NCBI GenBank assembly: GCA_963779415.1
Contig: CAVZYA010000001.1
Coordinates: 704,001-768,000, forward strand
Reading direction: 5' to 3'
Length of the DNA: 64,000 nt
DNA from: an uncultured Acidobacteriota bacterium
Lineage (GTDB): Bacteria; Acidobacteriota; Thermoanaerobaculia; UBA5066
A program made the position numbers and the translations under genes. Below the pieces are notes generated by a model, which was not told the origin of the DNA, did not search any database, and saw nothing but the letters and a program-made list of their open reading frames with translations. This document shows, piece by piece, positions 1 through 64,000 of this stretch (position 1 is its first letter; each line of letters begins with the position of its first letter).

Positions 1-945
1 GAACTCGTGCTCCCATTCGGCATAGGTGTGTCCGATGATCGGCGGGTTCCACGGATTGACGTGCCGACGCATCCGGTTGTTGTTGGCGAGGTTCCGCGTG
101 GGGGAGAGGAAGACCCCCGCCATGTGGACGAGCTTGGAGAAGGGGAAGTAGGCGAAAAGAACGCAGATGAGGAAGAGATGGACGTAGAAGATCGGGGCGA
201 TCCCCTTCGGAAGCGCCGGGTGGAACGTCACGAGGCCGAGGGCCAGGTTCTTCACCGCTTCGAGATCCACTCGGGTCACGTAGCGAAGCAGGACGCCGGA
301 GAGGCCGATCCCCAGGATGAGGACGAGGGGAAAGTAGTCGGCGTGGAGGGAGAGGTATCGAAGGCGGGGATCGGCGAGGCGCCGGACGAGCAGGAATCCG
401 ACGGCGACCACGAGGAGGATGTTCGTGATGTAGACCTCGGGCACGCCCGCCTGGAAGAAACCGTCCAGCGCCTGCATCCACGAGACGAACGCCGGAACGG
501 GCGCCGCGAAGAACCGATAGTGGCGCAGGAGGATGACGAGGAAGGAATAATGGAAGGCGAGGGCGGCCGCCCAGAGCCACTTGTCGCCCGAGTAGACGAG
601 GCGCCCCCCCTCTTTCAGCTCGGCCCGGGTGTTCCGGAAGAGCGAGCGGAAGGCCAGGACCTCCAAGAGCATCCGGCCGATCGCTCCGAGGCCCGTGGAC
701 GGATTCTCCAGACGGGCGTGCTTGATCCAGGGAAGGGAGCGCTGCTGCCCGCATGTCGTCGGGATCCGGAACGGAACGGCCGAGCGTGCCCAGCCGATCA
801 CCCGTGCCGTGATCCCGATGAAGAACACCGCCACGGCGAGGTAGGGGAACGCGATGGCCAGGACCGCCTCGCCTCCCGCCCGAGCCCCGGCGTAGGCGGC
901 GAGCGAAAGCGCCCCGACCAGAATGAACGAACCGGCGATCCGCAT
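1..945 (-). CDS. dsrM: DsrM, cytochrome b membrane subunit of DsrMK(JOP); truncated at window edge
   Basis: Not in the ORF track. Manual minus-strand translation from ATG 945: MRIAGSFILV...WARSAVPFRIPTTCGQQRSLPWIK...LEVLAFRSLFRNT...YFPFSKLVHMAGVFLSPTRNLANNNRMRRHVNPWN, typical DsrM motifs. No stop before position 1. Confidence 0.93.
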   Translation of the reverse strand, partial: MRIAGSFILVGALSLAAYAGARAGGEAVLAIAFPYLAVAVFFIGITARVIGWARSAVPFRIPTTCGQQRSLPWIKHARLENPSTGLGAIGRMLLEVLAFRSLFRNTRAELKEGGRLVYSGDKWLWAAALAFHYSFLVILLRHYRFFAAPVPAFVSWMQALDGFFQAGVPEVYITNILLVVAVGFLLVRRLADPRLRYLSLHADYFPLVLILGIGLSGVLLRYVTRVDLEAVKNLALGLVTFHPALPKGIAPIFYVHLFLICVLFAYFPFSKLVHMAGVFLSPTRNLANNNRMRRHVNPWNPPIIGHTYAEWEHEF

Positions 946-948
946 CGG

Positions 949-1500
949 TCACGACCTCCCTTCGGCAGAGGAGCAGGTCCCGGTACCGGTCGCCCCGGAC
1001 GCTTCCGCGAGGAGCCCTGCCCGCTTCAGCAAGGAGTAGGTCCGCGCGGTGGCTTCCCGTGCGCGGAGCTCGGACATCTTGTCGCGGCAGGAGGCGTACC
1101 GGTCCCAGGCTTCGAGAGCCAGATCGTCGAGACGGGCATCGAGCCCGATCAGCTCATCGGCGCGTACCCCGGCCAGCTCGCCACGTAGCACGTCGGCGAG
1201 GGCGCGCCTGAAGAGAAAGACGAATCCGACGGCCTGGCGCGGAGAGAAGTTCTGCACGGCTCGCATCCGGACCAGCGCGTCCACCGGCGCCGCCAAATCC
1301 TCCGGACCGGCACCGGTGACGAGGACCCCGGTCAACTCGTCGATCGCCTGACGGATCGTCGCGCCGACAGGGTTCTGGAAGCCGTCCTTCTCCTGCCGGA
1401 GAAAGGCCACGGCCTGCGGCGGGTAGCTCTCCAGGACCAGTTCCCTCCAGCGATCGGCCAGCGCCTCCCTCTTCTCTCGGAGGATCTCCGCGAGTCCCAT
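949..1500 (-). CDS. dsrT: DsrT (RsbRD N-terminal-like domain protein)
   Basis: W..LVLESYP...FLRQEKDGFQNPVG...RMRAVQNFSPRQAVGFVF motifs; position immediately upstream of dsrM. Confidence 0.85.
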   Translation of the reverse strand: MGLAEILREKREALADRWRELVLESYPPQAVAFLRQEKDGFQNPVGATIRQAIDELTGVLVTGAGPEDLAAPVDALVRMRAVQNFSPRQAVGFVFLFRRALADVLRGELAGVRADELIGLDARLDDLALEAWDRYASCRDKMSELRAREATARTYSLLKRAGLLAEASGATGTGTCSSAEGRS

Positions 1501-1518
1501 CGGGTGCCTTCGGGCTCC

Positions 1519-1836
1519 CTAGACGCAGCCGGTCGGCTTCGCGAGTCCGGCCACCTTGCAGGCGCCCTTGGCGGGACCTGACGGGAAGAGGGCGTAGACC
1601 TTCTTGAGGTCGAATCCCGTCTCCTTGCACAGCTTGCGGATCATCGGGGCGACGCCGAACTGCAGGAAGTAGTTCCGGAGATAGTTCACGAGCTTCCAGT
1701 GTTCCTCGGTCAGCTCGTTGACGCCTTCCGTCGTCGCGAGGGCCTTGGCGACTTCCTCGTTCCACTTGTCCGGCTCCTGCATGAAGCCGTCCTCGTCGAC
1801 GTCGATGGTGACCGATCCGTGGGTGAAGATGGACAT
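1519..1836 (-). CDS. dsrC: DsrC sulfur carrier protein
   Basis: 105 aa; VDEDGF, EEHW, C-terminal GPAKGACKVAGLAKPTGCV with both conserved Cys (Cx10C). Confidence 0.97.
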   Translation of the reverse strand: MSIFTHGSVTIDVDEDGFMQEPDKWNEEVAKALATTEGVNELTEEHWKLVNYLRNYFLQFGVAPMIRKLCKETGFDLKKVYALFPSGPAKGACKVAGLAKPTGCV

Positions 1837-1870
1837 CTCTTGCCTCCTTGTGTCGTCCCGTGCCGGGAGC

Positions 1871-2437
1871 TCAGCTCCCCGCCTTTTCGTTGACTGTGAG
1901 GGCGGGAACGGGCCCGCCCTTCGCCTTCTCCAGCGCCTTGAGAAATTCCGGAGCGGGGCTGAACCCTTCCTCCAGCGCGGCCTCGAGGTGCGCCTCGCTT
2001 TCTGCCACCTTCCCGAGAGCCAGAAGCCCCACCGCGAGGTGGTAGTGGCTCCCCGCGTGACGGCCGTCCCGCTCGAGGGCTCGCCTGAAGCAAGCCACCA
2101 TCGCCTCGGCCTCGCCGAGGTAGAGGTGGCCGAGCCCTTCCCCGTAATGAGCCATCAGAAGATCCGGCCGGACCTCCCTGGCCTTGCGGTTGGCTTCCAC
2201 GCAGCCCCGGAAGTCGAGGCGGGAGAGGAGGATCCCCCCGAGGTTCACGAGGGCCTCGGGGAAGCCGGGGCGGAGTTCCAGTGCCCTCTTGAACTCCGCT
2301 TCCGCTCCCTTGGCCAGGTTCCTTTCGAGAAGCGCGGTGCCGAGGTTGAAGTGGGCGGCCGCAGACTCCGGGTCGCTCTCCGCCTCACGGCGCCACCGCT
2401 CCACCTTCTCCGGCCCGGCCGGGACGGCGTCTTTCAT
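1871..2437 (-). CDS. Tetratricopeptide-repeat protein
   Basis: From ATG 2437 (ATGA overlap with upstream gene): repeated AHFNLG/ALVNLG/AHYGEG/SHYHLA TPR helices. Confidence 0.8.
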   Translation of the reverse strand: MKDAVPAGPEKVERWRREAESDPESAAAHFNLGTALLERNLAKGAEAEFKRALELRPGFPEALVNLGGILLSRLDFRGCVEANRKAREVRPDLLMAHYGEGLGHLYLGEAEAMVACFRRALERDGRHAGSHYHLAVGLLALGKVAESEAHLEAALEEGFSPAPEFLKALEKAKGGPVPALTVNEKAGS

Positions 2438-2892
2438 GATCGAGCCTTCCTTTCGCAGGACGTGATGGACTTGGCCATTCCGGCCACGGCGGATCTCGCG
2501 TCGTGGCGTGCCACGATCCGGACCACCTCCACGAGGGCCTCGCGCAGCCCGGGATCTGCGGTCAGAGCGAGAAGGCTCGGAACGAGCGGCAGGAGCAGCT
2601 GCGGGGACTCCTCCGCGATGGCGCGAAGCACCTCGGGCGCCGTAAGGGCGTGCGTTCCGGACTCGTCGTTCATAGACCAGATCAGCCGCCGCGCGACCTC
2701 CTGCACGAGCTGCGGGTGGTGGCGGCTGGCGAGAGCCACCGCGCGGGCCGCGGCCGCCCGGACGTCGGGCTCGGGCCGGTACGTCAGGGCGACGAGATAG
2801 CGAAGGGCTCTCTTGTCCGAGGCCACGATGGCGGCGAGGTCGTCGAAGCGGTGACCCCGGACGGCCTCCATCACCCGTTCTCTCACGCCCAC
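2434..2892 (-). CDS. HEAT/ARM-like helical protein, resembling the DVU0298-type family of sulfate reducers
   Basis: GTG 2892 with GAGGAGG RBS; RRLIWSMNDESG...APEVL motif; family assignment from memory. Confidence 0.65.
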   Translation of the reverse strand: MGVRERVMEAVRGHRFDDLAAIVASDKRALRYLVALTYRPEPDVRAAAARAVALASRHHPQLVQEVARRLIWSMNDESGTHALTAPEVLRAIAEESPQLLLPLVPSLLALTADPGLREALVEVVRIVARHDARSAVAGMAKSITSCERKARS

Positions 2893-4268
2893 GGTTCGCC
2901 TCCTCGGGCGGCGCGGACCATCGCCGGCGCCCACTCGGGCACTCCGGAGGCGTGCAGGTGGGTATACGTCGCCACCGTGCTCCCAACATGGACGCCGTCC
3001 CGGCCGCTTCCCAGACCGACGCCCCGGTCGATGGCGAGAACCGTACGGAAAGCGTCGGCTCCTTCGGTCACGCGCGAGTAGTGGAACTCGTGGCCGCGGA
3101 TCACGCTTCCGTCGGCGAGGAACGGGTTCGGAGAATCGACCCGCGCCGCCACGTAGCCGTGGCCCTGAGGCCGGGCGGTCTGTTCGACGTGGATCGGGAG
3201 CGCTCCCACCATAGGCCGGGAGACGCCGTCGGTGACGAGCTGCTGTGCCAGATACATCAGTCCGCCGCACTCGGCCCACGTCGGAAGCCCTTCCGCGAGG
3301 CGCCGGCGAAGCTCGTGGCGGAAGGGGCGGTTCTCGGCCAGTCGGGCGGCATAGACCTCGGGGAAGCCGCCACCGATGTAGAAGGCGTCGAGGTCCGGAA
3401 GCGTCTCGTCCGCAGTCGGGGAGACGAAGACCAGATCGGCGCCCGCCTGCTCCAGCTCCTCGAGGTTCTCGGGGTAGTAGAACGAGAAGGCCACGTCGCG
3501 GGCCACGCCGATTCGCACGCGGGAAGCCGGCGGTGCCGGGCGCGGGCCCTCGGGCGTCACCTCGAGCCGGGGCGCATCCCCGGCCACCTTGAGCAAGGCT
3601 CCGACGTCCACCGATCCCTCGACCAGATCGGCGGCACGCTCGAGCATCTCCTCGGAGCGGGGATGCTCGGCGACCGTGACGAGGCCCAGGTGCCGGCTCG
3701 GCAATTCGAGCTTCTCGGTGCGAGGAATCGCCCCCAGGACCGGCACGTCGGTGGTTCCGGCGATGGCCTCGCGGATCACGGCCTCGTGCCGGCTGCCGGA
3801 GACGCGGTTCAGGATGACGGCGGCGAGATTGAGCTTGGGATCCAGCACCTCGCAGCCTAGGACCTGTGCGGCGACCGTGCGGGTCACCTTGGTGGCGTCA
3901 ACGACGAGGACGACCGGCGCACCGGTAAGTTTGGCGAGCTGCGCCGTCGAATGGGACCCCTCGCTGTCCATCCCGTCGAAGAGGCCGCGGTTCCCTTCGA
4001 TGACCGCGATGTCGTGGGCGCGCGCCGCGCGCGCGAGCGACGTGTGGATGGCCGAGTCGGACATCAGATACGTGTCGAGGTTGCGCGCGGAAGATCCCGC
4101 CGCCGCCGCGAGCCACGCCGAGTCGATGTAGTCGGGCCCTTTCTTGAAGGTCGCCACGTGAAGACCGCGGCGCCGGAGGGCCCGGGCCAGCCCGGTGGAG
4201 ACGAGCGTCTTTCCCGTATCCCCGGCCAGTCCGGCCACGACCAGGCGCGCCAGAGCGATTTGAGCCAA
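2883..4268 (-). CDS. dsrN: DsrN, cobyrinate a,c-diamide synthase-like siroheme amidase
   Basis: GDTGKT, FKKGPDYID, IEGNRGLFDG, AFSFYYPEN, AECGGLMYL, GHEFHYS, YTHLH; within dsr operon. Confidence 0.9.
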   Translation of the reverse strand: MAQIALARLVVAGLAGDTGKTLVSTGLARALRRRGLHVATFKKGPDYIDSAWLAAAAGSSARNLDTYLMSDSAIHTSLARAARAHDIAVIEGNRGLFDGMDSEGSHSTAQLAKLTGAPVVLVVDATKVTRTVAAQVLGCEVLDPKLNLAAVILNRVSGSRHEAVIREAIAGTTDVPVLGAIPRTEKLELPSRHLGLVTVAEHPRSEEMLERAADLVEGSVDVGALLKVAGDAPRLEVTPEGPRPAPPASRVRIGVARDVAFSFYYPENLEELEQAGADLVFVSPTADETLPDLDAFYIGGGFPEVYAARLAENRPFRHELRRRLAEGLPTWAECGGLMYLAQQLVTDGVSRPMVGALPIHVEQTARPQGHGYVAARVDSPNPFLADGSVIRGHEFHYSRVTEGADAFRTVLAIDRGVGLGSGRDGVHVGSTVATYTHLHASGVPEWAPAMVRAARGGEPWA

Positions 4269-4283
4269 TGGGGCCCCCGTCTC

Positions 4284-5959
4284 CTACACCATCTCGAGGT
4301 AGCCGCAGGGGCACTCTTCGGCGCACTTCTTGCAGCCGTCGCAGAGTTCGAGCTTGATCTTGAAGTAGTGCCCGGGGTACTTCTCTTCGAGCTTGGCGAA
4401 GCATGACGACTGGCAGTACATCCAGCACTTCTCGCAGTCGAAGCAGAGTCCGCAGGAGAGGCAGCGTCCGACCTCGGCGAGGAACTGCTCCCGCGTGATC
4501 CCGTGGTCGATCTCGGCGTTCCCGTCGGCGAGTCTCTCCTCGGGAGAGAGAATGGCGCGTTCGGCGCGAGGCTTTGCTTCGTACGTGTCCAGCTTCAGAC
4601 GGGAAGCGGGAATCTTGGGCCGTTCGTCCTTCTTCGCCGGCGGGAGGCCGCGCAGCGCCGCGTGGATCGTCTCGGCAGCCCGCCGTCCCTGGTAGATCGC
4701 GATCGTCGCGAGCCCGAGCTCCAGGTCGTCGCCGCCGGCCCAGACGCCCTCGGCCACCTTCCCTTCCTCGTCCGCCTTGAACCAGCCCCTCTCGGCCCCG
4801 AGAGCGGCGACCCGCTCCGCTTCCGGCTCCTGCGAGATGGCCGCGATCACCGTATCCACGGGGATCTCGTACTCGGACCCCGCGACCGGCACCGGACGGC
4901 GGCGGCCCGAGGAGTCGGGCTCTCCCAGCTCCATCCGCTGGACCCGGAGCGCCCGAAGCTTCCCGCCGTCCCGGAGGATCGCCACCGGCGCCGCGAGGAA
5001 GACGATGTCGATCTTCTCCTCGAGGGCCTGCTCCACTTCGCTTTCGATCGCCGGCATCTCCGTCCGCGTCCGGCGATAGACGATCGTCACCTTCGCTCCG
5101 AGCCGGAGCGCCACCCGCGCGGCGTCGATGGCGGTGTCGCCCCCCCGATCACGGCCACGCTCGCGCCCACGTCCACGCGCTCGCCCGAGTTTGCCCGGTT
5201 CAGGAACTCGGTCCCCGTCAAAACGCCGGGGCCCTCCTCGCCGGGGACCCCCATCTTCTTTCCGCGGTGGGCGCCGATGCCGACGAAGATCGACTTGTGG
5301 CGGGCCCGGAGCTCCTCGACCGGGACGTCGCGCCCGACCGCCGTGTTGAGCTTCAGCTCTACGCCGAGATCGACGATCCGCTTCACCTCCGCGTCGAGGA
5401 CGTCGTGGGGGAGCCGGTAGCGGGGGATGCCGTAGCGAAGCATGCCGCCCGCCTCGGGGAACGCCTCATAGACGGTCACCGGGTAGCCGCGCCGCGCGAG
5501 CTGGTAGGCGCAGGAGAGACCGGCAGGCCCCGCGCCGATGACGCCGATCGACTCCGGCTGTTTCTCTTCCGAGAGCCGCGCCAGCGAAAGACCTTTCTCC
5601 AGCCCCCAGTCCCCGACGAACCGCTCGAGGCAGTTGACCGCCACCGCCCCGTCCTTCTCGGCCCGGTTGCACTTCTCTTCGCAAGGATGCGGGCAGACCC
5701 GCCCCATCACGGCCGGGAACGGGTTGTACTCCACGATCGTCCGCCACGCCTTCTCGAAGGCCTGCTCCTCCGAAAGCCCGGTCTTCTCCCGCTGGGCGAT
5801 CGTCGTGATCCAGCCGCGGATGTCCGTGCCGCTCGGGCAGTTCCCGATGCAGGGGGCGAGCTTTTCCACGACCTGGGGACGGAGCGACGAAACCTGCGTC
5901 GCGCCGCTCCCTCCCATCCGAAGCGGAGGCTTCTTGGTGACCGTCTTCAGGAGTCCCAT
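4284..5959 (-). CDS. dsrL: DsrL iron-sulfur flavoprotein, probably NADP(H)-type; one frameshift at about 5140
   Basis: Two ORF halves join if a G7 run (5140-5146) is G8, giving VIGGGDTAIDAARVA. NPFPAVMGRVCPHPCE, GAGPAGL, IVYRRT, C-terminal ferredoxin CLSCGLCFDCEKCWMYC...CDGCKKCAEECPCG. Confidence 0.9.
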
Positions 5960-6032
5960 CGTCTTCTTCTCTCTTTCAAACTCCCGACGCGATGGGCCTC
6001 CGGGGCGAAACACCCCGGAGGCCCGTGCGACG

Positions 6033-6272
6033 CTAGGCTTTGTCCGGAGGCAGCGTGATATAGCTCCCGCCGAAATACGAGTAGATGCAACGACCCGAGT
6101 CCATCAGCTGGCGGATCGCCTGCTTGCAGAGGTCCTTGGAGCACTCACCGTCGCCGAACTTCTCGATCATGGCCTTCGTCAGGTCCGTGGCCTTGAGGCT
6201 CTTCTTCCCGTGCGTCTCCGTGACGAGTTGGAACATGGCATCGGCGATCTGCTCGACACTCACAGGACTCAT
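6033..6272 (-). CDS. dsrD: DsrD-like small winged-helix protein
   Basis: 79 aa directly downstream of dsrB; Lys-rich N-part, KQAIRQLMDSGRCIYSYFGGSYITL. Confidence 0.8.
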   Translation of the reverse strand: MSPVSVEQIADAMFQLVTETHGKKSLKATDLTKAMIEKFGDGECSKDLCKQAIRQLMDSGRCIYSYFGGSYITLPPDKA

Positions 6273-6282
6273 CGGATCCCCC

Positions 6283-7362
6283 TTATGCCTGCCGCATGTG
6301 GATCGAACGCCGGAACGTCTCCCCGGCGTGCTTGAAGTCGTCGATGTGGTACTTCGTGAACTCGATCCCCGTGATCTCGAAGAACTTGGGCCAGCCGATC
6401 CGCTCGATCCACTCCCCCATCCGCTCGAACTTGCGGGCGTTGGCGGCATAGACCTTGACGAGGTTGGAGACCGCGCTGACCACCTCGGGCCAGCGGGGCG
6501 GATTGTTCGGAATGAACGGGATCGCCAGCTTGGAGAACTTGGGCTCGGTCCGGGCGTTGGAGACCTTGCCCCCCACCCAGATGGAGATGCCGTCGTTCTC
6601 GGCGTCGGCGATCTTCAGGGCCGGGCAGACCGTGAAGCAGTTGCCACAGTACATGCACTGCTCCTCGATGATCTCGACGGACTGGGAGCCTTCGACCGTC
6701 TTGGGACGCACGGCGCCCGTCGGGCAGGAGGCCACGACGCTCGGGATCTCGCACATCTTCGGAAGGTCCTTGTGATTGATCTTGGGGGCCTTCCGGTGGA
6801 TGCCGAGGATGGCGATGTCGGAGCAGTGCACCGCGCCGCACATGTTCAGGCAGCAGGCGAAGGCGATCCGGAGCTTTCCCGGCATGTCGATGTTTGCAAA
6901 GTGCGGGTAGAGCTCGTCCATGACCGACTTCACGACTCCCGAGGCATCGGACGCCGCCGAGTGGCAGTGGACCCACCCCTGGGTGTGGACGCAGTTGGAG
7001 ATGGAAGGTCCGATGCCGCCCACCGGATACCCCTCCTTCTTCAGCGCCGCGATGAGCGGGTCGATCTTCGCGGGGTCCGTGGGAAGGAACTCCACGTTGT
7101 TCCGGCTGGTGAAACGGAGGTACCCGCCGGAGTACTCGTCCGCCAGCTTGGCGAAGAGACGGATCGTCTGGATGGAGAGGAGACGGGGCGAGGCGGCGCG
7201 AACCGTGTAGAGCTTGTCGCCGGTGGGGCCGACGTGGACCATCACGCCCGGCTTGACGATCTCGTGGTACTTCCACTTCCCGTAGTTCTTCTTGATGACG
7301 GGAGGAAGGAACTTCTCGTAGTTGGGCGGGCCGATGTCGGTTTTTCTCGGATTGGCGGACAT
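6283..7362 (-). CDS. dsrB: Dissimilatory sulfite reductase beta subunit
   Basis: [67 protein letters not shown]. Confidence 0.98.
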
Positions 7363-7387
7363 TCGTAGGTACTCCTTTTCCCCGTCC

Positions 7388-8578
7388 TCAGGCCGTCTCT
7401 TCCACGGTGTCCTGGTAGAAGATGTAGGGATTCGCTCGAGGCGCGGTGATCATCTCCGGAACCGGGTCGAGGCCGATCTGCTCGAGGAAGTTGCCCAGCC
7501 CGATCCGCTGGATGAACTCGCCCACGCGCTCGCGGTTCTTTCCGTGCTCGGACCAGATGTCCCAGATTCGCGAGATGAGCTCCTTGATCTCGTCGTACGG
7601 GGGCTCCATCTTGATGAACGGGACGAAGACGCTGGAAAGGAGCGCACCGCCGACGATCGGGGCCTTCGAACCGATCAGGATCGCCGCGCCGCGGTCGTCT
7701 CCGGGCGCCAGTGCCTTGGGCATCGCGTTGATGCAGTGCATGCATTTCACGCAGTTGGCATTGTCGATACCGAGGGCGTTGCCGTTCCAGCTCATGCAGC
7801 GCGTCGGGCAGCGGTCGCAGACATCCTTCTGGATGTCGAGCTTGCCGCTCGCGGCGTAGGCCTTGACCTCGCCGGCGTCGATCTTGATGTCGTCCCGCCA
7901 GATCCCGATGAAGGACATGTCGGAGCGCGCCACCGAGGCCACGCAGTCGTTGGGGCAGCCGGCGAACTTCAGCTTGTACTTGTAGGGGAACGCCGGCCGG
8001 TGCAGCTCGTCCTGATAGGTCTGGGTGAAGTTGTAACAGGCGTTCAGGGTGTCGTAGCAGGCCCACTCGCATCGGGCGGGGCCGCAACAGGCGCTCGGGC
8101 TTCGCATATCGGAGCCGGATCCGCCGAGATCGAAGCCGGCCGCCGTCAGCTCGGCGAAGGTGGGCTCGAGCTCGTTCGTCTTGGTCCCCAGAAGGATGAT
8201 GTCTCCCGTCGACCCGTGCATGTTGGTCACGCCCGAGCCGTGGCGGTCCCAGATGTCGGCGATGGTCCGGAGGGCGTCCGAGGTGTAGAACCAGGCGGAC
8301 GGGTGGTTGATCCGCATGGTGTGGAACTCGGCGCACTCGGGAAATTCCTGCGGGAGGTCCGAGTAGCGGCCGATGACGCCGCCCCCGTACCCCATCACGC
8401 CGACGAGGCCTCCGTGCTTCCAGTGCCCGATCTTTTCATGGTAGGAGCGCTCGAGGACGCCCAGGAGATCCTGGACCATCGGCCTTGCGGCTTCCTTCTT
8501 GAGCTCCTTGACGAAGCTCGGCCACGGTCCGGTCTCGAGCTCGTCCAACATGGGTGTTTCTCTCTTTTTATCAGTCAT
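7388..8578 (-). CDS. dsrA: Dissimilatory sulfite reductase alpha subunit
   Basis: [45 protein letters not shown], siroheme/4Fe-4S CCGPARC...KFAGCPNDC. Confidence 0.98.
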
Positions 8579-8699
8579 TGCGGCTCCTTCATTGACACGA
8601 ACCCTTCATCACGAATCGACGATCGCTGCTGTCGCTGTCGCTCAAGAACATTCGGCCTGGTGCCCCCTCCCGGGTTCACGGCGTCCGGGATTGGCTCCG

Positions 8700-8715
8700 A
8701 GCAACCCCTGTGCCG
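8700..8715 (-). promoter_or_regulatory. Putative sigma-54 promoter of dsrA operon
   Basis: Minus strand CGGCACAGGGGTTGCT: GG-N10-GC with GGCAC and TTGCT; about 120 bp upstream of dsrA ATG. Confidence 0.75.
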
Positions 8716-8807
8716 GCGTGCTCCAGCGCCTCGCGGGGATCTCAAGCGGCCCGATTCCAGCTACTTAGAGGAAGCGGCTACCGAAAGGCCTCCCCGGTGT
8801 CCCGGCT

Positions 8808-8836
8808 CCGTAACCCGGCCGTAACGAGGCCGTAAA
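8808..8836. promoter_or_regulatory. Three 11-bp-phased direct repeats CCGTAA(C/A); candidate activator site
   Basis: ccGTAACccggccGTAACgaggccGTAAA; GTAAC at 8810 and 8821, GTAAA at 8832. Confidence 0.55.
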
Positions 8837-8954
8837 GGACCACTCCCTCCCTGGCCGAAGAACCGGTTGACCGGGGCTGGCGCGCACGACATGCGCCGGA
8901 ACTCCCCCGTTTCCTTCGGCCAAAGGGCGTCACGCCCCTGTAACGGACGGCGCC

Positions 8955-10568
8955 CTAATGGAACTCCCACTCGATGTAGCCGGGCTTGACGTCGGCCATG
9001 GCGTTGACGATCAGCTCGACGAGGCCGCCATAGAGGATCTGGCTCCGGTCGAAGGCGTTGTAAGCCCGGATCAGGTCCCGGAACTGCCCCTTGCAGTTGG
9101 AGCAGGGGGTGCAGACGTACTTGGGAATCGAGGCGTCGAGCTCGCCGGCGAAGGCATCGAGGATCTGCTTCATCTTGATCCGGCCGGAGACGAGCGTCCG
9201 CCAGTTCGCGAAATTGTTTCCCGACATGATGGCGAAGCCGGAGCCCCCGCCGCAGCAGTAATTGTCCACTCCGTGAGGCTCCATCTCGCGGAAGCGCGGC
9301 GCGATCCTGCGAAGCACCCGCCGTGGCGGCTCGATGATCCCCATGGCCCGGGCGATGTTGCAGGGATCGTGGAGCGTGACCGGAAAGTCGTTGCGCGACG
9401 GGTCGAACTTCAGCGCCCCCGATTCGACGATCGCGGCGAGGAAGGGGGCATAGCTCTCGCGCGGCACGGCGAGGTCGGCGCCGAGGATCCGGTCCGCGAC
9501 GACGGCCAGCGCCTTGTGCGCATGGCCGCACTCGCCGATGACGATCTTCTTCACCTTGAGCTTCTTCGCCAGCTCGGCGTGCTTCAGCGCGACGCGGGCG
9601 AACTGGAAGTCGTCGTACCAGAGGCCGTAGTTGATCGCATCGTAGGCGACGATCTCCGAGGAGAGGGTCCACGAGATGCCGGCCTTCTGCATGATGACGG
9701 CGAAGGCTCCGGGGTTCTCGGGCCACGCCATGATCTCGCCGGCGTTGTGCATCAGCAGCACGTCGGCCCCAACCACGTCCCAGGGGGTCTCGACCTTGAA
9801 GCCGACCTTGTCGCTCGTCTCCTCGTCGATGAACTGGATGTTGTCCTTGACGACCTCGGGCGTCATCCCCGTGGACGAGCCGACCTTGAGCTGCAGGACC
9901 GAGCCGTCGGTGTGCGCCTCCCGCGCCGAGATTCCCAGCTCCTGACTGAAGAGCTTGCGCAGTTCGTGGGTCACGAGTCCGTTGTCGACGCCGATCGGGC
10001 AGGCCTGGCAGCAGCGGCGACAGAGGGTGCAGCGGTAGGACAGCTCGGCGAGGCGCGCGAAGGTGTTCCAGTTCAGCTCCGGCGCTCCCACGAGAGCGGC
10101 CTTGACCGGGTTTCCGCCGGGTCCGTACCGGGCGAGGAGCCCGCGCAGGACGTCGGCCCGGTAGCTCGGCCGGTAGACTTCGTTCTGGCCGCTCGTTTCG
10201 TAGATCGGGCAGGCCTCCGCGCAGGTCTGGCAGTGCGTGCAGTGGTCGAGGGTGAGCGTGAGCTGCTGGAGAAATCCCCAGTTGTCCTCGCGGGAGAGGA
10301 GCTTGTGGAGCCCTCTCTTCAGACCTTCCAGAAGCCGCTTCTCCTCGGCGGGGTCTGCCGGCCGCTTCAGAGCGAGTGCGGAGACGCCATCCAGCGACCC
10401 GTCGATTTGCTTGCGCTTCTCGGCCGTCAGCTCTTTCCAGAGAAGCGCCGGGTCGTCCTTGTCGTAGGGGGGCGGCAGCGGGAGGAGACGCTCGAGATCG
10501 ATCGGAGAGAGAGTGTCGGCGTTCCTGGCGATGTCGCGGACGTCCGGAATCGGCGGCTTTTCTGTCAT
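8955..10568 (-). CDS. DsrK-like (DsrK2) heterodisulfide-reductase-type Fe-S protein
   Basis: Two CxxCxxCxxxCP motifs, GECGH, HDPCN, CCGGGSG, CTPCSNCK; ATG 10568 just after the upstream gene's stop. Confidence 0.85.
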   Translation of the reverse strand: MTEKPPIPDVRDIARNADTLSPIDLERLLPLPPPYDKDDPALLWKELTAEKRKQIDGSLDGVSALALKRPADPAEEKRLLEGLKRGLHKLLSREDNWGFLQQLTLTLDHCTHCQTCAEACPIYETSGQNEVYRPSYRADVLRGLLARYGPGGNPVKAALVGAPELNWNTFARLAELSYRCTLCRRCCQACPIGVDNGLVTHELRKLFSQELGISAREAHTDGSVLQLKVGSSTGMTPEVVKDNIQFIDEETSDKVGFKVETPWDVVGADVLLMHNAGEIMAWPENPGAFAVIMQKAGISWTLSSEIVAYDAINYGLWYDDFQFARVALKHAELAKKLKVKKIVIGECGHAHKALAVVADRILGADLAVPRESYAPFLAAIVESGALKFDPSRNDFPVTLHDPCNIARAMGIIEPPRRVLRRIAPRFREMEPHGVDNYCCGGGSGFAIMSGNNFANWRTLVSGRIKMKQILDAFAGELDASIPKYVCTPCSNCKGQFRDLIRAYNAFDRSQILYGGLVELIVNAMADVKPGYIEWEFH

Positions 10569-10569
10569 C

Positions 10570-11475
10570 TCAGGAATCCCCTCTCTCGACAACGGCATCG
10601 GCCCAGGTCTTTTTGCCGTCCCCCTTGATGTGCGGAGCCGACCAGGAGATCGGCAGCAGCAGGAGCTTCCCCACTTTCTTGTCGTACTTCCCGTCGAGAT
10701 TCGGGGCGTCGTCCCAGCGGACGGAATGCCAGGTGAAGTACTTGGCGAAAAAGTGCGTCATGTGACTCCAAGGCAGATAGGCGAGGAAGAGACCGAGAAG
10801 CAGAACCTGCGCGGCGAACCAGGCCGGGATGCCGGTCACGGGCGTGAAGGTCACGAGCCCGTGCGCGAACGTCGCGGCCACGACGAGCTGCGGATCCGCC
10901 CAGAGGAGGCTTCCCCAGGAAGCAAAAAAGACCGCCAGGAGCAGCTCGAGGTGGAGAAAGTCTGCCGGTGTCGACGCCCGACGCAGGCCGGGACTCAGAG
11001 CGCGGCGCGCGAGCAGGCCCAGGCTGCCGAGGGTAGCCAGGGTGAGGCCGACGCCGCACCAGAGGGCCAGCACACGCCCCCCGCCGAGGCGCCAGAGTCC
11101 CGGAAGGCCGCGTACGCCCGGGATCGCGCCGACGAAGAGAGCCCCCCCCAGGCCGAAGAGCAGATAAAGGCCGTAGTGGAAGAGCAGCGAAGGGAGCCAG
11201 AGGCCGGGGTTGTGCTCCCTCACCTGCTTCAGGGTCAGCACCTCCTCGGCGATGGTCTTTACCTCGCCCAGCTTCGACACCTCCCGTGGCTTGGTCCACC
11301 AGTCCAATTCCTCGAAATACGATCCGCCGTAAGCCGCCTTCCCCTTTTCGTGGGCCACGGGGTAGAGCTCCCACCGCAGATGCTGCGGCATCCGGGCGTA
11401 GTGGACCGCCTTGTAGAGGCACCCCCCTACGAACCCGAGGAACGCGAGAGCAGCCAGAATCTGGACCAGTCCCAT
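10570..11475 (-). CDS. DsrM/NarI-like membrane cytochrome b (DsrM2)
   Basis: ATG 11475 with GGAGGAGG RBS; HLRWELYPVAHE, about 5 TM helices, FHYGLY, YLPWSHMTHFF; coupled to DsrK-like gene. Confidence 0.8.
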   Translation of the reverse strand: MGLVQILAALAFLGFVGGCLYKAVHYARMPQHLRWELYPVAHEKGKAAYGGSYFEELDWWTKPREVSKLGEVKTIAEEVLTLKQVREHNPGLWLPSLLFHYGLYLLFGLGGALFVGAIPGVRGLPGLWRLGGGRVLALWCGVGLTLATLGSLGLLARRALSPGLRRASTPADFLHLELLLAVFFASWGSLLWADPQLVVAATFAHGLVTFTPVTGIPAWFAAQVLLLGLFLAYLPWSHMTHFFAKYFTWHSVRWDDAPNLDGKYDKKVGKLLLLPISWSAPHIKGDGKKTWADAVVERGDS

Positions 11476-11686
11476 CTCGAACCCTCCTCCTCGGGCGACC
11501 CGAGCGCCCGGTCTCAGGGCGACGTGCCATGAGATCTTCATGCCAGCGTCAGGTTCCGCGCAAGGGAGAGGATCGATCGCGGCGGCGGCCACCCGCGGGG
11601 CACGCGGCTTCTTCCTGTCGGGCCGAGAGACGTCTTCGTGAGAATCCGATGCCGGCTCCGACCGTCGCGGGAGACCGCCGCGCCCG

Positions 11687-11721
11687 GTCACGGCGATGTA
11701 ACCGTTTCCGATCGGTAACGG
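11687..11721. promoter_or_regulatory. GTCAC-N6-GTAAC plus near-perfect palindrome CCGTTTCCGATCGGTAACGG in divergent dsrM2/aprB intergenic region
   Basis: GTCAC 11687, GTAAC 11698, palindrome 11702-11721 with one mismatched pair. Confidence 0.5.
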
Positions 11722-11868
11722 CACCAAGATTCGTCTCAAGTGGCTTCGCGGCCCGCAATTGAAGGGGCGGAGACGCCGGACGGGCCCGTTTCAACGAGAT
11801 CGCGCATTCCGGAAGGTCTCGGGGGCCTTTCTCTCTCCATCTACGCGGGTTGTCCGTATCGGCGTCCG

Positions 11869-11884
11869 TGGCACATGGATTGCG
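11869..11884 (+). promoter_or_regulatory. Putative sigma-54 promoter of aprBA-qmoABC-sat
   Basis: TGGCACATGGATTGCG, near-consensus TGGCAC-N5-TTGC, 150 bp upstream of aprB. Confidence 0.8.
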
Positions 11885-12033
11885 GAGCCTGCCGATCCGG
11901 AGAGTGTTCGCCGGCTCTCCGAAATTCTGCGCGGGAGGTGATGAAAGAGGCACGGATGAGAACGCGGCCCTCGGCGGTGGATCGACCGCCAGATATTTCA
12001 GCGAGCCCTCGAGGCCTTAAGGAGGAGTTATAG

Positions 12034-12471
12034 ATGCCCAGTTTCGTGAACCCGGAAAAATGCGACGGGTGCAAGGCGCTTGACAAGACCGCCTGCCAGT
12101 ACATCTGCCCGAACGACCTCATGGTCCTCAACAAGGAGACCATGAAGGCCTACAACCAGGAGCCGGAGATGTGCTGGGAGTGCTACAACTGCGTCAAGAT
12201 CTGCCCCACCCAGGCGGTTGACGTGCGCGGTTACGCGGACTTCGTCCCGATGGGCGCTTCGGTGGTCCCCCTGCGCTCCACCGACAGCATCATGTGGACG
12301 GTGAAGTTCCGCAACGGCACGATCAAGCGCTTCAAGTTCCCCATCCGCAGCACACCCGAGGGCCAGGCGAAACCCGATGGCGGCTTCAACGGTGCGCCGC
12401 CGATCGATGGGCCGGTCCTCTTCACCGAACCCGATTCCCTCGGCCTGCCCGCCGTGTGGACGAAAGCCTGA
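12034..12471 (+). CDS. aprB: Adenylylsulfate reductase beta subunit
   Basis: MPSFVNPEKCDGCKALDKTACQYICP...CWECYNCVKICP...VRGYADF; AAGGAGG RBS. Confidence 0.98.
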   Translation: MPSFVNPEKCDGCKALDKTACQYICPNDLMVLNKETMKAYNQEPEMCWECYNCVKICPTQAVDVRGYADFVPMGASVVPLRSTDSIMWTVKFRNGTIKRFKFPIRSTPEGQAKPDGGFNGAPPIDGPVLFTEPDSLGLPAVWTKA

Positions 12472-12481
12472 GGAGGCGGAC

Positions 12482-14389
12482 ATGGCAGACTTCAAAACCG
12501 TTCAGGTCGAAACCGATCTGCTCATCCTCGGTGGCGGAATGGCCGCGTGCGGCGCCGCCGTCGAGGCGGCGTACTGGGGGAAGAAGCACGGCCTCAAGGT
12601 GACGCTCGTCGACAAGGCCGCGGTGGATCGCTCGGGCGCCGTCGCCATGGGACTCTCCGCCATCAACCAGTACGTCGGTCTCAAGGATGGCCAGAACACT
12701 ATCAAGGACTACGTCGACTACGTTCGAAACGATCTCATGGGTGTCACCCGTGAGGACCTCGTGGCCAACATCGCCCGACACGTGGACTCCTCGGTCCACC
12801 TGTTCGAGAAGTGGGGACTCCCGATCTGGAAGGACGAGAAAGGCGCATACGTCCACGAAGGCCGCTGGCAGCTGATGATCAACGGCGAGTCGTACAAGGT
12901 CGTCGTGGCCGAGGCCGCCAAGAACGCGATCGGCAAGGAGAACATCTACGAGCGCGTCTTCATCGTCGGCCCCATCCTCGAAGACGGGCGGTGCGTCGGC
13001 GCGTACGGCTTCTCCGTACGCGAGAACACCTTCTACGTCTTCAAGGCGAAGGCGGTCATTACCGCCATGGGCGGCGCCGTCCACGTCTTCAAGCCGAGGT
13101 CTTCCGGCGAAGGCCAGGGGCGCGCTTGGTATCCGCCCTGGAACGCCGGCGCCTCCGCGTACTTCACCCTCAAGGCAGGGGCCGAAATGACCTGCCAGGA
13201 GGTCCGATTCATCCCGGTCCGGTTCAAGGACGCCTACGGCCCGGTCGGCGCCTGGTTCCTGCTGTTCAAGTCCCGCGCCACGAACGGGCTAGGCGAGAAC
13301 TACATGGAGACGCGCAAGGCCGAGCTCGACAACTGGAAGCCGTACGGGCACGTCAAGCCGGTCCCGGCGAACCTCCGCAACTACCTCATGCTGCTGGACG
13401 TCATGGAGGGCAAGGGCCCGATCTCCATGCGGACCGAGGAGGCGATCCAGAAGATCGCCGCGGGCGCAGGGGACGAGAAGGCAGCCAAGAAGAAGCTCAA
13501 GGAGCTGGAGTCCGAGGCCTGGGAAGACTTCCTCGACATGACGATCTCCCAGGCCATCCTCTGGGCGGCCTCGAACGTGTCGCCGGAGGAGAAGGCGTCC
13601 GAAATCGCGGCGGCGGAGCCGTACTTCATCGGCTCACACTCCGGCGCCTCCGGCGCCTGGGTGTCGGGTCCCGAGGATCTCGCCCCCAAGGATTACTTCT
13701 GGGGCTACGACAACATGTCCACCGTGCGCGGCCTCTTCTGCGCCGGCGACGCCTCGGGCGCCTCGTCGCACAAGTTCTCTTCCGGCTCGCACGCGGAAGG
13801 GCGGATCGCCGCCAAGGCGGCTGTCCGGTTCATCGTCAAGGAGAAGATCGCGGCCCCCAAGGTGGACGCGGCGAAGATCGATCAGCTCAAGGCAGAGGTT
13901 CTGAAGCCGCTGAAGACCTTCGAGGAGTTCAAGGGCGCCACGACGCAGACCGACGTCAACCCCAATTACATCCGACCCAAAATGTTCCAGATGCGCCTGC
14001 AGAAGCTGATGGACGAGTACGCGGGGGGCGTGACAACGCAGTTCACCACCTCCGAGGTGCTTCTCAAGAGGGGCCTGGAGCTGCTCGCGTTCCTCAAGGA
14101 AGACTCGGCGAAGCTGGGCGCTTCCGATCTCCACGAGCTGATGCGCTGCTGGGAGAACGTTCACCGCATGTACCAGGCCGAGGCCCACGTCCGTTCGATC
14201 CTCTTCCGCGAGGAGACGCGCTGGCCCGGCTATTACTTCCGCTCCGACAAGCCCCGGATGGACGAGAAGAACTGGCACGTGTTCGTGAACTGCCGTCTCA
14301 ACGCCACGACCAACGAGTGGGAGATGACCAAGCGACCCATCGTTCATTCGTTCTCGAAGCCCGGGGAGCAGGAGCTCCTCGGTGGCTGA
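12482..14389 (+). CDS. aprA: Adenylylsulfate reductase alpha subunit
   Basis: RSGAVAMGLSAIN, WQLMINGESYK, RFKDAYGPVGAWFL, EDFLDM, HKFSSGSHAEGR, EETRWPGYY. Confidence 0.98.
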   Translation: MADFKTVQVETDLLILGGGMAACGAAVEAAYWGKKHGLKVTLVDKAAVDRSGAVAMGLSAINQYVGLKDGQNTIKDYVDYVRNDLMGVTREDLVANIARHVDSSVHLFEKWGLPIWKDEKGAYVHEGRWQLMINGESYKVVVAEAAKNAIGKENIYERVFIVGPILEDGRCVGAYGFSVRENTFYVFKAKAVITAMGGAVHVFKPRSSGEGQGRAWYPPWNAGASAYFTLKAGAEMTCQEVRFIPVRFKDAYGPVGAWFLLFKSRATNGLGENYMETRKAELDNWKPYGHVKPVPANLRNYLMLLDVMEGKGPISMRTEEAIQKIAAGAGDEKAAKKKLKELESEAWEDFLDMTISQAILWAASNVSPEEKASEIAAAEPYFIGSHSGASGAWVSGPEDLAPKDYFWGYDNMSTVRGLFCAGDASGASSHKFSSGSHAEGRIAAKAAVRFIVKEKIAAPKVDAAKIDQLKAEVLKPLKTFEEFKGATTQTDVNPNYIRPKMFQMRLQKLMDEYAGGVTTQFTTSEVLLKRGLELLAFLKEDSAKLGASDLHELMRCWENVHRMYQAEAHVRSILFREETRWPGYYFRSDKPRMDEKNWHVFVNCRLNATTNEWEMTKRPIVHSFSKPGEQELLGG

Positions 14390-14402
14390 TTCCGGTTCTG
14401 TC

Positions 14403-14438
14403 GGCCCCGGGCGCCGCGAAGTGCCCGGGGCCTCTTTT
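14403..14438 (+). terminator. Hairpin plus short U-tract after aprA (terminator or mRNA-stabilising stem)
   Basis: GGCCCCGGGCGC-cgcgaa-GTGCCCGGGGCC-TCTTTT. Confidence 0.6.
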
Positions 14439-14454
14439 CCCGAGCGAGGTGGGT

Positions 14455-14799
14455 GTGTCTTCAAACAGCCCTGTTCTCACGTGTCCGCACTGCCTGCAAA
14501 CCCTGACGCCGTTTTCGCTTCCCGAGGCGGGCGGCTGGGACACCCCCTTCCAGCTCGCCTGCTTCAACGACGACTGCGCGTACTACGTCCGCGGCTGGAC
14601 GTGGATGGAAGAGCAGTTCGGCGTGAAGAGCTCGTATCGCCATCGCCTCGATCCCGCGTCCGGAACGACCTCTCCGCTCCCGGTCTGGTCGCCGACGGCG
14701 ATCCGCGACCGGATCCTCGAGGCTGACGTGGATGTCGCCGGAGCCGGCGACGCCGACGTGATCCCCGGTGAGGGCGGAAAGAAAGGGAACAAGACATGA
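14455..14799 (+). CDS. Small zinc-ribbon-like protein
   Basis: GTG start; CPHC...W...ACFNDDCAYYVRGW..M...SYR; stop overlaps next ATG. Confidence 0.7.
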   Translation: MSSNSPVLTCPHCLQTLTPFSLPEAGGWDTPFQLACFNDDCAYYVRGWTWMEEQFGVKSSYRHRLDPASGTTSPLPVWSPTAIRDRILEADVDVAGAGDADVIPGEGGKKGNKT

Positions 14800-15584
14800 G
14801 CACGGAGGCCTGCGCCCTTCCCGAGGGTCTGAAGAAACAGAGGCAGCTCGGGAGTGACGAGCCGTTCCGTTTTTCCTGCCACCCGGGCGTGGCCTGCTTC
14901 AACCGCTGCTGCGCCGACGTGAACATCCTCCTGACCCCGCTCGACGTCCTCCGGCTGGCTCGCCGGCGGGGCATGACGACGAAGGAGTTTCTCGACCGGC
15001 ACACTCTCACCCCGATCACGAAGGAGCTTCACCTCCCGCTCGTGATCCTCCGGATGAACGAAGACGAGGGGAAGCGCTGCCCCTTCGTCGGCCCGGAGGG
15101 CTGCACGGTCTACGAAGACCGGCCCTGGGCCTGCCGGATGTATCCGGTTGGGGTGGCGCTCCCGCCGGCCCGCGCGGGTGTGGAGCCGGAGCCGGTCTCC
15201 TTCCTCTTCGAGGACGACTTCTGTCTCGGCCGCGAGGAGGCCCGGCTCTGGACGGTCCCCGCATGGCGGGGCGATCAGCGGGTGGAGGAGCAGGAAGAGA
15301 TCGAAGCGGGATTCCGGGAGATCGTCGGCCATCCCTGGTTCATCGGAGGTCGGCAGCTCGACCCGAAGCGGATGGAGATGTTCTTCATCGCCTGCTACGA
15401 CCTCGATACCTTCCGCCGTCTCGTCTTCCATTCGACCTTTCTCGACCGTTTCGCGGTAGCGCCGGACGTCGTGGAGCGGATGAAAAAGGACGACATCGAG
15501 CTCCTCCGTTTCTCGTTCCGCTGGCTGAAATTCGCTCTCTTCGGCGAGCCCACGATCACGGTCAAGGAGGGGAGGCCGTCATGA
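14796..15584 (+). CDS. YkgJ-family Cys-cluster (zinc/iron-chelating) protein
   Basis: FSCHPGVACFNRCC...CPFV...CTVYEDRPWACRMYP. Confidence 0.8.
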   Translation: MSTEACALPEGLKKQRQLGSDEPFRFSCHPGVACFNRCCADVNILLTPLDVLRLARRRGMTTKEFLDRHTLTPITKELHLPLVILRMNEDEGKRCPFVGPEGCTVYEDRPWACRMYPVGVALPPARAGVEPEPVSFLFEDDFCLGREEARLWTVPAWRGDQRVEEQEEIEAGFREIVGHPWFIGGRQLDPKRMEMFFIACYDLDTFRRLVFHSTFLDRFAVAPDVVERMKKDDIELLRFSFRWLKFALFGEPTITVKEGRPS

Positions 15585-16833
15585 CGGTGCAGCACCCCAA
15601 GCCGATGCTGGTGGTCGGGGCGGGAATCGCCGGCATCACCGCCGCGCTCGAGGCGTCGGAAGCGGGGCGGGAGGTCCTTCTCGTAGAGCGGGAGCCTGCG
15701 GTCGGGGGCCGCGTCCTCAGAAGCTACCACTACTTTCCCAAGCTCTGCCCCCCCTCCTGCGGCATGGAGATCAATACCCGAAGGCTCGAGCGGAACCCCC
15801 GCGTGAAGGTCATGACCGGCTGCCGGGTGACGAAAGCCGCCGTCTCGGACGGCGGCTGGCATGTCACGCTGACCCACTCCCCCGCCTTCGTCAACGAGCA
15901 ATGCACGGCCTGCGGCGACTGCAGCAAGGTCTGTCCGGCGAAGGTCCCCGATCCATTCAACCTGGGAATGAACGAGGCTCCGGCCGTGCGGCTGCCGTTT
16001 CCGAACGCCTGGCCTCGCCGCTTCACGCTGGACCGCCCGGCCTGCCCTCCCGGCTGCCGGGCCTGCGTCGATGCGTGCACGTACAAGGCGATCGACCTCG
16101 CGGCGACGGAGCGCGAGGAGAGCGTGGACGTGGGGGCGGTGGTCATCGCGACCGGATGGCACCCCTACCCGCTGGAAAAGCTTTCGGAGCTGGGAGGAGG
16201 GCTCTTCCCGGACGTGATTCGAACGTCCAGATGGAGCGGCTCGCATCTCCCTCGGGACCGACGGGCGGCAGGATCCTCCGCCCGTCCGACGGGAAGCCGC
16301 CGAAGCATGTGGCTTTCGTCCAGTGCGCCGGGTCGCGGGACGTCAAGCACCTCCCTTACTGCTCGTCGGTCTGCTGCCTCGCCTCGCTCAAGCAGGCGCT
16401 CTACGTCCACGAGCAGCTCCCCGAGACGGAGGTGAGCATCTACTACATCGACCGCCGCACCCCGGGGCGCAACGAGGAGATGCTCACGAAAGTCGCCGCG
16501 ACGAGCGGCGTCAAGCTGATCAAGGGAAAGGTGGGCAAGGTGGAGAAGGGCGACGACGGCGGACTCCGCCTGCGCCTGGAGGACGTCGCCAGCGGACGCC
16601 TCCTCTCGGCCGGTGCGGACCTCGTCGTCCTCGCCACCGGCATGGTCCCCAATCTCTCCGCCGATGCCCTTCCCTTCCCGGTCACCCGGGACGACGACGG
16701 CTTCTGCCTCGACAGCCCGGAATCGAGTCTCTGCGTCGCCGGCGTGGCCCGGCGCCCCGAGGACGTCGCCGCCTCGGTGCGGGACGCCACCGGGGCCGCC
16801 GCGAAGGCCTTCGTGGCCGGAAGGAGGGCGTGA
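15581..16833 (+). CDS. qmoA: QmoA (HdrA-like flavoprotein); frameshift at about 16220
   Basis: VVGAGIAG, YFPKLCPPSCG, CTACGDCSKVCP, then in another frame NVQMERL, FVQCAGSRD...YCSSVCC. Confidence 0.9.
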
Positions 16834-19077
16834 TGCAGCGCCCCGGCGTCTTCCTCTGCAGCGGCTGCGGCATCGGCGAAGCCATCAAGCTCGATGGTCT
16901 CGCCGAAGCGGCGGAGCTCGGAAAGATCCCCTGCACGATCCACCCCTGCCTCTGCGCTCCCGAGCCGGTCGCGGCGATGCGCGCCGCCGTGGAGAGCGGC
17001 GAGCTGGACGCGCTCCTCGTGGGAGCCTGTTCGCCGCGCGCCAAAGTCGCCGAGTTCCGCTTCGACCCCGAGAAGGCCGCCGTGGAGCGGGTCGCGCTGA
17101 GAGAGCAGGTGGCCTGGTCACACCCGGCGGGCGCGGATGACACCCAACTGCTGGCCGAGGACCTTCTCCGGATGGGGCACGCACGGCTCCAGAGAATCTC
17201 TCCGCCGAAGCCTTTCGCCGAAAACATCGAACGGACGATCCTGATCGTGGGAGGCGGCGTGGCCGGCCTTTCGGCCGCACAGGCCGCCGCCGGAGCGGGC
17301 CACCCGGTCGTCCTCGTCGAGTCGACCGAGCGGCTGGGAGGGCATCTCGCCGAGGGTAAAGACGTGGTGCCGGAGCGGCCCCCGTACGACGCCCCGCAGC
17401 CGAACCAGGTTTCGGAGCTGATCGGCAAGGTGGCGGCTCATCCGGCCGTCCGGGTCTTCACATCGACCCGGATCCGGGAGATCAACGGGCAGCCCGGTCA
17501 GTTCAAGGTGGAACTCCAGACGCCGGGAGGCGTGGAGGCCTTCACCGCCGGTGCCATCGTTCAGGCGACCGGAGCCCACCCCTACGACGCGAAGAAGCTC
17601 TCCCATCTCGGATACGGCGTCTCGCCGAACGTGGTCACGTCCCACGAGCTGGAGGCGATGCTCAAGGAGGGGAAGCTCCGGCGGCCTTCCGACGGGAAGC
17701 TTCCCGGGAGAATCGTCTTCGTCCAGTGCGCCGGATCTCGCGACCCGGCACACCTTTCCTACTGCTCCGCCGACTGCTGCGGGACCACCCTGAAGCAGGT
17801 CGCGGTGATCGGACGCGACTTTCCGGATGTGGAATGCGCCGTCGTCTACAAGGACATCCGGACCCCCGGAACGCTCGAACATTTCTACCGGTCCGTCCAG
17901 GACCACCCGGGGCGCCTCTTCGCCCGGGGGGAAGTGGAGAAGGTCGAAGGGAACGGCCATCTCACCGTCCGGCTGCGCGAGAGCCTTCTCGGCGACGCCT
18001 GCGACCTCTCGGCCGACCTCGTCGTCCTGGCAGTGGGGATGGTGCCCAACTCCGCCGACGGCGAGGCGATCCGCACACTCCACGACGCCCAGCGGCGAGC
18101 CGAGCGCGGCGAATCGGAGACACAGCGGGAAGAGGCGCGCAAGATTGCGGCCTCTCTCATCCAGCACGAAGGGACGGAGATCCTGAACCTGGGCTACCGC
18201 CAGGGACCGGACCTGCCGGTTCTCGCTTCCTCCTTCAACGACTCCCACTTCATCTGCTTCCCGTACGAGACCCGGAGGACCGGCATCTACGCCGCCGGTG
18301 CGCTGCGGGCTCCGATGGACGCCGCCCAGGCGACCGAGGACGGATGGGGCGCCGCGATGAAAGCGATCCAGGTCATCTCCGCGGCGGAACGGGGCGAGGC
18401 CGTTCACCCGCGATCGGGAGACCTCGGCATTCCCGATTTCTTCATGCAACGGTGCACGCAATGCAAGCGCTGCACCGAGGAGTGCCCGTTCGGAATGCTC
18501 AACGAGGACGAGAAGGGGACGCCCCAGCTCAACCCGCTCCGGTGCCGCCGCTGCGGCATCTGCATGGGCGCCTGTCCCGAGCGGATCATCTCCTTCCCGG
18601 ACTACTCCGTGGACATCGTGGCCAGCATGATCAAGGCGATGAGCGTCCCGGACGAGTCCGAGGAGAAACCCCGGATCGTCGCGCTGATGTGCGAGAACGA
18701 CGCGATCCCCGCCCTCGACGCCGCCGCCGCCATGCGCAAGAGCTGGAACCCGTGGGTGCGCGTCATCCCGATACGCTGCCTCGGCTCGACCAACATCGTC
18801 TGGATCGCCGACGCGCTCTCCCGCGGGATCGACGGCGTCATGCTCGTCGGCTGCAAGTCGGGCGACGACTACCAATGCCACTATGTGCGCGGCTCCCAGC
18901 TCGCCCAGACCCGGCTTACGAACGTGCAGGAGACGCTGACCCGCCTCGCCCTCGAGCCGGAACGGATCAAGGTTGTGGAGCTCTCTCACGACGAATTCGA
19001 CCGCATTCCCGGAGGTCCTCGACGCCTTCTCGAAAACGATCGAGGATCTCGGCCCGAACCCGCTGAAGGGGTTCTGA
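16833..19077 (+). CDS. qmoB: QmoB (HdrA/MvhD fusion); frameshift at about 19010
   Basis: CSGCGIG, LREQVAWSH, FVQCAGSRD, HFICFPYETRRTGIY, CTQCKRCTEECPFG, MvhD-like CENDA...RCLGS...GDDYQCH; corrected C-terminus GPNPLKGF*. Confidence 0.92.
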
Positions 19078-19087
19078 GGGGGGCGCC

Positions 19088-20209
19088 ATGTCGACACTCC
19101 CCGCGATCCTTCCCTCCGCCGAATTCCGGACGGAGCTGGCGCGCCGCGGCGGCGCCACCGCCACCCGCTGTTACCAATGTGCCACCTGCTCGGCGGTCTG
19201 CGAGCTGGCCCCGGACAACGCTCCCTTCCCCCGCCGTCAGATGCTCCTCGTCCAGTGGGGCCTCGAGGCGCAGGTCGCCGCCGATCCCGCCGTCTGGCTC
19301 TGCCACCAGTGCAACGACTGCACCGAGCGATGCCCGCGCGACGCCCGCCCCGGCGACGTTCTTCAGGCGGTCCGGAGCCTGGCCGTCGAAAAGCTCGCCT
19401 TCCCGCCAGCCATGGGACGGCTGGTCGGCCGTGCCGCCACCACGTGGCCGCTCCTCCTGGCGATTCCGATCATCTTCTGGCTTGCCCTTCTCGCCGGCAC
19501 CGGGCACCTCGCCCTTCCCGCCGACTTCCAGGCCTACGAACAGCTCGTCCCGCACGCGTTCATTTACGGGGTCTTCTTCCCCGTGGCCGCGTGGGTCGTC
19601 CTGGCGAGCTGGGTGAGCGGGCGCCGGTTCTGGGCGACCCTGGGAGCCGCCTCGCCGCGCTCCGGCACGTTTCTCGGGAACCTGATTCCCGTTCTCGGCG
19701 AGATCGCGAGTCACAAGCGATTCCGTTCGTGCGGCGCGGCCCGGCCCCGCTTCGCCAGCCATTTCCTCCTCCTCTGGGGCTTCGTCGGCGCGGCGGTCAC
19801 CTCGGGCCTCCTGATCGTCGGCATCTACGTCCAGAAGCTGCCGATGCCGCTCGCCCTCTCGCATCCGTACAAGATCCTGGGCAACCTGTCGGCGGTTCTG
19901 CTGGTCATCGGGGGAACCTGGCTCGTCGTCAACCGCCTCGGACACCGGGCCGCGTCCGGTGCGTCGACGGCCTTCGACACGTACTTTCTCACGATCGTGG
20001 CCCTCGTCATCGTCACCGGCGTCCTGAGCGAGGTGGCCCGCCTCGCCTTCTCGAAGGAGTTCGCTTTCGCCCTCTACATCACCCACCTCGGAGTGGTGCT
20101 CAACCTCTTCCTCACCTTCCCGTACTCAAAATTCGCCCACCTTCTCTACCGCTCCCTCGCAATGGTGCACCAGCGCATGGTCGAAGCGGCAGAACCGACT
20201 CACCTCTGA
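19088..20209 (+). CDS. qmoC: QmoC membrane subunit
   Basis: CYQCATCSAVC, FPRRQML, WLCHQCNDCTERCPR, TM helices, PYSKFAH. Confidence 0.93.
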   Translation: MSTLPAILPSAEFRTELARRGGATATRCYQCATCSAVCELAPDNAPFPRRQMLLVQWGLEAQVAADPAVWLCHQCNDCTERCPRDARPGDVLQAVRSLAVEKLAFPPAMGRLVGRAATTWPLLLAIPIIFWLALLAGTGHLALPADFQAYEQLVPHAFIYGVFFPVAAWVVLASWVSGRRFWATLGAASPRSGTFLGNLIPVLGEIASHKRFRSCGAARPRFASHFLLLWGFVGAAVTSGLLIVGIYVQKLPMPLALSHPYKILGNLSAVLLVIGGTWLVVNRLGHRAASGASTAFDTYFLTIVALVIVTGVLSEVARLAFSKEFAFALYITHLGVVLNLFLTFPYSKFAHLLYRSLAMVHQRMVEAAEPTHL

Positions 20210-20236
20210 GAGAGCCCAGGAAAGGAGAACGATTCG

Positions 20237-21502
20237 ATGTCAAAACTCGTACCGCCTCATGGAAGCCGGACGCTCAAGCCGCTTCTTCTGGAAGGCAAGG
20301 CGCTGCAGGAGGAGATCCTCAAGGCGCGCACCCTCAAGAAGGTCCCCATGACGAGCCGGGAGACTTCGGACCTCATCATGATGGGGATCGGCGCCTTCAC
20401 GCCCCTCACGGGTTTCATGGGCTACGATGACTGGAAGCGCTGCTGCGACTCGTACCAGCTCCCATCCGCCAAGAACCTCTTCTGGCCCATCCCGATCACG
20501 CTCTCGGCCGAGCCCGCGCTCGCCGACACGATCAAGATCCGTGACGAGGTCGCCCTCTGGGACACCGAGACCGATGCCCTTATGGGCACGATGACGGTGA
20601 CCGAGAAGTACGTCATCGACAAGGAGCACGAGTGCAAGCAGGTGTTCCGGACCGTCGACCCGAAGCACCCCGGGGTCGAGAAGGTGATGGCCCAGGCGCC
20701 GGTCAACCTGGCGGGACCGGTGAAGGTCGTCTCGGAGTCCTACTACCCGGAGATGTTCAAGGGGATCTACCAGCGCCCCGTCGAAGCGCGCAAGGTCTTC
20801 GAGGAGCGCGGCTGGACGACCGTGGCGGCCCTGCAGCTCCGGAACCCGATGCACGGCTCGCACGCCTACCTCGCGTGGATCGCCATCGAGGTCTGCGACG
20901 GCGTCTACATCCACCAGCTCGTCGGCAAGCTCAAGGAGGGGGACATCCCCGCCGAGGTGCGGGTCCGCGCCATCGATGCCCTCGTCAACAAGTATTTCCG
21001 GAAGGAGCGCGTCGTCCAGGGCGGGTATCCGATGGAGATGCGCTACGCGGGGCCGCGTGAGGCGCTGCTTCACGCCGTCTTCCGGCAGAATTACGGCTGC
21101 TCGCACCTGATCGTGGGGCGCGACCACGCCGGGGTGGGGGACTACTACGGTCCGTTCGACGCGCAGAAGATCTTCCACGAGATCCCCTCCGACGCCCTCA
21201 TCCTCAAGCCCCTCCCGCTCGACTGGACCTTCTACTGCTACGAGTGCGGGGCGATGGCATCGATGAAGACCTGTCCCCACGAGAGCAAGGCCGTCATCGA
21301 CGAGAACGGAAAGTACAAGGGGGGCGCGCGCCTGCTCCTCTCCGGCACCCTTCTCCGCAAGCTGATGAGCGAGGGAAAGCCGGTCCCGTCGGAGTTCTCG
21401 AAGCCGGAGGTCATCGCCATTCTGAAGGAGTACTACGACACCCTCGAGCAGAAGGTGGAGATCAAGCTGCACGGCCATGCCACCGGGGAGGCCAAGAAGT
21501 AG
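20237..21502 (+). CDS. sat: Sulfate adenylyltransferase
   Basis: [42 protein letters not shown], Zn motif CYEC...CPH. Confidence 0.97.
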
Positions 21503-21534
21503 AACCCGTCCAAAGACGGAAAGAGAGGCTGCCC

Positions 21535-22074
21535 GTGAGGCTCGGGGCGCGTTCCCGCTGTGCTCTGCGGATGATGTGGGAGATCAGCCGCCTCGGCGGC
21601 GAGAGCGGCCCCGTGAGCCTTTCTGCCGTGTCTAGGCGGTGCCACATCCCCCGGAACAGCCTCGCTCCGCTGGCGCTCGCTCTGCGGAACCGCGGACTTC
21701 TCGAGGGAGTCCGCGGCAGCCGCGGCGGCTACCGCCTGGGCCGGCCGGTCGGCAAGATCGGCCTCGGAGAGATCATCGAAGCGTCCACCGGTCCCGTCAA
21801 CATCGTCGAATGCGTGGAAGACCCCGCCGCTTGCCTCGGCAGCGACGACTGCAACTGCCGACGGATGTATGCGCTTCTGAACCGCCGCATCAAGGAGGTG
21901 CTGGACAGCGTCACCCTTGGCGACATGCAGGATCCGGCCTGGAATCGGTCCGGAAACGCAACCCGACCGACGGGAGCGGGGGTTGGCACATTCGTTCCTC
22001 CCGACCGGAGCCACCTCAGGAAAGAGTTGAAGACCGGCTCGCTGCGCCTCGCCGCCCATGAGGCCGGGCGTTGA
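21535..22074 (+). CDS. Rrf2-family transcriptional regulator with Cys cluster ligands
   Basis: GTG start; RLGARSRCALR, RGSRGGYRL, ECVEDPAACLGSDDCNC. Confidence 0.85.
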   Translation: MRLGARSRCALRMMWEISRLGGESGPVSLSAVSRRCHIPRNSLAPLALALRNRGLLEGVRGSRGGYRLGRPVGKIGLGEIIEASTGPVNIVECVEDPAACLGSDDCNCRRMYALLNRRIKEVLDSVTLGDMQDPAWNRSGNATRPTGAGVGTFVPPDRSHLRKELKTGSLRLAAHEAGR

Positions 22075-22136
22075 CACCGGCTTTCTAACGAGGATTTCCA
22101 CAGGTTGAGTGCCTTGGTGGGTCAAGTGGAGGCCAG

Positions 22137-22532
22137 ATGAGAGAGCGGAGTGCCGTCGTCATCGACGACGAGCCTGACGTCACCACCTATTTCGCGACCC
22201 TGCTTTCAGACCACGGCTGGCGGGTCCGAACGGCCAACGGGGTCGATGATGGGCTCAAGCTCCTGGCTGCCGAGCGCCCCGACGTCGTTCTTCTGGACCT
22301 GATGATGCCGCAGCGGGGCGGCCTCGCGGCCCTCGTCGCCATCCGCAAGGATCCGTCTCTCGCCGGTCTGCCGGTCGTCATCGTGAGCGGAATCCAGGAG
22401 AAGCTCACGTCCGATTACCATGCGTTCCTCGAGAGAGCCAGGAGTCACCGTCCCGACGCGTACCTCGACAAGCCGGTAAAGCCGGTCGAACTGCTCCGGA
22501 CCCTCGACGCGCTGGTGGCCGCGCCCGTGTGA
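22137..22532 (+). CDS. Stand-alone response regulator receiver
   Basis: VIDDE, LLDLMMP, VSG, LDKP; no output domain. Confidence 0.9.
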   Translation: MRERSAVVIDDEPDVTTYFATLLSDHGWRVRTANGVDDGLKLLAAERPDVVLLDLMMPQRGGLAALVAIRKDPSLAGLPVVIVSGIQEKLTSDYHAFLERARSHRPDAYLDKPVKPVELLRTLDALVAAPV

Positions 22533-22598
22533 GCCGATTCCTCGCAGACTCGCCGCCCCGCCGTCCCGGGGCCGGCGCAAGGGAAGGACGGGGAGCCG

Positions 22599-24104
22599 AT
22601 GCCGATCGTCTTCATCTGTAGCGACCCCTTCGGCGGCGGAGAGAGGCTGGCCCAGAGCCTCGCCGCGAAGCTCGGCTATGCCTACCTGAGCCGCGAGGAC
22701 GTGGTGGCGAAGGCCAACGAGTGCGGGATCCCGGTCGGGAAGCTCGAGGTGGCGATGGTCAAGAAGCCGGCGGTGCGGGAGCGCCTGGCCCGGCTCAAGC
22801 AACGATACCTCGCGGTGGCGACGGACACGATCTGCGAGAAGGCGGCCCAGGGGGATCTCGTCTACTACGGGCGGGCCGGCCATTTTCTCCTTCCGGGCGT
22901 CTCGCACGTCCTCCGCGTCCGGGTGATCCCCGAGCGGACGCAGCGCCTCGACGCCGTCGTCTCGCGGACGAAGCTCTCCCGGGAGAAGGCCGCGTCCTTC
23001 CTCTCCGAGATCGACGAGGACATTCGCGCATGGGTCCACTTCGTCCACGGCGCCGACATGGACGACCTCCGGCGCTACGACTTCGTCGTCAACCTCGAGA
23101 ACATGAGCCTCGAGAACGCCGCCACCGCGCTCTGCGGAATCGCCGATCTGCCCGACTTCCGGCCGACGCCGGTGAGCCGGCGGGCGATGGAGGAGCTCCT
23201 CCTCCAGGCCCGCGCCCGGATCCGGCTCGCTCTCGACGAGCGGACCGCCGAGGCCGACCTGACCGTCCGATCGCACGACGGAGCGGTGACGATCTCCTAC
23301 ATTCCGCAACAGGCCTCTCTCGCGCCGGTGATCCCCGAAGTCCTTCAGGGGCTGCCGGGGTGCCGGGAGATCCGCTGCACGGTCGCCAGCACGAACATCC
23401 TCTGGATACAGGAGGAGTTCCGGCCGGAAGGCGGGGCCCTTCCCCAGATCAGCGAGCTGGCCCGGCGCTGGGGAGCGGCCGTGGAACTGATTCGCTACCG
23501 GCCCGAAGGGGGCGGCGAGGCCTCCCTCCCCCACCCTCCGCCTTCCGCCGGTCCACGGGTGACGTCGGCCGACGGGGGCGTGGAGGACGATGTGGTCGAG
23601 ACGGTCCCACCGGCCGAGCGCGCCTTCCGCGAGACGCTGGAACGGCTCGTCCACGAAGGGCGCTCCGGCGGGGGGCAGACCGTTTCGGGCGGCCCCGACC
23701 GGCTTCTCGCCGCGGTTCATCCCGACATCAACTACAGCCTCGTCGTACTCGGCGAGGTCTTCCTCGACAAGCCGTCGGCGGCCCGGACCCGAATGGGACG
23801 CGATCTGGCCAACTTCCTCGCCGGCAAGCTGAAGTCGCCGGTCATCGGAATCGCCGAACTCTCCGCGAAGCTCCGTATGGGAGCCGGCCAGATCGCCAGG
23901 GTCGCCGCCGCGCTCGTGGCCGTCGCCGTCATCTACGTCCTCGTATTTCAGAACCAGGGGCCGCTCCTCGATCAGCTCGGCGGCGCCTCCCACAAGGCGC
24001 GGCCGTGGGTGGCTCCGCTCATCGTCGCCGTGATCGCGCCGATCGTCGCCGGCCTCTATGGCCTCGTGGCCTCGGCGCTTCTGAAGCTGATCCGGCTGGA
24101 GTAG
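22599..24104 (+). CDS. Cytidylate-kinase-like protein with BON-like and further domain and two C-terminal TM helices
   Basis: GGERLAQSLAAKLGY, LVYYGRAGHFLLPGVSHVLRVRV, YDFVVNLE; degenerate P-loop; hydrophobic C-terminus. Confidence 0.75.
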   Translation: MPIVFICSDPFGGGERLAQSLAAKLGYAYLSREDVVAKANECGIPVGKLEVAMVKKPAVRERLARLKQRYLAVATDTICEKAAQGDLVYYGRAGHFLLPGVSHVLRVRVIPERTQRLDAVVSRTKLSREKAASFLSEIDEDIRAWVHFVHGADMDDLRRYDFVVNLENMSLENAATALCGIADLPDFRPTPVSRRAMEELLLQARARIRLALDERTAEADLTVRSHDGAVTISYIPQQASLAPVIPEVLQGLPGCREIRCTVASTNILWIQEEFRPEGGALPQISELARRWGAAVELIRYRPEGGGEASLPHPPPSAGPRVTSADGGVEDDVVETVPPAERAFRETLERLVHEGRSGGGQTVSGGPDRLLAAVHPDINYSLVVLGEVFLDKPSAARTRMGRDLANFLAGKLKSPVIGIAELSAKLRMGAGQIARVAAALVAVAVIYVLVFQNQGPLLDQLGGASHKARPWVAPLIVAVIAPIVAGLYGLVASALLKLIRLE

Positions 24105-24151
24105 GCTTATGTGCGCCCTCTTCTGCTCCGCGCCCCTGAAGGAGAGCTGAA

Positions 24152-25243
24152 ATGCCCCCAGTCTTCGGCGATGTCTTCGTGCCGATCACCTGGACGACCG
24201 CGTTTCTCGTCGTCCTGCTCGGCTTCATCGGCGGCGTCCTCTCCGGTTTCATCGGCAGCGGCGGCGCGTTCTTCATGACGCCGGGGATGATGAATCTCGG
24301 GGTCTCCGGCGTCGTCGCGGTGGGAAGCAACATCACGCACAAGTTCGGCAAGGCGCTCGTCGGAGCCCGGAAACACGCCCAGATGGGCAATGTCGACAAG
24401 CGGCTTGCGATGTACCTGCTCGTCACGGCGCTGATCGGAATCCGGCTGGCCGTCTGGATCAACAGCCTTCTGATCGAGAAGGGCGACAGCCACGGCGCCG
24501 GCAAGAGCGCTGCCGGGGATCTGTACATCAGCGCGGTCTTCATCGGAGTCCTGACCTTCGTCGCGATCTCGATGCTCCGCGACGCGCTCCGGCCGGCCTC
24601 GGAAGGGCAGGGGCCGTCGCGCGCCATCACGGATTTCCTCAGCCGCTTCAACCTGAAACCGATGGTCAAGTTCCCGGTCTCGGACGTGGAGCTGTCGCTC
24701 TGGGTCCTGCTCCCCGTCGGTCTCGCCACCGGCTATCTGGCCGGGACCATCGGGGTGGGCGGATTCGTCGGCGTGCCGGCGATGATCTACGTCTTCGGAA
24801 TCCCGACCGCGGTGGCCGCGGGGACGGAGCTCTACCTCGCGATCTTCATGGGCGCGTTCGGGGCGCTCAGTTACGCGTTCGAGGGGTACGTCGACCTGCG
24901 GCTGACCTGCCTCCTCTTCCTCGGCTCCCTGGTGGGCGTCTACATCGGCGTCTACGGCGTGAAGGTGGTGAGCGAAAGGCTCATCCGCCTCTCGACGGGG
25001 TACATCATCCTGTTCTGTGTCGTCTCGCGCGCGATCGCCGTCCCCGTCTATCTCCGGCAGCTCGGATGGGTCCGGCTCGATCCTGCCTGGGACCTCTGGT
25101 TCAACCGCGGCAGCACGGTCATGCTCTTCGCCGCCGGAATCGGCGGAGCCGGAATGATTCTCTTCCAGGTGGCCAAGGCCCACATCGAGCGGCAGCGGAT
25201 CCACACGACGCTGCTCGTCAGCCCGCCGGCGGTCGAGGGCTAG
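24152..25243 (+). CDS. TauE/SafE-family (sulfite exporter-like) membrane protein
   Basis: GFIGGVLSGFIGSGGAF, GYLAGTIGVGGFVGVPAMIY, AAGTEL; multiple TM. Confidence 0.88.
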   Translation: MPPVFGDVFVPITWTTAFLVVLLGFIGGVLSGFIGSGGAFFMTPGMMNLGVSGVVAVGSNITHKFGKALVGARKHAQMGNVDKRLAMYLLVTALIGIRLAVWINSLLIEKGDSHGAGKSAAGDLYISAVFIGVLTFVAISMLRDALRPASEGQGPSRAITDFLSRFNLKPMVKFPVSDVELSLWVLLPVGLATGYLAGTIGVGGFVGVPAMIYVFGIPTAVAAGTELYLAIFMGAFGALSYAFEGYVDLRLTCLLFLGSLVGVYIGVYGVKVVSERLIRLSTGYIILFCVVSRAIAVPVYLRQLGWVRLDPAWDLWFNRGSTVMLFAAGIGGAGMILFQVAKAHIERQRIHTTLLVSPPAVEG

Positions 25244-25252
25244 GAGGAGCGG

Positions 25253-25666
25253 ATGGAAGAACGACTCCAGGTTCTCGTCCTGGACGACGAGCCGATCGTC
25301 GGGAAGCGGCTGCAGCCGGCGCTCGCCAAGGTCGGCTGCGACGTCGAGGTGTTCGACGCTCCCCGGCCGGCGCTGGAGAGGATCGGGGAGAAGCGGTTCG
25401 ACGTCGTGGTGACGGACATCCGGATGGAGGAGATCGACGGCATCGAGGTCCTCGAGAAGGTCCTCGCGCGCTGGCCGGAGACCCGCGTCATCATGATCAC
25501 CGGCTACGCGACGGTCGAGGTCGCGCGCGAGGCGATGGCGAAGGGGGCCTTCGACTTCATTGCCAAGCCCTTCAAGCCGCAGGAGCTTCGCGACGTCATC
25601 GCCAAGGCGGCCGAAGCGCTCGGATTCCCCGGCATCGCCCGGGCCGTCGTGACGGATTCCCCGTAA
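25253..25666 (+). CDS. Stand-alone receiver protein (NtrC-like REC)
   Basis: VLDDEPIVG, VVTDIRM, ITGYAT, KGAFDFIAKPF. Confidence 0.9.
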   Translation: MEERLQVLVLDDEPIVGKRLQPALAKVGCDVEVFDAPRPALERIGEKRFDVVVTDIRMEEIDGIEVLEKVLARWPETRVIMITGYATVEVAREAMAKGAFDFIAKPFKPQELRDVIAKAAEALGFPGIARAVVTDSP

Positions 25667-25676
25667 GGAGGCTGCC

Positions 25677-27241
25677 GTGCCGGAGGAGACGGGAGGCGGA
25701 GCGGCGGCGGCCCCCGACGTGTCCGGCGTCGAGAGGTCCTTCCTCGGGCGGCCGAGCTTCGGCATCCGGGCCCGCCTGATCCTCAGTTTTCTCTCCTTCG
25801 TCGTCTTTGCGGTCGCGGTCACCATCGGGGCCTGGATCCTGCTCGGACGCCTCGAGAGGCGCCTCCGCTTCCTGGAGGCGGGGGACCGGTACACGATGGA
25901 GATCCAGCAGACGAGGCGGTTCGAGAAGAACTACTTTCTGTACGGCACGAACCTCTCGGACGTGCAGGACCACCTCGGGGAGCGCGCGGCGACTTCTCAC
26001 GGCCGCCGAGCCGGACGCCACGCGAGTTCTGACCGAGGACCGAGCTCACGCGCATGCGGGCCCACCTGGACCGCTACGAGTCGCTGATCGCCCGCCTTCT
26101 CTCCTTTCAGAGCGAAAAGGTCTCCGCGGACCCGGTGGAAAAGACGGCCATCGAGACGGAGCTCCGGGACCACGGCTCGCAGATGGTCGCTTTCGCCCTT
26201 GAGCTGGCCGACAAGGAGCGGAGCAGCGTCAACGCCACGCTCGAGCTATTCAAGCTTCTTCCCGTGGTCTTCCTCGCGTTCCTGCTCGTCTTCTCTGTCT
26301 TCGTGGCCAATTTCCTCGCCCGCCAGATCGTCGGGCCGCTCTCCCGGCTCGGGGCCACCACGCAGCGGATCGCCGGCGGGGACTTCACGCCCCTCACGCC
26401 CCGTCGCTGGTACCGCGACGAGTTCTCCAACTTCGCCCTCGCCCTCAATACGATGATGCGCGAGCTGGCCCACCGCCAGGAGGTGCTCGTGCAGTCGCAC
26501 AAGCTTTCCGCCATCGGGACGCTGACTTCCGGTGTGGCGCACGAGCTGAACAACCCGATCAACAACATCATGCTGACGGCCGAGTTGCTGAAGGAGGACT
26601 ACCCGACGCTCGGCGACGGCGAGCGGCTGGACATGGTCAACGACCTCGTGGAGCAGGCCGGGCGGGCGCGGAAGATCGTCCGCAACCTGCTCGACTTCGC
26701 CCGGGAGAGCGAGATCAAGACCGAGAAGCTGGACCTGGCCGAGGTGCTCCGGGGGGCGACCGGCCTCGCGTCAAACCAGATCCGCCTCTCCGGAGCACGG
26801 ATCACCCTCGACATGGCCCCCAACCTCCCCGCCATCCACGGCGATGGACCGTCTCTCGTTCAGGTCTTCGTCAACCTGCTGCTGAATGCCGTCGACGCCG
26901 TGGGGAAGGGGGGCCGGGTCCGGATCGCGGCCGAGAGCAAACACGACCCGGGCTGGATTCGGGTGACGGTGACCGACGACGGGCACGGCATTCCGGCCCA
27001 CGCCCTCCCCTACGTTTTCGACCCGTTCTTCACGACCAAGCCGAGAGGGAAGGGAACGGGGCTCGGCCTCTCGGTGAGCCTCGGCATCGTGCGCCAGCAC
27101 GGCGGCGACATTCGCGTCGAGAGCGAGCCGGGAAAGGGAACCACGGTGACCGTTCTTCTGCCCGCGGCGATGATCCCGGGGCTCCCCGAAGGCGAATCGC
27201 TCGCCGCTACGCCCGTTTCGAGGACTTCGTCACCAGCTTGA
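25677..27241 (+). CDS. HAMP sensor histidine kinase; two frameshifts at about 25980 and 26040
   Basis: TM-periplasmic (RRFEKNYFLYG)-TM-HAMP; [38 protein letters not shown]. Confidence 0.88.
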
Positions 27242-27581
27242 CGATGTCCTGGATCTTGAATGGCTTGGGGACGAATTGAAAGGCCCCGAGCGCGTCGGCC
27301 TCGTGGCTGGTCTCGATAGTGGCGTAGCCGGTGATCACGATGACCTGCGTTCCGGGAGCGTTCTCCTTTACGAAGCGGAGGACGTCCATTCCGCTCGGTC
27401 CCCGCATCTTCACGTCCGTCACGAGGACGGCGAACGTCTTCTCCTTCAGCCTCTCGAGGGCCGCGCTCGAATCGGTGAAGACCTCGACGTTGAAGCCGTC
27501 CTTCTCGAGAGCCGGCCGAAGGCGGTCTCCGACGATCGGTTCGTCGTCCAGGACCATGACATCCTTTTTTTCAGCCATCAT
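27207..27581 (-). CDS. Stand-alone receiver protein, paralog of 25253-25666
   Basis: VLDDEPIVGDRL, LVTDVKM, ITGYAT, GAFQFVPKPF. Confidence 0.9.
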   Translation of the reverse strand: MMAEKKDVMVLDDEPIVGDRLRPALEKDGFNVEVFTDSSAALERLKEKTFAVLVTDVKMRGPSGMDVLRFVKENAPGTQVIVITGYATIETSHEADALGAFQFVPKPFKIQDIVKLVTKSSKRA

Positions 27582-29152
27582 TTCCTCTCCGCGTCCGAAT
27601 CCGGATTATCGCTCTCCGCCCGGGGCAGACATACGTGAATGACGGTCCCCTTGCCGGGCGCGCTCGTGACCTGGATGTCGCCCCCGAATTTCCGGACGAT
27701 GCCGAGGCTGACCGAGAGGCCGAGGCCCGTCCCCTTCCCGGGCTCCTTGGTCGTGAAGAAGGGATCGAAGATGCGGGGGATGGCTTCGGCGGGGATGCCG
27801 ACTCCCTCGTCCCGGACCTCCACGCAGACCTTTCCCTCTTCCCGGCATCCCGCGCTCACATGAAGCCGGCCGCCCCCCGGCATCGCCTGAATGGCGTTCA
27901 GGAACAGGTTCAGAAAAACCTGCCGAAGCTGGTTCATCGCTCCCTTCACGCGGGGAAGGTCGGGAAGGAGATCGGACGAGAAGGCGACGTTGTTGATCAC
28001 CATTTCGTTCTGTGCGAGGCGGACCGTCGACGCGATCACGTCGGCAAGATCGAGGGAGACCATCTCCGGCTTCTCCTGGCGGGTGAAGTCGAGGAGGCTC
28101 TTGACGATTTCGCCGGCCCGCTCCGTCTCGAAGTAGATGTCCGAAAGGAGACGCCATTTCTCCTCGTCGCCGAGCCGCGGCAGGTCCTCCATGAGCGCCT
28201 CGGTCGTGATGGCGATGTTGTTCAGGGGGTTGTTCAGCTCGTGGGCGATCCCCGAGGTGAGGGTCCCCACGGCCGCCAGCTTGGCCGCCTTCACGCCGCG
28301 GTCCTGCTGCGCCCGGAGCTCCGCCAGCATCTCGTTGACGGCGAGGGCGAGGTTCGTGAACTCGTCGCGGTACGTTCGGGCCGGCGAGATGAGCGAGAAG
28401 TCGCCGGCGGCGATCCGGCTCGTGTAGCCGCGGAACCTCCGGATGGGAACGTCGAGCGCCCGGGCGATCGAGTAGATGATGGCGCCGAAGAGGGCCACGA
28501 GCAGGCCGATCAGGACCGGAGGGGCGATCCGGGCCACCTCGAGCGTTCGCATCGCGGAGGAGCGCTCCTCGGCAATGAGGGCATCGAGGAGCCGGCCGAC
28601 CTCCATCTCCTTCTCCCGGACGATCTTCCCGCGCGGCGAAACGAGACCCGGGCCTTCGGCATTTCTCTCCATGAGCGCCTGATTGGCCTCGAGGAGGCTC
28701 CGGTAGGTCTCGAGACGGTCGAGAAGCCTGCGGTAGAGCGGCGCTTCGGCGTCCGGAACGGCGCGTGAGGCATCCCGGAGGAGCGCCGCGGCGGCGCCGA
28801 CGTCCCGAAGGATCTGACGCCCCTGGCTCGCCGTGAGAGCCCCCTCGCTCTCCAGCGCCCGGGCCCTGAGAATGCCAGCGCTCAGCTCCTCGGTCGCTTC
28901 CAGAAGGGCGAGCTTGGCCCGGACCTTGCCGAGCATCCCGCCGACGGCGATCGAGAAGGCGCAGCAGAGTCCGAGGCAGAGCGCGAGCCGCGTGACGAGG
29001 CGCAGCCGGATGCTGACGTGGGGGCGGGCGAGGAGTGCGTGCTGCGCCTCCCGAAGCTGGCCTGCGAGCTCCGCTCCCAGCCTGTCCGGACGCAGCCCGG
29101 TCTCCCGATCGGCCCGCGTCGTCCCGCCGGCGGTGGGGGCGGCCCCCGTCAC
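27578..29152 (-). CDS. HAMP sensor histidine kinase, paralog of 25677-27241; start approximate
   Basis: C-terminal part of the long ORF 27578..31093: TM, RIAAGDF...[28 protein letters not shown]. Confidence 0.88.
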
Positions 29153-29163
29153 GGGAATGTCGA

Positions 29164-30051
29164 TCAGCCCGCCTCCAGGTCCGTCAACCCCTTGTCGGTC
29201 CGGATGAGGGTGCCGAGCTTCTGAACCTGCCGGTGACTCTTGAGATAGCCGGAAGCTCCTACGATGACGAGGCCGAGGCTGAAGAGAACGAGAGCCCCGT
29301 CGAAAAGGCTCCACCACGAGACTCCGAAGGCCCGGAAGAGGACGATTCCGAAGGTGAGCAGGGCGAGACCGGTCCGGAGCAGCGCGAGATAGGTCCTCTC
29401 CCGGGCCATCTCGGTCCTCTGAAAGGAGAGCCGGGTGCGCGACGCCGCGCGGATGGTCCGGGTCGTCGCGAGCACGTTCCGCTCGCCGGCGAGGTCCGTC
29501 CGCCGGACGGAGTAGCCGGTGCGCTCCTCGGCGAGCCGGTTCCGGTCCCGTGCGAGGTCGGTGCGCGTGGAGGAAAGCACCGTCCGCTCGTTCGCCAGAC
29601 CGGTGCGCTGCCTCGCAAGCCCCGTCCGGTCTTCTGCGAGAAGCGTTCGCGACTGCGCCAGGCCGGTGCGTCCTTCGGCCAGCGACGTGCGGCGGCGAGC
29701 CATCTCGGTCCGGGCCACCGCCAGGTCGGTTCGTTCTCCGGCAAGGGAAGTCCGTTCGCGACCGAGCTCGGTCCGGATATTGGCGAGTTCGGTGCTTCGG
29801 GTGGAGAGGCGCGTCTGCTCGCGGGTCAGCGCGGTCCGCTCCTGGGCCATGGCGGTCTGTCGTTCCGTCAGGCCGGTCGTGCTGGAGGTGAAGCCCAGAA
29901 GGTGGTCTCCGGTCTCGCTCGAATGCCGGAGCAATTCGTTTCGGGCGGCGGCCAGATTGACCAGCGACTCCTCGGCCTCGGCGGCTCGCGCGAGGAAATC
30001 CCGGATCGCTTCGAGGTAGACGCGGCGGCTGGAGTCGTCTGTCGTGGGCAT
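29164..30051 (-). CDS. DUF202/YidH-like membrane protein with about 25 tandem RTxLAxE heptads
   Basis: MARERTYLALLRTGLALLTFG plus 2 TM at C-terminus, preceded by a continuous 7-residue repeat. Confidence 0.8.
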   Translation of the reverse strand: MPTTDDSSRRVYLEAIRDFLARAAEAEESLVNLAAARNELLRHSSETGDHLLGFTSSTTGLTERQTAMAQERTALTREQTRLSTRSTELANIRTELGRERTSLAGERTDLAVARTEMARRRTSLAEGRTGLAQSRTLLAEDRTGLARQRTGLANERTVLSSTRTDLARDRNRLAEERTGYSVRRTDLAGERNVLATTRTIRAASRTRLSFQRTEMARERTYLALLRTGLALLTFGIVLFRAFGVSWWSLFDGALVLFSLGLVIVGASGYLKSHRQVQKLGTLIRTDKGLTDLEAG

Positions 30052-30084
30052 GGATGAACTCCCGGCGGACGTTGGCGCTCGATG

Positions 30085-30897
30085 TCAACCGTCGAAACTC
30101 GACGCACATCCGGGCTGGTACTCGACGGCCTCGACGCCCTCGACCGCCCGCACGACGTCGAGAACGTCGGAGAGCTGGTGATCTTCCAAGAACGGCCCTT
30201 CGAGCAGGACGTTCCGCTCCCGGGTTCGCGCGGCAATCTCCCAGGCGAGCGTCCGGGGATCGCTCACCAGCGCGGCCTCGACGCTGACCGAGAGGAAAAG
30301 CTCCTGGAAGGCCTTCGCGGTCTCGGGTGTCGGCTGGAAGTCCTTCTCCCCGAGGCCCGCCGCGATAGACACGCAGGCGGTCTCCACCGACATTCTCTCG
30401 AGCGAGACGCAAATGTCGTAGAGATTGGGATCCCGGATATCCCGCCCGTACATGAAGCGTCCCCAGCGGACCCGCTCCTCGTCTTCCCGGAGGACGGCTT
30501 CCCGCGCCTCGCCCTCGGGGAGTCCGAGCCGCCGGATCGCGTTCCGGACCCGAAGTGTCATCGGGGCGTTCGCCCGGACACGCATGCAGCACGGCACGGC
30601 TGGCACGAGCAGGTGGCTCGCATACCCGGCATAGACGACATTTCTCTCGGCGATGAACCCGAGCAGGGCCCGCCGCATCAGGACGAGATAGGGGCGGCGG
30701 AGCTGGCCGAACTGGTCGTACGCGCGGGTGGCGTGGTCCAGGCTCGCCCGGACCTTCTTCGCATGCTCCCCCTGGGCATCGACAACCTCGATGAGATCCT
30801 CGCGACAGACGTAGCGGAGGGAGAGACGCTCTGCGAGGCAGCGAGCCAACGCCTCCCCGCCCGACATCGTGCCGCGAGATATGAGGACGACAGACAA
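30085..30897 (-). CDS. Cytidylate-kinase-like protein with C-terminal BON-like domain
   Basis: TTG 30897 with GGGGGA RBS; ISRGTMSGGEALA, NVVYAGYASHLL, RVRANAP, YDICVSLE, VRAVEGVEAV. Confidence 0.8.
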   Translation of the reverse strand: MSVVLISRGTMSGGEALARCLAERLSLRYVCREDLIEVVDAQGEHAKKVRASLDHATRAYDQFGQLRRPYLVLMRRALLGFIAERNVVYAGYASHLLVPAVPCCMRVRANAPMTLRVRNAIRRLGLPEGEAREAVLREDEERVRWGRFMYGRDIRDPNLYDICVSLERMSVETACVSIAAGLGEKDFQPTPETAKAFQELFLSVSVEAALVSDPRTLAWEIAARTRERNVLLEGPFLEDHQLSDVLDVVRAVEGVEAVEYQPGCASSFDG

Positions 30898-30925
30898 ACT
30901 TCCCCCAGAAACCCGCGGACGGAAA

Positions 30926-30941
30926 AGCAAGGTCGCTGCCA
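30926..30941 (-). promoter_or_regulatory. Putative sigma-54 promoter
   Basis: Minus strand TGGCAGCGACCTTGCT (GG-N10-GC), 29 bp upstream of the TTG start. Confidence 0.75.
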
Positions 30942-31015
30942 ACGGCGGCGAGCGTCGGAACGCATTCCAGCGAGCGGCTCTCCCGGCGGAAGGAAAACCG
31001 ACGGCGCGGCGATCT

Positions 31016-31052
31016 CCGTAACGAGGGTCGAGGGCTGTAACCCCGAGGTAAC
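31016..31052. promoter_or_regulatory. GTAAC repeats; candidate activator site
   Basis: CCGTAACGAGG (identical to 8819-8829) and GTAAC-N6-GTAAC at 31037/31048. Confidence 0.55.
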
Positions 31053-31277
31053 GGCCCTCGCGCATTCCGCAACCGGGACTGCCCAACCTCCACGCAGCGG
31101 CACGCCCTCGACTACCTCAACCTGAACGCCCGGCTCGCGTATCACTCTGCCATGGTGGATGCCTTCGTCTCCCCCGTTCCGGAGAACAACTTCGAGAACT
31201 TCCGCTACGCCGCCTTCTCCCAGGGATTCCGGAGGCGGCCGCGACTCTTTCCGTTCGCGTGGTAGCCTGAGCTGGCG

Positions 31278-31958
31278 ATGTCTCCCGACGAGTTCTCCGC
31301 CGTCGCCTCCCTGACCCGCAACTTCTCCGCCGAGCCCGAAGGGTTCCATACCGCCATGGCGCATCTTTACCGCGGCGAGATGCAGCGGATGACGGTATGG
31401 CGAAACCGGCTCGACACGACGAGCAACTGGGCCATCCTCCTGACGACGGGAATGACGACCTTTTCGCTCGGCTCCACGGCCATCCCCCACTACATCCTCC
31501 TCCTCTGCCTGGCGCTGATCGGAATCTGCATGGTGATCGAGGCGCGCCGCTACCGGCACATGCTCCACAGCAAGTGGCGCGTGCATTTCCTCGAGGCGCA
31601 CTACTTCGGCCACCATCTCTGCCCGAGCGAGCCGGTGCCGGACCCGAACTGGAGGTATCGGCTTGCGGAGGACCTGAGAAGACCGGTCCTGCAGACCTCC
31701 TTGCTGATGGCTTTCCGACTCCGGCTGCGGCGCAATTACCTGATGCTCGTCTACTTCATCAGCGCCGTCTGGCTGACCAAGATCTTCCTCCATCCGGTCG
31801 GCGCGAAGACCGTGTACGAGTTCCACGAGCGGCTCGCCGTGGGCGAGATGATCGCGAGCTGGTTCGTCGCCGTCACCGCCGGTCTCTTCGTTCTGACATG
31901 CACGGTGCTTGCGGTGCTGACGCCAAGCGAGGAGAAGCTGGGAGAGGAACCCGGGTAG
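31278..31958 (+). CDS. DUF2270-like integral membrane protein
   Basis: AHLYRGEMQRMTVWRNRLDTTSNWA, IEARRYR, RLRRNY. Confidence 0.8.
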   Translation: MSPDEFSAVASLTRNFSAEPEGFHTAMAHLYRGEMQRMTVWRNRLDTTSNWAILLTTGMTTFSLGSTAIPHYILLLCLALIGICMVIEARRYRHMLHSKWRVHFLEAHYFGHHLCPSEPVPDPNWRYRLAEDLRRPVLQTSLLMAFRLRLRRNYLMLVYFISAVWLTKIFLHPVGAKTVYEFHERLAVGEMIASWFVAVTAGLFVLTCTVLAVLTPSEEKLGEEPG

Positions 31959-31994
31959 CTTCGAGCTCATGGAAGGACGTCGCGCAGCGGACCT

Positions 31995-32107
31995 GTTGAG
32001 AATCGCAACTCGGCGCTGAGTTCCTCAACACATCAACAGTTCGCGAAAAAGCCCGGCAGGCCGAGCATCTTAAAGGTTTGGCCGTTGAGACCGTAGAAAT
32101 ACTCAAC
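31995..32107. promoter_or_regulatory. Repeated GTTGAG-N3-CTCAAC-like palindromes; candidate enhancer sites
   Basis: GTTGAGAATCGCAAC 31995, GCTGAGTTCCTCAAC 32015, GTAGAAATACTCAAC 32093 in an AT-rich intergenic region. Confidence 0.5.
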
Positions 32108-32196
32108 TACGACCGGAATGAACTTCATCATCGCCATTGGCGTGTTGATACTCCAAGTTATTCCTTATGAATTACTTATGACATTTCGCCGCAGGT

Positions 32197-32212
32197 TGGC
32201 TCAGGTAATGCA
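32197..32212 (+). promoter_or_regulatory. Putative sigma-54 promoter (weaker match)
   Basis: TGGCTCAGGTAATGCA, GG-N10-GC, preceded by an AT-rich tract. Confidence 0.55.
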
Positions 32213-32238
32213 CTTACCGGGCTGCCATGAGAAACCCG

Positions 32239-32484
32239 ATGACCTGCCCGTACCTGAAGGAAGTCGTAATGCTCTATTGCGACGCCTGCCCCTTCAAGAA
32301 GATGGTCCCACTGGACCATCTGGTCTCGACGAGCCCCTGCCTGGCGCAGGACTTTCGATCTTGCCGGCATTTCATCGAGGCGATTGCAACGGCCGCTGCC
32401 GCCGTGGCAGCCGCTGCGGGGAAGGAGCCTTCGAACCCGCGCTCCGCTCCCTTTACTCCGTCGAAGGAGGTGAACCCGTCATGA
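32239..32484 (+). CDS. Small Cys-rich protein (alternative start 32227)
   Basis: MTCPYLKEVVMLYCDAC...SPCLAQDFRSC; stop overlaps next ATG. Confidence 0.6.
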   Translation: MTCPYLKEVVMLYCDACPFKKMVPLDHLVSTSPCLAQDFRSCRHFIEAIATAAAAVAAAAGKEPSNPRSAPFTPSKEVNPS

Positions 32485-32588
32485 TCGCCGCCTTTCCTCT
32501 CGCGATTCTCGCGCTCCTGATGCTGGGCTTCCTCCACGTGGCCGCGCGCCCCCACAAGAGACACCTCACCCGCGGATACGCCGGGTGA
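32481..32588 (+). CDS. 35-aa single-TM peptide
   Basis: AAGGAGGTG RBS, ATGA coupling; MIAAFPLAILALLMLGFLHVAARPHKRH... Confidence 0.55.
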   Translation: MIAAFPLAILALLMLGFLHVAARPHKRHLTRGYAG

Positions 32589-32602
32589 CAGGAGTGATCG
32601 AG

Positions 32603-33496
32603 ATGTCTTTCGACCGACGACAGATCCTGAAACTCGCGGCGGCAGCCGGCGCGGCGGCCGCGTTGCCCGGCCCGGACGCCGAGGCGGCCCTCGCGCGTCC
32701 GTCCAAGGACGCCCGCGCGGTCCTCGTCGACACGACGAACTGCGTCGGCTGCCGTACCTGCGAGATGGCCTGCGCGGAGGCCAACAAGCTTCCCGACCCT
32801 GAGAGCGACGTGGACTTCGGATCGCTCCGGACGACGGGGCCAGACCAGTTCACCGTCGTCAACCAGGGGACCATGAAGAGCCCCGGCGGAGACGACCGGT
32901 TCGCGAAGACCCAGTGCATGCACTGCGTCGAGCCGGCCTGTGCCTCGGGCTGCGTCGTCCGCGCCCTCGAGAAGACGCCGGGCGGCCCGGTCGTCTACCA
33001 CGCGGACCGTTGCCTCGGCTGCCGGTACTGCATGGTCGTCTGCCCGTTCGGAGTCCCGAAATACCAGTACTCGAAGGCCGCCCCGATCGTCCGGAAATGT
33101 ACGTTCTGCGCCGAGCGACAGGCGGAAGGGAAGCCCCCGGCGTGCGCGGAGGCCTGTCCCAACAACGCGCTCGTCTTCGGCAGGCGCGCCGACCTCCTCG
33201 AGGAGGCCCGGCGCCGCATCTGGGGAAACCCCGGAAAGTACGTTCCGAAGATCTACGGCGAGGAGGAAGCCGGCGGGACGAGCTGGCTCTACATCAGCGA
33301 CGTCCCGCTCGAGACGCTCCGCCTCCCGCAGGACGTCGTGAAGTCCACCTATCCCGAGATGGCGGACCGCGCTCTCTCGGCCGTCCCCTTCGTCATCACC
33401 CTCTGGCCCCCTCTCCTGATGGGGCTCTGGGCGGCGAGCAAGCGGAACAAGAAGCTGACGGCCACCGGGACGGCACGCGAGGGAGACCATGAGTGA
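32603..33496 (+). CDS. Tat-exported 4x[4Fe-4S] protein (HybA/NrfC-like) with C-terminal TM
   Basis: DRRQILK signal; CVGCRTCEMAC, CMHCVEPACASGC, CLGCRYCMVVCP, KCTFC...PACAEACP. Confidence 0.9.
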   Translation: MSFDRRQILKLAAAAGAAAALPGPDAEAALARPSKDARAVLVDTTNCVGCRTCEMACAEANKLPDPESDVDFGSLRTTGPDQFTVVNQGTMKSPGGDDRFAKTQCMHCVEPACASGCVVRALEKTPGGPVVYHADRCLGCRYCMVVCPFGVPKYQYSKAAPIVRKCTFCAERQAEGKPPACAEACPNNALVFGRRADLLEEARRRIWGNPGKYVPKIYGEEEAGGTSWLYISDVPLETLRLPQDVVKSTYPEMADRALSAVPFVITLWPPLLMGLWAASKRNKKLTATGTAREGDHE

Positions 33497-34718
33497 GAAC
33501 GTCGTCCCCGCGGGAACGGGCGGCTTCTCCGTCGTTCGCGAAAAGCTCCTCCTCGGCCTCACGCCGAGGGAGTACCTCCGGAGCCTCCTGACGCCCGCCA
33601 ACATCCTGATCACCGCGATTCTCGCGGCCGGGATCCCCTGCCTCGTCCTCCGCTTCGCTAAAGGGCTGGGCGCCGTCACGAATCTCTCGCAGTCCTACCC
33701 GTGGGGCCTCTGGGTCGCCTTCGACGTCATCAGCGGCGTCGCGCTGGCGGCCGGCGGCTACACGGTGGCCTGCGCCGTCTTCATCTTCGGCCAGAAGCTC
33801 TATCTCCCCGTCCTTAGGGCCGCGATCCTGACGGGCTTCCTCGGCTATGTCCTCGTCCTCGTCGGCCTCATCGTCGACCTCGGCCAGCCGTGGCGCCTCC
33901 CCTACCAGTTCTTCCTGACGCCCGGCACGACGGCGGTGATGTACGAGGTCGGCTGGTGCGTCTTCCTCTACCTGATCGTCCTCGCCCTCGAGTTCGCCCC
34001 GACGGCCCTGGAGTGGCTGGGCCTCGACAAGCTGCGCAGGATCCTCGGCCGGGTGACGATCGCCATCATCGTCCTCGGCGTCACTCTCTCGACGCTCCAC
34101 CAGTCCTCCCTCGGAGCCTTCTTCCTGATGGCCCCGGGCAAGCTCCACCCGCTCTGGTATTCGCCATACCTCCCCGTCTTCTTCTTCATCTCCAGCATCG
34201 CGGCGGGGATCGGGATGGTGATCTTCGAGAGCACGGTGTCGCACCGGGTCTTCCAGGACCGCCTCGAGCCGAAAGCGCACGTCGACATCGACGGCATCAC
34301 CCTCGGGCTCTCGCGGGCCGGCGCTCTCGTCCTCTTCGCCTACTTCTTCATCCGGCTGCAGGGCCTCGCCGGCTCGGGCCGCTGGGACCTCCTCGCGACG
34401 GGCTGGGGCGCCTGGTGGGGCCTCGAGATGTTCGGCTTCGTCCTCCTGCCGTCGCTCCTCTTCGCGAACGCCGTGCGTCTCGCCGACGTGAAGCTCGCCC
34501 GGATCGCGGCCGTCCTGACGGTTCTCGGCGTCCTCCTGAACCGCTTCAACGTCTCCCTCATCGCGTTCAACTGGACGCTCCCGAACCGCTACGTGCCGGC
34601 CGCCGCGGAAGTCCTGATCTCCCTGACGATCGTCACGATCGGCGTCGTCATCTTCCGCTGGATCGTCAACCGGATGCCGGTCCTCGCCGGGCACCTCGAC
34701 CAGCGCGGTTCGCACTGA
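33489..34718 (+). CDS. NrfD/PsrC-family membrane subunit (HybB-like)
   Basis: YPWGLW, GVALAAGG, DLGQPWR, LSTLHQSSLG, LHPLWYSP, LNRFN. Confidence 0.9.
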   Translation: MSENVVPAGTGGFSVVREKLLLGLTPREYLRSLLTPANILITAILAAGIPCLVLRFAKGLGAVTNLSQSYPWGLWVAFDVISGVALAAGGYTVACAVFIFGQKLYLPVLRAAILTGFLGYVLVLVGLIVDLGQPWRLPYQFFLTPGTTAVMYEVGWCVFLYLIVLALEFAPTALEWLGLDKLRRILGRVTIAIIVLGVTLSTLHQSSLGAFFLMAPGKLHPLWYSPYLPVFFFISSIAAGIGMVIFESTVSHRVFQDRLEPKAHVDIDGITLGLSRAGALVLFAYFFIRLQGLAGSGRWDLLATGWGAWWGLEMFGFVLLPSLLFANAVRLADVKLARIAAVLTVLGVLLNRFNVSLIAFNWTLPNRYVPAAAEVLISLTIVTIGVVIFRWIVNRMPVLAGHLDQRGSH

Positions 34719-34728
34719 GGAGGCCGCC

Positions 34729-35409
34729 ATGAACGAATACGAGCTTCTCAGCCCGCACGCGACGAAGGCGATCGAATACGGCATCGCCATCGCCTACCTC
34801 CTCCTCTTCATCCCCTACTGGCGCCTCCTGAACGCTCCGTCCCGCTCCCGGGCGGCTTCCGGGTCCTGGCGGTTCGCGGAGTGGTTCTACGTCCCCGAAG
34901 GCATCTTCCTGCACAAGGGGCACGCCTGGGCGCGCCCCGAGCCCCCCGGCGTCGCCGTGGGCCTCGACGATTTCGTGCACGACTTCATCGGGACGATCGA
35001 GGCCGTCGACCTTCCCACCCCCGGCCAGAGGATCAAGCAGGGGCGCAAGGCCTTCGGCATCCGAGCGGGCGGGAAGAGCTTCGAGCTCCGCGCCCCCGTG
35101 AGCGGAACGGTGACCGGCGTGAACGAACGGGCGCTCGCCGATCCCGGCGGGCTTCACGCCGATCCCTACGGCGCGGGCTGGCTCTTCCGCGTGAAGCCGG
35201 ACCGACTCGATCCGAACCTGAAATCTCTCTTCTCGCGAGGGGCCGCGCGGAGGTTCCTCGCCGAGGCGACGGAGTCCCTCTACCTCGCCTTCCATCCCGA
35301 CGCCCTCTCGCTCGCGCAGGACGGCGGCCTCCTCGTCCACGGGATCGCCCGCGAGCTCGACCCGGAGCACTGGGACGACCTCGTCCGGTCGAGCCTTCTC
35401 ACGCGCTGA
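34729..35409 (+). CDS. Membrane-anchored glycine-cleavage-H-like protein
   Basis: N-terminal TM; GHAWAR, VGLDDF, LPTPG, APVSGTVTGVN, DPYGAGWL; no ESxK motif. Confidence 0.8.
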   Translation: MNEYELLSPHATKAIEYGIAIAYLLLFIPYWRLLNAPSRSRAASGSWRFAEWFYVPEGIFLHKGHAWARPEPPGVAVGLDDFVHDFIGTIEAVDLPTPGQRIKQGRKAFGIRAGGKSFELRAPVSGTVTGVNERALADPGGLHADPYGAGWLFRVKPDRLDPNLKSLFSRGAARRFLAEATESLYLAFHPDALSLAQDGGLLVHGIARELDPEHWDDLVRSSLLTR

Positions 35410-35426
35410 AGAAAAGGAGCTCTGCC

Positions 35427-36176
35427 ATGTCGACCCTCATCGAAATCTTCCAGGACGCCGCGATCTTCCTCGGCGGTCTCTCCGTGAGGCTCCTTTTCTT
35501 CCTCGCCGTGCTGGCCGTCTTCCTGATTCCGGTCCTCGCGGTCTTCTACTCCATCGAGGGGATCAAGACCCTCCGGAAGCGGAGCGACGGCAGCACGGAA
35601 GTCATCGGCGGTGTCCGGATCATCCCCCGCCGCCGCTACGCCCCGGGCCACGTGTGGCTCGGACGGCGCCTCCTCGGCGGGCTCCGGGTCGGCCTCGACG
35701 ACCTGGCCCAGCGGCTCTTCCCGAACCTCTCGGCCGTGGAGCTTCCGAAGCCGGGGCGCCTTCTGCGGAAGGGCGAGCCGGCCATCTACCTCCGCTCCGA
35801 AGAGCGCGAGGCGTGGATCCCGTCGCCGATCACGGGCCTCGTCGTCGCCGTCAATCACGCCGTCGAGCGGATGCCGGGGCTTATGAACGCGTCACCGTAC
35901 GGCGGCGGCTGGCTCTTCGCGATGCGCCCTGCGACGATCAGCTATCGCGAGTTTCCCACCGGATCGTCGGCCCGGACCTGGTTCCGGGCCGAGGAGGACC
36001 GCCTCCGGCATACGCTCGAGCATGAGCTCGGCCTTGCCCCGGCCGACGGCGGCCAGCTGATCGATCACCCCGCCACGCTTCTCCCGAACGATCGCTGGGA
36101 GCACGTCGTCACGTCGTTCCTCGGCGGGACCATTCCGAAAGTGGCCGAAGAGGGCCCGGAGAAGAACCCCGCTTAA
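35427..36176 (+). CDS. Second membrane-anchored glycine-cleavage-H-like protein
   Basis: AAGGAG RBS; TM; GHVWL, VGLDDLA, SPITGLVVAVN, SPYGGGWL; no lipoyl Lys. Confidence 0.8.
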   Translation: MSTLIEIFQDAAIFLGGLSVRLLFFLAVLAVFLIPVLAVFYSIEGIKTLRKRSDGSTEVIGGVRIIPRRRYAPGHVWLGRRLLGGLRVGLDDLAQRLFPNLSAVELPKPGRLLRKGEPAIYLRSEEREAWIPSPITGLVVAVNHAVERMPGLMNASPYGGGWLFAMRPATISYREFPTGSSARTWFRAEEDRLRHTLEHELGLAPADGGQLIDHPATLLPNDRWEHVVTSFLGGTIPKVAEEGPEKNPA

Positions 36177-36331
36177 GAGGCCTCGCTGCACCCGCACTCA
36201 AGTACGCCGACGTCATCGGCCGCGGAAGTTACTTCCGGGCCGATGACGGTCTTGGGCCGGCGTCGGCTTTTCGCCCACGCGGAGAGCCGGGTTACCATAG
36301 ATGTACGCCTCGGGAACAAGATGCTCCTACG

Positions 36332-37321
<990 letters not shown>

Positions 37322-37511
37322 GGAACGCCCCCCGCTTCCCTCACCACGTAAACCGGAGCGCCGGCGAACGCCCGTCGATCAGCAGACTGTAGAAATGGGA
37401 CCTGACCCTACTGAACGCTGGTGCTCTTCCTCCCGTTCGGCGCGTCCGTCGGCTCGCGTAGGATCCGGACCGGAGCCTCGAGCGAAGAGGAGCCCGGGAG
37501 GAGCGACGGAG

Positions 37512-37931
37512 ATGAAGAGGAACGCGGCCGAAGGCACCACGTCTCCTTCCCGCCTGATCGACGCGAGGATCAGGGAGCTGGGCGACTGGCGAGGGGAGAT
37601 GCTCAGCCGGCTCCGGTCCCTGATCAGGGAGGCCGACCCCGACGGCGTCGAAGAATGGAAGTGGAACGTCCCGGTCTGGTCGCACGACGGGATCCTCTGC
37701 ACGGGCGAGACGCACAAGAGCGTCGTGAAGCTGACCTTCGCCAGGGGGGCGGCCCTCGAGGACCCGTCGCGCCTCTTCAACTCGAGTCTCGGGGGAAACA
37801 CCCGGCGGGCCATCGATTTCCGCGAGGGAGAGAAGATCGACGGGAAGGCCCTGAAGGCCCTGGTCCGCGCCGCCGTGGCGCTGAACGGCATCGTCAAGCC
37901 GCCCAGGAAAGCGAGTGCCCGAAGGGGATGA
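37512..37931 (+). CDS. DUF1801 (YdhG-like) protein
   Basis: LGDWRGE, EEWKWNVPVW, VKLTFARGAALEDP, FNSSL. Confidence 0.85.
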   Translation: MKRNAAEGTTSPSRLIDARIRELGDWRGEMLSRLRSLIREADPDGVEEWKWNVPVWSHDGILCTGETHKSVVKLTFARGAALEDPSRLFNSSLGGNTRRAIDFREGEKIDGKALKALVRAAVALNGIVKPPRKASARRG

Positions 37932-37938
37932 GGACGTC

Positions 37939-38304
37939 ATGAGGATCCACTACCTCGAGATCGTCACGCGGGAGGTCGACGCCGTGTGCGGGGCCTATGC
38001 AGCCGCGAACGGCGTCCGATTCGGCGAGCCGGACCCGCGGCTTGGCAACGCGCGGACGGCCGAGCTCTCGGGAGGCGGCCTCGTGGGAGTCCGGGCGCCG
38101 CTGCACGAGTCGGAGCAGCCGGTCGTCCGCTCCTACTGGCTGGTCGACGACATCGAGGCGGCGTTCGGCGCGGCCTTGAAGGCCGGCGCCGAGGTCGCCC
38201 ACCCTCCGCTGGAGATCCCGGGCCTCGGATGGTTCGCGATCTACGCAAGGGGCGGAATCCACCACGGGCTCTGGCAGCTCTCCCGTCGCGGCGGCGAGGC
38301 CTGA
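37939..38304 (+). CDS. VOC/glyoxalase-family protein
   Basis: IHYLEIVT, YWLVDDIE, PPLEIPGLGWFAI, HGLWQ. Confidence 0.8.
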   Translation: MRIHYLEIVTREVDAVCGAYAAANGVRFGEPDPRLGNARTAELSGGGLVGVRAPLHESEQPVVRSYWLVDDIEAAFGAALKAGAEVAHPPLEIPGLGWFAIYARGGIHHGLWQLSRRGGEA

Positions 38305-38369
38305 CCCGGGCGCGGCTCGGCGAGGTTCGGATGCGCCACCGCCCGGCCGGTATCATCCCATCCAGACCG

Positions 38370-38918
38370 ATGCCGACCTTCGTCGCTCTTCTGCGCGGCG
38401 TGAACGTGGGGGGCGCCAAGCGCGTGCCGATGGCGGAGCTGAAGAAGCTGCTCGAGGGGCTCGGTTATTCGGACGTCGTGACGCTGCTGAACAGCGGCAA
38501 CGCGGTCTTCCGCACCGCCGGCTCCCCCTCCCGGCTCGCCGCGACGATCGCCGGGGAGATTGAGGCGAAGATGGACGTCGAGGTGCCGGTCGTCGTCAAG
38601 TCGGCCGGGGAGCTTTCGGTCATCGTCTCGGAGAATCCCATTTCCGTGCCGGACGCGGATCAGGCCCGGCTCCTCGTCGCCTTTGCCCGGAACGCGGCCG
38701 CGCTCTCGACCCTTCGGCCCATCGGGTCGCTCGTCGCCCCTCCCGAGCGATTCGCCCTCGGCGCGCACGCGGCGTACCTCTACTCCCCCTTCGGAAGCCT
38801 GAAGAGCGAAGCGGGAAAGGCACTGCTCGGGAGGGCCGGCCGGGCCGCCACGACGCGAAACTGGAAGACGGTCCTGAAACTCCAGGAGCTCGCGGACTCC
38901 ATCGGCGGACGCCGCTGA
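38370..38918 (+). CDS. DUF1697 protein
   Basis: VALLRGVNVGG, LNSGNAVF, TTRNWKT. Confidence 0.88.
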   Translation: MPTFVALLRGVNVGGAKRVPMAELKKLLEGLGYSDVVTLLNSGNAVFRTAGSPSRLAATIAGEIEAKMDVEVPVVVKSAGELSVIVSENPISVPDADQARLLVAFARNAAALSTLRPIGSLVAPPERFALGAHAAYLYSPFGSLKSEAGKALLGRAGRAATTRNWKTVLKLQELADSIGGRR

Positions 38919-39074
38919 GCCGGGAGCGCGTCAGCGCCCCCTGACGGAAACCCGCGAGGCCTCGCGGGTACCCGCGCGTACAAGCAGCGGCCTCGCCCCC
39001 CCTCCGCCGGCGCCCGCCTCCGATTCCCCGCGCCAATCGACGATTCATCGTACAGCTTCCGATTGATTTCGAGC

Positions 39075-39090
39075 TGGCCGGGCGATTGCG
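39075..39090 (+). promoter_or_regulatory. Putative sigma-54 promoter of hydrogenase operon
   Basis: TGGCCGGGCGATTGCG (GG-N10-GC), about 20 bp before first ORF. Confidence 0.6.
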
Positions 39091-39108
39091 AAGTGTTCCG
39101 CAGCCAAC

Positions 39109-39369
39109 ATGCACGAACCTTCCGATACCCAGACGCTTCTGCTCCGGGGCGAGGTGATCGAGGTCTCCCAGAGGTCCGGGCGCCGCACTCTGACCGTGGC
39201 CCTCGAGCCCCACAGCCTCGTCGCGTCGAACGGAGTCCCCGAGGACACCCATCTGGGCGATCACGTGCGCGTCGAGGCCGAGATCCGCGTCGTCAACGTC
39301 GCCCCCGAGCTGCCGCCGGACCGCCGGGACGCCGGGTGGCGACGGGGCCGAAAAGTCGAGGAGGAGTGA
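39109..39369 (+). CDS. Small hypothetical beta-rich protein leading the hydrogenase operon
   Basis: 86-aa ORF whose stop overlaps the small-subunit ATG (TGATG). Confidence 0.5.
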
Positions 39370-40506
39370 TGAGCGACAAGAGGCTGACCATCTGGGAGCA
39401 GGCCCGGCTGAGCGGCTACTCGCGGCGCGATTTCGTGCAGTTCTGCAGATGGATGGCGGCGGCCGCGGGCATCGAGCATGGCGCCCTCGGCGCCGTCGTG
39501 AAGGCGATGGAGACCAAGCCGCCGCCTGCCCGTCGTCTGGTTCCACTTCCAGGAATGCACCTGCTGCAGCGAGTCGTTCATCCGGTCGTCTCACCCGATC
39601 GTGGCGCGACATCGTCCTGGACAAGATCTCGCTCGACTACACCGAGACGCTGCAGGCCGCGGCCGGCGCACCAGGCCGAGGAGGCACTTCACGACACGAT
39701 GAAGAAGTACAAGGGGCAGTACCTGATGCTCGTCGAGGGGTCGGTCCCGACCGCCGACGGCGGCGTCTACTGCTGCATCGCGGGACGGACCGCACTCGAC
39801 ATCGTGAAGGAGGCGGCGGCCGACGCCAAGGCCATCGTCGCGTGGGGCAAGCTGCGCGTCGAACGGCTGCATCCAGGCCGCCAGCCCGAACCCGACGAGC
39901 GCCACGCCGGTCCACGAGATCATCATCGGGCAAGCCGATCATCAACGTCCCCGGCTGCCCGCCGATCGCCGAGGTGATGGCGGGGACGATCGTCCACCTC
40001 CTCGCCTTCGACCGCATCCCGCAGCTCGACGGCCTCGGCCGGCCGAAGGCGTTCTACTCGCGGCGGGTCCACGACACCTGCTACCGCCGGCCGAACTACG
40101 ACGCCGGGCTCTTCGTCGAGTCGTTCGACGACGAGAACGCCAGGCGCGGCTACTGCCTCTACAAGATGGGCTGCCGCGGCCCGGTGACCTACAACTCGTG
40201 CGGCGTCATCCGCTGGAACAACGGCGTCAGCTACCCGATCCAGTCGGGGCACGGCTGCATCGGCTGCAGCGAGGCGAAGTTCTGGGACAACGGCCCCTTC
40301 TACCGCCATCTCCCGAACTTCCCGGGCTTCGGCATCGAGACGACGGCCGACAAGGTCGGCATCGCCGTCGGGGCGGCCGCGGCCGTCGGGCATCGCGGCC
40401 CATGCCGTGACCACGAACGTCGGCAAGCGCAAGCAGATCCGCCAGGGCATCGAGAGGAGCGACCGGTCACCCGAAGACGTGACCGGTCCGCACAAGGGAG
40501 GACGCC

Positions 40507-40510
<4 letters not shown>
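39369..40510 (+). CDS. hyaA: [NiFe] uptake hydrogenase small subunit, group 1d-like; several frameshifts
   Basis: Tat SRRDFVQF; across frames [58 protein letters not shown]; end approximate. Confidence 0.85.
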
Positions 40511-42246
<1,736 letters not shown>

Positions 42247-42257
42247 GGGAGGCGCCC

Positions 42258-42945
42258 ATGAGGCAACGACGACGATCCGGCGCGTCTACGTCTGGGAGCT
42301 GCCGGTCCGCCTCTACCACTGGGTGAACGCGCTCTGCGTGGTCGTGCTCTGCGTCGACCGGCTACCTCATCGGCAGCCGCTCGCGATCCGAGCGCGCGCG
42401 CGAGGCGTCGTTCAGCTACTGGTTCGGCACCGTCCGGTTCATCCACTTCGTGGCCGCGTTCGTGTTCTTCTTCAACTTCGTCGTCCGCATCTACTGGGGC
42501 TTCGTCGGCAACCATGGTCACGCTGGCCAACTTCCTCCCCTTCCGCAGGCCCAGCGTCCGCGAGGCCGTCGAGGTGCTGAAGGTCGACATCCTCCAGGCC
42601 AACGCGTCGAAGCCGATCGAGTCGGTCGGGCACAACGCCGCTCGCCGGGTTCACCTACTTCCTGACCTTCCTGGCGTTCCTGTTCCAGAGTCGTGACGCG
42701 GGTTCGGCCTGTACGCCGCGATGAGCAAGTCGTGGCTGCCGCAGCCTGTTCGCCTGGATCGTGCCGCTGATGGGAGGCGATTTCGCGGTGCGGCAGTGGC
42801 ACCACATGACATGTGGTTCTTCATCGTCTTCGCGATGGTCCACGTCTACCTCGTCTTCTACCACGACTACGTCGAGGGGCGCGGCGTCATCTCGTCGATG
42901 GCGGGCGGGTGGAAGTTCGTCGAGAGGCCGGCGGAGAAGCCGTGA
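42258..42945 (+). CDS. hyaC: Hydrogenase cytochrome b subunit; frameshifted
   Basis: [33 protein letters not shown]...HVY...[10 protein letters not shown]. Confidence 0.85.
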
Positions 42946-43421
42946 GCGGGGACCGGCCGGCGGAGAGTGCCCGGCCGGTCCTGGTCCTGGGCGTCGGGAA
43001 CGTCCTTCTCGGCGACGAGGGGGCGGGTATTCACGCCGTGCGCCGGCTGGAGGAGGAAGAATGGCCGCCGCACGTGACCCTTCTCGACGGCGGAACGGGG
43101 GGCTTCCACCTCCTCTCGCTCTTCCAGGAGTACGAGCGAATCGTCCTCATCGATGCCACCATGGACGGCAAGCCCCCCGGCACCGTCCGGATCATCCGCC
43201 CCCGATTCGCCTCGGACTACCCGAAGACCCTCAGTGCCCACGACATCGGCCTGAAGGATCTCGTCGAGTCGGCCGCGCTGCTCGGCCACACCCCCGATGT
43301 CGTCCTGATCGTCGTCTCCGTCGAGACGCTTCCCGAGGGCCTCCGCGCCGAGCTGAGCCCCGAAGTCGCCGCCTCCCTCCCCCGCGTCGCGGAATTGGTG
43401 CGGGAGGTGGTGGAGACGTGA
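42942..43421 (+). CDS. hyaD: Hydrogenase maturation protease
   Basis: LGVGNVLLGDEGAG, LDGGT, LIDA, SAHDIG. Confidence 0.9.
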   Translation: MSGDRPAESARPVLVLGVGNVLLGDEGAGIHAVRRLEEEEWPPHVTLLDGGTGGFHLLSLFQEYERIVLIDATMDGKPPGTVRIIRPRFASDYPKTLSAHDIGLKDLVESAALLGHTPDVVLIVVSVETLPEGLRAELSPEVAASLPRVAELVREVVET

Positions 43422-43440
43422 GAGTCTCCGAAGGACCAAA

Positions 43441-45987
43441 GTGACCACGGACATCTCGAAGGTGACGCTTTCTCCGGACCGATGGAAGGACGTGGAGAGG
43501 ATCTTCAGGTTGGCGGTCGCTCTCCCCGAGGCGAAGCGAGACTCTTTCCTTGACGAAGCCTGTGGCGCAGATACGGATCTCCGGACAGAGGTCGAGACGC
43601 TCCTCTCCCGTGGTGAATCTGCCGGCAAGGTTTTCGAGAAGCCGCCGTCGGGAGGTTCCGAGCCACTTCTCGAGGGAACGATTCCGGCCGGGGCCGAAGC
43701 CGGCGCCTACGTCATCCTTCGCATCCTCGGACGAGGAGGGATGGGGGAGGTCTACGAGGCCCGGGACAGCCGTCTCGGCCGAACGGTCGCCCTCAAGTTC
43801 CTCCCAAGCCGGTTCGCCGACGATTCCGACTCGCTGGGGCGATTCGAGCGTGAGGCCCGCGCGGCCTCGTCCCTCAATCACCCGAACATCTGCACGATCC
43901 ACGACGTCGGGACCTACGGGAACCGCCCCTTCTTCGTCATGGAGCGGCTCGAAGGGAGATCGCTGAAGGACCGCATCGGGGAAGGAGCCGTGCCGGTCGA
44001 CGAGGTGATCGACGTCGGCATCCAGATCGCCGACGCCCTCGCCGCGGCTCACGCCAGGGGAATCGTCCATCGTGACATCAAGCCCGCGAACATCTTCGTC
44101 ACCGATCATGGCGAGGCGAAGGTGCTCGATTTCGGCCTCGCCAAGCTGACGGCCGATCGGCCCGACGCCCCGGCCGTCCCGACGACGTCGTCGGAATCGG
44201 CATCCGTCCGCGACGAGACGCTCACCACCCCCGGCACGACGATGGGGACCATCGCCTACATGTCGCCGGAGCAGGCGGGCGGAATGCCGGTGGACGCACG
44301 GACGGATCTCTTCTCTCTGGGCGTCGTCCTTTACGAGATGGCGACCGGGAGACGGCCCTTTCGGGGCGAGAGCGCCGACCACGTCCTGAAGACCATTTCG
44401 ACCGAGGCCCCGCCTCGGCCGACGGCCTTGCGTCCGGAAGTGCCACAGGCGCTCGAGCGCGTCATCCTCAAAGCCCTCGAAAAGGACCCTCTCCGCCGGT
44501 ATCCGTCGGCCGCGGAGCTCGTGAACGCGCTCTCCGACCTGCGGAAGGCCCGGACCCTCAAGACGCGCCGGTGGGTCATCGGAGGCCTCGGAACGGCGGC
44601 GGCGGCACTCGTGGCCGGCACCTATCTCGGACGGAGGCTCATCTGGTCGCCCGGGAAAGTCATGGTGGCCGTCCTGCCGCTCGAGGATCTCGGGAAGGAT
44701 CCCGAGCAGTCCTACTTCGCCGAGGGTCTCCTCGACGAGATGATCTCGGTGCTCGGACGTCTCTACCCGGACCGGCTCGGCGTCATCGGGAGCGCCTCCG
44801 TCCGCCAGTACCAGGGGCCGAAGAAGCGCATCGACGAGATCGGGCGGGACCTCCACGTGGCGTACGTGGTGGACGGCAGCGTCCGGCGGGAGGGAAACCG
44901 CGTCCGGATCTCCGCGAAACTGATCCGCGTCAAGGACCAGGTGCAGATCTGGGCCGAGACCTACGACCGGGATCTGGACCAGATTCTCACAATGCAATCC
45001 GAGGTGGCCCAGTCCGTCGCTCAGGGGATCGAGCGCACCCTGAAGCCCAGCCCGCAGGTCCGGCTGGCGCTGGCGCGGCCCGTCAACCCGAAGGCCTACG
45101 AGGCGCATCTGCGCGGCGAGGACGAGCAGGCAATCGCCATCGATCCGGACTACGCGCAGGCGTACGCGGGGCTGGCCCGGACTCTCTACTTCCAGGGCCT
45201 GTTCGGAGCCGGCGCGCCGCGCGAGCTCTTCGAGAAGGTCCGGCGTGCCTCCCAGAGGGCCACCGAGCTCGACCCGACGCTGGCGGATGCCTACGCCTCC
45301 CTCGCCCTCGCCAAGCTGCACACGCAGTGGAACTGGCGCGGGGCCGAGGCGGACTTCCAGCACGCCATCCGGCTCGACCCCAGCGACTCCCACGTGCGGC
45401 ACGACTATGCGCATTTCCTCCTCTGCATGAACCGGACGCGGGAATCGGCCGAGGAGTGCAGACAGGCGGTGGAGCACGACCCCTTCGATTCGATGGGCAT
45501 AGGCTGTTTCGGCTGGCATGAGCTTCTGGCGGGAAATTTCCAGAAAGCGGCCGAGGAGTCTCGTCGCGCCCTGGCTCTCGACGCCTCCAACGTCTGGGCA
45601 CTCGTCGTCATGGGATGGGCCTACGAGCAGCTCGGCCGGTATCCGGAGGCCCTCTCGGCGTTCAAGACGGGGAAGGGGCTCTCGAAGCTGCGAACGGCGG
45701 CTCTCGCCCATCTCTTCGCCAGTTCCGGAAACCGTCCCGGCGCCGAGGAGCTTCTTTCCGACCTGCTCGAAAAGTCGAAGAACCAGTACGTTTCGGCCTA
45801 TGACATCGCCGTCGTCCACGAAGGTCTGGGCGATGCCGATCGGGCTTTCGACTGGCTGAACAAGGCCTACGAGGAGGAATCCGGCTTCATGCCGTACCTG
45901 AACGTCGACCCCCGCTTCAAGCCGCTGCACGCCGACCGGCGCTACCAGGACCTCCTTCGCCGCATGGGTCTGACACAATCGGCGTAG
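43441..45987 (+). CDS. Ser/Thr protein kinase with TolB_N-like and TPR domains
   Basis: GRGGMGEVY, VALK, HRDIKPAN, DFGLAK, YMSPEQ; AVLPL...YFAEG; TPRs. Confidence 0.92.
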   Translation: MTTDISKVTLSPDRWKDVERIFRLAVALPEAKRDSFLDEACGADTDLRTEVETLLSRGESAGKVFEKPPSGGSEPLLEGTIPAGAEAGAYVILRILGRGGMGEVYEARDSRLGRTVALKFLPSRFADDSDSLGRFEREARAASSLNHPNICTIHDVGTYGNRPFFVMERLEGRSLKDRIGEGAVPVDEVIDVGIQIADALAAAHARGIVHRDIKPANIFVTDHGEAKVLDFGLAKLTADRPDAPAVPTTSSESASVRDETLTTPGTTMGTIAYMSPEQAGGMPVDARTDLFSLGVVLYEMATGRRPFRGESADHVLKTISTEAPPRPTALRPEVPQALERVILKALEKDPLRRYPSAAELVNALSDLRKARTLKTRRWVIGGLGTAAAALVAGTYLGRRLIWSPGKVMVAVLPLEDLGKDPEQSYFAEGLLDEMISVLGRLYPDRLGVIGSASVRQYQGPKKRIDEIGRDLHVAYVVDGSVRREGNRVRISAKLIRVKDQVQIWAETYDRDLDQILTMQSEVAQSVAQGIERTLKPSPQVRLALARPVNPKAYEAHLRGEDEQAIAIDPDYAQAYAGLARTLYFQGLFGAGAPRELFEKVRRASQRATELDPTLADAYASLALAKLHTQWNWRGAEADFQHAIRLDPSDSHVRHDYAHFLLCMNRTRESAEECRQAVEHDPFDSMGIGCFGWHELLAGNFQKAAEESRRALALDASNVWALVVMGWAYEQLGRYPEALSAFKTGKGLSKLRTAALAHLFASSGNRPGAEELLSDLLEKSKNQYVSAYDIAVVHEGLGDADRAFDWLNKAYEEESGFMPYLNVDPRFKPLHADRRYQDLLRRMGLTQSA

Positions 45988-45990
45988 TCG

Positions 45991-46289
45991 ATGCACTACC
46001 TTCTCTTCTACGAGACATCCACGGACTACCTCGAGCGGCGGGGTGAATTCCGCGCGGAGCATCTCGCCCTCGCCTGGCAGGCCGTCGACCGCGGCGAGAT
46101 GGTCCTCGGGGGCGCGCTCGCCGATCCCGTCGACGGTGCCATCCTGCTCTTTCAGGGGGACTCGCCCGAGGTTGCCGAGCGTTTCGTCCGTCGGATCCGT
46201 ACGTGAAACACGGCCTCGTGAAGAAGTGGCGCGTCCGTCCCTGGACCACGGTGGTCGGCCCCGGCGCCACGAATCCCGTGAGGCCGTGA
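45991..46289 (+). CDS. YciI-family protein; frameshift at about 46190
   Basis: HYLLFY, RAEHL, GGALADPVDGA; corrected DPYVKHGLV..WRVRPWTTVVG. Confidence 0.8.
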
Positions 46290-46373
46290 TGCACGGTACG
46301 GAATCGCCGCCGCCCTTCTCCTCCACGCGGAGCCGGTACGGCGGTTCGTATCGGGATGCCGGCCAGGACGTCG

Positions 46374-46562
46374 GCCTAACGCGGACGGCACTAGGCAGAA
46401 ACTTCGTCGGCCTATTTCGAAACCTCATCGAGCCGGGAAATTCCTCTAAGAGGATGCACGAGAACGACGTGCCATCCGAATCAGACGACTTCGGCCCGCA
46501 GACAGGCCGATCGAACTTCCGCCTAAGCAGCCTCGCAAACGTCCGCCTACTTGTAGTTAGAC
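46374..46562 (+). mobile_element. Long attC-like imperfect palindrome
   Basis: Begins GCCTAAC (RYYYAAC), ends GTTAGAC (GTTRRRY); GCGGACG/CGTCCGC arms and inverted arms at about 46391-46416 and 46501-46527. Confidence 0.55.
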
Positions 46563-46578
46563 GTACGAAGAAGACGCG

Positions 46579-47094
46579 ATGCCTCGTAATCCCCTCCCGC
46601 CTCTTAGCCGACGCTGGCTCATCGTGGCCGCTCTCGGCACAGTCACGTCCTACCTCGTCGTCACCGTCGTAGGGAGCATCCTCACCCTCCTTCTCTATCC
46701 AGCGGTGCAGGGGATGTTGCAGTCGCCCAATGCGACAGTTCCGTTCATGGCCTTGATCGTGAACGGCTCCACGGTCGCAATCGCCCTCTGGTTCTTGGTG
46801 CTCGCCTCAGCGCGGGCCGAAGCGCCGTCGTCCTCTTCACTCGACGCGCTTCTCGCCCGAAACGTAGAGGTCCTGTCCGTAGCGAGCTTCGTTACTGTAG
46901 TCGCGTTCCTTCAGGTTGTCATCGGCCTCCTGACACACAGCTTTCACACCTTCCTTCTCCTGCCCTTCTCACACGCAACGCAGGTCGACATCTTTTCAAC
47001 CATTGCCACAGTCGCGCTCGGCATTGCCCTTCCGGCCATTCTGCTCGCTGGTCTGCTCACGCTGTCGGCTAGGTGGCAGGCGTCTCGGGGCTAG
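46579..47094 (+). CDS. Hypothetical 4-TM membrane protein, probable integron gene cassette
   Basis: Four hydrophobic segments; more A/T-ending codons than neighbours; starts 16 bp after GTTAGAC. Confidence 0.6.
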   Translation: MPRNPLPPLSRRWLIVAALGTVTSYLVVTVVGSILTLLLYPAVQGMLQSPNATVPFMALIVNGSTVAIALWFLVLASARAEAPSSSSLDALLARNVEVLSVASFVTVVAFLQVVIGLLTHSFHTFLLLPFSHATQVDIFSTIATVALGIALPAILLAGLLTLSARWQASRG

Positions 47095-47134
47095 GCATAC
47101 GGGCGCCGCCAGACACCGAACCGGCGAAGCGTAC

Positions 47135-47158
47135 CTCTAACAACGCGCTGCAGCGGAC
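47135..47158 (+). mobile_element. Left arm of a second, truncated attC-like site
   Basis: CTCTAACAACGCGCTGCAGCGGAC, a typical attC start; no clear right arm found. Confidence 0.5.
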
Positions 47159-47387
47159 TTCCATGAGAAGGCCGGTCGAAGTCAAGAGGGCTTGGGTCTT
47201 TTGGTCGTCGTCCGGAGTGAGCGAGTTCGTCGCCAGGCTTCCATTCGCACTCGTGTGGGCTTGGTCTTCTGAGCCCGGTGCATGAGGGGGTCCTTCCCGG
47301 GCGGGCGCTGCAATCTCGCTGTCGGTTTACCGTGGCCGGCGTTGGCCGGTTGGGTCCGGAGTCCGCTACGCAGTCGCCCGGACGGGG

Positions 47388-47419
47388 CGCAATAGTGGGG
47401 TCACGCAATAGTGGGGTCA
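47388..47419. repeat. Perfect 16-bp tandem duplication CGCAATAGTGGGGTCA
   Basis: Two adjacent identical copies, followed by GGCACC and an AT-rich AATTTC-N7-GAAATT palindrome. Confidence 0.85.
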
Positions 47420-47554
47420 GGCACCAAATTTCCATTATAGAAATTGAGGTTGGGCCGGGACTCCGGGGCCGGCGCGGACGATCCGGAGGAGCGCGGGGAA
47501 ACGCGATATCGTCAGGCGGGCCGAGAGGACGCGTCCTTCGCCCGGAGGATTCAG

Positions 47555-48016
47555 ATGCCGGAGATCCTCGACCGCCTCGTTCGCTTCAGCACCTTCATAC
47601 GCGCGACGCCGGACCGCGTCTTCGACGCCCTGGCGACGGCGGAGGGCCTCGACAAGTGGTTCACGTCGGGCTGCACGCTCGAGCCTCGGGCGGGCGGAAT
47701 CCTCGTCTTCCGGTGGAAGGACCACGGTCTCGACGGGTTCACCGGCGAATACCAGGGGTCGGTCGTCGAGTGGCAGCGCCCGACCCGCTTCGCCTTCCAG
47801 TGGCCGGTCGATCTGGGCAACTACCGGACGACCGTCACCGTCTCTTTTCGAGAAGAGTCGATACCTCATCTCGGGACCGGCACGGTCGTCAGCCTCGAGG
47901 AAGGCGTCTACGAAGACTCGGTTCAGGGACTTCAGGACATGTTCCGGCGGACGGCGGGATGGGCGGAGGTCCTGACGCTTCTCAAGCTCTGGGTCGAGCA
48001 CGGCGCGCGGTACTGA
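47555..48016 (+). CDS. SRPBCC/AHSA1-family protein
   Basis: GGAGGA RBS; IRATPDRVFDALAT..GLDKWF, GWAEVLTLLK. Confidence 0.85.
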   Translation: MPEILDRLVRFSTFIRATPDRVFDALATAEGLDKWFTSGCTLEPRAGGILVFRWKDHGLDGFTGEYQGSVVEWQRPTRFAFQWPVDLGNYRTTVTVSFREESIPHLGTGTVVSLEEGVYEDSVQGLQDMFRRTAGWAEVLTLLKLWVEHGARY

Positions 48017-49250
48017 CGGAAGGTTCGACCTCTTCAGAGACCCACATCCGGATCTGGTCGTAGACCTCGCGGCTGCCGAGAAGGTCGAGGTGCTTCAACC
48101 CGTAGAAAACGCGCTTGCGAGCCTTGGGAATCGGCAGATTCAGGGCCTCCTCGCGATGCTGGCCGAGCGCGCTCGTGACCGGCACGAGGCCGTCTCCCGC
48201 CAGTCGCTTCCTCTTCCCGCCGGGATCCGGTCTCTGGCTGGCCGCGATCGCATAGCACTTCACCCGGGGAGGCAGGGGGACGAACCGTCTCGGGTCGTGC
48301 GCATGCAGGCCGCGCCGCTTCATCCAGTCCTCGTCCAGCACGCTGCCGAACCGAAGATCCCTGATTCCGTCGCTCCGGATCGTCCCCAGGTTTGCCAGTG
48401 GCGCCGTATACGGGCTTACTTCCAGGAGGACCTCCGTCCAGTGCCCCGCCCGCTCGAACGGCGAGCCGTGGTGCGGCGTGCCGAGGAAGATCATCTTTTT
48501 CAGGCGGCGCACCCACTCGTGCCCCGCGAGCTTCCCGTAGTGGCAGGCGCTGCGCGCCACGAGACCCCCCATGCTGTGGGCGACGATGACCAGCTCGTCC
48601 ACCGGCTCCGGCCACTCACGAACCAGGCTCTCCATCAGCTCGGAGCATTCGCGCCCATTCGTGGAGACGTGCCGGCCGCTGTTGTAACGGAGATAGACCG
48701 GCGTGTAGCCCAGATCGCCGGCCAGCGAAGCACCGTGGTCGTGTCCCTCGCGCTGCCATCCCCGATCGTTCCAGCAGAGCCCATGCATCAGGACGACGAT
48801 CTTGCGGCCCGGCGCGGCGATCGTGGACTCGAGCGCCCGCCGGTCCAGCCGCAGGGTCTGCCCGTCCAGCCGAAAGCTCATCGCGATAGCCAGAGGGTTT
48901 TCGGTCGCGGCCAGGTGGTCTCCGACGACGCCGTTCAACGCGGCCAGAAGCGCGTCACGCCGCGGCGACGAGGGGGCCTCGTCGTCCCGCTGCGCGACCG
49001 GCGCGAACGCGGTCTCGAGTCCGAAGCCCACAAGGCGCGTGATCCCGTGAATGCTCCGGTAGACGAGGCCGGGAATCCCGCCGAGCGGCTTCGGGCGCCT
49101 TTCGCCCACGATCGGCGAGAGGCGGAGGATGTTGCCGTGCATGTTCTCGACGATTTCCGCGACTCCCGTCACGGCGGTGACGGCCAGCCGGCCGACACCG
49201 CGTGCGTCGGATGCGTGTCCGGAGATCGATCGCCGGTGACGGCCGCTCAC
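47982..49250 (-). CDS. Alpha/beta hydrolase (lipase/PGAP1-like); start uncertain
   Basis: VLMHGL, YLRYNSG, AHSMGG, GTPHHGS, GDGLVP, HLDLL. Confidence 0.8.
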   Translation of the reverse strand: MSGRHRRSISGHASDARGVGRLAVTAVTGVAEIVENMHGNILRLSPIVGERRPKPLGGIPGLVYRSIHGITRLVGFGLETAFAPVAQRDDEAPSSPRRDALLAALNGVVGDHLAATENPLAIAMSFRLDGQTLRLDRRALESTIAAPGRKIVVLMHGLCWNDRGWQREGHDHGASLAGDLGYTPVYLRYNSGRHVSTNGRECSELMESLVREWPEPVDELVIVAHSMGGLVARSACHYGKLAGHEWVRRLKKMIFLGTPHHGSPFERAGHWTEVLLEVSPYTAPLANLGTIRSDGIRDLRFGSVLDEDWMKRRGLHAHDPRRFVPLPPRVKCYAIAASQRPDPGGKRKRLAGDGLVPVTSALGQHREEALNLPIPKARKRVFYGLKHLDLLGSREVYDQIRMWVSEEVEPSVSTARRARPRA

Positions 49251-49338
49251 TCTGGAGACGGACCATATCAGCCTCGCCACGTCGATATCCAATGGCCACG
49301 CACCGCGAACCGGGAGAGAATTCGCGGCGGGGGGATTC

Positions 49339-50223
49339 ATGAGAACCGCTCTCGCCAGCCTCGTCCTGCTCGTGTCCACGTCTCTCGCCCAGGCGGCCGA
49401 CATGCTCGTCACGCCCGCCTGGCTGCTCGAGCACAAGGGGGACACGAACCTCGTCCTCCTGCACGTCGGGGTGAAGGCCGAATTCGAGGCCGGCCACCTT
49501 CCGGGCGCTCAGCTCGTCAATCCGCAAGACCTTTCGATCCCGCGGGCTGAAGGCGCCCTCATCCTGCAGCTCCTTCCTCCGGAGGCCCTCCGCGCGAAGC
49601 TCGAGAGCCTCGGCATCGGCGACGACTCGCGCGTCGTGATCTACTTCGGCAAGGACTGGGTCTCCCCCGCCACCCGCGTCTACTTCAGCCTCGACGCCGC
49701 GGGACTCGGAGACCGAACGTCGCTCCTCGACGGCGGCATGCCAGCCTGGAAGAAGGCGGGCGGCCCGGTGACAGTCGAAGCTTCGCCCCCCCGCCCGGCC
49801 GGAAAGATCTCCGCGGCTCCGCGGCGCGAACTGGTGGCCGAGCTCGACATGGTCAAGACCAGCCTCGGCAAGGCAGGAGTCGTCATCGTCGACTCGCGGA
49901 ACACCGAGTTCTTCGACGGCAGCAGCGCGGGTTCCATGCCCCGCGCCGGCCGGATCCCCGGCGCCAGGAGCCTGCCGTTCGACACCCTCGTCACCGACGA
50001 CAACCTGATGAAGAGCGATGCCAGGACGGCCGAGCTCTTCAAGGCGATCGGGATCAAGCCCGGTGACATCGTCATTAGCTACTGCCACGTCGGCCAGCAG
50101 GCCACCCTCGTCTACTTCGCGGCCAAGCGGCTCGGATACGTCGCCCGGATGTACGACGGCTCGTGGGACGAGTGGAGCCGGAAGAGCGACCTGCCGGTTG
50201 AAAAAGGTCCTGCGGGAAAGTAA
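49339..50223 (+). CDS. Exported tandem-domain rhodanese/sulfurtransferase
   Basis: Signal peptide; GHLPGA, LDGG..AW, GRIPGA, YCHVGQQA, YDGSWDEW. Confidence 0.88.
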   Translation: MRTALASLVLLVSTSLAQAADMLVTPAWLLEHKGDTNLVLLHVGVKAEFEAGHLPGAQLVNPQDLSIPRAEGALILQLLPPEALRAKLESLGIGDDSRVVIYFGKDWVSPATRVYFSLDAAGLGDRTSLLDGGMPAWKKAGGPVTVEASPPRPAGKISAAPRRELVAELDMVKTSLGKAGVVIVDSRNTEFFDGSSAGSMPRAGRIPGARSLPFDTLVTDDNLMKSDARTAELFKAIGIKPGDIVISYCHVGQQATLVYFAAKRLGYVARMYDGSWDEWSRKSDLPVEKGPAGK

Positions 50224-50244
50224 CGGAGAGCGGCGAGACGCCGC

Positions 50245-52927
50245 TTATTCCTTCACCGGCTTGACCTCGATCGTGGGTTTCGGCTCGTACCGCTTCAGGA
50301 AGTCGTCGAAGCTCTTCTGCTGGGCGGCCTTGAAAGCCGTCCGCAGCTGGATCACTTCCAGCGCCTGCGCCAGCATCCGCGGGCCACCCGCGTACTTCGG
50401 GGCCTTCTCCCTGAAGAAGGCTTCGGCCTCACCGCGGTGCGCCTCATCGCTGAAGTTGGTGGCGAGCCACGGAAAGTCCGCGGGCGCATCTCGCGGCAGC
50501 CGCTCGGCCAGCCGGTCGAAGTTCGCCACGAGAAACGCCCACGCCTGGGAAAACGTCTCGCGGCCGAACCCCTCCGCCCAGAGGATGTCGATCGACTCCC
50601 GCGCGTCGAAGTCGGTCGAAAGCGTCAAGGCGAGCGCCGCGGAGACGACGGACGGGGCGCGGAATTGTCCGAGGGCGTCGAGAAGGATCCTCCTCTCCCG
50701 GCGGTCCGAGGCCTTTTTCGCCTCCGCCACGTACGCCTGGAACAACGCCATGTCCCCATTTCGTGCGGCGACGCCCAGGACGCCGGAAACCATCAGCGGG
50801 TCGACGGCGCTCCGGTCCTTCAGCCAGGCCTTCACCAGGCGCATGGCCTCCGCCACGAGAGCCGGGTCGTCTCCCTCGTCCGCCACGAATGGCACGAGCC
50901 GTCGTCGCAGGAGCTGCGTGTCGTCGTCCTCCCCGGCCTTTCGCGTCCAGCCCAACGTCCGTGCCCGTGTGCCGAAGACGTCGCTCACGAACCGCCGGTA
51001 CGACGGCCTCGCCGCCTCCGAAACGAGGAGGTCGCCCGGCCTCTCGACAATTCCCTGCACGATCTCGACGACGGGACGGGACGGGTCGCTCGCGAAGACG
51101 GGGACGAGCGCGAGAGCCGTCGCGATGGACAGGTCTCCACTGCGAACGAGGTTGGCCACGTCCGAAAGCGTCGAGACGCGCTCGTCGGCCGTCAGGTGCT
51201 TCCCGCCGCCCTCGAGGAGCTTTTCCAGGAGGTCCCCCCTGTAGAGGACCCGGTAGTACCCGTTCCCGGCATTCGCCTGGACGCGGGCCGGGCACGCTCC
51301 CGCGAGCTCGAGCGCGCCGGACGCCTCCGTCAGAAGCGTGCATGTCGTCGCGGCGCCGGGATCACCCGTCCGAGCGCAGACCGGGACCTGCCATGTCTCC
51401 CGCGTCGAACCCGGGGAGCCCGTCGGCAGGTAGCGCTTCTGGGAAAGAGCCAGCTTCGGCGCGCCGCTTCCACAGACGAGGTCGGCCGTCACGAGCGGAA
51501 CGCCCGGCTGGTCGAGGAACGACCGGAACGCCGGGACGACGGCGGGAGTCTTCGTCGCCTCCGCGACCGACGCGACGAAGTCGTCCGCGGTCGCGCTCCC
51601 CCATGCGTGGGAGATCAGGTAGTGCCGGACTCCCTTCCGGAAGCCCTCCTCGCCGACCCATGCCTCGAACATCCCGATGACGGCACCGCCCTTCTGGTAC
51701 GTGATCGTGTCGAAGGCATTCGCAATGTCGTCGTTCCCCGCGATCGGCTGGCGGATTCGCCGCGCCGTCGCGAGCGAGTCCGCCGACATCGCATACGATC
51801 CGGTCGACGGCGCGCTCGGCCGCCTCGTTCCACTCGGGTCTCCAGCGGGCCAGAGTCTTCGAGGCCATCCACGTCGCGAACGCCTCGTTCAGCCAGATGT
51901 CGTCCCACCACGCCGTCGTCACGTAATCCCCGAACCACATGTGGGCCGTCTCGTGCGCGCAGACGCTCGCGTACGCCCGGCGGAAGGCGATCGTCTCGTC
52001 GGCGCTCTTCGCGAGGATCAGGTTCGATGAGTACGTCACGAGCCCCGGGTGCTCCATCGCGCCCCCTCCCTTCGGGACGGCGAGGTGGTCGAGCTTCTCG
52101 TACGGGTACGGGATGTCGAAGTACGCCTCCAGCTGATCGAGAAGCGGCCCCGTCGACTCCACGGCCCAGCGCGCGTCGGCGGCGCGCCTTTTCGGGACGA
52201 TCATCCGGATCGGGGTCTTGTTCCGGCCCGCGGTTCCGGCGTTCACGACGTCGAACGGCCCCACGCCGAACGCCACGAGATAGCTCGGGAGCGGCTTCGT
52301 CGGAGCGAAGACGAACGTCCGTCCGCCGTCCTCTCCGGGGGCCTCGGACACGACCGCAGTGTTCGAGACGGCGATCGCCCCCTTCGGCACATGGATCGTC
52401 AGCTGCCAGGGGGTCTTGAAGGCCGGCTCGTCGAAGCACGGGAACGCGCGGCGCGCGTCGATCGCCTCGAACTGGGTGAAGACGTACCAGTCGCTCCCCT
52501 CTTTTTCCCGGAAGACCGCCTCGGCGCCCTTGCTCTCGATCCGTCCCTCGTACGTCAGCGACACGTCGTATTCGCCGGGGGGGAGTTTCTTCTCGAACTG
52601 AAGGCGGATGAACTCCTTCCCCTCGGCCGACGCTTCCGCCTTGATCGCCCCCTTCGGGCCGCCCGCCGCGACGGCGGACGCCGCCTCGACCGTCAGCTCC
52701 TTCCCGTTCAGCCAGAGCGTGCCGGATTCCTCCTTCAGAGAGACGCGGATCTCCACCTTGCCCCGGAACGTCTCCCTGGCCGGGTCGATCCACAGCTCCA
52801 CGCCGTACCGGGTCGGAGCGGCGCCGGAGGGAAGCCGGAGCGTGGGTGGGGCCGGCGCGTCGGCCAGAGTCAGCGATGCAGGAAGCGCGAGGACGAGCGC
52901 TGCAAGCCGGATCGCCGATCTCTTCAT
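50245..52927 (-). CDS. Secreted M1-family aminopeptidase with ERAP1-like C-terminus; frameshift at about 51795
   Basis: Signal peptide; TQFE..DARRAFPCFDEP, GAMEH, HETAH-x-WLNEAF, TYQKG. Confidence 0.9.
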
Positions 52928-53078
52928 GCCCCGTCTCCTCTCCCTGTCATCTCTTGTTTGCACGATATCAGTCTGACTCCGGGCGTGCCGATCAGAACCG
53001 GCTCCCCTCGCCTTCTCCTGCCCTAGAATCGCGGCAGAAATTCCGTCCCGGAAATTCGCCTCGCAATGGAGGGAGATC

Positions 53079-53309
53079 ATGCCGAAGGCATCCGCGTCGG
53101 TCCGCCCCCGCACTCAGCGCACCAGCCGCCTTTCGCGCGACCTGATCGTCGACCTCGCCACCGCCCGCGCCGCCCTCCGAAACGCGCAGGCCCTGGCCCG
53201 CAAGCTGAAGAAAGCCGGAGCGGGTGAGGCCGCCTCGCAGCTCGCCGGCGAGCTGATCGCCCACCTCGAGACGGCTGCGAAGGCGCTCTCTCGGACAGGC
53301 CGCTCTTAG
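53079..53309 (+). CDS. Small helical hypothetical protein
   Basis: GGAGGG RBS; 76 aa Ala/Leu-rich. Confidence 0.5.
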   Translation: MPKASASVRPRTQRTSRLSRDLIVDLATARAALRNAQALARKLKKAGAGEAASQLAGELIAHLETAAKALSRTGRS

Positions 53310-53348
53310 CCCTCGTCGCGCAAGGCCTTCGCGCGAAGTCCCGTTCTC

Positions 53349-53357
53349 TGCTATACT
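53349..53357 (+). promoter_or_regulatory. Extended -10 (TGnTATACT) for RNA-binding protein gene
   Basis: TGCTATACT about 135 bp upstream of ATG 53491. Confidence 0.5.
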
Positions 53358-53490
53358 TTCTCCGTTCGACTTCTTCTAGCTGACGGAGCGGACCAGGAAC
53401 CGAAAGGTCCCCGTCGACCTTCCCCCCGTACCTTCCCACCCTCTCCCACACTGCTCTCGTCCCTCGGGCGAGCGTTTAACGAAGGAACCC

Positions 53491-53781
<291 letters not shown>

Positions 53782-53831
53782 CTCGCAAGCCGGCCGGAGA
53801 CGGCCGGCACCATTACGGAAGTCATCTTCCG

Positions 53832-53862
53832 GGGCCGGGTTCACCCCCGGCCCTTTTCTTTT
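53832..53862 (+). terminator. Intrinsic terminator
   Basis: GGGCCGGG-ttcacc-CCCGGCCC-TTTTCTTTT. Confidence 0.85.
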
Positions 53863-53950
53863 CTCGCTTCTCGTCGGACTTCTGGCGCCGGAAAGGACGG
53901 CCACCGTCCGAAGGGGGCGTGGCGAGAGAGCGGTCTCCTCCGGAGCGCCC

Positions 53951-54772
53951 ATGACGCTAGAGTTGGAAGCGGTGAGCGAGGTGAAGGCCGACGTCGGAAG
54001 CTTCGAGGTGCCGGGACGGCGGCTGGAATACCGGTGGATCGGGCCGGGACCGGGCGAGGCACCGACGATCGTCTTCCTGCACGAGGCGCTGGGGAGCGTC
54101 TCGACGTGGCGCGACTTCCCTGCCCGGCTGGCCGCCGAGAGCGAATGCAGCGCGCTGGTCTACAGCCGGACGGGGCATGGCGGCTCGGGGGCGCTTTCGG
54201 GGCTCCGGTCCGAGCGCTACCTTCACGAGGAAGCGCTGGAAGTTCTGCCGGCCGTCCTCGCGCATTTCCAGCTTTCGGACGTCGTCCTCTTCGGCCACAG
54301 CGACGGGGCGTCGATTGCGATCATCTTTGCCGGGGCAAAGCCGGAATCCGTACGTGGGCTGATCCTCGAGGCGCCCCACGTCTTCGTCGAGGAGGCCGCC
54401 CTCGGCGGGATCCTGCAAGCCATCGAGGCCTACGAGACGACGACGCTCCGCGAGAAGCTGTCTCGCCACCACGGCGAAGGGACCGACGCGCTCTTCCGCG
54501 CGTGGGCCGAGATCTGGCGCCGCCCCTCCTTCCGCGGCTGGAACATCGAAGAGTACCTCCCCTTCATCACCTGCCCCGTTCTCGTCGTTCAGGGGGAGGA
54601 CGACCAGTACGGAACGCTCCGGCAGGTGGAGAAGGTCGTCTCGCAGGTGCGAGGGCCGGCCCGGCCACTGATCGTGCCGAGGTGCGGCCACGCGCCACAT
54701 GCGGAGCGGCGGGACGAGGTTCTGGACGCCGCGGCCGGCTTCGTCGCCGCGATCTGCCGCCGTCCGGTCTGA
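53951..54772 (+). CDS. Alpha/beta fold hydrolase
   Basis: FLHEALG, GHSDG, QGEDDQYG, CGHAPH. Confidence 0.88.
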   Translation: MTLELEAVSEVKADVGSFEVPGRRLEYRWIGPGPGEAPTIVFLHEALGSVSTWRDFPARLAAESECSALVYSRTGHGGSGALSGLRSERYLHEEALEVLPAVLAHFQLSDVVLFGHSDGASIAIIFAGAKPESVRGLILEAPHVFVEEAALGGILQAIEAYETTTLREKLSRHHGEGTDALFRAWAEIWRRPSFRGWNIEEYLPFITCPVLVVQGEDDQYGTLRQVEKVVSQVRGPARPLIVPRCGHAPHAERRDEVLDAAAGFVAAICRRPV

Positions 54773-54806
54773 GATCCCCTGCCGCCGTCGGGTACCATCC
54801 CGCGAC

Positions 54807-55310
54807 ATGAGACGTTCCTCCCGATTCGTTCCCGCCCTCATCGCTCTCGTCGCCCTCGGCTCCGGCTGCAAGGGAGCCGGAAAGAGTCCGGCCGCCCTCG
54901 CTGCCGCCGATCCGGCCAGGAAGGCCGCGGTGGAAGCCGCCCTGCAGAAGTACGGCGATCTCGTGGCGAAGATGGACGACGAAGGGATCTCAGAGATGTT
55001 CACGATGAACGGCGAGATGGGGAGCACCGACGGGAAGCCGCTCGTCGGCCGCGCGGCGATCCTTCGCCAACTCGGAAGGCTGCACGACTTCAAGGTCCAG
55101 TCGGAGATCCTCACGTCCGAGTCGGTCACGTTCGAAGGGACGGACGCGTTTCAGAAAGGGACCTACCGGCAGACCGTCCTGACTCCGAAGGGAAACACGC
55201 TCGAGGTCTCCGGGAAGCTCGAAGCGGTCTGGACGCTCGAGGGCGACGGCGTCTGGAGGCTCAAGAAGATGATCTCCATTCCCGACTACGCCGAGAAGCC
55301 GAAGGGCTGA
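54807..55310 (+). CDS. NTF2/SnoaL-like lipoprotein
   Basis: Lipobox LGSGC; GRAAI, AFQKGTY, VWTLEGDGVWRL. Confidence 0.7.
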   Translation: MRRSSRFVPALIALVALGSGCKGAGKSPAALAAADPARKAAVEAALQKYGDLVAKMDDEGISEMFTMNGEMGSTDGKPLVGRAAILRQLGRLHDFKVQSEILTSESVTFEGTDAFQKGTYRQTVLTPKGNTLEVSGKLEAVWTLEGDGVWRLKKMISIPDYAEKPKG

Positions 55311-55317
55311 CCTCGAG

Positions 55318-55689
55318 ATGCACGAGACGGGGATCGCGATGGAGATCTACGCGATCTCGCGCCGCACGGCCGACGCGAACGGCGGGGGCCGCCTGATGTC
55401 CGTGAAGGTGATCGTAGGCGAGCTTTCCGCCATCGAGCCGGATCTCCTGGCCTTCGCCTGGGAGGCGGTCACCGCGGGCGGGGCCGACGCCGCGGCGCGG
55501 ATCGACGTGGAGTGGCGTCCGGCCCGGCAGATCTGCGCCGACTGCGGCGAGATCGCCGAGCGGGCCTCCGGGACCTGGCTGCGGCTCTGCCCGCAGTGCG
55601 GCGGGGGGCTGAAGATCGAGGGGGGCGACGAGCTGGACGTGCGTGACGTGACCTTCGAGGATGCCGGCGACGGAGGGGGGACCCGATGA
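55318..55689 (+). CDS. hypA: Hydrogenase nickel chaperone HypA
   Basis: MHE start, GELS, CADC/CPQC, GDEL. Confidence 0.93.
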   Translation: MHETGIAMEIYAISRRTADANGGGRLMSVKVIVGELSAIEPDLLAFAWEAVTAGGADAAARIDVEWRPARQICADCGEIAERASGTWLRLCPQCGGGLKIEGGDELDVRDVTFEDAGDGGGTR

Positions 55690-56354
55690 CGCAGATCGAC
55701 GTGAAGCAGAAGGTGCTCTCCGCGAACATGGAGGCGGCCGCCGGGCTGCGGACGGGATTCGCCGCGAGCCGGACGTTGGTCGTGAATCTGATCTCGTCCC
55801 CCGGCTCGGGGAAGACGACCTTCTTGGAAAGGACGGTTGCGGACCTGAAGGGGCGCCTCCGCCTCGGCGGTCTGGAGGGGGACATCGCGACGGAGCGCGA
55901 TGCCGAGCGGCTGAGGCGACAGGGAATCCCGGCGCGGCAGATCCTGACCGGCGGCTCCTGCCACCTCGACGCGCGGCAGGTGCGCCAGGCGCTGGAGGAG
56001 GAGAAGGGGGCGCTGTCGGGGCTCGACATCCTCTTCATCGAGAACGTCGGAAACCTGATCTGTCCGACGAGTTACGACCTCGGAGAGGACTTCAAGGCCG
56101 TTCTCCTTTCGGTCACCGAGGGAGACGACAAGCCCTTCAAGTACCCCGGCATCTTCTCGAAGGCGTCCGTGGCCGTCGTGACGAAGATGGACCTCCTCCC
56201 CCACGTCGACTTCGACCTCGCGGCGGTCCGGCAGCAGATCCGGACGCTGAATTCGAACGGGAAGATCCTCGAGACCTCCGCGAAGACGGGCGCAGGGATG
56301 GATGGCTGGTACGGGCTGCTGGCGGAGGAGCTTCGAAAGAAGCGCGGCGGTTGA
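55686..56354 (+). CDS. hypB: Hydrogenase nickel GTPase HypB
   Basis: SSPGSGKTT, CHLDA, ENVGNLICP, EGDDKPFKYP, TKMDL. Confidence 0.95.
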   Translation: MTQIDVKQKVLSANMEAAAGLRTGFAASRTLVVNLISSPGSGKTTFLERTVADLKGRLRLGGLEGDIATERDAERLRRQGIPARQILTGGSCHLDARQVRQALEEEKGALSGLDILFIENVGNLICPTSYDLGEDFKAVLLSVTEGDDKPFKYPGIFSKASVAVVTKMDLLPHVDFDLAAVRQQIRTLNSNGKILETSAKTGAGMDGWYGLLAEELRKKRGG

Positions 56355-56413
56355 TTGCCGGAGTCGATTGACGAGACGTAGACTTCCGCCAGGCTAGGCC
56401 TGAGGAGATCGCC

Positions 56414-58641
56414 ATGGAGACCGTGGCCCTGACGGGACGCACCCTCGGGCACTACGTTGTCCTGGAATCCCTCGGCGAGGGCGGCATGGGCGCCGTCTAC
56501 AAGGCAAGGGACAAGCGGCTCGGCCGGCTCGTCGCCCTCAAGGTCATGCGCCCCGACTGGACGAGCGATGCCGACCGGAGGCAGCGCTTCGTCCGGGAAG
56601 CCCGCACCGCCTCCGCGCTCAACCATCCCAACATCCTCGTCATTTACGAGATCGACGCGGAGGACGGTCTCGACTACATCGCCATGGAGTTCGTCCCGGG
56701 CGGGACGCTCGCCGACCTTCTCGTCTCCGGGCCCCTGCCTGCCGATCGCGCGCTGCGCCTGGCCGCCCAGATCGCCGAAGCCCTCTCCGCCGCGCACGCC
56801 GCCGGCATCGTCCACCGGGATCTCAAGCCGTCGAACATCATGCTGTCGGCCGAGGATCGCGTGAAGGTCGTCGACTTCGGACTTGCCAAGCTGGTCGGAT
56901 CCGCCTTGCCCACGGTGGAAGCGCCCGAGGCGGTCACGGCGACCGGCGCGATCCTGGGCACGGCACCTTACATGTCGCCCGAGCAGGCCGCGGGGCGCGC
57001 CGTCGACGCGCGCAGCGATCTCTTCAGCCTCGGCACGATCCTCTACGAGATGCTGGCGGGCCGCCGGCCCTTCGATGCCGACTCCTGCGCGGGCACGCTC
57101 GCGGCGATCCTCCGGGACGCCCCTCCGCCGATCGCCGGCGTCGCCCCGCCGGTTGCGCGGCTCGTCGAGCGCTGCCTCCGCAAGGACGTCGCCCGGCGCT
57201 TTCAGTCGGCCTCCGAACTGAAAGCGGCCCTCGAGGCCTGTGCCGCTCCCTCTTCGGACCGGGAAAGACCCTCCGTCGCGGTGCTGCCATTCACCAACAT
57301 GACCGGTACGAAGGAGGACGATTACCTCTGTGAGGGACTGGCCGAGGAGGTCATCAATGCCCTGACCCGCGATTCCCGGACTCCGCGTGATCGCCCGGAC
57401 CTCGGCGTTCGCCGTCGGCCGGCTGGGGCTCGACATCCGGGAGATCGGCGCACGGCTCGATGTCGAAAGCGTCCTCGAGGGGAGCGTGCGCCGGGAGGGG
57501 CGCCGGGTACGCGTGACGGCCCAGCTGGTGACCACGAGCGACGGCGGCCATCTCTGGAGCGAGCGCTACGATCGTGAGCTGACGGACGTCCTGGCCCTCG
57601 AGGACGAGATCGCCGCGGCGATCGCCGCGCGGCTGCGTCTGGACCTGGCGCGTGAGCACGCGCGAGCGACTGACGCCCGTCGTCGACGCCGAGGCGCACG
57701 CGGCCTATCTCGAAGGGCGCTACTTCTTCGCACGGGGTGCTCCGGAGGCCCTGATGCAGGCGATGGCGTGCTACGGGCAGGCGATCGCCAAAGATCCCGA
57801 CTTTGCGCTCGCCTTCGACTCGTTGGCGGAGCTGCACTGGTATCTCGGTTTTTTCGGCAACGTTCCTCCGCGCGAGGCCTTCTCGCAGAGCACCTGGCAC
57901 GCCCTGCGCGCCCTGGAGCTGGACGACGGGCTCGCCCAGACTCACGCTCTTCTCGGGATGCTCCGGAAGGAACTCGACTACAACTGGCCCGAGGTCGATC
58001 GCGAGCTGGCCCGGGCGCTCGAGCTGAACCCGGAGTCGCCGCTCGTCCGCCTGCGCTACGCCATCAGCGGACTCCTGCCGCACGGCCGCGTCGATGAAGC
58101 GGTGACCGAACTCGACGGCGTGCTCCGGGCCGATCCGCTCTCTCTCCTCGTCCGCTGGTGGCTGGCCGTGATGACGTACCTTGCCCGCCGGTTCGACCGG
58201 ACGATCGAAGAGGGCCGGCACATGATCGCGCTCGACCCGAACCATTTCCTCGGTCACTGGGCGCTCGGGATAGGTCTCGAAGAATCCGGCGCGAAGGCCG
58301 ACGCCGTCGCCGCGATGGAGAAAGCGCACGAGCTGTCCGGTGGGATACCGTTCACTCTCGGTTTCCTCGGGTACGTCTACGGACGCGCCGGACGACGCGA
58401 AGAGACACGTCGCGTGCTCGAGCGTGCCGAGCAACTCTCGAAAGCGGGCTATCTGCCCGCCTCGACCCTTGCCATGTGCCGCATCGGGCTCGACGACTGG
58501 GATCGAGCCTTCGAATGGATGGACAGGGCCATCGAGACGCGCGACCCGATCATCATGCCGATCAAGACCTTTCCGTTCCTGGACCCGGTCCGGAGCGACG
58601 CCCGCTACCGGGCTCTCCTCGACAAGATGCACCTCGTCTAG
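56414..58641 (+). CDS. Ser/Thr kinase-TolB_N-TPR protein; frameshifts at about 57370 and 57655
   Basis: GEGGMGAVY, HRDLKPSN, DFGLAK; SVAVLPF; ARTSAF...LWSERYDR; TPRs in three successive frames. Confidence 0.85.
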
Positions 58642-59801
58642 CCGACGAGCATCTTCCGGACCAGCCTTCCGATCTCGACGCAGCATGTCAGGCCCGGCGA
58701 GTCGATGCCGAGGAGCTGGACGAGGTTCGGGTGCTTCTCGTCGCGGAAGACGATCCAGTCGCTTGCGCCTTTCAGGTGGACCATGATCCCGGCGTAGTCG
58801 AGCTGGACGTCGGAGAGTTCGAGCGCGGGCATGTAGCGCCTCGCGCGACCGACGATGAACTCCGCCGGGTATCGGCCCGTCTCGTAATCGTCGAGCGACG
58901 GCGCCACCCGGAACTCCGGCCCGACGGTGAAGAGATCTCCCGTGACCGTGGCCCCGCCGGGACCCATGCCGAACGTCGGCGTCAGGTGTGCGCCCACCAT
59001 GAGCGGCCGCTCGTCGCCGAGGTCGAGCCGCTCCGGGACCGGATAGACGTTCCGGCCGGAGAGCCAGAGTTCCGGACGGTGCCGGCGGTTCATCCGGCAG
59101 TACTCGCCACGGAGCGGGACGACGGTCACGTCGAGCGACGGGTCCGCCATCCGCCCCACCTCGTCGCAACGGAGGCCCGCCGCGTTGACGACGGCCCCGG
59201 CTTCGAACGTCTCCTCCGAAGCCGCGCCTCCCCGGCGCCGCCCCGTCACCTCGAAGACGCCGCCCTGCGGCCGGACGGCCGTCACCTCGAAATCCATCAG
59301 CACCGACGCCCCCTTCTTCTCCGCGAGACGGGCGAGCGTTCCGACGAGCTGTGGCGCGTCGACGATCCCGGTCGTCGGGATCAGGAGCGACGCCTCGACC
59401 GAAAGGGCCGGCTCCAGCGCCGCCGTCTCCCGGCGCGTGAGCATTCGCACCCCGGGGACGCCGTTTGCAGCCGCCCGGCCCCGCACTTCCTCGAGCACCG
59501 GCAGCTCTTCCTTCGATGGCGCCACGACGAGCTTGCCGGTCCTTTCGCAAGGGATGGCGTGCGCGCTCGCCAGCTCGTACATCCGGGCGTTCGCCTCGAC
59601 GCAGAGCCGCGCCTTCAAGCTCCCTTCGGCGTAGTAGATCCCGGCGTGGACGACGCCGCTGCTCCGGCCGGACTGCTCCTCGCCGAGTCGCGGGTTTTTC
59701 TCGAGGAGAAAGACGCTGCCGACTCCGGCTTCGGCCAGCTGCCACGCGACGGCGCATCCGACCGCGCCCCCTCCGACGACGACCGCTTCTACTCGATCCA
59801 T
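58638..59801 (-). CDS. FAD-dependent oxidoreductase (L-2-hydroxyglutarate oxidase-like)
   Basis: VVGGGAVG, QSGRSSGVVHAGIYY, VVNAAGL, RGEY, GIDSPGLT. Confidence 0.85.
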   Translation of the reverse strand: MDRVEAVVVGGGAVGCAVAWQLAEAGVGSVFLLEKNPRLGEEQSGRSSGVVHAGIYYAEGSLKARLCVEANARMYELASAHAIPCERTGKLVVAPSKEELPVLEEVRGRAAANGVPGVRMLTRRETAALEPALSVEASLLIPTTGIVDAPQLVGTLARLAEKKGASVLMDFEVTAVRPQGGVFEVTGRRRGGAASEETFEAGAVVNAAGLRCDEVGRMADPSLDVTVVPLRGEYCRMNRRHRPELWLSGRNVYPVPERLDLGDERPLMVGAHLTPTFGMGPGGATVTGDLFTVGPEFRVAPSLDDYETGRYPAEFIVGRARRYMPALELSDVQLDYAGIMVHLKGASDWIVFRDEKHPNLVQLLGIDSPGLTCCVEIGRLVRKMLVG

Positions 59802-59807
59802 CGTCCG

Positions 59808-61172
59808 TTACCGGGGAGCCGGATGAGCGAGGGCCGCCACCGCCGCGTCGACCGTGACGGCGTCGACGACCCCGGCCGCCCCGTAGAGGACCGGCAGGAC
59901 CTTTTCCGGCGGATAGCGCTTCCGGAGCGCCGCGACCTTCTCCGTCCCGAACCGGTAGGCTGGAAGGTACATCCGGCCGAGGAGCGGGTGGCGCCCCCAC
60001 GCGCCGGAGAGCTTGTCGGCTCGCTCGGGCGAGACGAGGAAGTCGTTCCGGAGGACCGCCGCGACGTCTGCCTGCGGCTTCTTCTCGTGCCACGTCAGGT
60101 AGGACGACTGGTTCTTGGCGTCGTCCTGCAGGAGGGCGAGGAGAAGGCCAATGACGAGGTCCTTGTCGGGGATCTCCGAGAGATCCGTCACGCCGTACGC
60201 CATCAGGAGGGCGTTGTTGGCGATCCCCTCGGCGAGGGCTGCGTACCGAGTGTTCATCGTCAGGACCGTCGCCTCGAAGCCGACGCGGCGCCGCACCCAG
60301 AGGTTCTGGAGAAATGCGAAGGTCGTGACGTGCCCCGGGACGACCTCGTGGCTGACGAGCTGGTGAAACTCGGGGACCGAGATCTGGAGCGACGCGTTCA
60401 GTTCGTACGTCGCCTCGTACTCGGGCGAGCCGTCCGGCTTCCGCGCCCGTCCGAGATAGTTCATCGAGCCGGAGAACCAGGCGTTCTCGATCGGAAAGAA
60501 AGAAACATTCGCGAGGGGAACGACGAATAGCTCAGAAGGCAGATAGGGCAACAGGTTCTTCCGAGCCAGTGCCTCCAGCTCCCGAATGACTTCGGCGGCG
60601 AGAGACGGTATTGATCTTCCTTCGACGATCTTCTTCTTCCGCCACGCGTCGACCGCGGCGAGAAGGCCGGCGCGGTCTTTCGAGGGGTGCCCCGCGGCGA
60701 CGAGAAGGTCCGCCAGGAGCCGGCGCTTCTCTTCGGGGCGCGACGGCTCGGGAGGGCGGTCCGTCATGGCGTGGACGCACCGGTCGTACGGGACCGGCGC
60801 CCCGCGCCCGAGGAGCTCCATCGCCAGGTCCCACATCACGTCGAAGCAGAGGGCGAGACCGGAGAGATACGCGCCACGGAGGCCTCCGATTCTCTTTCCC
60901 TCGGCCGCGACGGCGTCGATCGAGCGCTTCACCTCCACCTCGGCGAGGTAGGCGTCGACGGAGGCCGTGTCGGGCTCCTTGGCCGTGACGCCGCCGCTCT
61001 CGCGAATCCGCGCCGCCGCCGGGTGTGTGTAGGCGAGCGGAAGCTTCTCGTCGGAGAACCAGCAGTCGGCGATGAAACGGCCGGTTCCGGAGGGGTTCAG
61101 AACGTCGCCGCCCCAGAGGGTGTCGGTGCCGAGGACGGCCTGCGCGACGTCGTGGTCGAGACCTGTCAGCAT
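59808..61172 (-). CDS. Hypothetical zincin-like protein (HExxPGH, DUF885-like)
   Basis: SHEVVPGH followed by LAEG; ATG 61172 with GGGAGG RBS. Confidence 0.6.
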   Translation of the reverse strand: MLTGLDHDVAQAVLGTDTLWGGDVLNPSGTGRFIADCWFSDEKLPLAYTHPAAARIRESGGVTAKEPDTASVDAYLAEVEVKRSIDAVAAEGKRIGGLRGAYLSGLALCFDVMWDLAMELLGRGAPVPYDRCVHAMTDRPPEPSRPEEKRRLLADLLVAAGHPSKDRAGLLAAVDAWRKKKIVEGRSIPSLAAEVIRELEALARKNLLPYLPSELFVVPLANVSFFPIENAWFSGSMNYLGRARKPDGSPEYEATYELNASLQISVPEFHQLVSHEVVPGHVTTFAFLQNLWVRRRVGFEATVLTMNTRYAALAEGIANNALLMAYGVTDLSEIPDKDLVIGLLLALLQDDAKNQSSYLTWHEKKPQADVAAVLRNDFLVSPERADKLSGAWGRHPLLGRMYLPAYRFGTEKVAALRKRYPPEKVLPVLYGAAGVVDAVTVDAAVAALAHPAPR

Positions 61173-61270
61173 GGGCGCCTCCCGACGAAGTATCGCGCTT
61201 CCCCGTTCCTTGCGTTCGCGGAAGGGCGCCCGTAAGCTGCCGAGGTTCGCCATAACAAAACCATTCGGAG

Positions 61271-63316
61271 GTGCCCTCCGTGGAGACGACCCGCCGGACC
61301 CTGCCCGAGAACGCCTACCGCGCCCTGAAGCCGGGAGAGACGTACAGCCCGATCGTTCCGGCCGACAAGCCGGTCCCCGAGTTCACGGGGCGCTCGCTCG
61401 TCATCGGCCTCCTGATGGCGGCCGTCTTTTCCGCCGCCGCGGCGTTCCTCGGCCTGAAGGTGGGCCAGGTCTTCGAGGCGGCCATCCCGATCTCGATCCT
61501 GGCCGTCGGCCTCGGTTACGCCTTCAAGCGCAGGTCGACGATCCTCGAAAACGTCATCATCCAGTCGGTCGGCGCGGCTTCGGGCCTCGTCGTGGCAGGT
61601 TCGATCTTCACGCTTCCCGCCCTCTTCATCCTCGGACTCGACGTCGACCTCGTGAAGCTGTTTCTCGTGGCGCTTCTCGGCGGGACGATCGGCATCCTCT
61701 TCCTCGTTCCGCTACGGCGTTACTTCGTGAAGGAGATGCACGGCGAGTTCCCGTTCCCCGAGGCGACGGCCACGACCGAGGTGCTCGTCGCGGGCGAGGC
61801 GGGAGGCCAGCAGGCGCGCGTCCTTGCTGCCGCAGCCGCCGTCGGCGGGATCTTCGACTTTTTGATCATCCATCTCGAGGCGTTTGCCGAGGTCTTCACC
61901 TCGCGGTCGCTCCCCTACCTCAAGGAGCTGGCCGACAAGGCGAAGATCGTCTTCAAGCTCGACGTTCTCGCCTCGGTCGTGGGTCTCGGTTACATCATCG
62001 GTCTCCGATACTCGGCCATCATCTGCGCGGGGTCGTTCGTCTCCTGGTTCCTCCTCGTCCCGGTCGTCGCGCACTTCGGGGCGCAGCTTCAGTCCAGCGT
62101 CCCGCCGGCCGCCCCGGGGATGCTCATCGGCTCGATGACGGCCGAGGCGGTCTTCCGGACATACGTGAGGCACATCGGGATCGGCGGCATCGCTGCGGCC
62201 GGGATCATGGGGATCCTCCGGAGCTGGCGGATCATCGCGAAAGCCTTCGGCATGGGCTTCAAGGAGCTGCTCGGCGGGAAGAAGGGCGCCGCCGCGCCGG
62301 CCACCGAGCGGACCGACCGGGACATCTCGATGGGGCTCGTCCTGGCCGGCATCATCGTCGTCGCGATCGCCGCGTGGGTCTTCTTCCGCTTCAGCGTCCT
62401 CTCGGGCTCGCCGGGAGCCTCCACCCAGTCGCTCATCGCGCTGGCCGTCGTCATCGTGATCTCGTTCCTCTTCACGACGGTCGCCGCGCGGGCAATCGCC
62501 GTCGTCGGGACGAACCCCGTTTCAGGGATGACCCTGATGACGCTCATCCTGACGTCGGTCTTCCTCGTGGCCGCGGGCCTCACCGGAAGGGCGGGGATGC
62601 TGGCGGCTCTCCTGATCGGCGGCGTCGTCTGCACGGCGCTCTCGATGGCGGGGGGCCTCGTGACCGACCTGAAGATCGGCTACTGGATCGGCGCGACGCC
62701 GGCCGTCCAGGAACGGTCGAAATTCCTCGGGACGATCGTGGCGGCGCTGACGGTCGGAGCGGTGATCCTTCTCCTCAATCAGGCTTACGGCTTCGCGCCG
62801 TCGGCCGCCCACCCGGAGAGCGAGGTCCTCGTCGCCCCGCAGGCCAATGCCATGGCCGCCGTCATCAAGACCCTGATGTCGAACGAGCCGGTGCCGTGGC
62901 TTCTCTACGGCGTCGGCGCCCTCGTCGCCCTGACGATGCAGATGATCGGCGTGCCGTCCCTGGCCTTCGCCCTCGGGATGTACATTCCGCAGGAGCTGAA
63001 CACGCCGCTTTTGATCGGGGGCCTCGTCGCCCACTTCGTCGCGAAGTCGGCGGGGAAGGACGAAAAGCTCGCGACGGCCCGCGGCCAGCGAGGCACCCTC
63101 ATCGCCTCGGGCTTCATCGCCGGCGGCGCCATCATGGGGGTCGTCGCGGCGCTCCTGAAGTTCCTGAAGACGAAGATGAGCCTCGGCCCGCTCGCGTTCG
63201 GCTTCGACAACGGGCAGGGCGCGGGCGCCGAGCTTCTCGCCCTCGGCCTCTACCTCCTCCTTCTCGTCTACATGTACTGGGATTCGAAGAGGGTGAAAGA
63301 GGGGACCCCGCCCTGA
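61271..63316 (+). CDS. OPT-family oligopeptide transporter
   Basis: LGLKVG, ILENVIIQ, PFPEATA, NPVSG, DLKIGYW, APQANAM, IASGFIAG. Confidence 0.92.
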   Translation: MPSVETTRRTLPENAYRALKPGETYSPIVPADKPVPEFTGRSLVIGLLMAAVFSAAAAFLGLKVGQVFEAAIPISILAVGLGYAFKRRSTILENVIIQSVGAASGLVVAGSIFTLPALFILGLDVDLVKLFLVALLGGTIGILFLVPLRRYFVKEMHGEFPFPEATATTEVLVAGEAGGQQARVLAAAAAVGGIFDFLIIHLEAFAEVFTSRSLPYLKELADKAKIVFKLDVLASVVGLGYIIGLRYSAIICAGSFVSWFLLVPVVAHFGAQLQSSVPPAAPGMLIGSMTAEAVFRTYVRHIGIGGIAAAGIMGILRSWRIIAKAFGMGFKELLGGKKGAAAPATERTDRDISMGLVLAGIIVVAIAAWVFFRFSVLSGSPGASTQSLIALAVVIVISFLFTTVAARAIAVVGTNPVSGMTLMTLILTSVFLVAAGLTGRAGMLAALLIGGVVCTALSMAGGLVTDLKIGYWIGATPAVQERSKFLGTIVAALTVGAVILLLNQAYGFAPSAAHPESEVLVAPQANAMAAVIKTLMSNEPVPWLLYGVGALVALTMQMIGVPSLAFALGMYIPQELNTPLLIGGLVAHFVAKSAGKDEKLATARGQRGTLIASGFIAGGAIMGVVAALLKFLKTKMSLGPLAFGFDNGQGAGAELLALGLYLLLLVYMYWDSKRVKEGTPP

Positions 63317-63467
63317 CCAGGCTGAAATACTCCAGAATCCGAGCCTTGCCCTTTCCGCTCTGACCCTGTCCGACCCCGACGCACACCTATAATCCCGGCG
63401 CACCACGACGAACACCGTGGTGCCGGGGCGGACCGTTCGGGGCCCCGAGCAAGTGAGGAGGAGCCGC

Positions 63468-63905
63468 ATGAAGACCAAGGAGAAACAGGAAAAGCTCGTC
63501 GAGATCCTGAAGGCCTGGCAGCACGTCGAGAACGAGAGCGTGGCGCAGACGGCGGGCATCATCGACAAAACGCGCAACCCGGTGATCCGCCTCGTCATGG
63601 AGATCATCCAGCGCGACTCCGCGATGCACCATCGCGTCCAGGACTTCGTCATCGGGACCCTCGAGAAGGAGGCCGTGGACCTGACACCGGACGATCTGGC
63701 GAAAGTGTGGGGAGCGATCGAGGCACACATCGCGGCCGAGAAGAAGACCGAAGAGTTGATCGCCGCGGCCCGGAAGTCGCTCGCCGGAACCCGGAACGTG
63801 GTGCAGCAGTACTTTCTCTCCTACCTCGAGCACGACGAGAAGAAACATGACCGGCTGCTCGAGGACCTCGCCCTGATCAAGCAGGGAATCTACAAGAGCG
63901 CCTGA
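63468..63905 (+). CDS. Ferritin-like four-helix-bundle protein
   Basis: GAGGAGG RBS; DSAMHH, EAHIAAE, DEKKH; perfect TATAAT at 63388-63393. Confidence 0.7.
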   Translation: MKTKEKQEKLVEILKAWQHVENESVAQTAGIIDKTRNPVIRLVMEIIQRDSAMHHRVQDFVIGTLEKEAVDLTPDDLAKVWGAIEAHIAAEKKTEELIAAARKSLAGTRNVVQQYFLSYLEHDEKKHDRLLEDLALIKQGIYKSA

Positions 63906-64000
63906 GGGGCGCCGGCCGGCGAGCGGCCGGCGGGGTCAAGGCCGGACTCCGCGGTAACCTCGCTTCATGGGCATCATCCGATCGGGCGAGAATCGGCCCC

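Follow-up and report, generated by a model that had tools for sequence, protein, structure and literature searches.

The question raised by this locus is whether dissimilatory sulfate reduction in an acidobacterium is under on/off control. Model sulfate reducers express the pathway constitutively, as reported for the Desulfobacteraceae (PMC11887813), or tune it weakly through Rex, whereas an acidobacterium whose genome lies outside the present comparison is reported to silence sulfate reduction under oxic conditions (PMC10564751). A preliminary description of the 64,000-nucleotide stretch of DNA analysed here (the window) had proposed that five GG-N10-GC motifs, each facing an operon, define a single sigma-54 regulon joining the sulfate-reduction pathway to its electron-input modules. 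We favour another division of the locus, in which a sulfate island carries its own switch: an NtrC-type regulator, whose gene closes the dsr cluster, would act on the palindrome GTTAC-N6-GTAAC and drive the sigma-54 promoters of the core pathway. From the sequence comparisons described below, we put the probability of this reading at about 0.8.

The sulfate/sulfite-reduction island spans 83 kb (C1:~652,780-735,990, in contig coordinates) and is absent from a congener; its borders were set by comparison with genome G003. The dsrA unit (dsrAB-dsrD-dsrL-dsrN-dsrC-dsrT-dsrMKJOP) runs past the left end of the window and is closed by genes for a binding protein, a sensor kinase and the regulator. 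The other core-pathway genes that lie behind conserved sigma-54 promoters are aprBA-qmo-sat and dsrM2K2. A Rrf2-family gene is found after sat.

All five 16-mers of the preliminary description are present at their coordinates and on their strands, each upstream of and pointing at an open reading frame. They precede the dsrA unit (8700..8715, minus strand), aprBA-(two small genes)-qmoABC-sat (11869..11884, plus strand), a cytidylate-kinase-like/DUF202/HK/REC operon (30926..30941, minus strand), a small ORF/HmcB-like/HmcC-like (NrfD)/GcvH-like module beginning with a small Cys-rich ORF at 32227 (32197..32212, plus strand), and the NiFe hydrogenase operon with a small ORF at 39109 (39075..39090, plus strand). 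The GG-N10-GC pattern proved uninformative as a criterion, occurring 1,353 times in the window and showing no enrichment in 1,985 upstream regions (3,722 occurrences compared to 3,754 in shuffles). The longer pattern YGGCA-N6-TTGC was enriched, with 24 occurrences compared to 1.1 in shuffles and 1-6 at wrong spacings. When scored with a matrix built from 42 sites in upstream regions, all outside the window, the promoters of aprB, the kinase operon, the hydrogenase, dsrA and the NrfD module gave 18.0, 16.7, 15.5, 14.0 and 10.1, the genome containing 8, 14, 23, 50 and 285 sites as high, respectively. The rpoN gene, on which the preliminary description had made its proposal depend, is present in the genome, as are about 22 activator genes; activators of the GAFTGA type are represented.

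Conservation was examined in upstream regions from relatives. Among the 80 dsrA loci nearest to this one, 30 have a site at the head of the dsrA unit. GGC and TTGC are present in 30/30 of these promoters, but the promoters were picked by pattern, so the real test is the fixed enhancer distance given below. For aprB, all 31 relatives with enough upstream DNA scored at least 8.8 and 28 of these at least 11, compared to a background of 45 and 25, respectively, among 703 upstream regions, which were shorter. The kinase-operon promoter is an identical 16-mer in three relatives (G001, G006 and G284). A sixth, sigma-54-type promoter, overlooked in the preliminary description, precedes dsrM2K2 (11530..11545, minus strand), with TC replacing GC at -12; this variant recurs in five relatives' loci (L002, L003, L009, L011 and L016), and the canonical form is found in two (L027 and L062). 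Because they are conserved in relatives, the five motifs are probably real sigma-54 promoters, and the sixth probably is as well. Five RNA data sets each contained under 10% of the sequence words; four of them gave contigs from mixed relatives and no transcription start sites.

The promoters of dsrA, aprB, the kinase operon and dsrM2K2 have in common an enhancer-type palindrome, GTTAC-N6-GTAAC, also overlooked in the preliminary description, whose sites are given here without strand. Upstream of the dsrA promoter, a site with one mismatch lies at 110 bp (8810..8825, score 18.8), overlapped by a weaker site at 121 bp (8821..8836, score 13.3), and a distal site lies at 229 bp (8929..8944, score 15.5) with counterparts at about 220-230 bp in L002, L003, L005, L013 and L016. 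Two sites are common to the divergent aprB and dsrM2 promoters, one at 182 and 157 bp (11687..11702, score 13.3) and one at 165 and 174 bp (11704..11719, score 19.0), respectively, and the pair is conserved in relatives. The kinase-operon site, 111 bp upstream of its promoter (31037..31052, score 19.1), is kept in G001, G006, G284, G363 and G152. An enhancer accompanies 27 of 28 non-duplicate dsrA promoters, in 25 of the 28 at 108-111 bp, and a site is found in 30/31 aprB upstream regions of relatives. The enhancers are mostly on one helical face, their spacing to the -24 element being roughly in phase with the helix.

The island, 1.9% of the genome, contains five of the genome's nine best enhancer sites, and of 75 good sigma-54 sites genome-wide only 4 have an enhancer; the genes behind enhancer-bearing promoters are dsr, apr, kinase-like, porin and transporter genes. 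The combined enhancer and promoter pattern was detected genome-wide in 40/40 regulator-bearing genomes (24 of them unused in deriving the pattern), in 0/23 dsr-negative kin and in 3/15 outside dsr genomes, these three lacking the regulator; a reversed control gave 2/80. For 24 dsrA loci outside the class (L325-L348), neither promoter nor enhancer was found within 1.5 kb, a result weakened by dsrA being mostly operon-internal there. Matches in viral contigs (80 loci taken from at least 120 matches) were rejected as mostly due to chance, a -12 element being present in only 3/81. A putative IHF-like A/T element, imperfect in this genome, occupies the gap between enhancer and dsrA promoter (8735..8770, minus strand). 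The column profile of 51 promoters, with A at -49 in 84% and T at -29..-27 in 57-69%, resembles the IHF consensus, single sites of this genome being imperfect; three IHF/HU-family genes are present.

A potential concern is whether the palindrome belongs to sigma-54 control at all. It could be bound by a repressor, or by an OmpR-type factor on 11-bp direct repeats, with the sigma-54 promoters activated otherwise or secondary to sigma-70. Several sites in this genome do read as GTTAC direct repeats of 11-bp period, the one upstream of cysG overlaps a -10-like sequence and is followed by no sigma-54 promoter, and a Rrf2-family gene follows sat. However, the relatives together yield an inverted-repeat consensus, on which ground the OmpR-type reading was rejected, and its fixed, roughly helically phased distance is the classical enhancer geometry. 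Activators are also able to repress their own promoters, as NtrC does at glnLp. We consider binding by a factor foreign to sigma-54 control very unlikely, and treat the palindrome as an enhancer.

The enhancer also divides the five promoters. Five conserved sigma-54 sites within 31 kb might suggest that a single activator links sulfate reduction with the NrfD module and the hydrogenase in one regulon, as the preliminary description proposed. The latter two promoters, however, lack the enhancer (scores of no more than 7.4 for the NrfD module and 7.6 for the two together), lie outside the island, have two other conserved operators and persist in dsr-negative relatives. The NrfD-module promoter is conserved in 14/14 dsr-negative relatives. 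Its tandem operator of GTTGAG-N3-CTCAAC type (31995..32029), conserved in relatives, marks the right border of the island at the junction with G003; in G003 the module lies directly after a different activator operon, and a counterpart of activator C1:651390 precedes it. The hydrogenase promoter holds the same position in the 4/4 closest relatives, all dsr- or apr-negative. Alignment of relatives revealed its tandem operator of CGG-R-W-W-W-CCG type (38943..38975), the only such pair found in the genome by an operator-pattern search. A sensor-less activator (36332-37321) adjoins the hydrogenase, as it does in dsr-negative G003; on this comparison with G003 it was rejected as the sulfate switch, and it is a candidate for running the hydrogenase promoter. 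We infer that two other activators run the promoters of the NrfD module and hydrogenase, both of them resident in the genome, and find a single regulon of five extremely unlikely.

The likely activator of the dsrA, aprB, dsrM2K2 and kinase-operon promoters is the NtrC-type regulator whose gene (C1:691,695-693,071) comes last in the dsr cluster, 11-12 kb left of the window. Also left of the window are its partner sensor kinase (C1:693,068-694,543) and a phosphite-binding-like (PtxB-like) accessory protein (C1:694,546-695,445), the gene order being binding protein, kinase, regulator. In counts whose related genomes are not independent, a regulator orthologue (68-91% identity) was found in 28/29 enhancer-bearing dsr genomes and 0/21 other dsr genomes; a 301-genome sample of the class contained 50 genomes with dsrA and regulator, 2 with dsrA only, 1 with regulator only and 248 with neither. 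Since the regulator and dsrA are physically linked, at about 16-21 kb, co-occurrence would be expected from co-transfer alone. In G134, which is near-complete and has dsrA without the regulator, the cluster is arranged differently, and neither promoter nor enhancer was found in 14.2 kb. In G006 (87% complete, 470 contigs) the enhancer is present, and the regulator and kinase were not found. A protein atlas search returned generic families only.

Other activators were weighed against this assignment. The enhancer might be read by an OrpR-like PAS/Fe-S activator that senses redox, leaving the tail regulator as an island passenger or second input. Redox control would be physiologically sensible, and in four loci of family f8 (L037, L040, L067 and L080) the gene immediately upstream of the dsrA enhancer encodes a PAS-AAA-HTH protein with a Cys cluster; an activator gene is at the same place in G298. 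Yet where the PAS gene has this position, the genome carries the tail regulator too. Matches to the PAS activator of the present genome (E <= 1e-125; the query was this protein and not the f8 paralogue, which is ~50% identical) are found in 12/29 enhancer-bearing and 13/21 other dsr genomes, showing no association, and its own target promoter has a GTCTC-N6-GAGAC-type palindrome and no GTTAC site. This activator (C1:554462) was rejected for the lack of association and the different operator, and we hold a PAS-based reading to be unlikely. Activator C1:651390 was also rejected, being found (E <= 1e-135) in 13/29 enhancer-bearing and 8/21 other dsr genomes and in 4/6 aprB-negative congeners.

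In the mechanism that we propose for the tail regulator, a periplasmic cue would cause the partner kinase to phosphorylate the regulator, which would bind the palindrome, oligomerise on the enhancer, loop to the closed sigma-54 complex and open it with ATP. The output would be the complete pathway, sulfate activation through to sulfide, along with anion transporters and signalling operons. The cue is the least certain part. It is probably a small oxyanion, and sulfite is our best guess because most of the lineages with the binding protein keep its pocket of phosphite type. STS-H, described as the oxygen-binding motif of PtxB-type oxyanion-binding proteins (PMC5700983), is complete in 12/17 orthologues and lost in this genome, G284 and G001; Phe replaces Tyr as the cap residue. 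Of 19 further loci, 13 lack the binding protein, and where it is lost or decayed, as in this genome, the kinase would have to sense by another route. On a tentative and somewhat doubtful extension, the island would be portable and self-regulating, with an AioXSR-like three-component system that senses a sulfur oxyanion, most likely sulfite in the periplasm, as its master switch; this would be the first dedicated signal-sensing activator of core dsr/apr/qmo/sat. If true, such a three-component switch would be used across the class, including abundant marine-sediment Acidobacteria.

For the core pathway, with its conserved sigma-54 promoters and common enhancer, the off-by-default, activator-switched programme of the preliminary description is still the best reading; a single regulon that takes in the electron-input modules is not supported. 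The facultative life inferred there agrees with a heme-copper oxidase operon and with the patchiness of the pathway (aprB in 2/60 relatives) but fails as a general mark, a family that uses the same switch having dsrA in 39/47 genomes. Because the switch is also found in this dsrA-rich family, and the regulator in only 1/34 dsrA-bearing Acidobacteriota outside the class, the sigma-54 switch is, by genome comparison, a lineage solution that does not in itself mark facultative life. It is predicted that the presence of dsrAB in the class does not imply activity, and that regulator plus enhancer mark one type of dsr cluster. With regulator, kinase, operator and promoter set named, the switch could be reconstructed in E. 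coli, with no need to culture its host.

We found no published description of this acidobacterial sigma-54 sulfate switch, and none is described in model sulfate reducers. Consistent with the preliminary description, no Rex-like box was found before any island gene (up to 3 mismatches to the Rex consensus); a rex gene is present, with Rex-like boxes elsewhere in the genome. NtrB and NtrC offer a parallel at glnALG, being a kinase and an activator whose genes close the very operon that they activate, with the operator at an internal promoter; the signal, operator and targets differ, and sensing here would be periplasmic. The sigma-54 regulons of Desulfovibrio vulgaris, that of OrpR (DVU2106) among them (PMC4641369, PMC8359166), are similar in that activators with enhancers operate in a sulfate reducer and drive TSUP and PSE transporters too, and DVU0744 has TGTTACA/TGTAACA half-sites. 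In contrast to the core pathway being the target here, the searched text of the regulome paper (PMC4641369) contains no 'dsr' or 'apr', and its five supplements no dsr, DVU0402, DVU0846 or DVU1295. In Desulfovibrio alaskensis G20, Rex is reported to control sat and qmo, with dsr and apr as predictions; effects are under two-fold, dsrABD/apsAB are unresponsive, and no start-site rows for dsrA, aprB or sat were found in the supplements (PMC4045070). Transcriptional control of sulfate-reduction genes is thus common to both, but Rex is reported there as a repressor, whereas the architecture here would demand an activator.

AioXSR is described as a three-component system that governs the sigma-54-dependent promoter of the arsenite oxidase genes aioBA in Rhizobium/Pseudorhizobium NT-26 and Agrobacterium (PMC7533571, PMC6011840, PMC3673622). 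It resembles the system proposed here in its gene order, its PtxB-like binding protein and its sigma-54 targets, promoters of an oxyanion respiratory enzyme. The palindrome GTTAC-N6-GTAAC fits the AioR box, GTTNC-N6-GNAAC, boxes that are predictions in the source paper (PMC3673622). The recognition-helix core of the tail regulator is one residue off that of AioR; it is the only AioR-like helix in the genome and is kept in 28/31 regulator sequences, while the remaining three break off or shift frame ahead of the helix. The targets here are dsr/apr/qmo/sat, not aioBA, and the enhancer lies about 110 bp upstream compared to 67 bp. The binding protein is dispensable in many genomes, and in a pairwise alignment the arsenite-binding Cys of NT-26 AioX is not aligned to a Cys. 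The tail regulator is 38% identical to AioR and only AioR's second-best match in the genome; in a tree of the AAA+HTH region it is not sister to AioR, forming a separate clade with support of 1.0, with AioR placed elsewhere with weak support. By these comparisons, the operator and recognition helix resemble those of AioXSR without orthology.

The five sigma-54-type motifs that the preliminary description had joined into one regulon were all found at the positions it reported, upstream of dsrA (8715-8700), aprB (11869), a kinase-like operon (30941-30926), an NrfD module (32197) and a hydrogenase (39075). The window corresponds to C1:704,001-768,000 of the genome studied (G000; 4.36 Mb, 68% GC), which contains an rpoN gene and approximately 22 activators. 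Genes were called with our own codon model and named from Pfam/NCBIfam, the names dsrD, dsrL and dsrT being based on position and domain content. The loose pattern GG-N10-GC proved inadequate as a criterion, with no enrichment upstream of genes (3,722 versus 3,754 in shuffled sequence); stricter sigma-54 patterns were enriched there up to approximately 20-fold. By score alone the NrfD-module site is weak (285 genome sites are as good) and the dsrA site middling (50 sites as good). We therefore relied on conservation, as that earlier description had proposed. The dsrA loci nearest to that of the window mostly carry the title Acidobacteriota/Thermoanaerobaculia, and we assign G000 to Thermoanaerobaculia; a sigma-54 site heads the dsrA unit in 30 of the nearest 80, the remaining 50 including two with only 28 nt upstream and many in which dsrA is internal to a longer operon. 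For aprB, the sample consisted of the 30 top-scoring genomes out of 47 with a match, plus the window, G006 and G012; with one locus that was too short set aside, 31/31 relatives had a site 88–278 nt upstream. A sixth promoter, facing dsrM2K2 (11545-11530), carries a conserved TC variant at −12. The closest dsrA (93%; L002, from G006 = G061) is listed under the same genus as G000, though its record is titled Acidithiobacillales, which is probably a mislabel.

In the window, GTTAC repeats precede the promoters of dsrA and the kinase operon; in relatives they resolve into the palindrome GTTAC-N6-GTAAC, a predicted enhancer. After two near-duplicates were dropped, the palindrome was present in 27/28 non-duplicate dsrA promoters, at 108–111 bp in 25 of these, the sole exception being a spirochaete locus. 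A survey of 119 distinct promoter/enhancer pairs gave a spacing of 108–113 bp in 53, with an IHF-like element between the two sites; the 65 pairs outside 105–115 bp, which are not independent, tended modestly towards one and the same face of the helix (resultant 0.39 for a 10.5-bp period). Enhancer sites are located in the window at 8810, 8821, 8929, 11687, 11704 and 31037, and outside it before a porin (C1:615,314), a kinase-like/TauE operon (C1:652,788) and a YeiH/PSE transporter (C2:1,266,608). The region before the porin O/P gene (C1:615,314-615,640, L084) is a duplicate of the one before dsrA, with enhancer, promoter and leader, so its promoter is not independent evidence; the gene, which lies outside the sulfate island, may have been recruited into the regulon by promoter duplication.

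Related arrangements were observed elsewhere. The REC/kinase-like/TauE operon in the window has a decayed sigma-54 promoter (21984-21999) and no enhancer; its counterpart in G001 has an intact promoter with an enhancer at 111 bp, and those in G284 and G006 have an enhancer. The dsrA unit of relatives is often led by a YeiH/PSE transporter. Several relatives (L225, L227, L310, L314/L315) have an additional enhancer and sigma-54 promoter in front of dsrT, which would provide a separate promoter for dsrT-dsrMKJOP, and in two relatives enhancer-bearing promoters precede a gene for another predicted secreted/outer-membrane protein.

The candidate activator is encoded left of the window, where the leftward dsr cluster ends. 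Here cysG is followed, on the minus strand, by genes for a binding protein (C1:694,546-695,445), a kinase (C1:693,068-694,543) and an NtrC-type regulator with REC-AAA+-HTH organization and a GAFTGA loop (C1:691,695-693,071). The kinase gene precedes the regulator gene in all 30 loci examined. Fifty of the 80 dsrA genomes (all 29 with the enhancer and 21 without), together with congeners, were used to score the regulator and two other activators. A regulator orthologue was found in 28/29 enhancer-bearing genomes versus 0/21 without the enhancer, a count inflated by linkage and kinship; the two other candidates had no association with the enhancer among these 50 genomes. The same inflation applies to the class sample of 301 genomes, where 50 had dsrA and the regulator, two dsrA only and one the regulator only, and to the genome-wide search, where enhancer plus promoter occurred in 40/40 regulator-bearing genomes, 24 of them unused in deriving the motif. 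The pattern was also found in G006, and was absent genome-wide from 23/23 dsr-negative kin and from the dsrA-only G134 (98% complete), whose dsr cluster is arranged differently; over 14.2 kb no promoter or enhancer in it passes the threshold. G314, a fragmented assembly, has both elements. Outside dsr genomes showed the pattern in 3/15, and the two matches examined both precede an unrelated 794-aa protein. Across 371 Acidobacteriota genomes, with four candidates scored per genome, one of the 34 dsrA genomes outside the class had the regulator. The operator also precedes cysG in 15/30 loci (C1:697,230 in G000), which suggests autoregulation of an internal promoter; such a promoter would give the basal expression needed by a tail-encoded activator. 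In G131 the regulator gene is immediately followed by an enhancer and sigma-54 promoter (L312:9997-10111), the next convincing gene being approximately 400 nt further on, and G224:C57 (L309) has a second kinase/regulator copy, lacking the binding protein, with its own enhancer and sigma-54 promoter.

Membership of all five promoters in one regulon did not hold. Two stretches of G000, C1:644,974-652,775 and the sequence from C1:736,218 onward, are collinear with the dsr-negative congener G003, which has approximately 240 bp in place of 83 kb of G000; these junctions set the island at approximately C1:652,780-735,990. Both the NrfD module and the hydrogenase are situated beyond its right border. 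Their promoters have operators different from GTTAC-N6-GTAAC and are kept in relatives that lack dsrA or aprB, in 14/14 for the NrfD module and in the 4/4 closest for the hydrogenase, with no site at that position in any of five more distant hydrogenase loci. In G003 an activator operon stands ahead of the NrfD module, and insertion of the island parted the two. The preliminary observation is confirmed and its interpretation partly right. A fourth operator, a conserved GTCTC-N6-GAGAC-type palindrome (C1:555,796-556,007, L090), sits at the divergent target (a DsrK-like membrane complex) of a PAS activator.

Other features of the genome were noted. The coding sequences of dsrL, qmoA, qmoB and the hydrogenase genes each extend over more than one reading frame (4284-5959, 15320-19010, 39449-42900), probably through assembly indels; comparison with G284 confirmed this for qmoA/qmoB. 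Two small Cys-rich genes lie between aprA and qmoA (14455-15584), and an Rrf2-family regulator gene immediately follows sat (21571-22074). The rex gene is at C1:220,059, with Rex-like boxes before a nuoA-like gene (C1:231,161) and at a divergent gene pair (C1:565,590-565,690).

The pathway is assumed, from gene content, to run in the reduction direction. A heme-copper oxidase operon in G000 and the presence of aprB in 2/60 relatives fit optional use of sulfate respiration. The switch of regulator and enhancer also occurs in the family of Ca. Sulfomarinibacter, represented by a Ca. Sulfomarinibacteraceae genome (G306 = G088 = L067) of the same class as G000; Ca. Sulfomarinibacter has been described as a presumed versatile anaerobe (PMC8528874). 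Neither literature searches nor the parts consulted revealed dsr or apr under sigma-54 control; the papers were PMC4641369 (with five supplements), PMC10564751, PMC8528874, PMC12316311, PMC4045070, PMC11887813 and bioRxiv 10.1101/2023.06.27.546762, a survey of open literature in which the supplementary site tables of PMC12316311 and the preprint could hold predicted sites.

An sCache domain is present in the kinase, whose gene is preceded by that of the PtxB/AioX-like binding protein. The STS-H motif binds phosphite oxygens (PMC5700983). It is complete in 12/17 binding-protein orthologues and lost in G000 and two close relatives; the gene is missing from 13/19 further loci. Like phosphite and arsenite, sulfite has a pyramidal shape; for this reason we guess, with a probability of about one in three, that it is the signal.

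The regulator can be compared with AioR of the arsenite-sensing system AioXSR. The palindrome agrees with the AioR box predicted in PMC3673622, and the recognition helix nearly equals that of AioR and is the only such helix in G000; together these provide support independent of the counts inflated by linkage and kinship. When the whole HTH was scored against AioR, another activator tied with the regulator (101 versus 100), and a tree did not place the regulator as an AioR orthologue. By analogy, its system would work like AioXSR without being a member of it, and may represent a switch of familiar type that has a new target, the core of dissimilatory sulfur metabolism.
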